A stretch of 63,290 nt of DNA, filler included, from Perkinsus chesapeaki ATCC PRA-425 (taxonomy: Eukaryota; Protista; Perkinsozoa): NCBI GenBank assembly GCA_013115145.1. It is 6 parts of 6 records of this genome, joined end to end, with 100 filler letters (N's around TTAATTAATTAA, not from the genome) between each part and the next. Parts side by side here need not be neighbours in the genome. Positions count along the whole stretch, not along the records: positions 1 to 28,088 come from JAAPAO010000482.1; positions 28,189 to 39,308 come from JAAPAO010000859.1; positions 39,409 to 56,580 come from JAAPAO010000687.1; positions 56,681 to 59,373 come from JAAPAO010001540.1; positions 59,474 to 62,091 come from JAAPAO010001562.1; positions 62,192 to 63,290 come from JAAPAO010002205.1. One strand, given 5' to 3'. The translations under genes and the position numbers were made by a program. Below are positions 1-63,290 of the stretch, one piece after another. A model generated the notes under the pieces. The model did no database searches, was not told where the DNA came from, and saw nothing but the letters and a program-made list of their open reading frames with translations. Numbering within the stretch: the stretch's first letter is position 1; every line of letters starts with the position of its first letter.

Positions 1-627
1 CCAGTTTTCGAACACACTGTTTGAAATGGTTAGTTTCTTTTACTGGACTGATTGAGCACAGCCACGCGTTTTATGGAGAATTTGATAGCGGAAAGTGCAC
101 CACGCGACATCTACAGATGCGCGGCGCCCTGGACAGGCAAAAATATCTACGACGAATTCCTTCTCTCCGAAATTCCAGGCCGCGCTTCACTGTATGCCAA
201 TAAAATGAAATATGTCTCCATGAGGAGGCTCTTCTTCAACATTCCTTCTTTCATGAACATCTCTAGGATATCTCCTCCCCATCAACCATCCCAACTTACT
301 CAGCATCACCAACATCGACCGGCTTAAGCCTGCCAACACCTTGCCCGACACCTGCGAATTTTTGAGGTAAAATCATTAGTAATACAAACCACTTCGAACA
401 CAGAGTGTGCTTGCTCAGTCACAGACTTCTACACCGCCATCGAGTGTAGCTACTTCATGCATGACACCTCCTGTCCCTTTGACGGGGAAGGCATGATGTG
501 TATTCTTGTCGCGTTAACGATTGATAGCGTATAACAACTTGTTGGAATGTATGCATCCCCTCACCTACACATCTCGACGAATCAGGAAAATCCCGAAGAA
601 ATCTTACAGAATTTCCGCCGATTTTAC

Positions 628-745
628 CAATGCGCAAATGCGTTCCATAATGCTCAGATTGCTGTGGTGAGAAATTTGAAATTCTCGTGTCCGGAACTGA
701 CCCATCTCAACCAGCCTCCGCTTCCTACCGTGCCAGTTTAGTGTT
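628..745 (-). CDS. Probable coding exon of an unidentified multi-exon gene running off the window start
   Basis: Open stretch TLNWHGRKRRLVEMGQFRTREFQISHHSNLSIMERICAL followed by a GT donor at 627; no family motif recognised. Confidence 0.3.
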
Positions 746-1391
746 TTTCCCGCAAAATTTCCGAAAAACGCGAGAAATTTTCTATTTTTTTCTCAAAAAC
801 CCAAAGGAAATTTTTCAGAACAGCCTGATTCCGAAAAAAAAGATACAAGAATGAATGCGCGCATATTCCTACTTGCGTCGAGGCGAAAAAATTTTCACGT
901 TTTCCCGAAAGAAATCCACAATAATTAACTGACTAAACTCAGCACCTTTTCATTATACTGTATTATCAACATTATTACTCCTATTATCATATGGGTCGCC
1001 TCACTATACATAACTGCACAAGCGGTAATCATCAGCAAATCGATTATTAGCAGGGCGCGCGCTACTTACAACACTAGCACTGCGCAGTCGCCAGTACAAA
1101 ATAAAATTAACGGATGAATTGCGTTATCAGGTGGTGATCGTCGTCGTAGCAGTTTTCTAATGAACCAGAAATGGGGAGGAGGCATTTAGTAGGAAATATG
1201 AGATAACACGATCATAGCAAAGGAGGAGAAGGACAGCAAGTATTCCGGGAGGAGGAGGGGAAAAGGGACAAATGACACAATAAACTTGCACGCATAAACA
1301 ACAATTAGTAGTAGTAGGAGCAGTGCTAATAACAGGAAGGCTTTAAGGCTCCCGATAAACGTAATAGTGCAGCATGACGGAAAAATGAAAA

Positions 1392-4300
1392 TTAGCGTAT
1401 CTGAAAAAATAAAGAATAACATTTTACTAGTGTAAAAATAAAGGACAATCGAACAAAATTATATGATAACATCAACCGTTGAGGAAATGCAAGATCGCAA
1501 GATTTCCCTACCCTGTTCTGAGCTCTCTTCTTAGGTGAAGATGTGCTAGAGCCACTACGATGACGGCCGCCGCCGCCGGCCGACCAAGCACTCCTCGATG
1601 GGTAATACTGCCCGACTACTCCGTGATGATGATGATGACAATCCTCACCACCACCGCCGCCAGCCTGTCCACTCATCAAGAAATGCTCTTTCATTTGAAT
1701 TTCGAGGAACCCCTGAGAAGAAAACCATTAATAAAATTAAGAGGAATAAAAAATTAACAAAAAAAATATCCGACAATTTTTTCCGATCGATTTTACAATT
1801 CTCCATAAGGAATGTGCCGCAGGAAAATCCGAGGAGTCCTCGGCGAGGACCATCTCACAGTTGTTTTCTCCTCCTCACCGGATCGCCACGATGCTTCTTC
1901 ACGTTAAAGTCCCTCCAGTCAGAGTAAATTTTCTTCAATAAACTTGCAGTCTCCGCGACAGCTTTATCATACCTGAAAGCATCACCCCAAATTCAAAGTT
2001 AATATAGGAAAAGTCGGTATGACTACCAATATTTACGCAATCATTAATAATATATATCCAAAGCCGTTGGCGAACTCTGATTTTTAAAATGGTAATTTAT
2101 CCATCAAGTTGGTGGCATCGCCGATTGCTCTCGCGCATCGGATCCCGGTATGAAATTTGAGGGGGATGGAAGAAAATCGAAAACTTGAAGATTAAAAAGG
2201 GACAATTGCACACAGTGGCTTTCTCAATTTAACTACATTTTCACAATTTTAAGCAGCGGTGGATGATATTTACCACCGCCGCTCTCCCCGCCCAACACAA
2301 TCGCTACACCACTTGGAGCCCCTCAAAGATTTATCCCGCAATTCTTGCTCCTCTTATGCCAACAATCGCTTGCCGAACTAAATCATGTCGTGAATTTCAC
2401 GAAACAGGGATCATTTCTTTTTGCTTTTCCCCAGTGTGCGGCGGTAGATATCCGACCGCTCGACTTGTTCCTGCCCCATTCCTGCCGCCAGTGACTCACC
2501 CGTCCCTAGTTAGACAACTGATACAAAGATGTAAAGGGTCCGGTGATTCCGTACGCCCCGCACCTTCAAGATACCTAACGAGCAAGAGAATGTTGATAAA
2601 AATGTACACAATTGCCCCCGATTTTCTTCCCACTAACTTTTCTGAAGACATGAGCTAACATAAAGTGTTGTTGCTGGAGAGCCAGGAATTTTTCTCGTAA
2701 AAAAATCAGATCGCCTAAACCTGAAGGTAATCGTTCTTTTTTGCTCCGTTGGAAAAATTTGCCGCATTAAGTCCCATTTTCCTAAGGAGATCACTCTGCC
2801 TCCTCCGGAGCAGCTCACCCTGATCCTTGACCACGCAGTCTCAGCTTCGCATTGGAAACATTGACGATCTTCTTCATATTAGATCCCTTCTGGCCGATAA
2901 TCCTCCGGGCAACCTGCAACAGCAAACCGAGGATAGTGCTGTTGCTTGCTCACTCCTGTCGAAGACCATTTCACGAGCCAATTCATGCAATCGAGTTACA
3001 CGTCTTAGTTGTGCAACTTCAAAGCCAATAGATTTTGAAAGAACTACAAACTCACTACAAATCCAAGCAAACAAGCATCCGCCGGTTCGGTGCCACAAAT
3101 CCCCCTAGCGTAAAATCCAACCGGAGTCTCGAGAACCCCCCTCGTCAACCACTGATGAGCAACCCCACAAGAAGAAGTTAACCTTTATGAACCAGAAGAG
3201 CGTGATCCGATCCTACCTGGAAGTCTTTGTCATTTTCGATCCCGATATCAAATCGGCAGGTGTATTTGCGAACACTTCCGCCGCCGGCGCCGTTGGCGAT
3301 CTTCGAAGGTGATGATGACCCTCGAGGACCTTTGTTCCGCCCCACTGGTGACGTAACTTGATAGGAGGAAAAATAAGAAGATTTTCCGGAAAAATCGGAA
3401 ATTACGGGGGAAAAATTTTGTCGAGAAACTAACCGGGTTTAACAAATATAATATAGTAATGCAAGATGATAATGTTTCACAAAAAAACGTCAAAAATCTG
3501 TATGAAAATCAATGAAAAATTCCTGTACATAAATGCGTAAAAAATTCCGTGAACCATGACGTGATAATTGGTGAAAATCAGTCACAAATGTAGAGAGATT
3601 CGAAAGCCATCTCCACGAGGAAAAATGAGGAATGGCAACCGGGGAAAATGAGGGAAATTGTTACCTTCGGGGAGTGCTGCGCCATCGCCGAGTAACCCCT
3701 TGCCCGCACTGTTCTTCACTTTAGCCGGTATCATCATGGAAGATGATGATACATCAGATCCCTCCGACAGGAGCCTAACCAATCGACGAGAATTAAGGAG
3801 TGATGATACAACCGCGGGTAATCATACAAAATGACAGAAATACGTTCCTAATCGAAAAGTGCTCTTAATGCGGGAGGGATATAATAGAAAATACGTTATT
3901 ACACTAGTTGGATGAACCTTCTCAGTGATGCTATTAAAAAACGACAAGAACCAATACGACGAACTTCCCTTCCATAATCTCCTTATTTTCGTATCTTTTC
4001 CAATCATAAATGTCAAAGTTGCCGGTGCCAAGGAAGAGGAAGAGGAGCTCCCAATAGGGAAGACCACTAGACTAACAATTCTTCGCAGTGCGCAAAGATT
4101 CCCCGATAAATTCGACATATGCCGGTATCGAACCCACTCCCTTTTACTTCGATACGTCATCTTCCATCTTTTCCTTAGTAACATCACCCGACAATGATGA
4201 AACCTCTGAAAAATGTAAAATAGCCATTCTTCGTTGAAAATGTGAAACAAAAAACGCTTCGCTCCGCCTTATTCCCACCTCCAGTACTAATTCCTTTTCC

Positions 4301-6310
4301 TGTATCATCTGGTTGCTGCTGCTGCTCTTCTTCCTTTTCTTTTTCCTCCTCCTCATCTACTTGATCATCCTCATTGTTGTTCTCATCATCATTATAATGT
4401 GGTGCTTCACAAGCCGCCGCTTCAAAGAAGTTCTCAACATCCCACTCGGTGAGCAGTCTGTTGTATTTCTGTCCATCGGAAGGTTCGGGGTTCGATCCCG
4501 CCGCCGCCGGGGGCACCACCCAGTCATTTTCTCCACCATTAGTGCTTTCTGATTCCACTCTCGCGGGAATGCCAGGCGGTGGAGTATTCACAACCGCAGG
4601 TGCTGCTGCTGCTTCAACCTAAGATATGCACGCATGCGCAAAGATATTTACACAACCCAAAAGCTTGAGATATAAGATAGCTCTGTTGGTCCGAAAATTC
4701 AGAGTTATAAAAATTTCTACTGTGCATTATAACTGGAACTTTTTCCCCAAAATTTCCCATTCGACTAAATTTCATTGAAAGATGTCGGAACTCTCTCGAA
4801 TAAATTAATCCCGAGTTGTTAATTATTTCCCACATCAAGCGTAACCAATAAAATGGTGAAATGCAAACTTTGAGATTTCCTAAAAATCGCACGCCTCACT
4901 TTTTTCTCCATCCGTGGGATCATAGGGAAAAGTCCCCATACCACTCGAAGGACTCCTTCAACGCCGTTAAGCACCTGCACATAACCGTGCGTGAAGAAGT
5001 CACAGTTCCGAAGTTCTTCGCCCACTTTTCCGTCTAAGCCTTGAATGGCCTCCTGAGCAGCTTCAGGTGCGAAGAAGTTGACTTGTGCTGTATTGTTGTC
5101 GGGAGGGAGGACGCTGACGCTTCGGAGGTCACCGTAACGGCGGAACACCTGCAATGGTCCTGCGGAAAATTTTCAAAAATTCCCGTAAAATTCCCAGAAT
5201 ATTCGCTCCTTCGGAATAAAGGATGTTTCCCGAAATGTAGTAAAACATTTCCAAGTATTCATTTCAGTGGGAAAAGGAAACCTATGCGAAATCTATCAAG
5301 AATCCAAATTCTCTATTTTCTCTGGTTCGATAGTCTATGAGTATCCCTCCCCACTGAACCACAATAGTAGATGTTGTCAAGTGACCAAGTTAAAGCTTAA
5401 GACACCTCTACAAAGCGATTACTACATCACTATCGAGGAGGAACATTTTAATATTTCTCACGCGCCAATTAATTTGTGTTACTTTTTCAATATCATCTTC
5501 GGTGAGCTGGAAATTATAATATACTCCTTCGACTGTGACGGTGACTCCGCAACCATCGTTCGAATTTGCAATCGTTGGGTCTCCGATATAGTAGTCTCCA
5601 GCAGCAGCCGGTTGTTGTTGCCAAGCAGCAGATGATGGCCACATGAAAGCCGATGCCTCTGAGCCTGAACAAATTCTCGACGTTTCTTCCGAGCAAGTTG
5701 GTGAAATTTTAAGAATCATTCGGAAAGGTAGGGTTCGAAAGATTTGGAAAATGAGTAAAAATATCTTGAGACGGAGATCCAGGATTTCGCCGTTTTCGTT
5801 TGCATTTCTTGCGTCAGTAACTGTTTCCCGAATTTCTCCTGAAAGTTCCAAAAATTTTCGGCAAAAATATTCTGAAGAAGAACTCACCCCTAGACGCGAT
5901 ATTCTCCGTGTTCATGAACTGTAGGAGTTGACGTACCGCTTCAGTTTGCTGAGGTTGACCCTGAAATATCTAACCTTGAAGCCTGCAAGATACATAATAG
6001 GTTGTTTCTCACCTGCATACCCCGTGATAGAAGAGGGACAGAGTCGAAATGAGTTGCAGTTTGAGGAAATGCACCATTTTCGTAGTTGTTGAAATCATCG
6101 AATGGCGGATAAAGGGGAGGTAGAGGAGGAACCGGATGGTTCATCGGCACACCTGAGAAATCTATCTATAAATTCTTATCCGATAATCGGGAACATGTCT
6201 TCATTCAGCAGCTTTACAAAAATGTATTGCAAGTAGGGTGAGATACAAAAGGAGGAAGTTCCAGGAAGGATGTTAGGAGGTGGCCCAGAAGGAATGGGCC
6301 ATGGGGCCAT
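1392..6310 (-). CDS. Multi-exon RNA-binding protein with an RRM and an SF1/KHDC4-type KH domain (5' end uncertain)
   Basis: Hand-spliced exons. RRM: ...VEGVYYNFQLTEDDIEK|VFRRYGDLRSVSV...AQVNFFAPEAAQEAIQGLDGK|VLNGVEGVLRV (5650-4930). KH: KYTCRFDIGIENDKDFQ|VARRIIGQKGSNMKKIVNVSNAKLRLRGQGSG|YLEGAGRTESPDPLHLCISC...|YDKAVAETASLLKKIY (3290-1900). GT-AG junctions are in phase. Confidence 0.85.
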
Positions 6311-7427
6311 GATCCCAATTCTTATTACATCTCCTACCCCTCCGCCACCGCACTGACCTCTCCATTGTGAGGCTTGATTGCTACTTGGTGGATTAACAGA
6401 ACGAAAATTTGGAGCGCAGCGGCTCTGGGGGATCTGCGCTAGGAGGGAGGTTGTGTGAGAGGCTTTGAAGATGAGCCCCAAACACGTCACTAGAACGATA
6501 TTACCACTGTTCAAGTGCGCGAGTAGAATTTTTGGAAATATGTATAATATTAAAACGACATAATAACCTATTATTGACAAATGATATATCCCACCGCTTT
6601 GAGTTCAGTAGTTACTATGACGCCGATGCGAAATGATAGTAGCTCCACCAGCAACTTTTAGGGAATATTGTCCAGAATTCGGGATTGTATGGCGAGTTTC
6701 ACAATCCATAGACCCCACTTTATCAATTTAATGTCAGTTTCGTACGGTATTGAATATATTAAGATAAAGAAGTAAAATAGATAGATAAGTGCTGAGAGAA
6801 ATGATACATATATTGAAATTAATAATAATAAGATATAAAAAATAATAAGAAGAAAAACATATACTATTCTAATAATATATTATAAATAATGTTCTATTTC
6901 ATTGCGTCGGGCTGTATTTCATAACCATACTGGAAGTTTGACTCTTCATAAATTTAGAGTAATGATTGCCAATTGTAATTAGCAGTAACGAAGACTCACC
7001 AGCAGCAGCAGCAGCCGACATCTCAGTAGAGGTCCTTGACCAATAATTATCATCCAAATAATTCTTCATATTAGACGAGCCTTGCAAAGGGGGAGGAGCT
7101 TGCTGAGATTGTTGTTCGTTATTAATAATCATATAATTATATTAAATGCGTTGTTCTTGTTAATTATAGAGCTGACACCTCTAGCTGTGGGAAGGTATTA
7201 GGTAGAAGTGATCCTATAGACAGTCCCAATCGGGAAAATCGTTAACTAAAAACCGCGCGACCATTAGCTCGAGCTCAACCTATTTCGTATCTTGCATGCT
7301 CCAACCAGGGATACACCCGCTATATATTTCAATGTAGATGTCCCCAAGCCCATTCTCTACTTTATAAACAGCAAAATAACTCCTATTTAACAAAAGATTC
7401 GTAAACACTTTAACTATCAAAATAAGC

Positions 7428-7467
7428 TAGCGCGAAGATGGCGCAGGTTCGATCCCCGGTGGCGACA
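7428..7467 (+). other. tRNA-like T-arm/B-box fragment (possible tRNA-derived SINE remnant)
   Basis: GCGCAGGTTCGATCCCCGGTGGCGA contains a Pol III B-box (GGTTCGATCC). No full cloverleaf can be folded. Confidence 0.25.
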
Positions 7468-7893
7468 TTTCTCCTGTAGTTTTTAACAGCGCAAGATCTC
7501 TTATAAATAAAATGTCCAGTGAGTAGAATCTCTAGAATCTGCAATGAAATGGACAGTTCATTATTTTATAATGCAAGATGCACCTCATGGAGCTGGCATG
7601 GGGACAGGTTACGAAATAGGCAAAGTACGACAAGAAAAATCCATTCAAAATTGAACTTATTGTAAAATACTAACGACGTAATAAATAGAAATATATATGA
7701 AACAGCACCTCATCGCTGGATTCTCTCTCCAGTAAGCTCGTCATTAGATGGATTCTGAAGTCTACTCTTAGGCGATATTTTCCTGGGTATTTTTTTGCGG
7801 AAATTTTCGACTTTTTAGGCATTTCTAATTCTTATACAGCTTTGCCCATTTTTCGTTCCTTCCTGCGTAAATTTCCTTTTTGTATCTATATAG

Positions 7894-10800
7894 GTTCTCG
7901 GCCGTGGTTGTGCTGGTACAGTTTATCAAGTGACCCGACTGGAAGATGGTAAAGTGATGGCTATGAAATGCATCAATTGTGACGGTCTCGATGACGTCGT
8001 GGCGATGCAAGCATTTCGTGAAGTAAGAAGACAAACACAGAAAAACTAGGAAAATTTAAAAGAATATTTTTCGACAATCTGTAGAGTGCGCGGAGACAAC
8101 GCGACAATTTTCAGGTATCAACTATGCAGCAGTGCATGATCGAGCATGAGACCTTAGAGGAGCCACAGACGGTGAGAAATCCTCATTGGTGTTCAACACT
8201 GTAGAAAGATGCTCGCCTTGGTAGGCCTTGAACGAATTTCTTCGTGTTGGAAATTCGCAATTTTCCCTCAAAATCCTCCACGCTGCTGCAGTTGACCCAC
8301 ACCAAAGAGAAATGTGTCATCGCCATGAGCCAGCCGAGCGGCGGCGGCGGCGGCAATCTAGAATCGGCAATAGCCGATTTATAATTTTTTAAATTGAAAA
8401 CTTAACTATTGTATATTATTCTGTTTTCTGGGTAAACTAGTGTGGTGAGAAAAGAAAGTCGGAAAAATGATACAGATAGAATTTTTCCGGCGAAGATTGC
8501 ATGAAAGCTATTAAAAAGGAATCGACATTTTCCCCCATTTGGAACGAATTAGCTGCATCAGAACTGAGCCACGGGGAATAGGAAATCGATCAGTTGATCG
8601 ATTCGTGCTCTCAAGATACCGTGGATAGTTCTTGTCGATGAATGCTGGCTTGAAGACGTCGGTGGACCGAATAGACAATCTCAGGTGAGAATCTTAGCTT
8701 GAAATCAAAATTTCGAAATTGACCACAAAATATCCTTTATAGTGCGATACATCGCAGTGCTGGAGTATCTTTTGAGCTGCCTTACATAAGCGATAGCTGC
8801 GGAGCTACGTGAATAATACTTTACTTGGGTAACCAGGAGAATTTTTCCGAAAATTTCCCAAAAATTTTCTGATTCCTCATCGACGCGAGCAGAGGCACTG
8901 AGCAACGTGAGTGTTATCATATTATTTCTCACTGCTATGACGGATTACGAGTTGCTCCAGTATTTAGAGAAATTAATGACTTTTCAAACGATGATACATC
9001 TTTGTTGGTTTCCGTTATTCTATCGGTTTCCTCAACCTTTTTCCTGTCAGGAACTGAGTTCCTGGAAAAGTAATCTATTAATATCTGATCTGTAAGAGAT
9101 TAATAATCGGCCTGAATTCCGATATTTCATAGCAAAACGAATACTGGGGGATTTATCAAATATTTTTGTTCACTTTTGAGGGTCACGGAGACTCCAGTTG
9201 TGGGTGAGAATACGTTCAATCACTTTTAAGAATCACGCGGTTCTCCCCTTCTCACGAAAAACATGGTCCATTAAGTGGACTCCACTCCCCACATGTCGAA
9301 TTTCGCGTAACATGCACCAACTGGCGAAACTGCAACCATATCGTTGCCCACTTGCTGCCCTAGAACCCGTCTACGTTTGATATTGCCTCGTTACTAATGT
9401 GGGAAAACTGGTCCCTGAGCGATCTAAAATTAATTTTTGGTGAAATATTTTTTGTCAGGTTATCATTGTGATGGAAATGGTAGATGGTTTCACGCTCGCA
9501 CAGTATCTCCAGAAGTTGTCGAATCCAAGAGGAAGTAAGTTGGGGAATTTATTTATATGAGGAGGTGTCGCTGACGTACTTCATCATGTCAGTATTATGA
9601 TCATCTGCTGTTTGAAGGAGGAGGAAATTTTGTAGAAATCTCAGAAAAAAATACTGAGAATTTTTCACTCTTCTAGGGGACTGATTTTTTTAAGATTCGG
9701 TGAGGAGGGCAGACAGATATCCAATAGTAGAATTCATTTGCACGCATCCACATGAGTTTTAGGAAAGCGAGCTGGCGATAGCGATGACGAGGGTGACGAA
9801 CCGAGGGTGCCGACGAAGACGGTGTATCGATGGCTAAGTCAAATTTTGGTGTCATTGGCGATTATGCACCGAAATAGAGTTATTCATAGGGACTTGAAAA
9901 CAGATAATGTAGGGGAATCACGGCGCAGGTTCGATTCTTGGTGAGGGCGTTTTTCAGATTCTGGTGACGAAGGATTTGCAGGTTGCTAAAGTATGTGATT
10001 TCTCGGTGGCACGAGTAATTGATCAGAAAGGAGGACTTTTGACGGGATATGTTGGTAAGCATTGAAAATTAGTTAGAGTATCCTGAAGTAGGGTGAGGTT
10101 CATTATTACTATTTTTTGCCCCCCAAATAATAATATAGTGTCACGCTTTTTCGATAATTCTCGCCTGTATGGCTGCTGCTGCTCACCCGCGTTGCTCATC
10201 ACATCCTACTATAAGTCTACTGTCCAAGGTTTCTAGGCTCAACCCGTTCTGGTTGGTGATAACTGGAAAAAAGCTGCTGCCAAATTGCTGAATGAAATAT
10301 CACAGCTTAGTATCGAACTCGAAATACAACTACGACTAATTGGTCTAATTGAGTAATAATGTTGGTACCTAGTGTAAAGGAACAACTTTTAACAATTTAT
10401 ATTCACAAATCTCATAATAGAATTGACATTTCGATGCACCACCGTGTCGCCCTTTTGCAGGGAAACTATATTAATTATGTAAACGTGTTACTGTTATTCT
10501 CCTCATCTCTCTCCTCATTTCTCTCTTCCAGGTACCCCAAACTACGCAGCTCCTGAAGTGATAACTGGACGAGTTTACGACACTCCTTGTGACATGTGGT
10601 CACTTGGTTGTTGTTTATATGAAATGTTAGCATTAAAGCAATGCTTCAAAGTAAGTTTTTGGATTTTCCCGAAATTTTCCGAATATTTTCCGTTTTTTTC
10701 AACTTTTTTTCAACTTTTTTTCAAAAATTAGAAATTAAAAATCTAAATTGAAATAATGTACTGGAAATGTATTCAAAATTTGTGATTCACAAATTTTGAA

Positions 10801-13130
10801 ATATATTTTACCGATTTTTTTTCTGATATTTGTGCCAAGGACTTTTTGGTCAATGGGATGATAACCGACGCAGTGCAAATCGTCAATCTGGGCGAGCGCT
10901 TCTGTCGTTGCAGGGGCCACCGTTGGAGATTGTGAAGAATATTCAAAAGGGGATTATACCAGCTCTACCGGATGACGTGGATTCATCGCTTGATATGATG
11001 TGCCACAGGTAAGATGAATTTTGTGGCGCGCGGGAAAATAAAGATTCAGGTTGCTGAATCCTAACCCAGCGAAGAGGCCGACTGCGATAGAACTTTGCAG
11101 GCATCCAGCGATGAGAGTTCATATAGCGAATCTTATCAAGAGCGTAAGTCACGCGCCACGAAATTGCCATGGTCTAGCATCCGTATTATCACCCTTTTTT
11201 CCGCGATTTGAAAAAATAGCGAATTTATTTCTCTGCTTTGTCCAATCCGTCCGATTACGAAATATATGACTATCTAATCTTTGTAGGGAAATCCTTATTT
11301 TCCTGTCAGGTTCCACATATGTGTAATGTGATCAGTGAAGTTCTCGGTGTCCCACTTCCTCCCGAATTGCAGCCGATTGTGAACGAGAGGTTGGCGAAGC
11401 TAGCCGAGAGGAGAGAGGAGGAGCGAAAGAGATTGGTAGGTGATGACAAGTGTGGGAATCGAACGTGCGACCTGGAGCTTGGTAGGGGATATGATATAAG
11501 GTTTGATAGAGATTGTGCAGAAAAATGTATTGACTATGAAGTTTTCAAACTACTTCTGGAAGCATTCTATACTACTAGTATTAATAAAATTATTATAACT
11601 ATTATTATAAAAAGTTTATTAGTATTCTATAAATTTTTTTGGAATACATTTTTCTTAGTCTTCCTCTGATTTTTGCTATCCACGAGTATGTGCTGATTCT
11701 ATGGATATTGCCCCTCACTTTATTCATATCACGAATTTCTGAGCAGCTTTTAGGGTGGTTGAACTTTTTATATTACGTGGAGTTGTTATTGTGAACCTGC
11801 TGTGATGCCGTATATTTAAGTGTCAATTGCACCCTTGTTGAATTCTCCTCTGTCCACTTAACGAAAAATAATAAGTTTTGATGAAAGGCAACGAGAAAGC
11901 AGAGAGCGCTGTGAACAGAAATAAGATTCTTTTTGCGCCACCTCAGGCAGAATCGGAAGAGTACGATGAGTATGAAGATGAAGAAGGGTTTGGTGTGGAA
12001 ATGCAAGAGAGTGAGTCACCCTGGGTCACCATTCATAGTGGCGTGTTCGCTCGCTTCCGTCCTCGAGCGGCTGTGTGGTCTAGTGGTATGATCCTCGCTT
12101 CGGGTGCGAGAGGCTCCCAGTTCGATTTCCGGCTCAGCCCCTTCGTAATGCAATCAGGTAGAAGACTATCATCCGACAAAAGCGACCATGTCAGCGGCGA
12201 AGCCAAAATGAAACGTCAAAGTCTAACAAGACACAGCATACAGTCCTTCAGCAGCGATAGAGAGCACTCGGGTTCGAATCTTGCCGAGCAGGTCGCCGCT
12301 GTGGCCCAAAAACTCCACCTATCCGAGAGTGAAGGGACCCCTAGTGAGGCCGAGGAAACACCAAAAAGGAAGGCCGCGGTCGCGGCGGATTTTGTGAGCA
12401 ATTTGGACGGCGGCGTGGAGGAGTTGATGAATCATGGCTTTGAAATTGATGAAGATGTCGACTTCGATGAGTTGCTAATCGAACAGGACGAGGAACTGCA
12501 AGTGTCGATTGTGGCGCTTCTGCAAGGAGCTTGGGAGGCCACTGGCGACATGGCATTTTCGGTGAAGGAACTGGATGTCGAATGCGAGGAGGACGGTAAC
12601 GTTCATTTGAGAATTCAGCGAGCACACAGACGAGGGAATCCGGAACGATCAGAGTTTTTGCTGAATGATGTCTGGGTCATGGTTAAGGGAGAGACGAGCT
12701 TTCTGCCACCACAGGTGAGTATCTTCATTTTCGTCGTAGTGCGTGAAATCGTATCTTCAAATCCTCTATAGTGCGTAGAGACGTATCTCCATATCCTTCG
12801 TAGTACGTACGATAGTATCTCTCATTTCTTCACCGTGCGTGAAAGAGTATCTTTCCTTCTTAGTATGTGACATGGCAAAGAGTTGACCAACAGGATCTGC
12901 CTTCGCCTGACATTATGTGTTGGATGAGACCCATCGCAGTAAGCGTGCCATTGGGTTTCATTTCATACCACACTTTCCTCAAATCAGGCGCCGACCAAGC
13001 CGCCACCATCCTCTCAACCTCGACGACGTTCAGTCAGTTCCCAAAAGACCGTAGCTGGCGGAAAGGCTAACGCAGTGAGCGCAGCCCCGCCTTCCGGGGA
13101 CTCGGTTAACGTTGCCGAGGTCACACTACA
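7894..13130 (+). CDS. NEK-like Ser/Thr protein kinase, multi-exon, with a long acidic/low-complexity C-terminus (both ends uncertain)
   Basis: Spliced motifs: VLGRGCAGTVY...MAMK (7894-), VIIVMEMVDG (9460-), IHRDLKTDN (9885-), VCDFSVAR (9991-), GTPNYAAPE...DMWSLGCCLYEMLALK (10531-), LLNPNPAKRPTA (11050-). C-terminal exon at 11947-12713. Confidence 0.9.
12737..12871. repeat. Degenerate 32-bp minisatellite, about 4.3 copies, in a kinase intron
   Basis: Units start at 12737, 12769, 12801, 12833 and 12861, sharing TAGTRCGT...GTATCT. Confidence 0.75.
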
Positions 13131-13994
13131 TGTCCACTCAATTCTTGGGCATGTCTTGGTTCAATGCGGCCTAGCATTGGAGCTCGAGAAGATAGAAGTA
13201 AGATACAAGTTTACGATCGGTACGGTCGGAAGGTACGCAAAAGCTTCGAGAATTTTTTTGGCGAAATTCACCCGGCCTTGTCGTATTTATTGTGGTATCC
13301 TGTGAGGGGATTTCAGGAAGGATAACTGAACTACGATAGTCACATAGTTTATTGGAAGGACTGAGGGACTTTCCCGGCTTCAATAATGTACCAGATGTTA
13401 GCCGCTTTGTCTAAGTTCCTTAGCTTAGTGAGATGCGCGTGGCTATCCTCGTATACTGACATGTGTCTGCCTGGCCAAAAAAGAGCCGCACGAAATAGGA
13501 ATGGGTGAAATTTTGAATACAAAAATAGAAATGCTCTCTATGAAATTAGAGATAGACACAAATGTTTACTGGCACTACGGCACATGGCACTACGGCAGAC
13601 GGAAGTAGAATGTTGCTGAGTGAATTCCGTTTTCTTTTCCGTGGTTGGCGAGTTCGCCTGACGCCATCGTGTTGCAGACGTCTACACTCTTGATCTTGCT
13701 ATGCAGAGCTCTATGGCAAAGTGACAAAACCCTATCAACTCTAGGTTATAGAAGATATCTCTCATTGAACCAACCAAGAATATTGGCGTTAACTTAGTGC
13801 CACTAAGCATGATCCGGGAGACTCCCCTGGGTCATACTCTTCATCTCGGCCCTCAAGCTTGACAATACTCTCGAAGCTTTCAAGAACTCGGAGGAGTCTC
13901 CCGGACTCCGGATGGAGTCCATCGCGGAGTCCCACCCTGATCTTGTGAGGAGAATTGAGGTCCAATCCTCTTTATCGTGATACCGGACAGTAGC

Positions 13995-14016
13995 GTCACT
14001 TCAAGTGACTCACTTG
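13995..14016. other. 7-8-7 inverted scar (8-mer GTCACTTG)
   Basis: GTCACTT + CAAGTGAC + TCACTTG, perfect. Confidence 0.8.
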
Positions 14017-14097
14017 TGCCTCTCTGTGAGCACTATTCTGTACGCTAGCCTATCTGGTCAAGTGTGAAGCGAAGGGCAAGGGCAAGGCGAGGTGTAT

Positions 14098-14580
14098 TTG
14101 GTTATGAACAACCTCATGGCACGATGGGCGGTGGCCTTCAGGACTCTACAGTTTGCTTCAACTGCACTCGCATCGGACACATCAGCCCCGTTTGCCCCCA
14201 CAAGCTTAACGCAAATTACCTTCGTATGCCGTAGACAAGCGGGTATACGAACGTAAACCGGTTTGGTCTTGGTATGTGACATCGTTTTACACTAAAGATC
14301 CGGCTAAATATGTTCCTACTACTTATCCGAATCAGCAACGGATAAATTTTGATACTGTGTATTGCAACGCTGCTGCTGAATTTGACCCGCTGTTGCGTAA
14401 GGAGATTGTCCTCTATTGTATCTTGCGTGTTAATTGGGACACGCAAGATACCCCCTTCATCCCCATGAGTTGAAGTTCATTGCAGAACACTACTGCATTC
14501 TCGGCACTGTAAATCAGTGTGTTGATCTGAGAGATTCTTTCTGGAAGTTTCCAACTGAAACTCTGCTTGCATTCACAAGA
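14098..14580 (+). mobile_element. Decayed retrotransposon fragment (gag zinc knuckle plus RT-like motif)
   Basis: CFNCTRIGHISPVC (CX2CX4HX4C) at 14154-14195. VDLRDSFWKFP...LAFT at 14521-14577 resembles the RT xDLxxAFxQ...TAF motif. Stops lie between them. Confidence 0.55.
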
Positions 14581-15409
14581 TGAACTTCACCTGGTCCAGC
14601 TCGGTTCAGCCGTCTTAGCTCGGGAAATTTTGGATGTTAAAATCGATCGAATGATGGATTGGTCACATTCCTTCCTTCTCAGGGAGTGTCGCTGTCGGTT
14701 CGCCGTGTGGATGAAGGCGTTCTCCATGCCAACCTGTGGCGAGCGCAACCGCTGATTCGTCGCACTAACATCAACAATCATCTCATTCGCAAGCCGGGGC
14801 CGCTAGTGAGTGGATTGTTTGAGTTCTACGGGAGCTCGATGAGTTTGAAGGAGGTAAGGGTTTCTCCTAGCAGAACATAATTGACTTTCTCTTCTTTTTG
14901 TACATATCCACCGATATGGTGGGCTTCCGAACTGCGTATCTGGTTAAATCTGATGGAGACGTTTAAATGATATAAATGATAAACGATGAAGATATAAATT
15001 ATATCTACTTCTCTAAGGAAATATAAATTTTCAGCTGTTTTGCTAACATGTGTTTTCAGCGGCGGTGCTTGCTTAAAACATGTTGCTCCGTTTTTTAGCT
15101 TCTTACTACTGACTTGAAGTTTGGCTCTGGAAGTCTTTTGAAGACATACTCAATATTCTGCATAGGGAATATATAGAGAGATACCCATTGATTGTCCCAC
15201 CTTAGTTGTTTCTGATTCAGAAAACAGAAAACGCGACACGTTTTCTGCAACAGTTGCAAACGGTTAGTATACAGTGGAGGTCTCCCTAAGCCTCTTTAGG
15301 ACGCTTTTGCAACATACTGTAGCAGTTGTACGTTGTACCAGCGATTACTTGAATCAGAGCTCTGCTACACGTTTGAAATTTCCTGATTTTCTACTAGGTC
15401 TTCTCTAAC

Positions 15410-18400
15410 ATAGAGTTCATCAGGCATATGTTACCTTATTCCAAGCACCATTTGCGAGGGTATCTCGGCCTGGTCAGAAGGGCATAGAAGAAGATAGAGA
15501 CGAGGAAGCCGAGAACTTGAATCCGTTCAAGTTGGTGAGTTCTTCTTGGCACAATATATCGGAGGCGTTGTAAGGAGCTGGAAATTTTATTAGGAAATTA
15601 TAGGTTTTTGGGATAGTAGATTTTTGGATTGTATTTCAGTGAATTGTCACAATTCAATTGTAGAAGAAATGAAGTAAACTCATCGCCGAAATGAATGAGG
15701 CATCATTTTCATTTCGGATTGATATAATGTTTAATGCGTGAAGGTTTCTTACGTTGTCACGTACAAGCTGGGCCACGGTGGCAAGGCCACCGAGCTCCTC
15801 GGTAAAACATCTTAGTTAAATATTTGTTTCTGTTCAGTTTTTGATTTTGCATGGAATAGTGATCATTTTTCATTTTATACATATCATTTCTCCATCGCAT
15901 CTGATAGCATGCCATTTTCTTGCGCCTCGAGAGCTAATCGGTAGAATTTTTCATTTTTTAGCTCCGTCTGCTGGTCGAGCCCGTCGCCGAAACTGACATA
16001 CTCACCTGCACGCCAATTGCCGCAGTTTTCCAAGCCGCTCAAGGATCTTCAACAAGTGGTACGTTGAGAAAGATATTTGAAAATCGATCAAGAGGGTGCC
16101 GCGCGCTATTTAAACTGCTGGTGTGGTTTTAGGTGCTAGCAATAGGGCTAGACGGAGAGCGAAATCAATTTTTAGATCAGCCCTGAATGAGGTAAGAAAT
16201 CAGCGGGGGGGGACGCTGCGAATTTCCTAGTGGGAAAGTGCGTTCGTTTGCCCAAGGCCGTGAACGGACTCTGTGTCCCGCTCACCGGGCGGAGTTGTAA
16301 TGTATCAAAGACTGTGATTCTGAAGCACTGATCCATAGTATCCCTTTGACGATATGCAGAGTTCGATAGCGAATAAAGCTCGTTATAAAAAACCGAATTT
16401 AATACTTTCACGGGGAGCATGAGACATTCAACCACGCAAAATGTAAATTGAATTAATCTTCAGTTGGTTGCAAAGTAAACTCGATTCCTGAATACTAGCC
16501 TAAATGGTGTAGTTGGATCATCCAGATCGGATGAATCGTAATCTTGTATTAGGAAATTTTCGAAATGTCTTCGAACGAGGTGAAGTGAGTTTCTGCGAGG
16601 AAAAACTGGAATTCTTCAGCGATTCTTTCAAGCGTAAAATGTTCGTCATTGTCAGAAAAAAGAGCAACAAAACAAGTTCTTGACCACGCTAGCGGCCGTC
16701 ACGAAGCTCTCGCCTTCCCGGTTCGCATCGGTTGGCAGCGTCACAGATCAAGTCGAGCCATCCTTCCTCGCCGCGAGAAAAACTATCAGTAGACCTGAAA
16801 TAAGCGATTTGACTTACAGCAGGGTAAGCTGGTGTTTTGGCGGAGAGATTTCCGTTTTACAGATTTCGCCGCATTTGGAGGTTTGCCTGTTATCACCGAT
16901 ACTCGTTGATGACCTTGTCGAGAAGAATTGCGGTCTGCTTCTGGATGTATCCGAGGGAACGATAGGCCAAATTGAGGTGGGGGCATTGTTGGGGTGTCGC
17001 TATGTTTGGCCTACCTATACACTGTATAATATACATATCCCCACGGCTAGTAAATTGCAAGCTCTGGTCTGCTTGATTTTGGCCGATCAAATGCTTTTCC
17101 TGAGTAATGCCTAACACGTCAAAGAAAGATTACCGTTGCGTTCCTGATTTGTCGGGCTCAGTCAATGCTTGCTTCTGAAACGGTTGATCGATTTAGTGTA
17201 GGGTTTTGTGAAGTGCACAGCGAAGATGAGCCAGAGGCTTTTTGAGAGAGCGCGATACTCGTCGTGTTGTTAGTTGATCGAGAGTCTCGCCTTCTTATCA
17301 TTTTCCGGTGGAAATCTCTCATCTTGTTCCATGGACTTCCGAAGGCCGGGCTTCCGTGGCCGATATCAACATCTAGGGGGTTTGCATTATAATACTTCAT
17401 CATCAGGACCAAGATGCCTTGAGACGTCTGGTGTATTATCGACTTCAACGCATGGAGGAAGAACTCCACGCTGGTCGGGCCTTGCACCTCGGAATTTTTT
17501 CCGATGCCGAATTTTCCGGAATAATTTCGATCACAGCGGAGCGAAGCAAACGAGGATTACTCAAGGATAAATTGACAGTGAGATTAGCGGACGCTATAGC
17601 TGGACCAGGTGGGCTGAGAAAATGGAAGATTTGATGAGATTGCTACATTTCAGGAGCTGCCACTGTGTGTTTGGGAACAAGCCTGTCTCGATGGGGTCCT
17701 TTGCTTTTTCCGAACTCGGAATTCGAGGATCTAGCGACAAGGCTAAGAATGTTCACATGTAAGCGTCACGCGCCGCGAAATTCGGGAGAGATGGTGTCTC
17801 TTCGTTCTTTTGGGAAGCTTGTCTTGTGGCAATTTGTGAAGATGAAAGAATCATGGAATTGCGAGAAAAAATGTATTTCGTCCAGATTTTCTTCGGAAAA
17901 TTGCGTGAAAATCCAATGTCGGCGGGGAATTATGGGAAATAAGATTTTCCCGCGAGCTACTTCGTGAATCTGTCAGATTCGAGTGGCCATAAGCAAGTTG
18001 TTTTCGGTGATCCGACTTCCTTGGGTGGAGATGGTTATTACGATCTGCCTCCTATGGCAGCTAGACTGGGGCTGATGAGGAGTAGAGAAAACTTCACCTT
18101 CGATGCTTCCAGGCTGGCATTACCTGGACCGCCGCAGGTGAGATCTCCTCTCGAAAGGGATTTGCTCAATATTCGGATCCCCCAGTAAGGTTTATTCATT
18201 TAAAATGATGAAAAATTAAAAAATGGAAATTCTCTTTTGAACAACAGAACAATTCACGGCGGAATTATTCAGTCTCAAGAGTACAGATTCTGGAAGTTTC
18301 AGTTTGCGAGTTTTGTCGATTATGCCTTGTAGCCCTGACGCTCTTGCTATTCCTTGCAAAGATCTTTCTAGCACGCGGCTATTCAATAACTTCATTCCGG

Positions 18401-21400
18401 TTGCCTTCTTGGACGAGTCACTCAGGATCAGTCACCGTCATGTCCTTGTGTGTCCACTTGGCTATCTTTGCACTAACCGTGCTCCTACTTGGTCACCTAC
18501 TCCTGAGCGTTAGTTCCGGTTAACAGCACCCGAGGCCTTATTCGCTATGTGCCTCGAGGGCGAGTAGGTCGGCACCCGGTGCCATGCACCGGTCAGGCGC
18601 CCTGGAGAGGTGTCTGGCTCGGCAAGCAAGTCACACCTCTCAATTACACCTTCCCTTCCACCTACGACGTAGGTGGAAGGAAAGGTGGAAAAACTATTGT
18701 GTTGAACTATTGTGTGGAGAGTTCCAGTGCCTCTTCTCTTATTTCCGGCGTACATTTGTATCATGTCTTGCCAAGAAATATCGAGAAGAATGAAAAGTCG
18801 AAGCGACAGATGAATGGCAAGTGCTCAGATTCTGCACACTCACGGAAATGCGCGCTTTTTGTGAGTTGTCACGTGTCATTTTGCCATGTATATTTTCCAT
18901 TGTGTGGAGAGTTCCAGTGCCTCCACGATCCGCACGTCGTGCGGATCTCGTCCCGCTAGGCTCGCCCAAGCTGCCGGCCCCGTAGTTCGTGCACCTGCTG
19001 TTGTGTACGGAATCGCGTTGCTTTCTGAGTAATACCTATGGTTCTTATGGCTGTGGTATATCAAGTGGTTAAGGCCTATATGGACTACGGAAAGCTTAGG
19101 CGAAATGCGCGGTGCCTGAGATGCTTATACTCCCTCAATTAGTTGGACATATCATCCTGTGATGTGGGCGGACGGCGCAGTTTAGCAAGGATTGTGGTTT
19201 GGCTGCTCGTATTATCTTGACTGTGCTTCGCAAACTGAAAGTTGCAATCTTTTTATTATTGTTATTTTCTGCTGTCTTTGTAATAGCTGTGGTTCGTATG
19301 GTGGCTGTGGCAGTAGTAAAGTGTGGTAGTAGTGTGGTAGTAGTGGTAAATATATTGATAGGTTATCCCGCATTGATGATTGTAATGCGTTACGCAACTT
19401 GTGTTCCGAGTAGGAACTTCCTACTCACCTTTAGTGCTGCAATAGACACTGTAACATGACATCTGATATCCGTATTATTGAACAGTGGCCGTCATAAAAC
19501 CTAACTTGAGGGGAATTCCGAATCCTCAAGAATATGGAAAATTTCGTGGCAAGTGACAACTTGGTGGTTCATGCTTAGGAATATATTCTTATTGTAGCTT
19601 ATTTATTAACTTCTTCTCAGCTTCGAGGATCGGACCCACTCGAGTTTGTTGGTATAACTAATGTTGAAGGCATCGGCCATGGGAGGGACTGCTGGTGGTG
19701 GCCTATCAAGTAGGCTTAATCAAGCTCGACGAGCTTGTTGTTCAACGTCGTCTTTTGGAGTTGTGAGCCACTAATAATTGATTGAAACTTTTTACGGTTT
19801 AAGTTCAAAATTACCTCATTTTTCTTCTCGCAGTTGTATGCAGTGCGAAATTTCGCTGCCCACAATCTTTATTTTTCCCGTCGGATGTAAATTCCTATGA
19901 TTCTATTCTCTAGTATTTCTGCGAAGGTTCGATCCCTGCACATGTCATTTTTAGGCATTTGGGCTCGAGTGTCCCGAGCCTGGCGAACTCGTGGATAGCA
20001 CTTCGGGCGGCCAGAAAAAAGAAGATAAATGAAGATTTGGAGAAGTATGTTGGAAAATTTTCCGGATTTTTCCCGATTTTTCGGATTCAGCAATACACCT
20101 TTAGCTGCTGATTAGGAAGTCTTGAGGAGAGGATCAGATTTAGGGAATTCATTGTGAATTCGATTTTTCAAGTGAATTCGTTCGCACCTTTGGGGAGTTT
20201 CTTAAAGAATTGCACGAAGCTTCATGAATAATTACTGTGGAACAATTTTCCGAACATGAAAATTGGAAATGGAAATTTTTTTCTCTTCTTAATCAAGACT
20301 GGGTATCAAAATTTGGGCCAAGAAAAATTCTCGCGCGCATCGAAACTCTATTCTAACTGGGAGGGATGTCTGTCGTTGGAGCACTCGGAAATTCCCAGTG
20401 GAAGTTTTCCAATGTCTCTTTTTGAAATTCAATCGATTTCATTTCGTGTTTGCTGAAGATGAAAACCTTCGCTGTGTGAAAGGATATTTTTCAGGTTGAG
20501 AAACGATTGCCGGGTGGAAGAAAAATTGAACCAAGGTTTGTCAGAGGAATTCACGGAGTTGCTGAAAGATGCGGTTGAAATCGAAGGCGGCAAAGCTGAA
20601 TTAGTAACGACCCGCGAAGAAACAACGGAAACTTTATTCCGACTGGTGTAGAGGGTGGTTATCTCTGTTGCCCTTTCAGTAGTATTTTTGTTTCAAAGAG
20701 GAACATCGGATGTTAGGATGCTTAAGGAGGAATACATTGTTTATGTTTGGTAGTCTAGAAACTTATTATGTCTCTCCCGCAATGGGATTACGGGTAAAAC
20801 TTCCCGTGAGGAGAAACCAATTGCGGTGATTAGATTCGACTGTGTTTCCTTGATAAATTCTTTCAAATTTTCTCGAAGATTTTATGTAGAATGTTAGAAT
20901 TTATGTTTTTAGACTGACCCTGGAGCGGTGGACGAATCGAGCGGACGGTTGAGTGAGCACGGTAGGCCTCTGGTTCAATTCCTGGTTGAAGCATTCGATC
21001 AGATTCGACGAAGGGGAGCGAAATGAGTCCAGCTGCATTACGCGGTAAGATATATAGCCTAAACTGTGGAATGTTACCAACTTGAAATATCTGTCACTTG
21101 ATAAATTGTAAACTCAATTGAGCTTATAATTTATCAGCCATGAAAACCCCCGTTGTGGTGATGGAAGATGTTAAAATCAAGGAACGAAATTCTGCAAAAT
21201 TTTCATAAGCAGGAAAATATTTTTCAGAACGCTCCGCCCAAGAATTAGAGTGTCTTAAACAAGGCTGGTCACATCGCATGGAGGCCAGAACTTTCACACA
21301 GGAAGCCGATACGATGGAGGAAGCTGCTGCAGAAGGAACTAGAATGCTGAGCAGCATCACTACGAAAATCAGACAAGTAGATACATTAAATCGATCAACT

Positions 21401-24400
21401 GGGCGAGCGCTTTCCACATTGATATCAGATACGAGAGGATTGTTCAAGTAGGAAGGTTGCGGCGGATATGGCGAAGGAGTTGGCAACGGCGGCCAAGAGG
21501 AGAAATGAGTGAGAAAACTCGGACTTTGTTTTTTTGTGATGGAAAAAAAGGGGAAAATATGGAATTTTCGGTGGAAAAAAGTTAGCATGATTCCGGGATC
21601 ATTTTGGGCATGACGGCTTCCGCCGGCTTGCGTCGGAAAGTGAGAGAATTTTCAGAAATTTCATTTTCAGTACTGCGAAATACACCGCTCTGAAGCAAGC
21701 TAAGAAAGAACGCCGCGAGGAACTGGAGAAATCCGAGCATGCGAGAGATGAAGCGATCGCAGGTTTGTTGTGCATGCGTGCAAATATTAGAATTGTTCTT
21801 TATTCAGAGCTGAAACAGATTGAAAAAGAGCTTGGGGAGGCACGCGCGAATATGACCGAGGCACGAAGTCGGGCTAAAAAACATATCGAGTGCGCAGTGG
21901 CGTGTGAAAAAAGTGGCGATCATGCGATTGGGCGGGTGAAGGTTGAGCAGGAGTTAGAGCGAGTAAGTCATTTCTTTAGTCGAATGGCTTTCTTGAATTT
22001 TTGCAACTTTGATTGCCCGATATCGCCAAGTGGAATTGCTTGATTGCCTCAGGCCAACGATGAGCAGAATATATGTCACAGGAAAATTGAGGCGTTGGAA
22101 AAGGAGAAGGCTGAGGTTCAAGATGATATCAATAAGAAGGAACAATTGCTAGGTGTGTGTCGTTGAGGAAAATTAGGAAAATTTTTTTAACTTTTCTTGA
22201 AACCGGAAAATTTCTGAATTTATTCTTCAATACATTTTCTAAGAATACCCTTTCGGAATTTTCCGGGAAAAAAACCGAATCTTTCTCAACATTGTTCTTC
22301 CGTCGAGCTTGTTGAGAAACTTAGCTCTTGAGCTTCCCAATACTGTGCATCCTGCAGATCGCCTATCGACGGAAATCCTGTCCCTACCACCGACCTCGAG
22401 GATAAGGAGCGTGCATCAAGCTAAGATACGCTTGAATAGGCAGGAGGTTGCAGAGGTGAGTCGCGAGCCTTTTTTCGGTGAATGACGTCCTGGCGGGTAT
22501 ATAGCATCATCTTAAATTTATAGTGAATTATCATCTGCTAATCATATTGCGATCTAAGACTCATCTGCCTCAAGGCTCACGGCTGTGTCCTACTCGGGCC
22601 CCTGAAATGTTCCTAATACGGAGCGATTATAGAAACTACGTTGATTGAAAATACGTTCCCACGGCCTCAAGGCCTAGCATGAAATGCATCCCTCCGGGGA
22701 CACTTGAGATTACTCAATGACAGTGGGAGATCTAGTCATTTTTGTTAGTTTTTTTTCTCCCCGGATCCTGTAAAAATCAGTGATTAAATTAGAGTAAATA
22801 TGACAGTGGGAGAATGATTCTTATTATGAAGTGTACGAAGCTTAGAAAGCAAAACGGAAAGCGTGCAGGGAATCTCTATTGAAGATCCGATGTAAGATAT
22901 TCAGATATTAAAGATTTATTAGTGCGATCTTTATTAAATCGCACTATAGAGATTCTGTGAGTCACAGAATCAGGGGGACCTACTGTCGCATGATGCCACT
23001 TGCATATTACAGTTATCATCAAATAAAAAGTTGACGGAATCCGGCAATGATTTTTTTCTCAGGCCCGTCAGAAATTTGAGGAGCTTGAAGCGAAGGTGGC
23101 AAGTGAACAAAAACAGGAGGAGAAAAGCAAGAAAGAGATAACAGAGTTGAAGGAGACGCTGGAGAGGATTGAGAGATTTAGTCATAGGAAGAAGTTTGAA
23201 GACAGGTAAGGAATCGAAGGACTTCGTTGGAATATATGCTAGAAGTGTAAATTAGGTTATCATGTGAATCTATTTATTATCATTACTTTACTGGGGATCG
23301 GAAGGATCTCCTTAGATAATCACTATTGAATTTATGAACGCCTTTGCTGTTAGATAAATAAATTAGTATAACTTACGTTCAATTTAAATCAACAACTTGT
23401 CCAACAAAGTTCATCCGCACTCAATTTTCGTTGTCAATTACTTTATGTGATTTTCTCGATCTGGTTCAGATTGTCTATCATGGAAAAGCTGAATCTTTCC
23501 TCGGCGTCGCTGAAAAACCTGAACCAGAAAATTGCGCAGGCAAAGAGTGAGTTGGAAGACATCGACGATCTGGCGGTAAGACTTGTCAGCACAGAAGGGC
23601 TTGATGGAATTGAGGAAGATCGGATTTTAGGCCCAGAAAAGATGGATTTTATGCTTCTTATTTCACTAGTAACATATTTCCTATCAAACTCCTTTCTATT
23701 ATATCTCCTCTTCCGTATCACTAGTAACATATTTCCCATCAAACTCCTTTCTATTATATCTCCTCCTCCGTATCGCTAGTTGCGTATTCCTGTGAGATAT
23801 GGTGTCTCAGGTGGAATCGAAGGAGCTTTTGGAACTTGTTGAGGAGGCGCGAGTAGCTGCAGAGACTTTTATGCTTTATCCTGGATCCGACCGAGCGTAA
23901 GGGGAAATTTTCGACGGAAAAAACTTTTTCTCGATTTTTTGTGTGATTTCCAACGGATTTTTTCCACTTCGCGCAATTCGTTCCAGTTCGCCAAATCGAA
24001 TCGGTAATGACTGATGTCGTAAGTCTAACGCGACTTGTCTGGTGTCTGGTCTATGTGTGATTAGCTCAGCTTGGAGTATTAGGGAAAATAAAACAAAATA
24101 ATATTAGTTCTGCAGCAGAACTAATATTATTTTCAGCAGAACTTCTGCTAGAGTGGACAGGCTTTGTCATATTATTGTCTACTCGGCACACTCAGTCCAA
24201 TAAGACAGGAAGTCCTGTAAGTTGTCATTTTCATACAGTGCTCCAAATTAATTTGGAATATATCCTTAAAATGTCGATACGCGATAACTAGAGTGAGTTT
24301 AACCATGAAATCAGATTATGTCATACTTAGCTATATTACATTCGTTGTCACAGAACTTCTCGACCGTTTCATGCCAGCTGGTGACAATATGGGCGAGCGA

Positions 24401-27400
24401 GTTTTTCGCCCGTGCCAGCTATGCCAAATTGAATTGGAATATGTGCTAAATCACCTTCCTATTCAACAACTCGGTACTATTGAACTTTTGAAAAGGAACT
24501 AAGACACTCATGTAATCATGCTAAGAGTACTAAACTAGCTCAAAAGTCAATCGTACACCCTTTTCGTTCCAGAACAGCACAAAGCCGCTTCCACATAGAC
24601 TCCGTGCATGCAGCTGGCGACGAAATCCCTGCTCAACTCGGCCCAAGCTCGATGGACAGCTTCCTCTAGCTCTCTCACCGTGTTGTATGCAGCTTGGCCG
24701 GGCTTGTAGACCATTCTGACCAGCTGTCCCCAGACGTTTTCGATGGGGTTAAGGTCTGGGGACAGTGATGGCCACCCGCAAGTGTCCACCCCGTGCGCCT
24801 CTAACCAATCCTTTGTACTACGAGAGGCATGACAGGATGCATTATCTTGCTGGAAAATCATTCCCTCTTCAAGAACTGGCAGGAGTTTATCGTGTAGCAT
24901 CTCCTGATACCCCTCCGAGTTCAACCATCCACTTACGGTAGTGAAACGCAGCTTGCGTCTACCAACTATCGCACTCCACACTATCAGAGATCCACCACCG
25001 AAGCTTCTCCTGGATCTAAACCAACTCTGGTCCACCTGGGATCCTCCAATAAGAATAGACCCCGGCGAAACAGTACGCCTTTTTGTCTGCAGGGCCTGCA
25101 GACTGGCAAACCAAGATTCCTCACCAAATCTTCGCAGCTGCTCCCAGGAACCTTAATCAGTTCGCGAATAATGCGCCTTTGGAGGTGTTTGTGAGCTTCG
25201 TGGGAGCTCCGCGTTTGGCACTAGACTCCCTCGCAAAGGATTGTATGATCTTACTGACGGCCGATTGTGTAATTCCGTGGCACTCGGCTATTTCCTTTTG
25301 ACTGTACCTCTTCTTTCCTTCCGGGCTACGCGCCTCGCTCATGGCTCGGATAAGAGACTTTTTCTCGGGGCTACTGTTCTTGTTTGATCCCCTGTGCGGT
25401 TAAGCTATGCCACAATTTTATTAGGCAAAGCTGGCACGGGAGGAAAACTCGCTCGCCCATATTGTCACCAGCTGGCATGAAACGGTCGAGAAGTTCTGTG
25501 ACAACGAATGTAATATAGCTAAGTATGACATAATCTGATTTCATGGTTAAACTCACTCTAGTTATCGCGTATCGACATTTTAAGGTTATATTCCAAATTA
25601 GTTTGGAGCACTGTAGAAACTGTTTCTGCTCTCTAACTCGAACTAGTATCACCGGTGTAGTTAAATCACACTGGGGTTAGTTCAACATGCTTGTATATGG
25701 AAGCCTTCCATTGGAAGGTCACACACGTGATAGGCAGGTATCCGAGGCTGCCGATTCCTCGTAGTGTCAATACGAGCTTGTATAACCACACGGGGTATTT
25801 CCAACACTCTTGCCATCGTGGTATGAACAACAATAAGAAGAACAACTCATAGCTGCTCCATTTTTTATTATCATTCTTCCTCTGGCAAAATCACTGATAG
25901 GAGATGTTTCCCAGACGAGCTTGGGAATTTCCTATATTGACGATTTTTTGTGACTTTTTTGCGTTGCAGTATTCCTTTTCAGTTACAGTGAAGTGGAGGA
26001 TTCCAGAAAGGGGGGCGACAGGTTCGTGAAGGATATTTTTCCCTGGACATTTTCACTTCAGTTTCTGTCCATCGCTTAAAAGGAGTCGATCGGTGGAGCG
26101 TTGGTAAGAAAATTGATCGGTGAAATTTTGATATTTTTCAGGTATTTTTGCGACGAGTGGATGCCTTTGGAGTTGCCTCACATATTGAGGCAAGAAGGGA
26201 TGGAGTGCATCGCTCCGTTCGAAGTAGGTGGTTTTCTTGGGTGAAATTTAGTTTTTTGGGGAAAATTTTCGAGATTTTTTGGGGAATTTTCGGAAATTTC
26301 TGCCATTTAACTTCGGAAGGTTTTATACCGTGAAATGATGCGCGAGAATTAGCAAGTATTAAAATTCAAATAGTGAGTATCTTTTCTTTCATAAGAGGCA
26401 TGCTTTAACCTATGATATTTTTACCTAGGTTGAGTCCATTGACGCTAGGAAGCGGCCTACTCTGGTCGTTTTTTATTCGCCGTGGAATAAGGAATGCATC
26501 AGGAAATCGGATGACATGCTGCGAATTGGAAAGGAGCTGAAGGTGAGACTCTACACAGTGTGACGCGACAGTTGAACGGGAATCTTTTAATAATGAGAAA
26601 GTTGAGAATCTTTTTGGAATGAACCGTTTTTACCGAATTTTCGTACCACCGCTAACATGTGCTGAGGAATACCGTAGTATAATTCAGAGTTGGCGATGAA
26701 TACTTTTAAGAAAAATTTAATTTCCCCAGCTGAAATGTTCTGAGATTTAGCCCCCTTCACCCAGAATTTTAAGTCAGTTGCCTCATGACCTCGTGCCATA
26801 ATTCCGGCATATTTTACTTATCGAAAAGCTGTGACACTCAGAGTCTAATATGTCTAGTGACTAGACATATTAGCAGATTTGCCGTCACTGTCTGTGAGTG
26901 GCAGCGTAGCGGCGTGCTCTGCTCGTCAGCTCGAAACGCAGCAAACGGCACATTTTAGGCGGCGAGCTCAGTATGAGCTCCATTGTCGGGAATGGGAGAT
27001 AGCGTCCCAGGAGGGTCACCTTTCATACGTCATAAAATACCGGAAGGAGGGTTTCCATGTTTCGGCAGCATGAGCGACCAAGCCGAATCCCATGGCTGGA
27101 ATGCCGCGAACTCAGATCGATGTTGAGAGCACTTGATGTCCGTGTACGTTCAAGACATTATCGTGCGTCAACCCGGACTAGCTCAAGGAGTCTGTCGGGC
27201 CGAATCCTTAAAGGGGACCATACCCGCCCTTTGGCGGGTAAAGTGACTTCACAGGCAGGCGTCAAATGGAGTTATTGGTGATGAATATTTCTAGTAAAAA
27301 CGTCATTCTCCCAGTTGATCATCCTCATTATTGAATAATATAATGTTATGTATTACAGTAATTATACAGATGTACCATGAACTCGGAATGAAAAGGAAAA

Positions 27401-28030
27401 CAGCGAGAACTTCTTGACTTTGAGAATGAGATATGAAATATTTAACAATTATCGATAATGCGCATATGGTGATATCATGTTTCTTTTTACTGGGACCCAA
27501 GGCGACCCAGGCGCTTGCTGAAGTTGAGTGAGGGTAGTTTACCTGGGCTCGGCTGAACTGCGGACAAATATTGATGTATATGTTGGGGCGAAAATTCATA
27601 CTAAAGGATATTCTAAGATTGTACCGTACATATTCTTTCTCTCAGGAATTGCATTTATCGGCTTCAAAAACTCTGCGTATCGTCTTCGTTAATGTCGAAT
27701 CTGCCGACTCTGACTTGGGCACCATCGAAGCCTGCAATCGGTTCATTCGTGACCATCATCTCCGTGGTTGTTTCCTTCCCAGTGTGGAGCTTCATAGGGG
27801 CACAGAAAGATTTGTTTATGAGGGGGCGATATCGTCGGTGGTGGAATTGAAAGAGTGGGTTATCGACAATTGTGCGGCGGACAAGCTCGAGGTGAGATCT
27901 TCGGTTCTGAGTCTAGCGTTTTCAAGTGACTGAATTTTGGGGAGAGAAACTCATTGGGCATGTCTTCTGTCACTAAGAGCATTTTTCCCAAATAAACAGT
28001 GGCGCTCTCCGGTACGTCCGTCTCAGCAGT
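15410..28030 (+). CDS. Large multi-exon gene: coiled-coil region followed by a thioredoxin-fold domain (start unknown; could be more than one gene)
   Basis: Many GT-AG-bounded exons, e.g. AYVTLFQAPF (15423-), DQDALRRLVYYRL (17407-), coiled-coil exons at 21230-23900, then VESIDARKRPTLVVFYSPWNKEC (26429-26542) and RIVFVNVES...FVYEG (27646-27891). The donor at 23897 and acceptor at 25988 are phase-compatible (GC|T). Confidence 0.6.
23663..23780. repeat. 55-bp tandem duplication (about 2.1 copies), intronic
   Basis: TCACTAGTAACATATTTCC...CTCCTCTTCCGTA starts at 23663 and 23718 with two mismatches. Confidence 0.9.
24236..25613 (-). mobile_element. Tc1-family DNA transposon (1378 bp) with long TIRs and TA target duplication
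   Basis: TA at 24234-35 and 25614-15. Inverted repeats of about 190 bp start CAGTGCTCCAAA (24236-24428 and 25420-25613). Internal transposase remnants are present. Confidence 0.95.
24547..25342 (-). pseudogene. Tc1 DD34E transposase, frameshifted and internally deleted
   Basis: HTH-like YSQKEIAECHGITQSAVSKII; GGGSLIVWSAI; QQDNAS...SPDLNPIE with 34 residues between D and E. Frame breaks near 25160 and 25040. Confidence 0.9.
25697..25718. other. 7-8-7 inverted scar (8-mer ATGGAAGG)
   Basis: ATGGAAG + CCTTCCAT + TGGAAGG, perfect. Confidence 0.8.
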
Positions 28031-28088
28031 GAATCGCATAGTTCATATAACCGCAAGGCCGATGAGCTCGTTGGACCGCCGGTGGGCA

Positions 28089-28188
28089 NNNNNNNNNNNN
28101 NNNNNNNNNNNNNNNNNNNNNNNNNNNNNNNNTTAATTAATTAANNNNNNNNNNNNNNNNNNNNNNNNNNNNNNNNNNNNNNNNNNNN
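28089..28188. other. Artificial contig spacer
   Basis: 44 N + TTAATTAATTAA (stops in all six frames) + 44 N. Confidence 0.99.
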
Positions 28189-29145
28189 AATTCCCTATAC
28201 GACCGTCTTTGTGTGTTACAATTAATAAAGCTCAAGGTCAGTCACTAAAAAAAGTAGGTGTATATCTCCCACAACCAGTCTTCAATCATGGTCAACTTTA
28301 TGTAGCTGCCTCAGTGAGGCAGCCTCACGCGTGGGAGATCCGGCAAACATTAAGTTTGTCGTTGATCAATCCACCTATACATACAACACCAACACAAACT
28401 CTGCACGCAATCCAACTACTACTCAAGTACTCACAACAAACGTCGTTTATCGAGAGATTTTGTCATGATCAATCATAAGCATTTCTCACCTAGCGTCTTT
28501 TGCTACTTACGCATTACTACAACACGTTCAACGTATTACGTTGTATAATTACTTAAATTATTTATTAAGTTCTTTGACAAATTCTTTGCTATCTGAGTCA
28601 GTGACTCAGAGTCACACAATGACCACTTCTGTTGTAACTATAGTATAGTTACTATACGAATGTCTGCCATGTATAATCTGTACTTTACTACTGTTAATGT
28701 AGAAGCCAGCTCATGAGTTCCTCTAGACCCTAGATTTGTCGCTACACTCTATTCCAGCGCTATTCGTCGCTTTCCACCTCACTCTGGAGTCTCGAAAATA
28801 GATACGCAAAGTTGCTACTGATCTACATCACAAACCTCCCGCCTGCTTCGTCGCGCTATGCACGGTTAAATTCTATTGCTACAACTACGTCAACAACAAC
28901 CACTTGGAGCCGGATAGATGATTTACATGTTCTTCTTTACATATTCTCTGTTCTTGCTATTCACTTGAATCATTCACGTATGATGGGTAGTGTAACTCAG
29001 GTGTACATTATTTCGTGAGTGTTGAATTAGTGTAATTCATTGAATTAATGCGTACCACGTTATAACACCATCTACATGAACACTCTTCTACTACATCAAA
29101 TGGGAATACTGTATAACACTGGAGCGGAGCGACGGGTTCCACTAG
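28189..29145 (+). mobile_element. Helitron 3' end (Pif1-family helicase C-terminus, 3' UTR, putative CTAG terminus)
   Basis: [41 protein letters not shown]; after removing a 14-nt insertion it continues RVGD...[11 protein letters not shown] (stop 28466-68). A degenerate GC-rich hairpin at 29119-29135 is followed by CTAG|T at 29142-29146 (terminus less certain than the ORF). Confidence 0.8.
28594..28657. other. Two 7-8-7 inverted scars (8-mers TGAGTCAC and AACTATAC)
   Basis: TGAGTCA+GTGACTCA+GAGTCAC (28594-28615) and AACTATA+GTATAGTT+ACTATAC (28636-28657), both perfect. Confidence 0.8.
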
Positions 29146-29262
29146 TGAGTTTGGATATTATACCTACTTTTCCGATAAGTTGCAAAAATGAAAAAAGTGG
29201 CATTGGACGCGCCGAATGCGTGAAGGAACTCTAAGAGCGCAAGGTAGTGTAAGATTGGCATT

Positions 29263-29400
29263 GCTCGTTCAATAAACGATGGTTTGGTCGATTCTGGTAT
29301 CGTTTTCGGAATCGATTCCAGGACCGGTTCCTTGAACAAGATTTTCCGAAATCGTTTCCAGAATCGATTCTTAGTTCCAAAATTGGTTTATTGAACGAGC
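29263..29400. mobile_element. MITE-like 138-bp inverted-repeat element
   Basis: Perfect 15-bp IR GCTCGTTCAATAAAC / GTTTATTGAACGAGC, with internal GAATCGATTC palindromes. No TSD identified. Confidence 0.5.
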
Positions 29401-29482
29401 GGTCTGTCACAGTGACCCTCGGCGGCGACATCCGCACGCATGAGCAACTCTCCTCTAGCGACACCTTTAGTTCATTTCATTA

Positions 29483-31162
29483 ATGATGTTTTCCACTTTT
29501 GCGGTAATCACTGCGCACTGTGCATGCGCATTGGCTGTCGTCGTTGCTCTTAAAGGATGTTCGTCCTCGTCTAAGCATACTACCACTCCTTCCACAACAA
29601 CATCAACAACTTCGGTACCTTTAACGGGATTCACTCTATCAACTGACGTTTTGGGAAGAAGCTTCGATCCGTTGGTCATCTCATGGCCTCCTGAATACGC
29701 CTCCGGATACGAAATAGAAGTAGCTCCTAAGGACCAACTTGGCAACTATCTTGGCCGACTGCAGACGTCCAATCACCCTAGCGGCAACGCCACCCTCAAC
29801 TTGGCCAATGCTCGAAGTGGCGGCTACGAAGTCCGTTTGCAGACCGTCGGAGGCTCGGCCGTACTCGCCCGAAGAGAAGTGACTTTCGGTCTTGGCAACG
29901 ATGAGGCGACGCAGGGTCATCTCACCTTGGAAGGAAATGGCTCTCTGAGGGTCAATTGGGTCAGCGGCTCGAATGCCCTCGGAAGAGTTATGTACAAAAG
30001 TGGCCCAGGTGGCGATTGGGTCGAATCTCGGGAGTTGTCGAGCCCGACTACCTACAGTGCTGGTGATATGTGCGATGAGCCGGCCAAGGGTCAGGGTTGG
30101 CGTAGTCCCGGCTACTTCCATTCGGTTGTCATCCCCAATGAGCCCAACTTAACTCTAACCTTTGGATCTGATGATGCTATGTCGAGGGAGTTCAAACCTC
30201 TGAGCGCCATTCCGCCCGGAGACACCACTCCACACAGTGTAGCACTCTTTGGTGATCTAGGTCTCACTGGTGGCACTACCGCGGGAGGTGCCAGAGGGTA
30301 CGGTAAACTGAACTTTGGGGAATGGCCAAGCCTGCCTCAATCGACCATAGGCTCCAATGATAACATCCGACTAGGTCTGCTTATTGGTGATGTATCGTAC
30401 GCTAATGGTTTCCTTATCCTCTGGGACCAGTTTGGGGCGGAAGCGGAAGCTTCGTTTGCTATGAGCAAGCCGGTTGTTGTGAGTGTCGGCAACCACGAAT
30501 GGGGTTCCACTAACAACCCGGAAACTTGGAAACCCAACTTCACTAATAATTACTTCATTAATGATGCTGGTGGGGAGTGCGGGGTGCCTTTCAGGCACCG
30601 GTACCCCCGCTTTAATAGTACAGGCGGGTACGCCTGGTGGTTCTCTTTTGATCATGGTCTGGTCCATTACGCAATGATGTCGAGCGAACATGACTTCACG
30701 AATGGCAGTATCCAACATAACTGGCTTCGTGAAGATCTGTCGAAGGTTGATAGGAATATCACTCCGTGGGTTGTGGTAACTTGCCATCGTCCTGTCTATC
30801 AAACTTGTAGTCAACCTTATCTTGAGTCCGGCATACTTGAACACATGCAAAGTGACATTGCACCATTACTTGATCAATTTGATGTTGACTTGTTCGTTGC
30901 TGGCCATTGGCATCGATACGAGAGAACTACACGTATCTCTAAAACTTTTCACACCATCATCGGTTCCCCTCGGTACACCGACGCACCTTGCGAGCATGCT
31001 AATGTCACCTGGTCGGCTAAAGTTCTCGATTCAGTGCTTGGTTATACCGAAATGAAGGTACACAACTCCACCGTGTTAGAATGTATCTTCTGGGGCATTT
31101 CACCAAACGACTCGAGCTCCACGTTAACCGTCCAGGATAGTTATACTTTATCCAAACCATAG
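29483..31162 (+). CDS. Purple acid phosphatase (metallophosphoesterase), single exon, N-terminal signal/anchor and Thr-rich linker
   Basis: 559-aa ORF with all five PAP metal-binding blocks: GDLG, GDVSY, GNHE, VTCH, GHWH. Confidence 0.95.
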   Translation: MMFSTFAVITAHCACALAVVVALKGCSSSSKHTTTPSTTTSTTSVPLTGFTLSTDVLGRSFDPLVISWPPEYASGYEIEVAPKDQLGNYLGRLQTSNHPSGNATLNLANARSGGYEVRLQTVGGSAVLARREVTFGLGNDEATQGHLTLEGNGSLRVNWVSGSNALGRVMYKSGPGGDWVESRELSSPTTYSAGDMCDEPAKGQGWRSPGYFHSVVIPNEPNLTLTFGSDDAMSREFKPLSAIPPGDTTPHSVALFGDLGLTGGTTAGGARGYGKLNFGEWPSLPQSTIGSNDNIRLGLLIGDVSYANGFLILWDQFGAEAEASFAMSKPVVVSVGNHEWGSTNNPETWKPNFTNNYFINDAGGECGVPFRHRYPRFNSTGGYAWWFSFDHGLVHYAMMSSEHDFTNGSIQHNWLREDLSKVDRNITPWVVVTCHRPVYQTCSQPYLESGILEHMQSDIAPLLDQFDVDLFVAGHWHRYERTTRISKTFHTIIGSPRYTDAPCEHANVTWSAKVLDSVLGYTEMKVHNSTVLECIFWGISPNDSSSTLTVQDSYTLSKP

Positions 31163-31667
31163 TACTCTTCAGACTTTTCTCATTTCAGTTTTGACCCATT
31201 GCATCTATTTGTTGAGTTAGAGATTCAAACGCTAAACTTGATGGACGTTTGTGTCGAGGAGTAATCGAGCCCCACAGGGTTCCTCGGGAATGAAAAGTGT
31301 CGTTAATACGGAGGAGAAATAGCGTAAATCTTCATAGGAAGTATGTAACCAAAGGAAGAGGAGACACCAAGCAATGCAGCTCTTCTGGGAGTGTCTGATG
31401 TGACTGTATGAGCCACTGGCTTGGGTCAATCACGGGGGAGGCCGCCCGTGTCGGGGCTTAATTGTTCTCATTCGAGCAACTGTGCTGGAGCCCTATTGAG
31501 TGATTGTTACATATACAAATGAGTCCGATGGGTCGTAAAGGTGTGGTGTTTCTGCTGACCCTTCTTCTTTGTCGGTAGGTATCGTCGACTGAAATGAAGG
31601 CATTGTTGTTGACTTCTGAGCCCGACGAGCGTGATGATGATGCTGTGTAGAGATTGGTTGTAGTACC

Positions 31668-34163
31668 ATGTCCCGTCCAAGCAGAGGCCTCCAGCGCTTG
31701 AGTGGTTTCCTATTCAACAAGACAGCGGCATCAGTGGCACGAAAGGCGGGATCAACTCAACTCAGCCCAACTGTAGAGGAGACCACCATTGTCACTAATA
31801 GGGAACTTATAAGTCGGTTATTGAACAAGATCAACAACATGACGGCGAGGTGAGGAGGAAGTGAAATATCAAGTCGAATCATTCATCAGGAATCACGACC
31901 CGTCCAAGGTTGCATGGACTCGGACGCTAGAAGGATTCATGGTAAGTCGTCAATCAACCTCCCGGATATCTTTCTAGGTCAACACGGATGATTCCGGCAA
32001 TACAGATGCACCAGAGGAGGACCTTAGACCGTTGCTGTCTCGGATGACCGTTTGGGATCTGGTGGAGGTTTTAGACATCATGGCTACTCATTCACAAGGG
32101 AACGCTCAGGTGAAGCGGTAAGGTGGCACCGACGGGGGTGGCGAAAGATATTTTTACAGATACCATGTGTTCTTGACAAAATTTGCTGAGAGCCTGATCG
32201 ACTTGCAGGCTACCACTAGAGCTTATTCCATTGATGGCAACGCTTTTGCGTACACCACACAGTTTAGACAGAGAGAGAGTGAGGGGGTCAAGATTGGGTT
32301 TCCTCCTCTAACCGGGACTGGGCATCTCACTTTGCTCCTTCCCGGAACTCGAGATAAAGATCGGCACTTGCACGATATGTAAGGAAGTGGAATATCTTTT
32401 CTATCGGCCAACTTCATCAGAACTCACCAAAAACCGTACGCCCCAGAGAGGCTTCATCCCCAACTCAGCTGGCGTTCGATTAACCAGCCGAGTTCCTTGT
32501 TGTATCATGCTCCCTATTCACTCCCTTATATCCTTCTTGTCAGCATTCACACCTGACATCTGTGTTGCTGCCTGCCATGCTTTGGTCACGATAGGGATAC
32601 ATGTAAGCTGCTAGCTCGCTTGCCCAAGTTGGGCAACAACTGAAGAAGCCAGGTGCGAGATACTTTGAATATGACGTCATATGGAAGTGACCCTGAAGGG
32701 AAGTTCCAGAAGGCTCAGCGAGCAGCGGCTGGGCTATATGCCTCGCTCCTTCCAGTAGGAGGAGGAGAAGTAGCGTCGCTCCGCTGGTCATTGGTCAATG
32801 GTAGGCATCCTTGAGCCATGCCGTCGATGAGGCGGACCATTCGATGAGGAATGCTCGGCGACGTGGGAAAGCTCCGAGCCGCCTCAATCAAGATCAGGCT
32901 CCAAAGATGTCAGATCACGGTCGTCGAAGGCTACTGTAAGAGTCGTCGTTGATTGGCTGCTCTCCACAGTGTTCTCGGTTCAGTTACACAATTGCGTTGC
33001 TGTCCCTGCAGCCCGAGCTACCTGAGCTCGTCTGGTCAACGATTGCGAATGCCAAGTCAGTTGGCGGAGGGGCCATTGCTCTGCATGATCTCGCCAAGTG
33101 GTGCGTTCATGACTTGGTTAAAGATGAGGATCTTCGAAGCAAATCCACCACAGTTGATAGAACATTATAGGCACGGAAGGCAATGCGATCCTGTGTAGAT
33201 ATTCTCCTTGGGAGTCCTATCTCGGCTTGGCCACATACCGCAGAAATATCCTCATCAACAATGGCCAGATAAGAGCGTGGAGGTGAGGCAGGCTCCTGTT
33301 AGGTGTGCCGCTGGAGGTTTGCACCCAGTTACCTACTACAGTGAGGAGGAGTCTGTCAGAGTTGGATGTCAGCAGGAGTCTCGAGGGAGTGTCCCAGCCA
33401 CAGTATGACCAGTACCAGCTGGATCGGCAAGTTAAAGTGGTGGGTCAGCTGCTGCTTCTGCTGCCGAATTCATTCATAATCAACTAACAGGTTGATCTGG
33501 TGCGGTTGTCAATCGGTTTGGAACTATTACAGATCCCCACCGACACGTCTTTGGTGGCCGCTGTTGAGAGGGAAGTGTCCAAAGCGGCAGCGGCGTCGAC
33601 ATGTGAGGAATCTTTCTCGTCCACTTTTTCCTCGCTCGACCTCAGCTGCGATCAGCGGAGCGGTGCCTGCGTTGTGGTGGACTACCCAGATAGCCCGTCG
33701 TGTGCGGTATCACATGCTTCCTCTGTGGCATCGGCAGTGCCTCAACGACATCGATCGTCTTAAGAAGACCGACCGGTGGAAGGTATTCCACCTTGCCCAT
33801 TTTTGTCAATGTGCCTGCTGCTGCCGCGCAGGCCACACTCGCGCTCATATCGACTCTGAACTCCTTGGCCGGCAGCAGCGGAAGGGGACAGCCTTTGTGG
33901 GACGATGTCGATTCCAGCACTACAGGTGTCTTTGGTGAATCTGATGTAGCTCGGGTGTAAGTTGTGTGCCACTCCTAGGTGTCGTTGCTCAGATGAATTT
34001 CCTGCAGTATGTGTTGTCACATAATTCCTACCAGATGCGACATCGTGAGCAAGTGTCGTGGGAAGTTGACATGTTGGGGGTGAAGAAGAAGTACTTCAAG
34101 AACCCATCAGGGGTCATTCAAGCACCTGTCAAGTCGGATGATGATGATGATGATGATGATTAA
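31668..34163 (+). CDS. Unidentified multi-exon gene with short introns; basic N-terminus resembling an organelle-targeting peptide, poly-Asp C-terminus
   Basis: ATG at 31668. In-phase junctions such as AG|G across an intron of about 40 nt at 31850, and ATG|GTC at about 31941-31977. The last exon ends KSDDDDDDDD*. Confidence 0.65.
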
Positions 34164-34823
34164 AATGCATGATAATGGCAATGATGTTTCCGTGTCTTGA
34201 AGTTTCCTTCTATGACAGCATTCTTGAGTGGGTAGTGCTGATGTATGCTCCACGTAACCGATTAGTGATGGCTAGTGAGGCTTGTATAGCCTGGTAGAAT
34301 TTAAATCTCCCTTCTGGCGTTGTCGATCTAAGTAATATCGTTACTCGGCTTAAGCAGGTCAAGTCGAAGTGCGTAAGTCACTGAGGAGTGTTTTTTTCAC
34401 TACGCAAAGTTATAACCTCAAAAGTGACCAAATCGATGTGTCTCATTTTGCCACATCGACTCTCGCTCCGAAACGCTACAGCCAGTCGTACATCACATAC
34501 AAGACGAAATAAACGAAGTGGTGAATTATCATGATGGCGCATTTGCACACGCGCCACGCCCCCGTTCGGGTTCAATAATTTCCCTTCAACTGCGGGCGCT
34601 AGATTGTGTTGATTTCGAGCATCATTAGTTTCCCTATGACTTGTCAGAAACTAGTGGACCTTAGTCATCCGTAAAGTGCCGGAATTGCGATATACCCGGA
34701 CGGACTATTCAGAAGTTATGAATCACAACGAAGTGCCTCGTAATCGCGAGGGACCCAATCGTATTGCGAACCGGTCAGCCACGTAGATGTTTCCTCGTTG
34801 AACTTTCCTCTGTAGTTCGGGAA

Positions 34824-35060
34824 ATGTCAGTACGCATTTTCTTCATTTTACTCTTTGCCCTAACGATACCAGCTCATTTTTTAAGGTTCTGTGGTGATAA
34901 TAAAGACTGTCCCGATTCGATTCCCGTATGCCACAAGAGTAAATGCACAAAGATATGTGAAACTGACACTGACTGCTTTGAGGAAGCCGAGCTCGGCAGG
35001 ACCTATCGGTGCGAGTCGTTTAGAGAGGAGGGGTATGTCATGATAAACCTATGCTGGTAG
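34824..35060 (+). CDS. Small secreted Cys-rich protein (78 aa, 8 Cys)
   Basis: MSVRIFFILLFALTIPA signal-like segment, then CGDNKDCPDSIPVCHKSKCTKICETDTDC...RC...LCW. Confidence 0.7.
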   Translation: MSVRIFFILLFALTIPAHFLRFCGDNKDCPDSIPVCHKSKCTKICETDTDCFEEAELGRTYRCESFREEGYVMINLCW

Positions 35061-35680
35061 CCTGTAACATGATGAATGGTATTGAGTAACCCCGAGTAAC
35101 ATTAGTTATCTCGAGTAGGAGCACAAGAATACTGTTTGCACCTACCAGTTGCATTGCCCTACGAGTAGTAGTGTACTTGCGCATATTATTCTTACCCTTT
35201 CAAGCTCTTTGATGATGTGATGTATTTGTAGCTCTATAGCTGCTGTTGAGTTAAGATAGTCTACCTTGTCCACTAGCACTGTACTAGCTGAATAACTACT
35301 GCTTATCTGATCATCGCCAGCCAAGCGCCTTCGTAGGCCGGGACTCCTGGTTGCCCAGTGAATTCCACAGTATCCCCCTCCATCTAGCAATCTCACCGTC
35401 ATACACTATAAGTGGGGAGAAGTGGAGACACAATCACACAATTTGCCAGTACTTCTCAGTCTGCGTGGATTTGAACTTTATAGGAAAAGATTCCATAATA
35501 ACTCTACGCTCTTGCTTGTGTCGGATGTCTCCTTCTAGCGAAATGACAACACATTCTAATATACCATTACTGATAACAACAGCTTTTGGCTTCACGACCT
35601 GCTGGCTAGACTCGAGCTCGCATTCAGGAAGTGAGCCCTGAAACAGTAGCGTGTTTTTCCTCAGTTGCTTTTTAATAGCC

Positions 35681-37216
35681 ATGCCTTCGTCCAACATGGC
35701 CATATCAACAGACCGTATTCGTCGACTTTACCAGCCTGGCACAGGAACTAAGGTGTCAGGACCTGTCATCTACTGGATGAGTCGTGAATTACGGTCCCGA
35801 GATAATTGGGCGCTACTGCATGCTCAGGATGTTGCACTGAAGAGCAAGCAACCTCTACTTGTCATATATAACCTTGCCATCGGTTATCTTGGAGGTGGCC
35901 TACGACAGCACGCATTCAAGGTTGGTGGGTTGAAAGTGTTGGCTGAGAACCTGAAGCAGCTACACATACCTTTCCGCGTTGAGGTCGCCTCGGATTTCCC
36001 AGCCAAGCTCGCCGACATCGTGAACGAGGTAGGGTGTAAATATGTTGTAACCGATTTCACTCCCCTCCGGCTCAACAGAGAGTGGGTGTCTGCCTTCACC
36101 AAGCATGCTAGGAGGCTTGGGGTCCGGTTTGAACAAGTTGATGCTCATAATATCATTCCGTGTTGGGTTACTTCCGACAAGATGGAACGAGCCGCTGTTA
36201 CTATAAGGCCGAAGTTATGGCATCACTTCGATGAGTTCTGCACTAACTACCCCAAGATCAGACGGCATCCCTATCAGGTCAGCGATGACAGCTCATTTCA
36301 AGCATCAACAACGGCAGAACTCGACGCTCTTATGACTGATGAACACATCCTCAGCAAGCTCGATACAACTGTTAAACCGGTTGAGTGGTTGACGCCAGGA
36401 GAGGATGCGGGCTTACGATTCGCATTGGGATATATCAAGGGCATGCCGAGCTACGCGAGCCAGAGGAATAACCCAACCAACTCTGTACAGTCTGACTTGA
36501 GCCCGTATTTCCATTATGGCTTTGTCAGCCCTCAACGTGTTATATACGAGGCGTATTGTAACTCTGATATTAACGATGAAGACCGAGATGAGTTCATCGA
36601 ACAGTGCATGGTTCGCAGGGAGTTGGCGGACAACTTCTGCTACTATAATGATGACTACGACAAAGTCGAGGGGTTCCCGGAGTGGGGACTACGGTCTCTG
36701 CGGGAGCACGCCAAAGATGATCGAGAGAAATGTTATTCTCTGGAGGACCTTGAGAGTGCCAAAACACATGACAAGTTGTGGAATGCTACCCAAATCCAGA
36801 TGGTCGAGACGGGGAAGATTCATGGCTATATGCGAATGTACTGGTGCAAGAAGATCCTGGAATGGACCAGAAGCCCAGAAGAAGCATTGAAGTATGCTAT
36901 CTATCTGAACGACAAGTACGAGCTAGATGGTCGAGACCCGAACGGTTACGTTGGTATCGCTTGGTGTATTGGTGGTCGTCACGACCGTCCATTCGCGGAG
37001 CGGAATGTCTTCGGGGTTATTCGTTACATGAGCTACAATGGATGCCGAGGGAAGTTCGATATCTACAAGTACATCAAAATTGCCGGATCAAGCGAAAGTC
37101 ACAGAGCTGGGAAGATAAGACTGAACGAGAAGGTTGGAGAGAGTACAGATGATGAGGGATTCTGGGAAAGCCTCAGCGATGAAGAACGAAGAATGATGGG
37201 CACTTACGGTTCTTGA
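35681..37216 (+). CDS. PHR: Class II CPD DNA photolyase, single exon
   Basis: YWMSRELRSRDNWAL, LSPYFHYG, RRELADNF, LWNA...GKIHGYMRMYWCKKILEW (three Trp spaced 21 and 7 residues, as in the class II electron-transfer triad), ELDGRDPNGY. First ATG at 35681. Confidence 0.97.
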   Translation: MPSSNMAISTDRIRRLYQPGTGTKVSGPVIYWMSRELRSRDNWALLHAQDVALKSKQPLLVIYNLAIGYLGGGLRQHAFKVGGLKVLAENLKQLHIPFRVEVASDFPAKLADIVNEVGCKYVVTDFTPLRLNREWVSAFTKHARRLGVRFEQVDAHNIIPCWVTSDKMERAAVTIRPKLWHHFDEFCTNYPKIRRHPYQVSDDSSFQASTTAELDALMTDEHILSKLDTTVKPVEWLTPGEDAGLRFALGYIKGMPSYASQRNNPTNSVQSDLSPYFHYGFVSPQRVIYEAYCNSDINDEDRDEFIEQCMVRRELADNFCYYNDDYDKVEGFPEWGLRSLREHAKDDREKCYSLEDLESAKTHDKLWNATQIQMVETGKIHGYMRMYWCKKILEWTRSPEEALKYAIYLNDKYELDGRDPNGYVGIAWCIGGRHDRPFAERNVFGVIRYMSYNGCRGKFDIYKYIKIAGSSESHRAGKIRLNEKVGESTDDEGFWESLSDEERRMMGTYGS

Positions 37217-38307
37217 GTTTTTCCGATTATTGTAATGTTATTCTGTTGAAGGAGTAATTTTGAGTTGAGAGTTGTCACATCTGACTCCCTTTGAAGCAAG
37301 GCTTTCGTGGCATGATGCATGAATCCTATTCCGAGCATTCCTAATACTAGGCTTCGCTCAACACGTAATTTCCTTTCGTTCACAAGAGTACTCTTGACAA
37401 AACCCTAAACCGTGATGAGGAGTTGTATACCTTTCCACCCTAATGGAGGTTTAGTCAATACAATAATGTATTCGACTTCGATGATCCATTTACTCTTTTA
37501 AGAGTTATTGGGTGTGGGTATTGCTGAGCGGTTTAACGAGATGTTCAGTTCGTTTTCTAGACAATTTACCGACACTCAATGCTGTAAAGTTCCTCTAGGG
37601 AGCGAATCGACAATATAGGTGTAGATCGTCATCATTCTCATCAGAGGAAATGATTAATAACCAGTACCGGTTATAAGCGGTAAAACCAACACGTGGGCCA
37701 CAAGAAAAATGACAAAGAAAGTCCGGATACATCAACTCTCATCGCGAGACTCTCCCCAGTGCACGCGATGCCGAAAGCGGAAAGGTTGCGAAAGCTAGGT
37801 TGGGCTAGTCTCAATTTTTCTCAGGAACACCCCGTGTGCCGAGTAATGAAAGGCAGACTACAGTTTCAACCGACAAAACGCGAAAACGCGACGATAACCG
37901 AAACCGGACTCTCGAGACGCAACGGAAACCACAAGCGGAAGCAGCCAATACAGCTGGATTCTGGCGATGTGACCGCAAGCAGTGGCATACCACCTTGTGA
38001 CTCTCGACCAAGTCTAGTTTATTATCCCGCCAACGACGTCCCTGATGAAGAGCCTCTGATTCTAACTGGAAACTGAGTGAGTGTGAGTCATAAGGACGCT
38101 CATGACTCAGCCATTACACTAGTGCGGCGCTAGTAGTGCCATCGGTGAGGGACAGCAGTATCGGTCACCCACGTGACGGGATCTTCAGGGCTTCACGTCA
38201 CCCGTCATTACCAATGATACCCTGGCTGCAGAGCTGCACTCGTCATATATAAGCAGTTGGCCAATTCAGCTTGATCGAGAGTGTAGCATTCGTGTCGGTT
38301 GACCGTT

Positions 38308-38908
38308 ATGCCGGTGCTACAAATTATCTTCTTCGTTACGACCTTCAGCTGTGCTGCCACCCAGCTAGTCTTTCATGAACACTGGTAAGATACTGTTTGA
38401 GATCCCCCACGATAATGCAAACTTTTCAGGCATCCTTTTGTCAGGCCGCAGTTGGCTAGTGAGAGTAATCCACATACTACGGTTGCTGTGTGATAAGCAT
38501 CTATATTTAGGCCCGTGCTACGTCAAGCCAACTGGTACTTGTGATGCCGAAGGTCACGGATGCTCGTGTGAGAAACCTTGTTCCCCCATTGTGTATAGTG
38601 TGAGACGGTATTTAACAAAACGCGCTAATGCGTTTCGAAACTTAGGAAGAAGGGCACGTTATCGGAGTTGTGTGCTCAGCTGATTGTTCCGGTGGCCGTG
38701 CCTGCCCCCCCTACCCTCAGAAGTCCCCTAAGTGCATGGAACTCGGCACAGTATCCACCTGTGGAATCCAGTGCTCTTCGGACAAGGTGAGAGACCCAAC
38801 TACACTTGTCGGGAGCTATCAAGAGTGCCCTTTCAGGACTGCCCGGAGAAGGCGTACTGCCAGAATTTTGGAGAGTCATATCCGAGCATGTGTATGTACA
38901 AGCAATGA
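38308..38908 (+). CDS. Small secreted Cys-rich protein, 5 exons (about 123 aa)
   Basis: Exons 38308-38384, 38430-38458, 38511-38597, 38680-38786 and 38837-38908, all GT-AG and in phase: MPVLQIIFFVTTFSCAA...PCYVKPTGTCDAEGHGCSCEKPCSP...TCGIQCSSDKDCPEKAYCQNFGESYPSMCMYKQ. Confidence 0.8.
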
Positions 38909-39308
38909 TGTATCGGGCAGCTCCAGCAAGCTCATCGCAGCATAGTCTGGTTTATGTGTAACCTTCCTATCACGGGTAAATCGTCGGCAATCACTTATTT
39001 CGATCATTTATTTACCTAGGACATGCATCTCTTGTGTTTTTTTCTGAATTGTCAATCTGCTTTCAATGGTAGATCCCGGAATGAACTCAACTTACGGTAG
39101 TTCTCAATCGGGGTCCTTGAAAAAATTCGAGCAAGAAGTTAAACAACTCCTAAAGTTAAGGTACCTGTGTTAGTTCAAACTCTAACAAATACAGCTTTCC
39201 TAATAAACGATAAATAATTGAACGATTCCGCTTAGCGAAATTCCCATGATGCAGAGGTCGGGAATGTGAACAGTAGATGGTTGAACTCTGACATGAATAG
39301 TATATACT

Positions 39309-39408
39309 NNNNNNNNNNNNNNNNNNNNNNNNNNNNNNNNNNNNNNNNNNNNTTAATTAATTAANNNNNNNNNNNNNNNNNNNNNNNNNNNNNNNNNNNN
39401 NNNNNNNN
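39309..39408. other. Artificial contig spacer
   Basis: 44 N + TTAATTAATTAA + 44 N. Confidence 0.99.
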
Positions 39409-39444
39409 TATCATCATAACACTAGAAGCCCACATAGAAGCCTG

Positions 39445-40533
39445 ACATAGCCTATTCTAATAAAATGACATTATCTACTTCTTTGCAAGAATGCCTTTGA
39501 AAACTACAAAAAACCGCTACTTTAGCCTTGCGATGCCAACTCTCTTCATGTTTAGCTGGGACTCCAGATAATTGGCAATTATCGTGAAGTCTGGTAGTTG
39601 CTATATGTCCGTTTGAGAGGTTGAGGAGATGAACAAATAACGTAGATCTCCAGCCGTCGGGACGTAACTCTCGTGAATGATACTATTAGTATCATACTAA
39701 TGAGCACATATTCAGTCGTTTATAAGATGAAGTTCAGGATTGGCATGTACTTCCTATATTTACACCCATCTCGGCTTCATGTTCAATCTTCACTCACTTT
39801 TTCGTGGATCCACCACCTGCTTTTGATATGTTGTCGAGTAACTTGTTTAGTTCTGGCATCGGCATGCTTTAGCATTCACAACCAGCATGGGCTGTTCCGT
39901 TCCGAGCTGGATGGCGTTCAGCCCAACACAGGGACAAGTTCTCCCGATGCTCTTCTATAGAGAGACGCATCACCACCAACAATTATTATTATTTCTCCCT
40001 CCCCGCTCGGTAGTTGCACCCAGACCGCCCTGGTTTCAAGTATAAAGCAAAGATATTCTCCTTGATTGGCGGCAGAGAGTGGTCCATGAGCTGCTCCAAA
40101 AGCGAGGGGTAGTTTCTATCAACATCAGGTCCCATGCCGAGCAGCGCATGTGGGCTGTTTCCGAGCGAGGGGGACTAAAGCCGGAAATTAACCCAAAGTC
40201 AATGTCCTTGAGGATTGTCCTTCCAAAACTGACGGCTCCCGAGGGCTCGAATACTGTAAAGTGTGCTACCCTATCATATTCGATGGTTGTTTGTTGAGCA
40301 GGCTTGTAAGGCTTGAAAAGACATTCTTAACACTTCAACACAAATAGCTTATCACAAGCCCATTTACCAGCGATACTCTTATAATGGGTATTCCATACCC
40401 AGACCATATAAGGAGAACCCGTGTCTACATGTGCATTCATCTCACCCGTCAACTACTACGGTTGTTGAGAGGCCAAAACCACGAGGGCTTTCACTGTCTA
40501 CGAAGCCGCATTCAAGGGGATGTCCCAGAACAT
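39445..40533 (-). pseudogene. Pepsin-like (A1) aspartic protease pseudogene
   Basis: VDG..MNAHVDTGSPY (DTGS at 40414-40425), IDFGLI, HALLGMG...PSLLEQL...IKENIFALYL, IIVGGDASLY, a second motif degraded to NIGS, and RIGY at the end. Multiple stops and frameshifts. Confidence 0.8.
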
Positions 40534-41259
40534 TGTGGTGATTTATTATTGTGAAAGGACCCCAACCACGTGACCGCAGCTATCCTGTTTGTTGTACACG
40601 ACTCGTTTTCAGCTTCATATACAGCTGCTGCTTTGCTATGAGTATATTTTACAGGTGACTCTTATAAGTTCAGTGTAGATGTTATACCGATAAGTGGATA
40701 TTATTATCATCATTCATCCCGCCAGCGTCTGTATCTACCTGCTTGTGTCTGTTATACCTGTTAACTTCTACTTCAAGACTTTAATTGATTTCGATTTGGT
40801 CGGGCCAACGGTCAAGTTAAAGTTGAGAAGATTGAATTTGGCTACAATCGTCTAGAAGTTTCACCTTGAAAGCTTCAGTGCAAGCAGCTGCAAATTTAGG
40901 AAGCTTAGTGTGGATCTACTCCACACAACTCGACAGGAAGGATTTGGACATGAAAATATGATAGTCATGGTAAAAATTGGCATCATCAAGGATGAGTCAC
41001 CTTCAACAGCAGCATGTACTATCGAAGCCTCTTCTCAGACAGACCTCTCATATTAGGTAGACTAACCATGAGATATCGAGTTATTGTATCTTTCATGCCC
41101 TTGAGAACCATATAAAGGGATTACGATTGTTGTTGAGTTGGGAGCAGTAGTGTGAATGGCGGCGCTGCAGCAGGGCCCTACTAGGATGCTTCTTATTACT
41201 GATAACTCGACAATTGATAATAGTTATGTAATCGTTCCATGCACTACAGCAGTAGATGG

Positions 41260-42194
41260 TCATGATAATTGTATATTATGATATAAATTATCAATATGAT
41301 GCTCAACATTACTTGTTAATTGTGACACATAATCTTCATAATACAGTCGACTAAATACAAGAATTAGTAGGTTCTGGTGGTATTTACAATTATTATTATT
41401 ATTATCACTTAACATTTTGATCATCTTCTTCTCTATCACGAGCAAACTCAATGAATTCAGACATTTCCTGAGCAGTTATGGAACGTAGTAGTATTGATAC
41501 AACAACAACAACAACACCTTCTCTCTAAAACCAGTATGTCCTGATCCTAAATAATCTCTCATCTCATTGCAATCGACCCATCCTTTACGTTCCGGGTCCA
41601 GAACACTGACATCATTTATTATCGACATATATAGGCAACAACAACAACGCTTACTGAAATGCTTCCAATAGGGTCTCGCTGTCGTCGGGATCATATTCAT
41701 GGTCCTTGAGACACCTTAAAATAAACTTCTGAAATCTTTCGTATGCAATTGGGTTCGATTTCGTAGATGACAATGTACTACGGTTACCGGCCTGATTATT
41801 ATTATTATTAATAATTGGTATTAATATAATTACGTCATCATCTTGAAGTTCTCTCAATACAACTTCAACTAGTTCAGTCTCTGTCGGAAATTGTCCTAGA
41901 TATCGCATTATTGTACCAATCTCCCTACCAAAATAAACATGTGTTGCCCCACGTTAATAATAATTACTCAGATGAAACTGTTCCTGTCCCCAATTTATCA
42001 AATATATTAAATGTTTTTCTTATAATATCTATCAGTTTATCGTCCTCTGTCTGCTGCTGCTGTGGCTGCTGTTGTCCCGCATTATTCGACTGTTCTCCTT
42101 CTTGTTGATTATTATTATTATCGTTTTGGGTGCTATTCGTATTATCTACTTCGTTTTTAATAATTGTATCATTATTAGGTTTATTGTCAGACAT
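41260..42194 (-). CDS. EFCAB2: EF-hand protein, EFCAB2/DRC8-like (dynein regulatory complex), multi-exon
   Basis: IRKTFNIFDKLGTGTVSSE|EIGTIMRYLGQFPTETEL...YERFQKFILRCLKDHEYDPDDSETLLEAF...VLDPERKGWV...YYEDYV. The CalM-like layout with LGxxPTExEL is typical of EFCAB2. Confidence 0.75.
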
Positions 42195-42508
42195 TATCAA
42201 TATTAATGGACTTTTGATGGATCGATAATCTTGACAGAACTCAACATTATACACTAACGTATGAACAACACCACCAACTGAAGGCACCAAGCCTGATACT
42301 ACAAAGGCAAATAAGCCTACTGTGAGTAGAACAACAAGAAGAAGAAGAGTTATGCCCCTTGAGAGAGGATGGGATCACAAAATTGATACATCATCTAATA
42401 AAGAGGCCGCCGCCGCCACCACCCCCCACCCCCTACCATCAATAGTTGTACAATAGCTCATTGATATTAATATTATCATTCCTCTTTTTCTTATTCTTGT
42501 TGTTGATG

Positions 42509-45500
42509 TTATAGCAGGTTTCTGTTGTTATGTAGTTTGGTAAGTGCTATATAACTATCACCAATTTTATTATATGGCGATAATAGTACACCAATAGTGG
42601 CTGAATGTATAGGATGACCTCGCACTGATTGGATATATTCCCCTAAATAGTATAAATATATATTAAACATCCTCCTAACAATCATTATCATCCTACAGTC
42701 CTTACTTTTGTGGTGGTGGTTGTTGTTGTGGCTTGACATAGCTAAACCATCACCACCATTATCATCTGATTCACCGTCAGGATGCCCCACGGTTGTTGTT
42801 GTTGCTGGCTGATCTTCCTCTTCCTCCTCCTCCTCTGCCGTTTCATCAACAACTGTATCCTCCATAATAGATCCTGCATCACTTCTATCGTTAAGGTCAT
42901 CATCTAACGATGCGATGCCGCCACCGCCGCCACCGCCGGCAGCAGCAGCAGGAGATGGATTATTATAGGTCGCTAGAGGGGGGAGTGAAGCAGGCTGCTG
43001 CTGCTGCAGCATACCACCATCTTGATGACTCTGATGAAAAGATACATGTTATTGTTGTCGACATTTTATTACTCTTGTAGGGGGCCGCACTATTATATTT
43101 CGTATTATCCTACTTAACATTGTTGACATAGTATTATTATGTTGTTCTGCAGCAGCAGCATTGAATGTTGTTAATTGTGGGCTTAGTCTATTATCTCCTT
43201 GTGGGTTATATTGACAGTTATTATTATTTATGTTATTATCTGTATTATAGTCATTAATAATGGAATGCGATAATAAACCAGATAACGATACAACACCTAA
43301 TAACGATGATGATGCAGCAGCTGCAGCTGCACGATGATTGCATTACTATTATAATAACCATCTAAAAATAATTACCTTTATCAGATCCATCATCAACACT
43401 CATTATTCGATAATAGTTCTCATCGGTACCAGCAGTTACGAAATTACAACCATCAGCAAGATAAACACTACGTCTGTAGTTAGTACGAGAATGTAGTGCT
43501 TTAATGTCAACCCTTAATAATGGTAATGATGATGATGACTGAGTATTGTTGTTGTTATGGAACCTTAAATCAAATTGTATAATACGATCATCTAAACCAG
43601 AGCATAATAAATGTGTATCATTTTTATTAAATGTACACATAACGTTTAAACAACCAGTATAAGCTGTAAAGATTGACGTTGATGATGATGAACCTGTTGT
43701 TGTTGGCGTCTGTTGTTGTTGTTGACGTAAATCCCATATTTTACAAGTATGATCGAATGAGCTTGTTGCAAATATATGAGGATGATTGTTTGAGAATCTT
43801 ATAATATTAATAAAGTGTGAATGGACATCATTCAACATTGATATCTTTTTACCAGTAGTTAAATCAAATAATGCAACTGTTGGTACAAATCCACTTGTCA
43901 TAAAGTAATCATCAGTAGAGTTAATCGATATTGAACTAAGATGCTTAAATGTTGATGTTCTTTGTGCTGTTATTAATGATTTATCATATTTTATATAACC
44001 AACATTACCAGATGGTGATGCACCATATATTGCTGTATTAGGTGTATGATTTAACCACGCTAACCCTAATATAGGACTATCATCAACTTTTATACTGCTT
44101 ATACATTCATCAATATCACTATTAATAATACTTATATGTCCAGATCTATGCCCAGTAAGTATTATATTATCATATGTTGGATGGAACTCAAATTGTCTAG
44201 TATCTCTACTGGATATAAGAAGCCTCTTATCTGCATTCAGGGATGTACTTCTTGTTGATGTGGCGGCTGTATTTGGTCGGATTCCATGTCGTAATGGATG
44301 GATATCTTCACTGCTGGAGGATTCATTATCACTACTTAATGATGATGATGATGATACTGCATCATCATCTTCATTATCTATATCAGCTCTTAAACGATAC
44401 CCAGGACCTTTTATCCGGGAGTTATAGTTTCCAATGAACGAGGTAATGCTGCTGTTGCTGCCGTGATAATCAAGGTCTTCACAAATGCTGCTACTTCTTG
44501 CATCCTCTTCTTCATCCTCATCATCACTAGTAGAATCACTATATGAATAGCTGTTAGTGTGAATATCTGTTAAATGCTGCTGCTGCTGGTGGTGGTATTG
44601 CTCTGTATTATTAGATCTTATATCATTATGATCATTTACTCTATCCCATAACATTAATAAATCACCATCACTTTCATCACTGTCATCATCATTATGTCTG
44701 TTATCAATCCTTGTTGTTGTTGGTATATTTATTAATGTAGATATGCTTTCACGCCATATAACAGCTATATGAGCAGCAGCAGTAGAAGCAGAAGCATCAT
44801 CAGCTTTCTGGTCGGTATATGGTCGTATAATCCTCAATTTCAGTAACTCGGATGATACCCATTTTAAATCATTAAGTAACTTCATTGCCTTTATTTTTGT
44901 TATATATTCCACCGTTATACTATTAATTATTATATCATCATCTGTTGTTGGTAATACACCCTCTGGTGCTAATACAACAACATCAATAATATCAAGTGCT
45001 TGATGATGACGACGACGATGCTGCTGCTGCTTTAAGGTTGTAATTATCTTATCTGATAGATCATTAAATGTATCATGACGATTAATATTTAACCAATGAC
45101 GTTCTTCTTGTTCTTGTTGTTGTTGGTTTATTATATCTATACCAACTAACCATCCATTCATATGATTGTCACATGCATATAAACATCTTGGTACTGCTAC
45201 TTCCCTATCTTCATCATCTTCAATAAATGATTCACCATCATCATCATCATCCGTTAATAATGACGATCGCCTGATTGTACTAGATGCTGATGCAGAAGTG
45301 TCAGTCCTTCTCCTTGGTAGTGCTGGGGGGGCGGAAGAAGTATTACTAACATCATCATCTGCAGTAGTAGTAGTCTCAGACCTATGGTATGTATTATACA
45401 ATGCATCTCTAATAGATGATCTTCGACGATGATGTCGATGATGATGCTGATGAATGTGTATTGTTGTTGTTGATTGTTGTTGTTGTAATATAGGTGGTAT

Positions 45501-46222
45501 CGATTTACTCCTTTTAACAATAGCTGCCCCTATTCTTGATAATAATGATGATCTTCTGCGTAATGGTGGCATTGTTGTTGTTTTATAAGGTGGTAATGAC
45601 CAATATACTTCATTATTATCCTTATTATTAATAGGTAGTTCCATTACAATATGCCCTCCTGGTATAATACTATTTACTATATTACCTACTACAATGACTA
45701 ATATTATTAAACTAATACTATTACTACCAGGACGATTAAACGGTTGGGATTCAGATGTAACATATCTTAATCGACATGTTGATGTGATTATTAAATCATT
45801 TAATATATTATATACTTTATCATTTGACAAAGTTTTTATAAATATACTAATAATGATAACATCGCATAAGTGTACCCAAACTTTAGCATTATCTTTATCC
45901 TCTTTAACATGTTTTAATAAATATTTTTTCCAGTCAAAGAAGCCTCTAGTTTGTGCTAAACCATTATAATAATCTCCTTTTATTATTGTCAATCCTTTCT
46001 TATATATACTCATACCGTACCATACTAAAATGCAGTATAATACTAACTTGACCATCACAACAACTACTTACCATTAGGTTGATCCATAATATTATTTATA
46101 TATTTATTTATCATCATAATATTAACTAGTTCTATTGGTTCAAATAACATCATACCATTTGTTATTACTATATCTAATACATCTATTAATGTAGGAGGGG
46201 GAGATGACGATGCATTCATCAT
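42509..46222 (-). CDS. WD40-repeat protein with a long low-complexity N-terminal region, multi-exon
   Basis: Largest ORF 43362-46058, with WD blades (HSHFINIIRFSNNHPHIFATSSFDHTCKIWD; LLCSGLDDRIIQFD). GT donor near 43378; downstream exons end with YIQSVRGHP. Confidence 0.85.
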
Positions 46223-46382
46223 CACGACATAGGACAAGAGGAAGAAGATGACACAATGAGATGTCTCCTCCACAATTTGTCAAATAATCTTCAATTCGAC
46301 GATATCGCGCTCGCCATTGTAATCGATTTGGCCATTGTGTAGTGTGTGACGGCGGTTTAAAGTTAGAATCTTGGTTGTAGTG

Positions 46383-47162
46383 ATGGATGATGATGGATGG
46401 ATAACAGTTAAGTTAACTAATAATAGAAGGGCTAATAGGAGGGTTGTTCGTACAAGTATGGCAAATAATATTATTAATAGGGAATTAACTAATGTTGTTA
46501 AGGATGATAATGATACGATGACAGATGATGAGGTTAAATATTGGATTAAACGTGTTGAAGAATGTGTTGATGAGATATTAATATCAGATTTATGGAATAA
46601 TAAATTAAAGGATATAATAAGGATAATAGATACTATTAAATGTTATGGTATAGGATCAATACATCGATCAATACCTTCACTTTATCAATTTGCACTTGCT
46701 GTTATTATTAAAAGGTATATTAGTAATTCAGGTAGTGAATCTATTAAAGCTACTATAACCGATCCATGTATGGATAATGGTGATAAGTCTATAAGTGAAG
46801 CATTTGGGTTTAGTGTTAGCATTGAAGAAGATAATATAAATGGGGATGATGATGGTAGTAGTAGGATATTATTATTTATGCCACACTGTGATAGAAGGCT
46901 TTATATAGATATATTAAATAGACATAAAAGTATTCTATCTAATATAAGTCTTATTGGCAATAGCTTTAATAATTATATCTTGACACCACCTGATGGTTAT
47001 ACCAGATTAGATGGTTTTGTTGATGAATATCCAATTGATAATAATGTTATTGTTAGTAAATCATCATCACCTTGTATTGCTGCATTTAATGATCTATCTT
47101 ATATAACATTCCCTAAAGATAATATTAATAATATACTTCAACAATTACTAGGAACTGCTTAA
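46383..47162 (+). CDS. SRR1-domain protein (SRRD-like), single exon
   Basis: IKCYGIGS, SLYQFAL, LLFMPHCDRRLY, LIGNSF and AFNDLS: the conserved SRR1 blocks in order. Confidence 0.9.
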   Translation: MDDDGWITVKLTNNRRANRRVVRTSMANNIINRELTNVVKDDNDTMTDDEVKYWIKRVEECVDEILISDLWNNKLKDIIRIIDTIKCYGIGSIHRSIPSLYQFALAVIIKRYISNSGSESIKATITDPCMDNGDKSISEAFGFSVSIEEDNINGDDDGSSRILLFMPHCDRRLYIDILNRHKSILSNISLIGNSFNNYILTPPDGYTRLDGFVDEYPIDNNVIVSKSSSPCIAAFNDLSYITFPKDNINNILQQLLGTA

Positions 47163-47243
47163 ACATTCATAACAACATCATCATCTTCTTCTTGATAATT
47201 ATTAGTTGTGCATAGTAATTATTAATTATTATATTATATCATA

Positions 47244-48624
47244 ATGCCCTTAATACAACTACTACCGTTACGGGTATCAACCAGTCTTAATAAGAAGGAT
47301 AGTATTATGATGAATAATGATAATACAGTTATGGATGATAAGCATTGTGATAATGAGTACACTAGTACTATAGCAGCAGCAGCCGCAACAGCTGTAACAG
47401 CACCGTGTACACCGTCTGGGTAAGCAGCAGTGATAATAATAACTAGTACTATTTTATCATTATGTGCAGTGATCCACTAATTGATGGTGGTAATATTATT
47501 GAAATAGAATTGAGTAAAGCAATTGGTAGTAAGATTGGTGTATATTTACATAGTCGTAAATGTAAATCATCATGGACTAATCCACGAATGATAGCATTAG
47601 TAATACAACCAGGAAGAGGAGCAATAGTTGGGGATAGTCTACGGTAATAGTAGTAGTAGTAGTAGTAGTAGTAGTAAGAGTTGTTGTAGTTTATTATTAT
47701 TATAATCACAATACAGTTGAATCTTATTAGACCTGGTGATGAGATTATTCGTATAAATAATATAATGGTTAATGATGATAATATACGTAATATGTTAAGG
47801 GATATAAGACCATTAACTAGGGTACTAGTAATAGTTATAATAGTTATAATATTAATAGTAGGTTAAGATTGATATAATAAGAAGGTTGTCATCATCATCT
47901 TTGCCATTATGTCATTGTTGTATACTTGATCCATCAACAACATCATCAACATCATCATCAACAACAACATTACCAATAAAACAACAACAACAGTAACCAA
48001 AAGGAATGTTATAATAGCATTGTTATTATTAGGACAACAACAACAGCAACCTCATCATCATTATCATTATCGTCGCGTTACCGTAGAAGCTCAACAATAT
48101 CACATCATCATCATCAAGTGTGCCTCCCTCCATCATGTTGTGATAATGTTATTATTAATGATACTTGTCATGCTTTATATGATAATACATTTATACCATC
48201 AACAACAACAACTACAGCGTCATCTAAGGCTAGTAACCGTTTAAGATCTGTATTACATGGATCGTTTCTATCATTCTTAAAACGTAAAAGGAGCAATTTA
48301 ACAACAAATAAAAAAGTATGCGATGAAACTAATGATGGAGTTATTGGATCATCATCATCATACAATCGTCGTAATTCAGTTATTGGTAATTGTTATGATA
48401 TCATGGCCACCAATGATCGTGATGGTTGTGGTGTGGATGGTGGTGGTGGTGTATCACGACAAAAAAGTGATATATGGAAGGAACTAGTTGCACAACATCA
48501 TGGTCAAAGTGTTAGAACTGTTGATCTTAAAGAAATGTCTAAAAATGGTGATAGATGGTTTAGAAGGTCTAATTCCGAAGCACTAACAACAAGAAGAACA
48601 ACAATTGACAACATCTCATCATAA
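47244..48624 (+). CDS. PDZ-domain protein, multi-exon
   Basis: IEIELSKAIGSKIGVYL...IALV...GRGA...|LIRPGDEIIRINNIMV, joined across GT-AG introns; low-complexity tail. Confidence 0.65.
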
Positions 48625-49031
48625 TAAGCGGGTATAATAACTATTATTATAGATGATGATGTTATTATTATTATGGTAGTAGTATTGTGTAGTTCATTAT
48701 TATGTATTATTATATGCCATATTATTAATGTAGCCATCTTCATGTTATTATGCATGTATTTAATATTGAATTGTTGTTGTGTTGTTATTGTTGTAATTAG
48801 TAACACAATAACATTGGGTACATCATGGATAAAGTGATATTAATAATTTACGTATTAAATCAATATACATATCATTATTATACCATATTTTACTATTATT
48901 ATCAACAATACTTGGTTCAACCCACATCCACCAGCCATGCTCACCAACTTCATTAAAAAAACGTTCTACCATTCTAGCTGTAAACCTATAATATAAATAA
49001 TAGAAGAAATAATAATAAAGACACAGAAATG

Positions 49032-51107
49032 CTACCTAGTAGTAGTTGTTGTTGGTGTTGTATTATTATTGACTTTTAATAATAAATCAATACAACATTC
49101 ATCACCATTTATTGTCTCAACTATCCAAGAGTAATTACCGTTGTTATTATTGAGTATCATCTCATTATGATTATCTATTATAGTTCGTTTCATAACACCA
49201 AATGCAGGTGCTTTAGAAAGAGCCCTTAAGTTGAGCATAGGCCACGATGGTATGGCATGTTTAAGTAATGATACTGGTATTGATGATGATGATGTTATAT
49301 GATGATATTGATGAGGTATTACCTCATCAATGAAATAAGGATGGTTAATAAAAACACTAATTGATTCTAATCTATTAAATGATATATCAATAAGATCAAT
49401 TAATAAAGGATTGATAAGAGATGGTGAAGGTAAGAGTGATAACAATGCGCCCCAGTGTATCTGACATCATCGTCATTAATAAGACATTATATAAAATAAT
49501 AGTATATCAGAGTAAGCCTTCTCGACTTGATGATGATGACTATAATGATGAGCTATACTAATAGTAATACTCACCCTTTGATGTTTCCTAATAATATCAG
49601 TTATATCATCAAATGAAGCGTAACCATGTATATTGATAGTAAGTAATACTAATGCAATACTCCATATATCAACAAGCATAGGGCAACAACTTGGACCTTG
49701 TGGATGACTAAAATAAATATAACAAATACAATAATCTTAATAATAATGAGAGGAAGAATGCCTTACAGATATTGAGGAGTAGAATGTTCAAACTTATTAG
49801 GAACTTCAGATGAAGTTAAACGTATAATAGATCCATAATCACCAAGTCTTATACGACCATCACTTCTGCCAACTAATAGATTATCACATTTGATATCACC
49901 ATGAAAGTAACGATCATTAATATCATCTGATACAATAATAATAACAACAACAACCATAACAATAAAATCATCATCACAATCCTTACCTGCTCCATAAAGG
50001 CATATCGCTAGTTCTCTCAAGTCTCTGGCAATACTTCTCTTAATATTATCATTAAATGCTTCATTTTTATGTCTATCCATGATTTCGGTTAAATTACCAC
50101 CAGTACACAGCTCAGTGATAACAGCTGATACTCTACCACTTCTATTGTTCAGTGGACATTCCATTTTAACACCTCTGAATACTTTCAGTATTCTTACAAA
50201 ACAACCACTCTCCATCAATCGTGGTGCATACTGTAATAACCTTTCTGATAATGTTAATTCCTTCTCTACTTCACCTATACGATACATTATTTCATTATCA
50301 GATGATGGTCTACGTCCAGATGGTGAGTCTTTAGAGGAATAAAAAGTTTTAATAAAAACATGATATGGATCATCTGGTGGATGCGGGTCATTATCAATAC
50401 CAATCCAACCCCTAGCAAAACCACCGCAACCAACGTATCGTATTAATTGATATCTACCCACTAATAGACCTAGTTGAGGGACTTGGGTCGAGGAGTCCCA
50501 CGTCAGTCGATTATTAGGAAATGAAAATAATGAGTTACTTGGTAATACACCAAGCTCATCATCACCATCATCAACATTATCATCACCACCGAGGGTATCT
50601 TTTCGTGCTGTTGTTGTTGATATCCTTCTTGTTGTTGTTGTTTGCTTTGATACAAAATTAGTATGATACTTCTCTCTATGTACATGATATATGAGCTGTG
50701 ACCACCACCAATATAAATTCATTTTACATACTCTATTTAATATACTATTATTATTTGGTAAAGTAATACGATCAAGTGCTGACCATATGCATGATGTTGA
50801 TGATATAGGACCAATAATATTATTAGTTATTAAATCTTCGGCAACTTTACGTATAACATCACCATTAGCAATAACATTATACATACCTAAACACTTAATA
50901 ATTATTATAATAGTAGTATTACCAGCAGCAACAGCAACAGCAACAGCACTAGCACTTGCTGCTACTAATACCTATAAGGACTTTATCTTCATCCACTTTA
51001 ACTTGGACATCATCATCATCATTAGTGGAGGATAGTATCATATCATTGTTATTTAATAATGTTCTTCTTCTTCTTGTTGTTGTTGGTCTATTAATATGTG
51101 GTGTAGC

Positions 51108-51153
<46 letters not shown>

Positions 51154-52236
51154 AGTTTAACATCCAATGGCCAGTGTAATTTAATATAATCAACGATAGC
51201 ATCACGTTGAATTTCTATCATTTCATAACCATCATAACCATAATCATAATATTCCCCTTCTCCTTGTTGCCTCTTAGTTGGAGATGTATGCTTCCAATGA
51301 GACCACTTCATTAAACTACTACTATCACTTGGAGAGTCACCACCACCACCTTCATGATGATGAATAGCGCAGCATTGAAGTATATTGCCAAACTCCCCAA
51401 AGTAGTAGTTGTTGTTGTTATTATCATTCTTCTTCGTAATATCCAATAATAACATATTCTTAACCTCTCCTTTCCAAGCCTAATGATATGAATACTGCAT
51501 AACAATAACAACAATAAGGTGGTTATAATAATAATAATACATACCTCTTTAATAGCCATACCACTCTCTCGTAAACTTGTCCAACTTTTATTAATAACAA
51601 CATCTTGCTTATCTATTGTTATGTTATTATCATTGTGTGATGTAAGCTGCATGATTAAACCTTTTAAAGATGACACCTAATAGTTTATAATAATATAATA
51701 TAATATTAATAATAACACTCACCAAATACGCTTTAATATCATTTTCACCTTCCTCCTTCTCTTCTTCCTTTTTATTATCGGTCAATAAAGCAGTTAAAGG
51801 GTCCTTTAGAGGGTTAGTAAGATACCTATATCAACAATAACATCGTTAACCATAGTAGTTGTTGTTGTTACCTAACACACACCCCTACAGCATAAGCTAA
51901 TGATAATACTGCTATATCTGATCCACCTAATCCACCAGTAGCCCCTTCAATCCATCTATTAGGGCTCTCATCATCGGTATAATATAATGAATAATCACTG
52001 CTGCTGCTGCTGCTACTTGATGATGATGCTGTTGTTGCTCTCCGTAAAGCCTTATGATGATGTACGCCTTTATTATTATATCTATTATCATTTAGTATTG
52101 GTATTATATCCTCCTCTAGAGGGAATGTCATATTAACATCATCATCATCATCACCATGGTCATCATCACGAGCATGGTCATGATCAGATAAGGGTGTTTC
52201 ATAATTAAGCATAGGAGACTCTCTTGGACCAGTCAT
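49032..52236 (-). CDS. Atypical protein kinase with an uncharacterised N-terminal region, multi-exon
   Basis: YQLIRYVGCGGFA, VFIKTF, VITELCTGGNL, FHGDIKCDN (49880-49903), RLGDYG, VDIWSIAL. Confidence 0.8.
51109..51153. repeat. (GAT)15 microsatellite encoding poly-Ser on the minus strand
   Basis: Pure trinucleotide run; one of many (GAT/AAT/TAG/CAG)n runs in contig 3. Confidence 0.95.
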
Positions 52237-52360
52237 TGGTGATAATCTAATAATAAAAAGAGCTTACAATTTAAGTTAATCCTACTACTGTCATTAATCA
52301 TGTTATTACGTCATTGACCTTCGTTTCTTATTATTATTATTTTTTCTTTTCCCTCTATTA

Positions 52361-53209
52361 TCACTTAATACCTTTGCCGCACATGGAGGCAATAGTCGCA
52401 ACTAATACCACCAAACTTTGGATCAACATCAACATCATCCATTATTATTACTATTTTCCTACACCTTTTTAGAGGTGGTAATGTATGCGATGATGAATAT
52501 GTTTTAATTGTATGTAGAAATATCTTAGCTATTGCTGGTAACCTATATACTTCTATACCTTTAGATGATAATGAACATACACTATATATTATCTGACAAT
52601 AACAACAACAACAAAGTACTACTACTACTACTACCAGTACTATTATTATTAACTTACTTCATTTAGAATATTATCTAACTGTATAATTGTTATATTATCA
52701 CAATCGAGTATTGATTTAATAGCTCCATACCATACTTTTAATATATCATCCTTCTTTGTGGTAAGTATCCCTCGTAATGTATTAATAAAGTGGATGCTGT
52801 TAAAGTAAGTATCCATATATTATTCTTTAATCGATCCTAACAGTATATATTATTACTAATCTTTTATTTTACTATTATCCTTCTCCTCCTCCTCCCCATC
52901 CTCCTGTTGCTGTTGTTTTTTCATACTATTATAAATATTACACCATGCATTACCTTCTATATACTCATAATACGATAATAATATATCACATTTAGCATCA
53001 TCATCATCACCCCAGCCACTATCTACTACTACCATTGATGGTGTTGGTAGTGGTAGGTTAGTCATCATCATCATCAAAAACAACAGTAACTATGCAATAA
53101 TTATTAGATCTAATGCTTATAGTATCATATATACAGCACGGACTCCATTAACGACGGAGCAGCATAACAACAAGACCATCAGAGTTGCGAAGAAGGCTAA
53201 AGGAGCCAT
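52361..53209 (-). CDS. Probable secreted or membrane protein of unknown function, multi-exon
   Basis: Signal-like MAPLAFFATLMVLLLCCSVVNG at 53209, internal open exons, and a possible hydrophobic C-terminus LVVLVATIASMC. Splicing not fully resolved. Confidence 0.4.
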
Positions 53210-53386
53210 TCAACCATTCAACATAAAATTGATGATGATGATGATGATGATGATGATTCCCACGGCGGCGGTACTCTCGTTGGTATACCTTGTTATACAA
53301 TATTCAATAATCTAATAATAGGACTAGTAGGAACTATTTAAGCACTATTCAACTACTATTAACACAACAACAACAATAATAATTCA

Positions 53387-54579
53387 TTAATATAATCTTT
53401 TTTTCTTTCCTTTATTAAATGCTTTCCATCCAGCAGTTCTTCTATCAAAGCTTTTAACTTCAGCATCCTTAGCTGCCACGAAGTTAGGATCATTAACATC
53501 TACTGCTTCACGTTCAGCTTGAGCATGCTAAATAATAGTAACATATAACCGTATGATTATAGGACATGATTTATACAGACTGCTCAAAAATGTCCAGCGC
53601 TGATCTGAATGTGATGTAGATCGAGTCTGAGGATGAAAATGGTAGCAATGGATCAGAAATTTGTTGCTCCTTCCATTGGTGTACCCAAAAAGGCGATTTT
53701 TTTAAAACTTCGCCGACTCCGGGAGGCTCAAGCACTAGTCGAAAGTGCATACCATCCTGATTACAACGGTGTCTTGGATGATGTCAGATTCGATCAAGTT
53801 GCGGAGAAATGCGAGATTAAGGTTCGATAATTTATGTTGGGCAGCCGCCATAACTTTCCTAATCCCACAGGGGATAGGGACCGTGCGCAGGTGAGTCGTA
53901 TACGAATGGAAAGAGCAACAAATTTCTGATCCATTGCTACCATTTTCATCCTCAGACTCGATCTACATCACATTCAGATCGGCGCTGGACAATTTTTCTG
54001 ACCAGTCTGTATATATCATACCATTATTATTATTACCTTTCTTTTCCTCTCTATCTTTTTCCATTTCCTTTCATCACTTTTTGCCTTTGATTTTGCCTCA
54101 ACTTCTCTTTTAAACACTTCTTCTATATTATTCCATATCCTTTCCCTTTCCCCATATGTTGACGCTTTCCACCATCTATACAACCATTCTTTAAAAAGAC
54201 CTTAAACCCCATATTACTATTACTTCCATGAATACTCCTCCTCCTCCTCCTCCTTAGCCTTCCTCCTCCCTTTATCCTTATCCTTCCTTCTTCCTTTACC
54301 CATAACATCCATTAACCTTTTAAATGCTTCCTCTGCTCTACTATCATTACATTTATCTGGATGTACCTACTACTACCCCATCAGATGCCATCCTGCCCCC
54401 CTTATTAGTACCAATAATGCTAACCTTCTAAAGTTAGCTTTACATAATTCTTCTTTATCCTCACCATTAGCATTGATGCATAACATTGTATCCATATCAT
54501 TTGTATTTAATATATGTCTTATAGCATCTTCTGATGATGATGACTGAGGTAGTAAACTATTCATATTATTACTTCCCAT
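53387..54579 (-). CDS. J-domain (DnaJ/Hsp40, DNAJC8-like) protein, multi-exon
   Basis: KANFRRLALL|VHPDKCNDSRAEEAFKRL (HPD motif), charged middle region, and a last exon ending FDRRTAGWKAFNKGKKKRLY*. Confidence 0.85.
53576..54009. mobile_element. Non-autonomous Tc1/mariner-type MITE (434 bp) in an intron of the J-domain gene
   Basis: TA at 53574-75 and 54010-11. Inverted repeats of about 110 bp (53576-53684 and 53898-54009) start CAGACTG. Confidence 0.93.
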
Positions 54580-54708
54580 TAACAACCATTATTACGACCA
54601 TCCTATACATTTAATATTCTTTAACTATTTAGCACAATACCAATTTATATCCAAAAAAGTTAAACTTAAGGTGCGTATGTCTTATCATCATCATGCCCAT
54701 CATCATCA

Positions 54709-55276
54709 TTATCTATGTGTTGATGTTGTTCCCCCCTTTGCTGATGGTAACCTTGATCCAAGTGTTCTATTCAACTTCTGTACTATAGCTCCATTAGGTA
54801 TAGCTTTACCAGATTCATATCTACTTATATATATTATTATTTATATATTACTATTACTACTCATTAATAACACTTGGTTTTTCATTAATTGCCTTTGCTA
54901 AATCCGCCTGGCTCATTTTCTTAGCTAATCTAGCTTGTTGTAAGGCTGTTTTAAATTCAGTTGATACTCTAGCATGACGGAAGACCTACTATAATAATAA
55001 CGATCATAAAAATTAATCACGACCACCTCTGCATCTGCATCCAATTTGGTAGCATTAGGACATACACTCTTCAAGCTTAGATTCTGTCCACCCCCGAACT
55101 TCTTTTCAACAGCTACTTCTTCACCAGATCTATTATCACTATTATTACTACTATTACTATGACTACTACCTTCTAGCAGCATTAACTGCCTTTTTGTCAG
55201 ATGTCTTACCAGGCCTTCTTTTATCAAATACTACTGTATCCCAATCTTGAGATGTGTTAAAGTCTGATCTTACCAT
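54709..55276 (-). CDS. MBF1: Multiprotein bridging factor 1, 4 exons
   Basis: MVRSDFNTSQDWDTVV...AARR|SGEEVAVEKKFGGG...KLD|...ALQQARLAKKMSQADLAKAINEKPSVINE|YESGKAIPNGAIVQKLNRTLG; all junctions in phase. Confidence 0.95.
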
Positions 55277-55372
55277 ATTAATAACAAAAAGGAGCTGATA
55301 ACTAGTAGTAAGTCCCAACACAAATACATTAATATATTGTATGTTGATAATTATATATTGGTAATATTATTA

Positions 55373-56390
55373 TCAAGGTAAACAACCTTCTAGTATCCTC
55401 GCTAAATCAGCTTCATAGTCGAAGACAACGTTATCAGTACAAATACACGTATTTGATAATATACCCCCACCACCATTCCCCCCTTCTTCGCTATTTGATA
55501 TAGGTCCGTGAGCTTTCTCAAACTCTTGTCTGAATAATAAGTATTAATATAAGTATCATCAACCCTTATTATTACATATTAATTTCCCTTTTATTTTTTA
55601 AAGCCTCGTTTAATCTTTTTGGATTCCTTTTGGCTTCAGCTTTTAATTTTTGTCGAAGTTGTGATGTTGTTTTAGTTGATCCAAATACAGTTGATATCAA
55701 CATTAGATCAGGACCATATAACTGTAATCCTTTATAAAACAAGTTAGTCTCCTCTTTTGACCATTTACCACCAATAGACTTCTTATATGCATATTTGTAT
55801 GCATTTTGTCCAGATTCATCCTAATATATATATGATCAACCCTATATTACCATCATTACTACCCTTGTTTCCATTAATTGATTAATTGTTCCTATACTAG
55901 GACCCCTATCATCATCTTTATTATCACTAACTTCTTCAATAACTATATTACCACTTTCATCAAATTTTAATTGTGGATGTGTCCCACTATTATTAATATT
56001 ATTATTTCTATTATAACAATTATACCGTATTAACTCGGTCACATCGTCATTAACATCATTAACTTTATTATTATTATCGGTATCTTGCCCAGATTCATCA
56101 TCATTATTACTAGTACCAGCACTTTTTATAATATCCCCTATATTAGTAGTATGATTATTATCTTTATTTCTTATACGTGGTTCTTCAATCTTTCTATTTA
56201 TGCCATTAGTCAATATCGCACTGGCTTGTGGTGTATCTTCTCTTAATAATTGTGTCATACTTCTCAACCTTCTACCAAGCCTTCTGGCTATTGCTGTCTC
56301 ACTTATTTTATCATCATTTATAACCCTTTCTACCCTCTTTCTTTTAGATCTCCTAACTGTTGATGATGATGATGAAGAGGAGGAGGCCAT
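55373..56390 (-). CDS. BDP1: TFIIIB B'' subunit (BDP1)-like SANT/Myb-domain protein, multi-exon
   Basis: AYKYAYKK...KWSKEETNLFYKGLQLYGPDLMLISTVF...QLRQKLKAEAKRNPKKINEALK, the characteristic Bdp1 SANT domain. Confidence 0.8.
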
Positions 56391-56580
56391 CAGGAAAACT
56401 ATACAATCAGCTCAACTTAACAACACCAACAACCAACACCAGTATTATGCTAATATTAACTTCTCTTCGACAGTTTAGCGCTCGCCCTAATAATCGATTT
56501 AAGATCTTGTTAAGGTCCCACGGAGATTGATCGCCATTTGATGAACTCGATGACATGGTGGATAGACAATAGTGAATTAG

Positions 56581-56680
56581 NNNNNNNNNNNNNNNNNNNN
56601 NNNNNNNNNNNNNNNNNNNNNNNNTTAATTAATTAANNNNNNNNNNNNNNNNNNNNNNNNNNNNNNNNNNNNNNNNNNNN
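56581..56680. other. Artificial contig spacer
   Basis: 44 N + TTAATTAATTAA + 44 N. Confidence 0.99.
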
Positions 56681-57959
56681 GCCAGATGATTAGCCCATGA
56701 GTGCATTAATTGTTGTGTTACAAGGATCGGCTCGCGAAGGCGAAGATACTGTAAAAGATAATCAGTAGGCAGCTTGGCAAGCAAGACTTGATTAGCAAAG
56801 TATCGTGACTCGTTCGTCGGGCCGTTAGCTCCTCAGAGACTCATCACTAAGAGCCTAGGAGATTCCTTCCAGCTGAATTGACGTCTTATTTTGTAGAGTC
56901 CTATTCTGTCATTAGCCGCTCGCTAATGCTAGATAACGGAAGCTCTGTCGTAGTCAACCGATTCGGAAAAATTAGGCAGGCAACGTGTCGTACATCAAGA
57001 CGGACACAACGTAGCCCCACCCAAACAGCGTAATCACCCTAAACCATCCACACATTACATAACATAGACGCTATATATTACGACAGGCGAAAACTATAGG
57101 ATAAAGAGGGCTTCATGGAAAATGCGGTGGCTCTATGTTGGCACTTTGCCTCATACTGCCGCAGCAGCACGGTGGCCGCGGCACTGTGTGTGTGAGTTTC
57201 TGGTTCAATGTGAGTATATAAAGTTAGTGGGAATCTCTCCTTTGTATTATGGTCATGTTAATCTGAGCTAATCTCGCTTACCCTTGGAGAATAAACCAAA
57301 CGTTGGATGACAGAGACATTTAGTTGGAGCAGCTACAAGTTACATTCACAACTCTGATAGCAAAATATCATGTATAAAGCGTTTGCTTCGTGGGCACAGG
57401 TTGCCCGTGCTGATAGGCGATGATCGCGAAGGGAAACGAACAATGCTGCAGACTTGAGACTGTAGAAAAAGGCTTTGACTTGACATTTTACTACTTAATA
57501 TGTTACATTAGGCAGGTTACGGCTTAATGCAGTGACAGCTACCGGTATGACTGCAGTGGCATCTGTCATGAGAACATTCTATACATTGCGGCTTTACGCT
57601 CAGCTGGCGCAACAGGCCCCTCTTGTCGTGATCGATGCTGCTTTTCATACCGACAACTCCCAAGAATATTACAACGATGTCGATGAAGAGTCGCATAAGT
57701 GCGGGTAAAAGGAGGATGAGCTGAGCTGGTATTATCGGGCGTCGCACAGCAACGTCGATTGAAATGGTCCTTAATAACGAGCAAGTACATGATACAGCAA
57801 TCACGTCTTCCTGCTCTAAGGCTACTGGCCTTAATCATCATCATCTGCTCCTTCCTCGGGCCTCGAAACACTCGGCGAGTCTTGACGGCTCGAGAACTTG
57901 GACCTTCTTATCTGCTGTTTTTTTAACAGTGGCATGCAGAATACAAATATACAGAACTA

Positions 57960-58900
57960 GCCCTCGCGGGCAGATATACTACGCCCTTGCGGGCATACGA
58001 AAAAGCCCTTGCGGGCGAACCAAATCACAGAAGGCACCGACGAGCATCGAGATGCTGCATCAGGGCCGCGAAGAGCCGATTGAAGGCCTTGCGGCGCTTC
58101 AAATCAACAATCATCTTATAGAAATGATAGGGGACACCACCTTTAACGCGTTTCCTGGCATGCTCTAGGAGCGGACAGGAACGCAGGAGGTGCCTTAAAT
58201 TCCCTATCGGGGCTCCAGTGGAGCCGCTCCACAATCACACTCCGGAGAGTTGATTACCCCACATCTGTGAAGATGTGCTGGGGTTGGAGCCCTGCCAAAC
58301 ACTACAGCACTACCTGCTGGGGTAACCTCCCCACGACTCCACAGCCTCGCATGCGAGGCGCAGTAAAAGAAGTCGTTGCAGGCAGTGCCTAAACCAGCCC
58401 GTTTCTCTGACCACCACTTGCGCAGTGCCAGGAGCCCGGCTTCGGCTTGATATCGCCGGAGGGTCCTCACACTGATTTCCGTCTCCGAGGAGACTTCCGT
58501 CATGGAGGCACCCTTGGCAGCCAATTCATCAGCTCAGTCATTGGCAAACATGCCGCTGTGACCAGGTACCCAATGAAAGGTGACCTTGTCCGGGAGTCCA
58601 GCCAAGAGCAGAGTAATCTGCCTGGCCTTATCCCGCCGAGCTACCGTAGATCTCGACGACAGGATCTTGAGTACCGCCCGAGAGTCCGTGAAGACCTCCC
58701 AGCTTTCCTCTTGATCTGCCGCCGAGACAACCCAGCGGACTGCTTCCAGAACTCCGAGGAGTTCGCAGTCCGTAATAGTAGCGTAAGAGGAGAACTTCCA
58801 GCAGCCAGCGTGGAGCTCTACACCCTTACGGTATACCACCATGCCAGCGCCGGCCTTGCGGTCTTTGACAACCGATGTGGTCCGCACAGCAACGTCAATA
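57960..58900 (-). mobile_element. 5'-truncated non-LTR retrotransposon (RNase H-containing LINE, I/Ingi/Tad/R1-type): RNase H, CCHC and 3' UTR
   Basis: AGAG...CELLGVLEAV...VFTDSRAVL...FHWVPGHSGMFAND*ADELAAKG (in-frame TGA), then SPECDCG / HLLRSCP split by a frameshift. Confidence 0.85.
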
Positions 58901-59228
58901 ATAGCGAAATATGATCTCTAGACTACTGCGGTTTCCGAGACGACTTCAGTCCCACCCGCCCATAGCTTGTGTCATGTATGTTGTGAGCAACTGCGAGCTT
59001 CGTCCCCCCTAAGGTTGCCTGAAATGAGATCTAATTTCCCAAGAAAAGTTGCCTAAGATACGTCCCTTGTCTGGTGGATCTGCTTGAGCCTTCGTACCAG
59101 CATCCGCGGTGTATGATATATGTACAAGAATAGTGTATTACGCATACATGAACGATTGTCTGATTCGTTTGATTTTCTTGTTCGCGGCGCATATCATATC
59201 GTGGCGTATTATGTAGGTGCCCCTGCAA

Positions 59229-59252
59229 CAGTGGCGTAGCTGGGGGGGGGCG

Positions 59253-59294
<42 letters not shown>

Positions 59295-59313
59295 CGGCCG
59301 GCCGCCCCCCGCG

Positions 59314-59356
<43 letters not shown>

Positions 59357-59373
59357 GGGGGGGGGGGGGGGGG
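59229..59373 (+). mobile_element. Possible left end of a non-autonomous hAT-like element, truncated by the gap
   Basis: CAGTGGCGTAGC followed by a G-rich tract with GGGGCGGCCGGCCGCCCC. Resembles CAG(G/T)GGCG-type hAT termini from recollection. The other end is absent and the G-run length is unreliable. Confidence 0.4.
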
Positions 59374-59473
59374 NNNNNNNNNNNNNNNNNNNNNNNNNNN
59401 NNNNNNNNNNNNNNNNNTTAATTAATTAANNNNNNNNNNNNNNNNNNNNNNNNNNNNNNNNNNNNNNNNNNNN
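59374..59473. other. Artificial contig spacer
   Basis: 44 N + TTAATTAATTAA + 44 N. Confidence 0.99.
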
Positions 59474-61408
59474 ACTCCCACCAGAAAACGTGGCAAATCC
59501 TCCTAGACCCGATAAGCAAGCATCCGAAGCAACCACAACATGGTACTGGATCGAAACATCAACGAACTTGCCAACGTAGAGAATAGGCAAAATGAGTCGT
59601 TTGTTCTGTAAAATTGTCAGCCAAAACCTCGCGACCTTTGCAGTCTTACTTGTCGGAGCTATATGTAAGATGCGCAAGCCGCGGGCATCAAAAATCGATA
59701 ACAACGAGTAAAACGGTTGTAAAAAGGATTTAAGATAAGGGCAAACATTACATATGAACAAAAGCTGCCCAGTTATCCGGGCTATAGAACGACCCGTACA
59801 ATAATGCTCCGATAGTAAAGTCATAAGGGAATTGCTAACTTTAGAAATGATTTCACGTTTTGGAGAAATAGAAATCGTAAAATCATTAAGGGATAACTCA
59901 TATCCTATATATGTTAGCGAATCAATATTAAACTGACACTTTTTCCATGACAACGATACTCCCAAAACCCTCCACAACAATAGAGTTATACTAGATGCAT
60001 AAGGATATACAAACGAAGGAGCTAATAACAAACCATCGTCGACATAAATAAAGAAACAATGAGGAATGCCAGCTAAATAAGTATGCAGCAGCTCTCTCTG
60101 CAGTCTGCTTATGCATGCAGCCAATCTGCACCAATGATAAGGTGCGACTTTAGTGCCAAACGGCACAGCGGCATGTTCATAATAGTGATGGTTCACCGAA
60201 GTTGATAACCGGAATCGTTCGGATTCTCGAACATAAATATGTCGGAAGGCAGACGATATATCGAAACTCATGAAATGAGGCTGTAAATCTTCTTTGCGAT
60301 GCCCAAGGGACATCGAATGATCACCACAAGTCGTCGAACACTTTGTTCCCGATCGCAATTCTTCTGAAATTGCGCATAAACAATCTTGCGTTACCCGTTG
60401 CAAGTCCTGCAAGCGGGGTAAACTCACCGTTTCAGAAGGTCGCATGCGAGCGTTGAGGTGGTTCCTCCTGTAATCTTCTACTATCCTAAAACGAGAGGAT
60501 AAGGGCTCACTAGATCCAGCTATAGACGACTTCTTTTCCAGTAACGCCATACGGGCGAAAACACGTCTCGGATCCGCTGCCTCGACGTTAGTAATTTGTC
60601 TCATCCTTCCAAGCTTAACTTCGTCCTGTATCAATTCCTCAGTGACCGCAGGATTATTCTCAACGCTCTGATAATTAGCACGGAATCGCAATCGAAGCTC
60701 TTCTAGAGCTACTGCCTGGGCGTCTTTGGAATAAGCTGGGAAGAGACCTGTTGGTTCCAGAGGTTCGTCTATCCCAAGTGAGACTCCGGAATCAATTTCA
60801 TGAGGCAAACTCGTATCAAGATCTCTTAGGGATTGTATGAAGGCCTGCAGAAGTTCAGGTCTCAATGGTGAACCACATTGAGATTTACGACCCGAACAGC
60901 CCAAAAGACAACATAGAGAACGACGACAGTGCTCAGCCGCTTCTTCGAACTTTGTATCAAGCCTTTTCAGCTTGTCAAGGGATGGGTGACCCTTGATTGA
61001 CTTGAGTAATTCGGGAAGGCCGAAAAGTGCCATCGACTCCTCAAAAACCTCTAGGATGGGAAGTGACTGGTCTCTCGATGATGAACATACGAATTCACTC
61101 GGGAGAGGAGCTCCAACCCCTGTCCCGTCACGGACCTCCTTGGAAGACTGCTCTCTTACTTTCTCGATGCCGTTATGCAACAATAGATCGACATGTCCCT
61201 GAATCATCTCATCATCTGGCGCTTCCCATGGCTTGCCAGTAGCTTGATATGGCACGTAGTCCGGACGAAGAAAAGTCCTAGGGGGGCTATGTATCTGAGC
61301 CTTCTCCCTCCTACGGGCAGAATACCTCTTCTTCTGGCGGAGCTTTGCAGCTGTCGAACGACGAGATCTGTATGGCATTAGAAGAACAAGTGTAAGAGCT
61401 AAAGACAT
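59474..61408 (-). CDS. Reverse transcriptase-RNase H polyprotein (3'-truncated by the gap)
   Basis: About 645 stop-free codons: FRIVEDYRRNHLN, FDISSAFRHI, VPFG...PYHW, YVDD, LTYIGY, ITGQLLF...FLQPFY, and RNase H VASDACLSGLGG. Confidence 0.93.
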
Positions 61409-61534
61409 GTCTACAATACATACACGCTTATACTAACACCAACATTATTAAGTTACCGAATACAGTTAATATGCAAGACTGCAACTTGTAATGTCAGCCT
61501 AGCGAACTACCATTGGCGACTACTGAGAACACTC

Positions 61535-62050
61535 TTACTTTGGAGAACTTGGATGGCCAGCCGACTTTTGGCCATTCAAACGTAGCGACTTCGAAGAGCC
61601 GCTCTGATCGTCATCACTTCGCTGAGTTCGTTTATTCCCCTGTTCAGGGGTTTCGGTCGACTTCTTATGAGTCTGTGAATTCTTGTGGCCTTTTTGTGGA
61701 GTAGATGGAGCTCGACCCAAATTCGTAGTAAGAGAGAGGGTAACAACCTCAGACGCTCGTGCAGACCATTGACCCCAATCTTGGTAACACTGACCAATCG
61801 ATAAAGCTCCACCTCTGCAAGTAGATTCCATGGCCATCCGAACAGCTACATCGACGCGGCCAGCTGTCCGGAAACCATATTGATCTGCGAACCACAGAAT
61901 CTTATCGAGGTAAGCCAATAGATCCACTACTTGGACTTTGACCTTTCCTGTAGTAGCCTCTTCGTCGTCAGTCGAACTCGAAGATTCAGCCAGATCCACG
62001 TCTTCTTGAGCAACAAGCAAAGCGATGCCGAAGACTAAAAAGCACTGCAC
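61535..62050 (-). CDS. Gag-like ORF1 of the retrotransposon (5' part probably lost in the gap)
   Basis: LLAYLDKILWFADQYGFRTAGRVDVAVR resembles the Y..I..LA..Y...A..YD...R block of DIRS-type ORF1s; same strand and directly upstream of pol. Confidence 0.55.
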   Translation of the reverse strand: MQCFLVFGIALLVAQEDVDLAESSSSTDDEEATTGKVKVQVVDLLAYLDKILWFADQYGFRTAGRVDVAVRMAMESTCRGGALSIGQCYQDWGQWSARASEVVTLSLTTNLGRAPSTPQKGHKNSQTHKKSTETPEQGNKRTQRSDDDQSGSSKSLRLNGQKSAGHPSSPK

Positions 62051-62091
62051 CCAATGTGATGAGAAACTTCTTGACTTGTCAGAGTCGGAGG

Positions 62092-62191
62092 NNNNNNNNN
62101 NNNNNNNNNNNNNNNNNNNNNNNNNNNNNNNNNNNTTAATTAATTAANNNNNNNNNNNNNNNNNNNNNNNNNNNNNNNNNNNNNNNNNNNN
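62092..62191. other. Artificial contig spacer
   Basis: 44 N + TTAATTAATTAA + 44 N. Confidence 0.99.
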
Positions 62192-62683
62192 GTGGTGGTA
62201 ATGCTGAGTCAAGTTATACCGGCTTCTCCACGGATAGGCTAAGGCCTCCCGTGGGCCCTTCACCATCAAGCTCATGATTTTCGTAAGGGAGATACCTCAA
62301 GTTGGAGAAGTCGGATAATAATAACTCATGTGGTATTGTATAAGGTACCTATCCCTCAAAGCCTCATTAAGCCTTCTACCATAGCATTTCAGCAATATAT
62401 CGAAAAACGCACAAGTTGCATCCTCACGTGGTAAGACTGGCTAGGTAGAAGAAGACTAACAGTTAACCATCGTATACCTAGTGAATTTTGAGGGGCACCC
62501 CGTCCGCTGCGACAGGTGGGACACCAGTGGAGTCACACCACCATAGTCTACGGTCCGTAGACGATCAAGACCATCACAGTTAACGCGCGATGTGCGTTAA
62601 TCACTGAAATGCCATTTCATTGTCGCGGTAAGTTGGAAATTTGCAAACCGAGTTCACGGAAGTGTCTTCGGCCATCGTTTTAG

Positions 62684-62734
62684 CGGTTCGCTATTATCTA
62701 TGTTACCACTGGTAACATAGATAATAGCGAACCG
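62684..62734. repeat. Perfect 25-bp-arm palindrome with a 1-nt centre
   Basis: CGGTTCGCTATTATCTATGTTACCA-C-TGGTAACATAGATAATAGCGAACCG. Confidence 0.97.
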
Positions 62735-62890
62735 TATACCACTGGTAACTTACCAGTACAGCTGGAGATTCATTCGTTGGGGTTTCAAACTGCTAGTGTT
62801 AATGCTCTAAACTAACAAGCGCTGCCAGGGGCTCAATGGGAGCCCAGATGTGATACAAGTGTCACATCTAAGGACACATACTGCCATATT

Positions 62891-63082
62891 TTAGTGACAT
62901 ACTGTCGAAGATATCGTCACTAGGGAAGCTCGATAGAGAAATACAGACTGTTCGTTTGAAAATGACATTGAACATAAAATAAAGAACATACAACAACATA
63001 CAACAAAGAGGTTTGGCATCAATTCAAATCGGCGGCGCCAGCGAGGGTAAGCTACCGCGTACCGTTCTGAACACATGAGCAT
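62891..63082 (-). CDS. Possible first exon of a membrane protein gene
   Basis: ATG start with a hydrophobic stretch, LFVVCCCMFFILCSM; no family recognised. Confidence 0.25.
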   Translation of the reverse strand: MLMCSERYAVAYPRWRRRFELMPNLFVVCCCMFFILCSMSFSNEQSVFLYRASLVTISSTVCH

Positions 63083-63290
63083 TCTCTGCTTACCTCGAGC
63101 GGTGACACCCCCTGCGTGAGTGTGTCAGGCCTCGGCCTTCTCCTTGTAGGATATATTTGCACACCGGTGATTCCAATCTCAAATTGGCAATCTTAGTAGT
63201 AGCAAGTTGCTACTAGAAACTCGTGGCTAAAGGACAATACCCCCACAATGATACTCTCACTGACAAAAGCTAATGAATGTGGATAAAGGT

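Follow-up and report, generated by a model that had tools for sequence, protein, structure and literature searches.

What process leaves an eight-base word, its reverse complement and the same word again, with one base gone at each junction, time after time in the DNA of the shellfish parasite Perkinsus? The DNA analysed here (the window) is a 63 kb stretch of six contigs joined by N spacers, and the scar, as it is termed below, is a 22-nt X1-7 + rc(X) + X2-8 around an 8-base word X. The question has some general bearing, as excisions of DNA transposons are normally invisible without a known occupied allele, and lifetime transposition rates are therefore guessed from surviving copies. The answer favoured, at a probability of about 80%, is that the scars result from hAT-type excision in which both flank hairpins opened, 8 nt or more away from the tip, and annealed via the inverted target duplication. 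Each 22-mer is one 8-base word with 14 bases inserted, and likely marks where a hAT-type cut-and-paste transposon left its donor site and the break was healed.

Could the pattern be chance? A scan of the window for X1..k-1 + rc(X) + X2..k yielded 45 perfect matches at k=4, 6 at k=5, none at k=6 or 7, 8 at k=8 and none at k=9-13; the sharp k=8 peak that the first-pass annotation had predicted is thus present in the window, and with it the fixed 8-bp target length of a hAT footprint. Near-copies at k=8 comprise 9 with one substitution and 15 with two, and the chance model, 30 local second-order Markov simulations, gave 0 perfect, 0.07 one-substitution and 1.03 two-substitution matches. With all k=8 classes merged, and the two long-arm forms included, there are 31 separate sites. 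Perfect scars occur at 1 per 7.8 kb of the window (127 per Mb; 95% interval 55-251), much as the earlier figure of about one per 8 kb had it, any genome-wide density being an extrapolation from 63 kb, and the natural spacing of scars here is one every 2-8 kb. Perfect scars lie on four of the six contigs and aged or extended ones on a fifth, where the copies first listed lay on three unrelated contigs. A photolyase-based metagenome search for Perkinsus contigs returned 80 loci, best segments 35-58% identical and none Perkinsus-like, and these doubled as a real-DNA control; their 841,339 bases hold one perfect k=8 match, with a low-complexity A/T word, and four with one mismatch, while a second control of 62 further loci (421,138 bases) holds no k=8 copy at up to one mismatch. 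The small k=7 excess (6 one-substitution matches against 0.6 expected) is mostly A/T-rich. At k=5 there is also an excess, 6 perfect against 1.75 expected in the window, which is unconvincing: one of the six is inside a k=8 scar and the 841 kb of control DNA yields 39.

The geometry is equally narrow. Odd palindromes with arms of at least 7 number 45 in the window against 5.1 expected, and even ones 7 against 5.9; only the 6-1-6-1-6 arrangement is populated, with 10 matches, other loop sizes at core 6 having at most 1, and the two-base-spacer (7+2+7) footprint at k=8 has none in the window.

Perfect scars, which like all scars and palindromes here are given without strand, lie at 1829..1850 (X=CCGAGGAC), 13995..14016 (GTCACTTG), 25697..25718 (ATGGAAGG), 39679..39700 (GATACTAA) and 58211..58232 (GGCTCCAC) and, within a Helitron, at 28307..28328 (TGCCTCAC), 28594..28615 (TGAGTCAC) and 28636..28657 (AACTATAC). 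The five listed in the first-pass annotation are all real, with position and 8-mer correct, as are its one-mismatch copy at 63199 and its extended copies at 24095 and 62684; what that list missed was the perfect scars at 1829, 39679 and 58211 and many aged ones. Single substitutions mark the scars at 15641..15662 (GAATTGTG), 19403..19424 (GTTCCTAC), 28522..28543 in the Helitron (ATACGTTG), 38119..38140 (CTAGTGCC; the change is in the inverted copy) and 63199..63220 (GTAGCAAC), an adjacent two at 62520..62561 (GACACCAC at 62520, ACCGTAGA at 62540), and a weaker, low-complexity case in the AT-rich contig at 48006..48027 (ATGTTATT). An overlapping aged pair at 10772..10800, one member with two substitutions and the other with one, is weak and partly one long palindrome. 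The long-arm scars are at 24095..24149 (GTTCTGCT at 24107, with a palindromic run of 20 nt on the left, a single filler base and a run of 8 nt on the right) and 62684..62756 (GTTACCAG at 62702, with a run of 26 nt on the left, a short filler and one of 9 nt on the right). The classes of 0, 1 and 2 substitutions show graded decay. Scars sit in non-coding DNA: none of the 17 with at most one substitution is inside a long ORF, though such ORFs make up 17% of the window (p=0.04). A match at 12008, within a long ORF, was set aside as it may be chance.

In 8 of 10 cores each of the two loop bases complements the base that was lost, and in a ninth one of them does, the rule for a hAT footprint, where the terminal base is lost on each side and the palindrome is centred on its complement. 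The 8-mers are biased to GT..AC / nTnnnnAn, in a small sample examined post hoc, and so resemble Hermes and hobo targets, a likeness to hAT targets that had been foreseen. GT half-sites account for 12/32 against a 5.4% background (p=5e-8; post hoc), with the bias evident separately in the classes of 0, 1 and 2 substitutions (6/16, 5/18 and 6/30), and T2/A7 for 18/32 (p=0.001); a central TA, as TcBuster prefers, is found in 1/16. Complementarity runs 2 nt longer on 6 of 28 sides, a share that chance would put at 7.8% (p=0.02, post hoc), this extension being what annealing would favour, and since the long-arm copies retain both hairpin ends separately, they argue for two independent broken ends. 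Might replication template switching or snap-back synthesis have made short inverted triplications instead? The 2-nt inverted match beside X on those 6 sides could aid a return switch, and the filler of the 62684 copy looks templated. However, 16 of the 28 sides have no extension at all, and the fixed length, a loop of one base at each side, the rule its identity obeys and the GT..AC bias are all unaccounted for, making such an origin very improbable.

Which state came first can be asked of the Helitron, the 3′ part of which, at 28189..29117 (+ strand; right boundary approximate), matches Helraiser (E=1.2e-12) and carries four scars; it is multicopy, with a read depth several times that of single copy. 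In contigs of public runs X1, X2 and X3, which come from two studies, exactly 14 nt are missing at 28308 and there is a single TGAGTCAC at 28594, so that the empty alleles predicted earlier exist as sister copies for two of the four scars (28307 and 28594), the origin from a single pre-insertion 8-mer expected of a hAT footprint; the other two scars are shared. The frames flanking 28307 match consecutive parts of a homolog, P0121, and the region of the HGQLYV motif is unbroken in 49 of 52 homologs; as the scar, an exact +14 insertion, shifts the frame within this conserved helicase motif, it is the derived state. In an X3 contig from another copy all 12 gaps fall at 28602-28619, and the scars at 28522 and 28636 are both there; the latter is therefore, on comparison of these copies, likely older than those at 28307 and 28594. 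Two candidates in the repeat were rejected: one X3 contig has a 14-nt gap at 28929 that reflects a short tandem duplication rather than a scar, and a two-mismatch match at 28629, less scar-like in sister copies, is probably a shadow of 28636.

Are the scars in the organism or in the assembly? Read support, which had been anticipated, comes from 13 contig-1 sites and two Helitron scars that recur in contigs assembled from public reads. Contig-1 scars are present in them at 60-68x, identical to the window; X3 contigs match it exactly over 8900-18738 (with the 13995 scar), 23750-24293 (with the long-arm scar 24095..24149) and 25556-26915 (with the 25697 scar), and contigs of X1, X2 and X3, two studies again, over 37508-39265 with the 38119 scar. 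Such contigs show presence, not absence: for X1 and X4 near-identical contigs are missing over most of contig 1, gaps carry no meaning, and RNA runs X6 and X8 have no coverage over scars. None of the contigs from public reads shows the scar allele at 28307 or at 28594, as would suit a fold-back artefact of library or assembly, and the window itself may derive from X3. But an artefact would hardly decay in grades, avoid long ORFs and carry a sequence bias, nor would contig-1 scars then stand in read-derived contigs at that depth with no difference from the window, nor the aged 38119 scar be identical in runs of two studies; of the alternatives considered this is the most improbable. Since the window's single-base variants in the Helitron repeat are also missing from the X3 contigs, copy collapse is the likely reason for the unseen scar alleles.

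How would hAT-type excision give so uniform a product? For Hermes and Ac it is established that the flank forms a hairpin after loss of its terminal base. By the scheme proposed here an element would insert with duplication of 8 bp, preferring GT..AC / nTnnnnAn, as the bias of the scars and the single pre-insertion 8-mer at two sites suggest. On excision each flank would lose its terminal base and be sealed as a hairpin tipped by the complementary base, and the predicted loop bases are those found. Host enzymes may then nick each hairpin at least 8 nt on the 3′ side of the tip, as the 20- and 26-nt runs kept by the long-arm copies suggest, whereupon the unfolded 3′ tails bearing rc(X) and X would anneal over an 8-nt perfect match, excess tail being trimmed, gaps filled and ends ligated. 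The product would always be 7-8-7, since it is the duplication that fixes the register of annealing, wherever the nicks fall. Hairpin opening with joining through the inverted duplication, already put forward in the first-pass annotation as the source of +14 nt, rebuilds the 28307 scar and its flanks exactly. Long repeated hopping would leave fresh and decayed scars together, with selection purging exonic ones.

It was considered whether Perkinsus lacks classical NHEJ, and this was rejected: P. marinus, the nearest named relative, is scored 3/3 present for Ku70, Ku80 and Lig4 in an EggNOG-based listing (Table S1, PMC6635534), so that loss of NHEJ does not account for the uniformity. That Perkinsus, despite Ku and Lig4, repairs its hAT donor sites for the most part in a single manner, far-from-tip hairpin opening and joining via the inverted duplication, each excision writing a self-identifying 22-nt target record, is about as likely as not.

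Is the hAT label itself secure? As against other hairpin-forming transposases with 8-bp duplications it is a candidate assignment, likely on the present comparison. In the parts of PMC6900584, PMC3030943, PMC2803484 and PMC11226609 drawn on here, Hermes and hobo share flank-side hairpins, the 8-bp duplication and the nTnnnnAn target; Hermes sites listed in the portion of PMC2803484 used often start with GT or end with AC, with about 15/32 GT half-sites when counted by hand. A difference is that the cognate transposase was not found in the Perkinsus window: no Pfam hAT domain was found in the 262 ORFs scanned of 332 of at least 62 aa, the other 70 being those of the AT-rich contig, and tblastn of the window with 20 long ORFs from hAT-bearing loci gave no matches. 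Exact and relaxed scans of the window for TIRs flanked by an 8-bp duplication picked up nothing beyond low-complexity or Tc1-internal pairs, and an occupied allele (8-mer, element with TIRs, 8-mer) was found neither in the window nor in the read contigs covering 30 kb of it, which show presence, not absence.

That no hAT transposase was found in the window leaves room for the same chemistry by another enzyme, a MULE or other flank-hairpin transposase with an 8-bp duplication. Muta1 does form flank hairpins, with duplications of 8 or 9 bp (PMC5499845, in the sections consulted). However, MULE duplications span 8-10 bp and scars at k=9 or 10 are absent; Muta1 excision is mostly precise, over 90% so in yeast according to the same sections, and precise excisions are invisible to the scar scan. 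The scar bias also fits the Hermes/hobo motif, and of another family, Merlin (8-9 bp), P. marinus retains nothing but remnants without TIRs. We know of no flank-hairpin evidence for Merlin. A different enzyme is accordingly judged unlikely. The tally of about 30 scars to 0 occupied sites in 63 kb prompts the further thought that no element was ever present: a transposase-like or domesticated nuclease cutting with an 8-nt stagger, in abortive integration, might be followed by partial fill-in and self-ligation to the same two hairpins and then annealing, with, on paper, the same product. Fill-in would invariably have to halt a single base short at both ends, a base that hAT excision already removes by known chemistry; to our knowledge no such nuclease activity has been described, and the idea is highly improbable.

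The hairpin chemistry underlying the hAT reading is already textbook, which limits the surprise; it is the dominant, genome-peppering 7-8-7 form that was not found in the literature. In V(D)J coding joints, too, off-tip hairpin opening gives palindromic additions (P nucleotides), there without a shared target duplication and so without a fixed annealing register. In Ac/Ds footprints, studied in S. cerevisiae, Arabidopsis and C. albicans, the P-nucleotides form palindromes whose centre is the complement of the element-adjacent base; 85-100% of the joints in yeast and Arabidopsis show microhomology, and yeast arms reach up to 20 nt (PMC5873905, PMC1978519, PMC2921059, as far as the excerpts used extend). 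These footprints are, in those excerpts, varied, mostly short and from engineered donor sites, in contrast to the one long dominant product of Perkinsus, whose scars are natural and recognisable without knowing the element; that published TcBuster and Ac/Ds footprints are varied and mostly short counts against a uniform 7-8-7 under the hAT reading.

If Perkinsus does heal its donor sites mainly by joining hairpins through the inverted duplication, there would be thousands to tens of thousands of scar records per genome, far outnumbering elements and adding close to 1% of DNA across the genus; past cut-and-paste events could then be counted and dated without reference to any element, and nature would have supplied a read-out of hairpin repair in alveolates. 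Each scar is self-identifying, stores its target 8-mer and can be dated from the differences among its three copies, so that one assembly could serve to measure how often an element has hopped, which targets it prefers and how strongly insertions are selected against. Scars would also serve as strain and copy markers, are a source of frameshifts, one of them breaking a Helitron helicase, and point to how this parasite processes hairpin DNA ends. Two further features merit mention. A lone odd palindrome with 14-bp arms at 26845..26873 is a candidate one-sided hairpin product, and the one hAT-like terminus in the window, at 59229..59373 (+ strand), a candidate hAT-type element end with a putative relation to the scars, carries CAGTGGCGTAGC followed by G-runs and is cut by the contig end.

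The 22-nt 7-8-7 scars, X1-7 followed by rc(X) and X2-8 where X is an 8-mer, are a real feature of this DNA. Over the about 62.8 kb of six contigs to which all scar counts refer, a scan for perfect X1..k-1 + rc(X) + X2..k found eight at k=8, including the five reported in the first-pass annotation; k=6, 7 and 9–13 gave no hits. With substitutions permitted in any of the three word copies, k=8 sites with 0, 1 and 2 changes number 8, 9 and 15, where 30 local Markov simulations gave 0, 0.07 and 1.03. After merging with the two long-arm forms there are 31 sites, about one per 2 kb, and if each gained 14 nt, scar-added DNA is ~0.7% of the window. As controls, 841 kb of unrelated real DNA gave one perfect match, of low complexity, and a further 421 kb of such DNA gave no scar match. 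Odd palindromes with arms of at least 7 are in ninefold excess in the window, and even palindromes show no excess. The weaker signals at k=7 (6 vs 0.6 expected, mostly A/T-rich) and k=5 (6 vs 1.75 expected) are not convincing.

How strict is the form? When loop bases were left unconstrained, ten 6-1-6-1-6 cores were found, the only loop geometry populated in the window; the loop base complements the missing terminal base at both loops in eight cores and at one loop in a ninth. A general footprint search at k=8, allowing a spacer of any sequence up to 60 nt between X1-7 and X2-8, kept 12 of 148 raw matches, i.e., the eight perfect scars, the two long-arm scars and two short low-complexity matches; a 7+2+7 footprint is absent from the window by that search. 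The long-arm scars, at 24095 and 62684, have a left palindrome of 20 or 26 nt, a right one of 8 or 9 nt and a little filler between, which implies that two separately folded ends were joined.

Excision by a hAT-type transposase, proposed in the first-pass annotation, is the best available model and we put its probability at about 0.8; that some flank-hairpin transposase was responsible is more probable still. hAT transposases begin by cutting the non-transferred strand, and the flank is then sealed as a hairpin (PMC6900584). This break carries a one-base overhang (PMC2921059), and the complement of the flanking base lies at the centre of the footprints (PMC5873905); a further paper concerns Ac/Ds excision footprints (PMC1978519). 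From an 8-bp duplication, the left hairpin would read X1-7 then rc(X), with the right its mirror image, and opening of both 3′ of the tip would expose the complementary 8-nt tails rc(X) and X. Scripted, this +14-nt joining scheme regenerates the 28307 scar plus its flanks. A nick anywhere at least 8 nt from the tip would give one and the same annealing register, and this independence of nick position would explain scar uniformity; the long-arm copies would be cases where a tail was retained, and annealing in a competing 6-nt register would leave only one X, with no visible trace. Complementarity continues beyond X on some sides (6 of 28; p=0.02, post hoc), which weakly favours annealing. Loss of classical NHEJ as the cause is contradicted by Table S1 of PMC6635534, where Ku70, Ku80 and Lig4, together with XPF, MRE11 and RAD50, are listed for P. 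marinus, and so the position of hairpin opening is the likelier determinant of uniformity. On repair products, the excerpts of PMC8062965 and PMC2868825 added nothing.

The empty alleles that excision predicts, each with a single 8-mer, were found in sister copies. Nine public sequencing runs, two studies being represented, matched, and five cover most of 28189–38188. The first 0.9 kb of 28189–39308, a multicopy stretch, forms the 3′ end of a Helitron (Helraiser match, E=1.2e-12). At 28308 contigs of runs X1, X2 and X3 lack exactly 14 nt present in the window (the X1 piece has one other base difference in 246), and once gaps are applied run contigs have one TGCCTCAC there and one TGAGTCAC at 28594. 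The frames before and after 28307 align to consecutive parts of homolog P0121, which makes the single 8-mer the ancestral state and the scar a recent frameshifting insertion. Scars 28522 and 28636, also in X3's other-copy contig, are likely older. Counting against this, the scar alleles of 28307 and 28594 were not seen in any contig from the compared runs; the window's single-base variants in the Helitron repeat are also missing from X3 contigs, so repeat copies have probably been collapsed. On contig 1, X3 contigs over 8900–28088 show zero differences from the window across 13995, 25697, 24095 and the aged, substituted sites, and X3 may be the window's own source; no X1 or X4 contig covers the scar places there. 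Sample S1 is without near-identical DNA for 8900–28088 and has ~85%-alike pieces at its single-copy depth as well as a half-depth photolyase variant, 14% different (35693–37122), and X3 depth is 60–68 on contig 1 and 105–120 on contig 2; together this suggests very divergent haplotypes or polyploidy. The window's intronless photolyase shares 76% identity with that of Perkinsus marinus, 59% with that of P. olseni and 58% with that of P. chesapeaki, which places the organism in Perkinsus.

What was the source element? Searches of the window, with Pfam hAT domains looked for in 262 of 332 ORFs of at least 62 aa, found no hAT transposase, no complete element with an 8-bp duplication and no occupied allele. 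One contig terminates in CAGTGGCGTAGC plus G-runs, a hAT-like end (59214–59373); a second TIR-like word lies 3 bp away, on the opposite strand. In other organisms' DNA, ends of this type bound a hAT-coding element (L109) and an exact 8-bp-duplication element (L097), and also three 5-bp-duplication elements (L108, L114, L115), so that the end is only a hint of a hAT source. The 8-mers resemble hAT targets: T2/A7 is in 18 of 32 half-sites and a GT start or AC end in 12 (background 5.4%), in agreement with the nTnnnnAn preference of Hermes and hobo. The GT..AC bias, first spotted by eye and then checked per decay class, is present in every class. The nnnTAnnn preference of TcBuster (PMC3499496, excerpt) is seen in just 1 of 16 scar sites. 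MULEs have hairpin chemistry in common, but their duplications are of 8–10 bp, and Muta1 excisions are mostly precise (PMC5499845, excerpt). The Perkinsus DNA transposons found in the literature, Dada with 6–7 bp duplications (PMC3706591) and Merlin remnants (PMC8101967), are neither a good fit. Four genomes filed as bacterial each have 5–60 matches to the hAT dimerisation domain, which probably lie in DNA of a eukaryotic host.

In open full-text literature we found no account of natural genomes in which this fixed 22-nt form is abundant, and no mention of hAT footprints for Perkinsus. Isolated 7-8-7 footprints may well already be in print, e.g., in subscription journals or the classic yeast, Ascobolus and hobo footprint tables; new here are the evidence from empty alleles and polarity, the bias of the targets and the finding on NHEJ.

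Scars shun long ORFs (0 of 17 and 1 of 32 inside) and cluster strongly, with six sites in 1.1 kb at 62192–63290 and three in 140 bp at 28522–28657, for which local hopping or hot spots are suggested as alternatives; the AT-rich 17-kb contig has two. Lone odd palindromes outside scars, at 17 positions vs about 5 expected and with arms up to 14 bp, are possibly one-sided hairpin products. Other elements are a Tc1/mariner (24234–25615; 203-nt TIRs 96% alike, DDE_3 domain) with diverged copies in the runs, a small MITE-like TIR element with TA flanks (about 53575–54010; 99-nt arms 95% alike), two copies of a ~55-bp repeat (23655–23785) extremely abundant in every DNA run compared there, a 653-aa reverse-transcriptase ORF (59474–61432) and an RNase H remnant (58537–58917). 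A repeat multicopy in X3 (26886–28088), starting CACTG directly after a 14-bp-arm palindrome, we take to be possibly CACTA-like. A tRNA-Pro(CGG)-like sequence (12069–12141) lies within a 298-codon open frame. Marine metatranscriptome RNA contigs start at 31649 and 34820 with a leader similar to the dinoflagellate/Perkinsus spliced leader.
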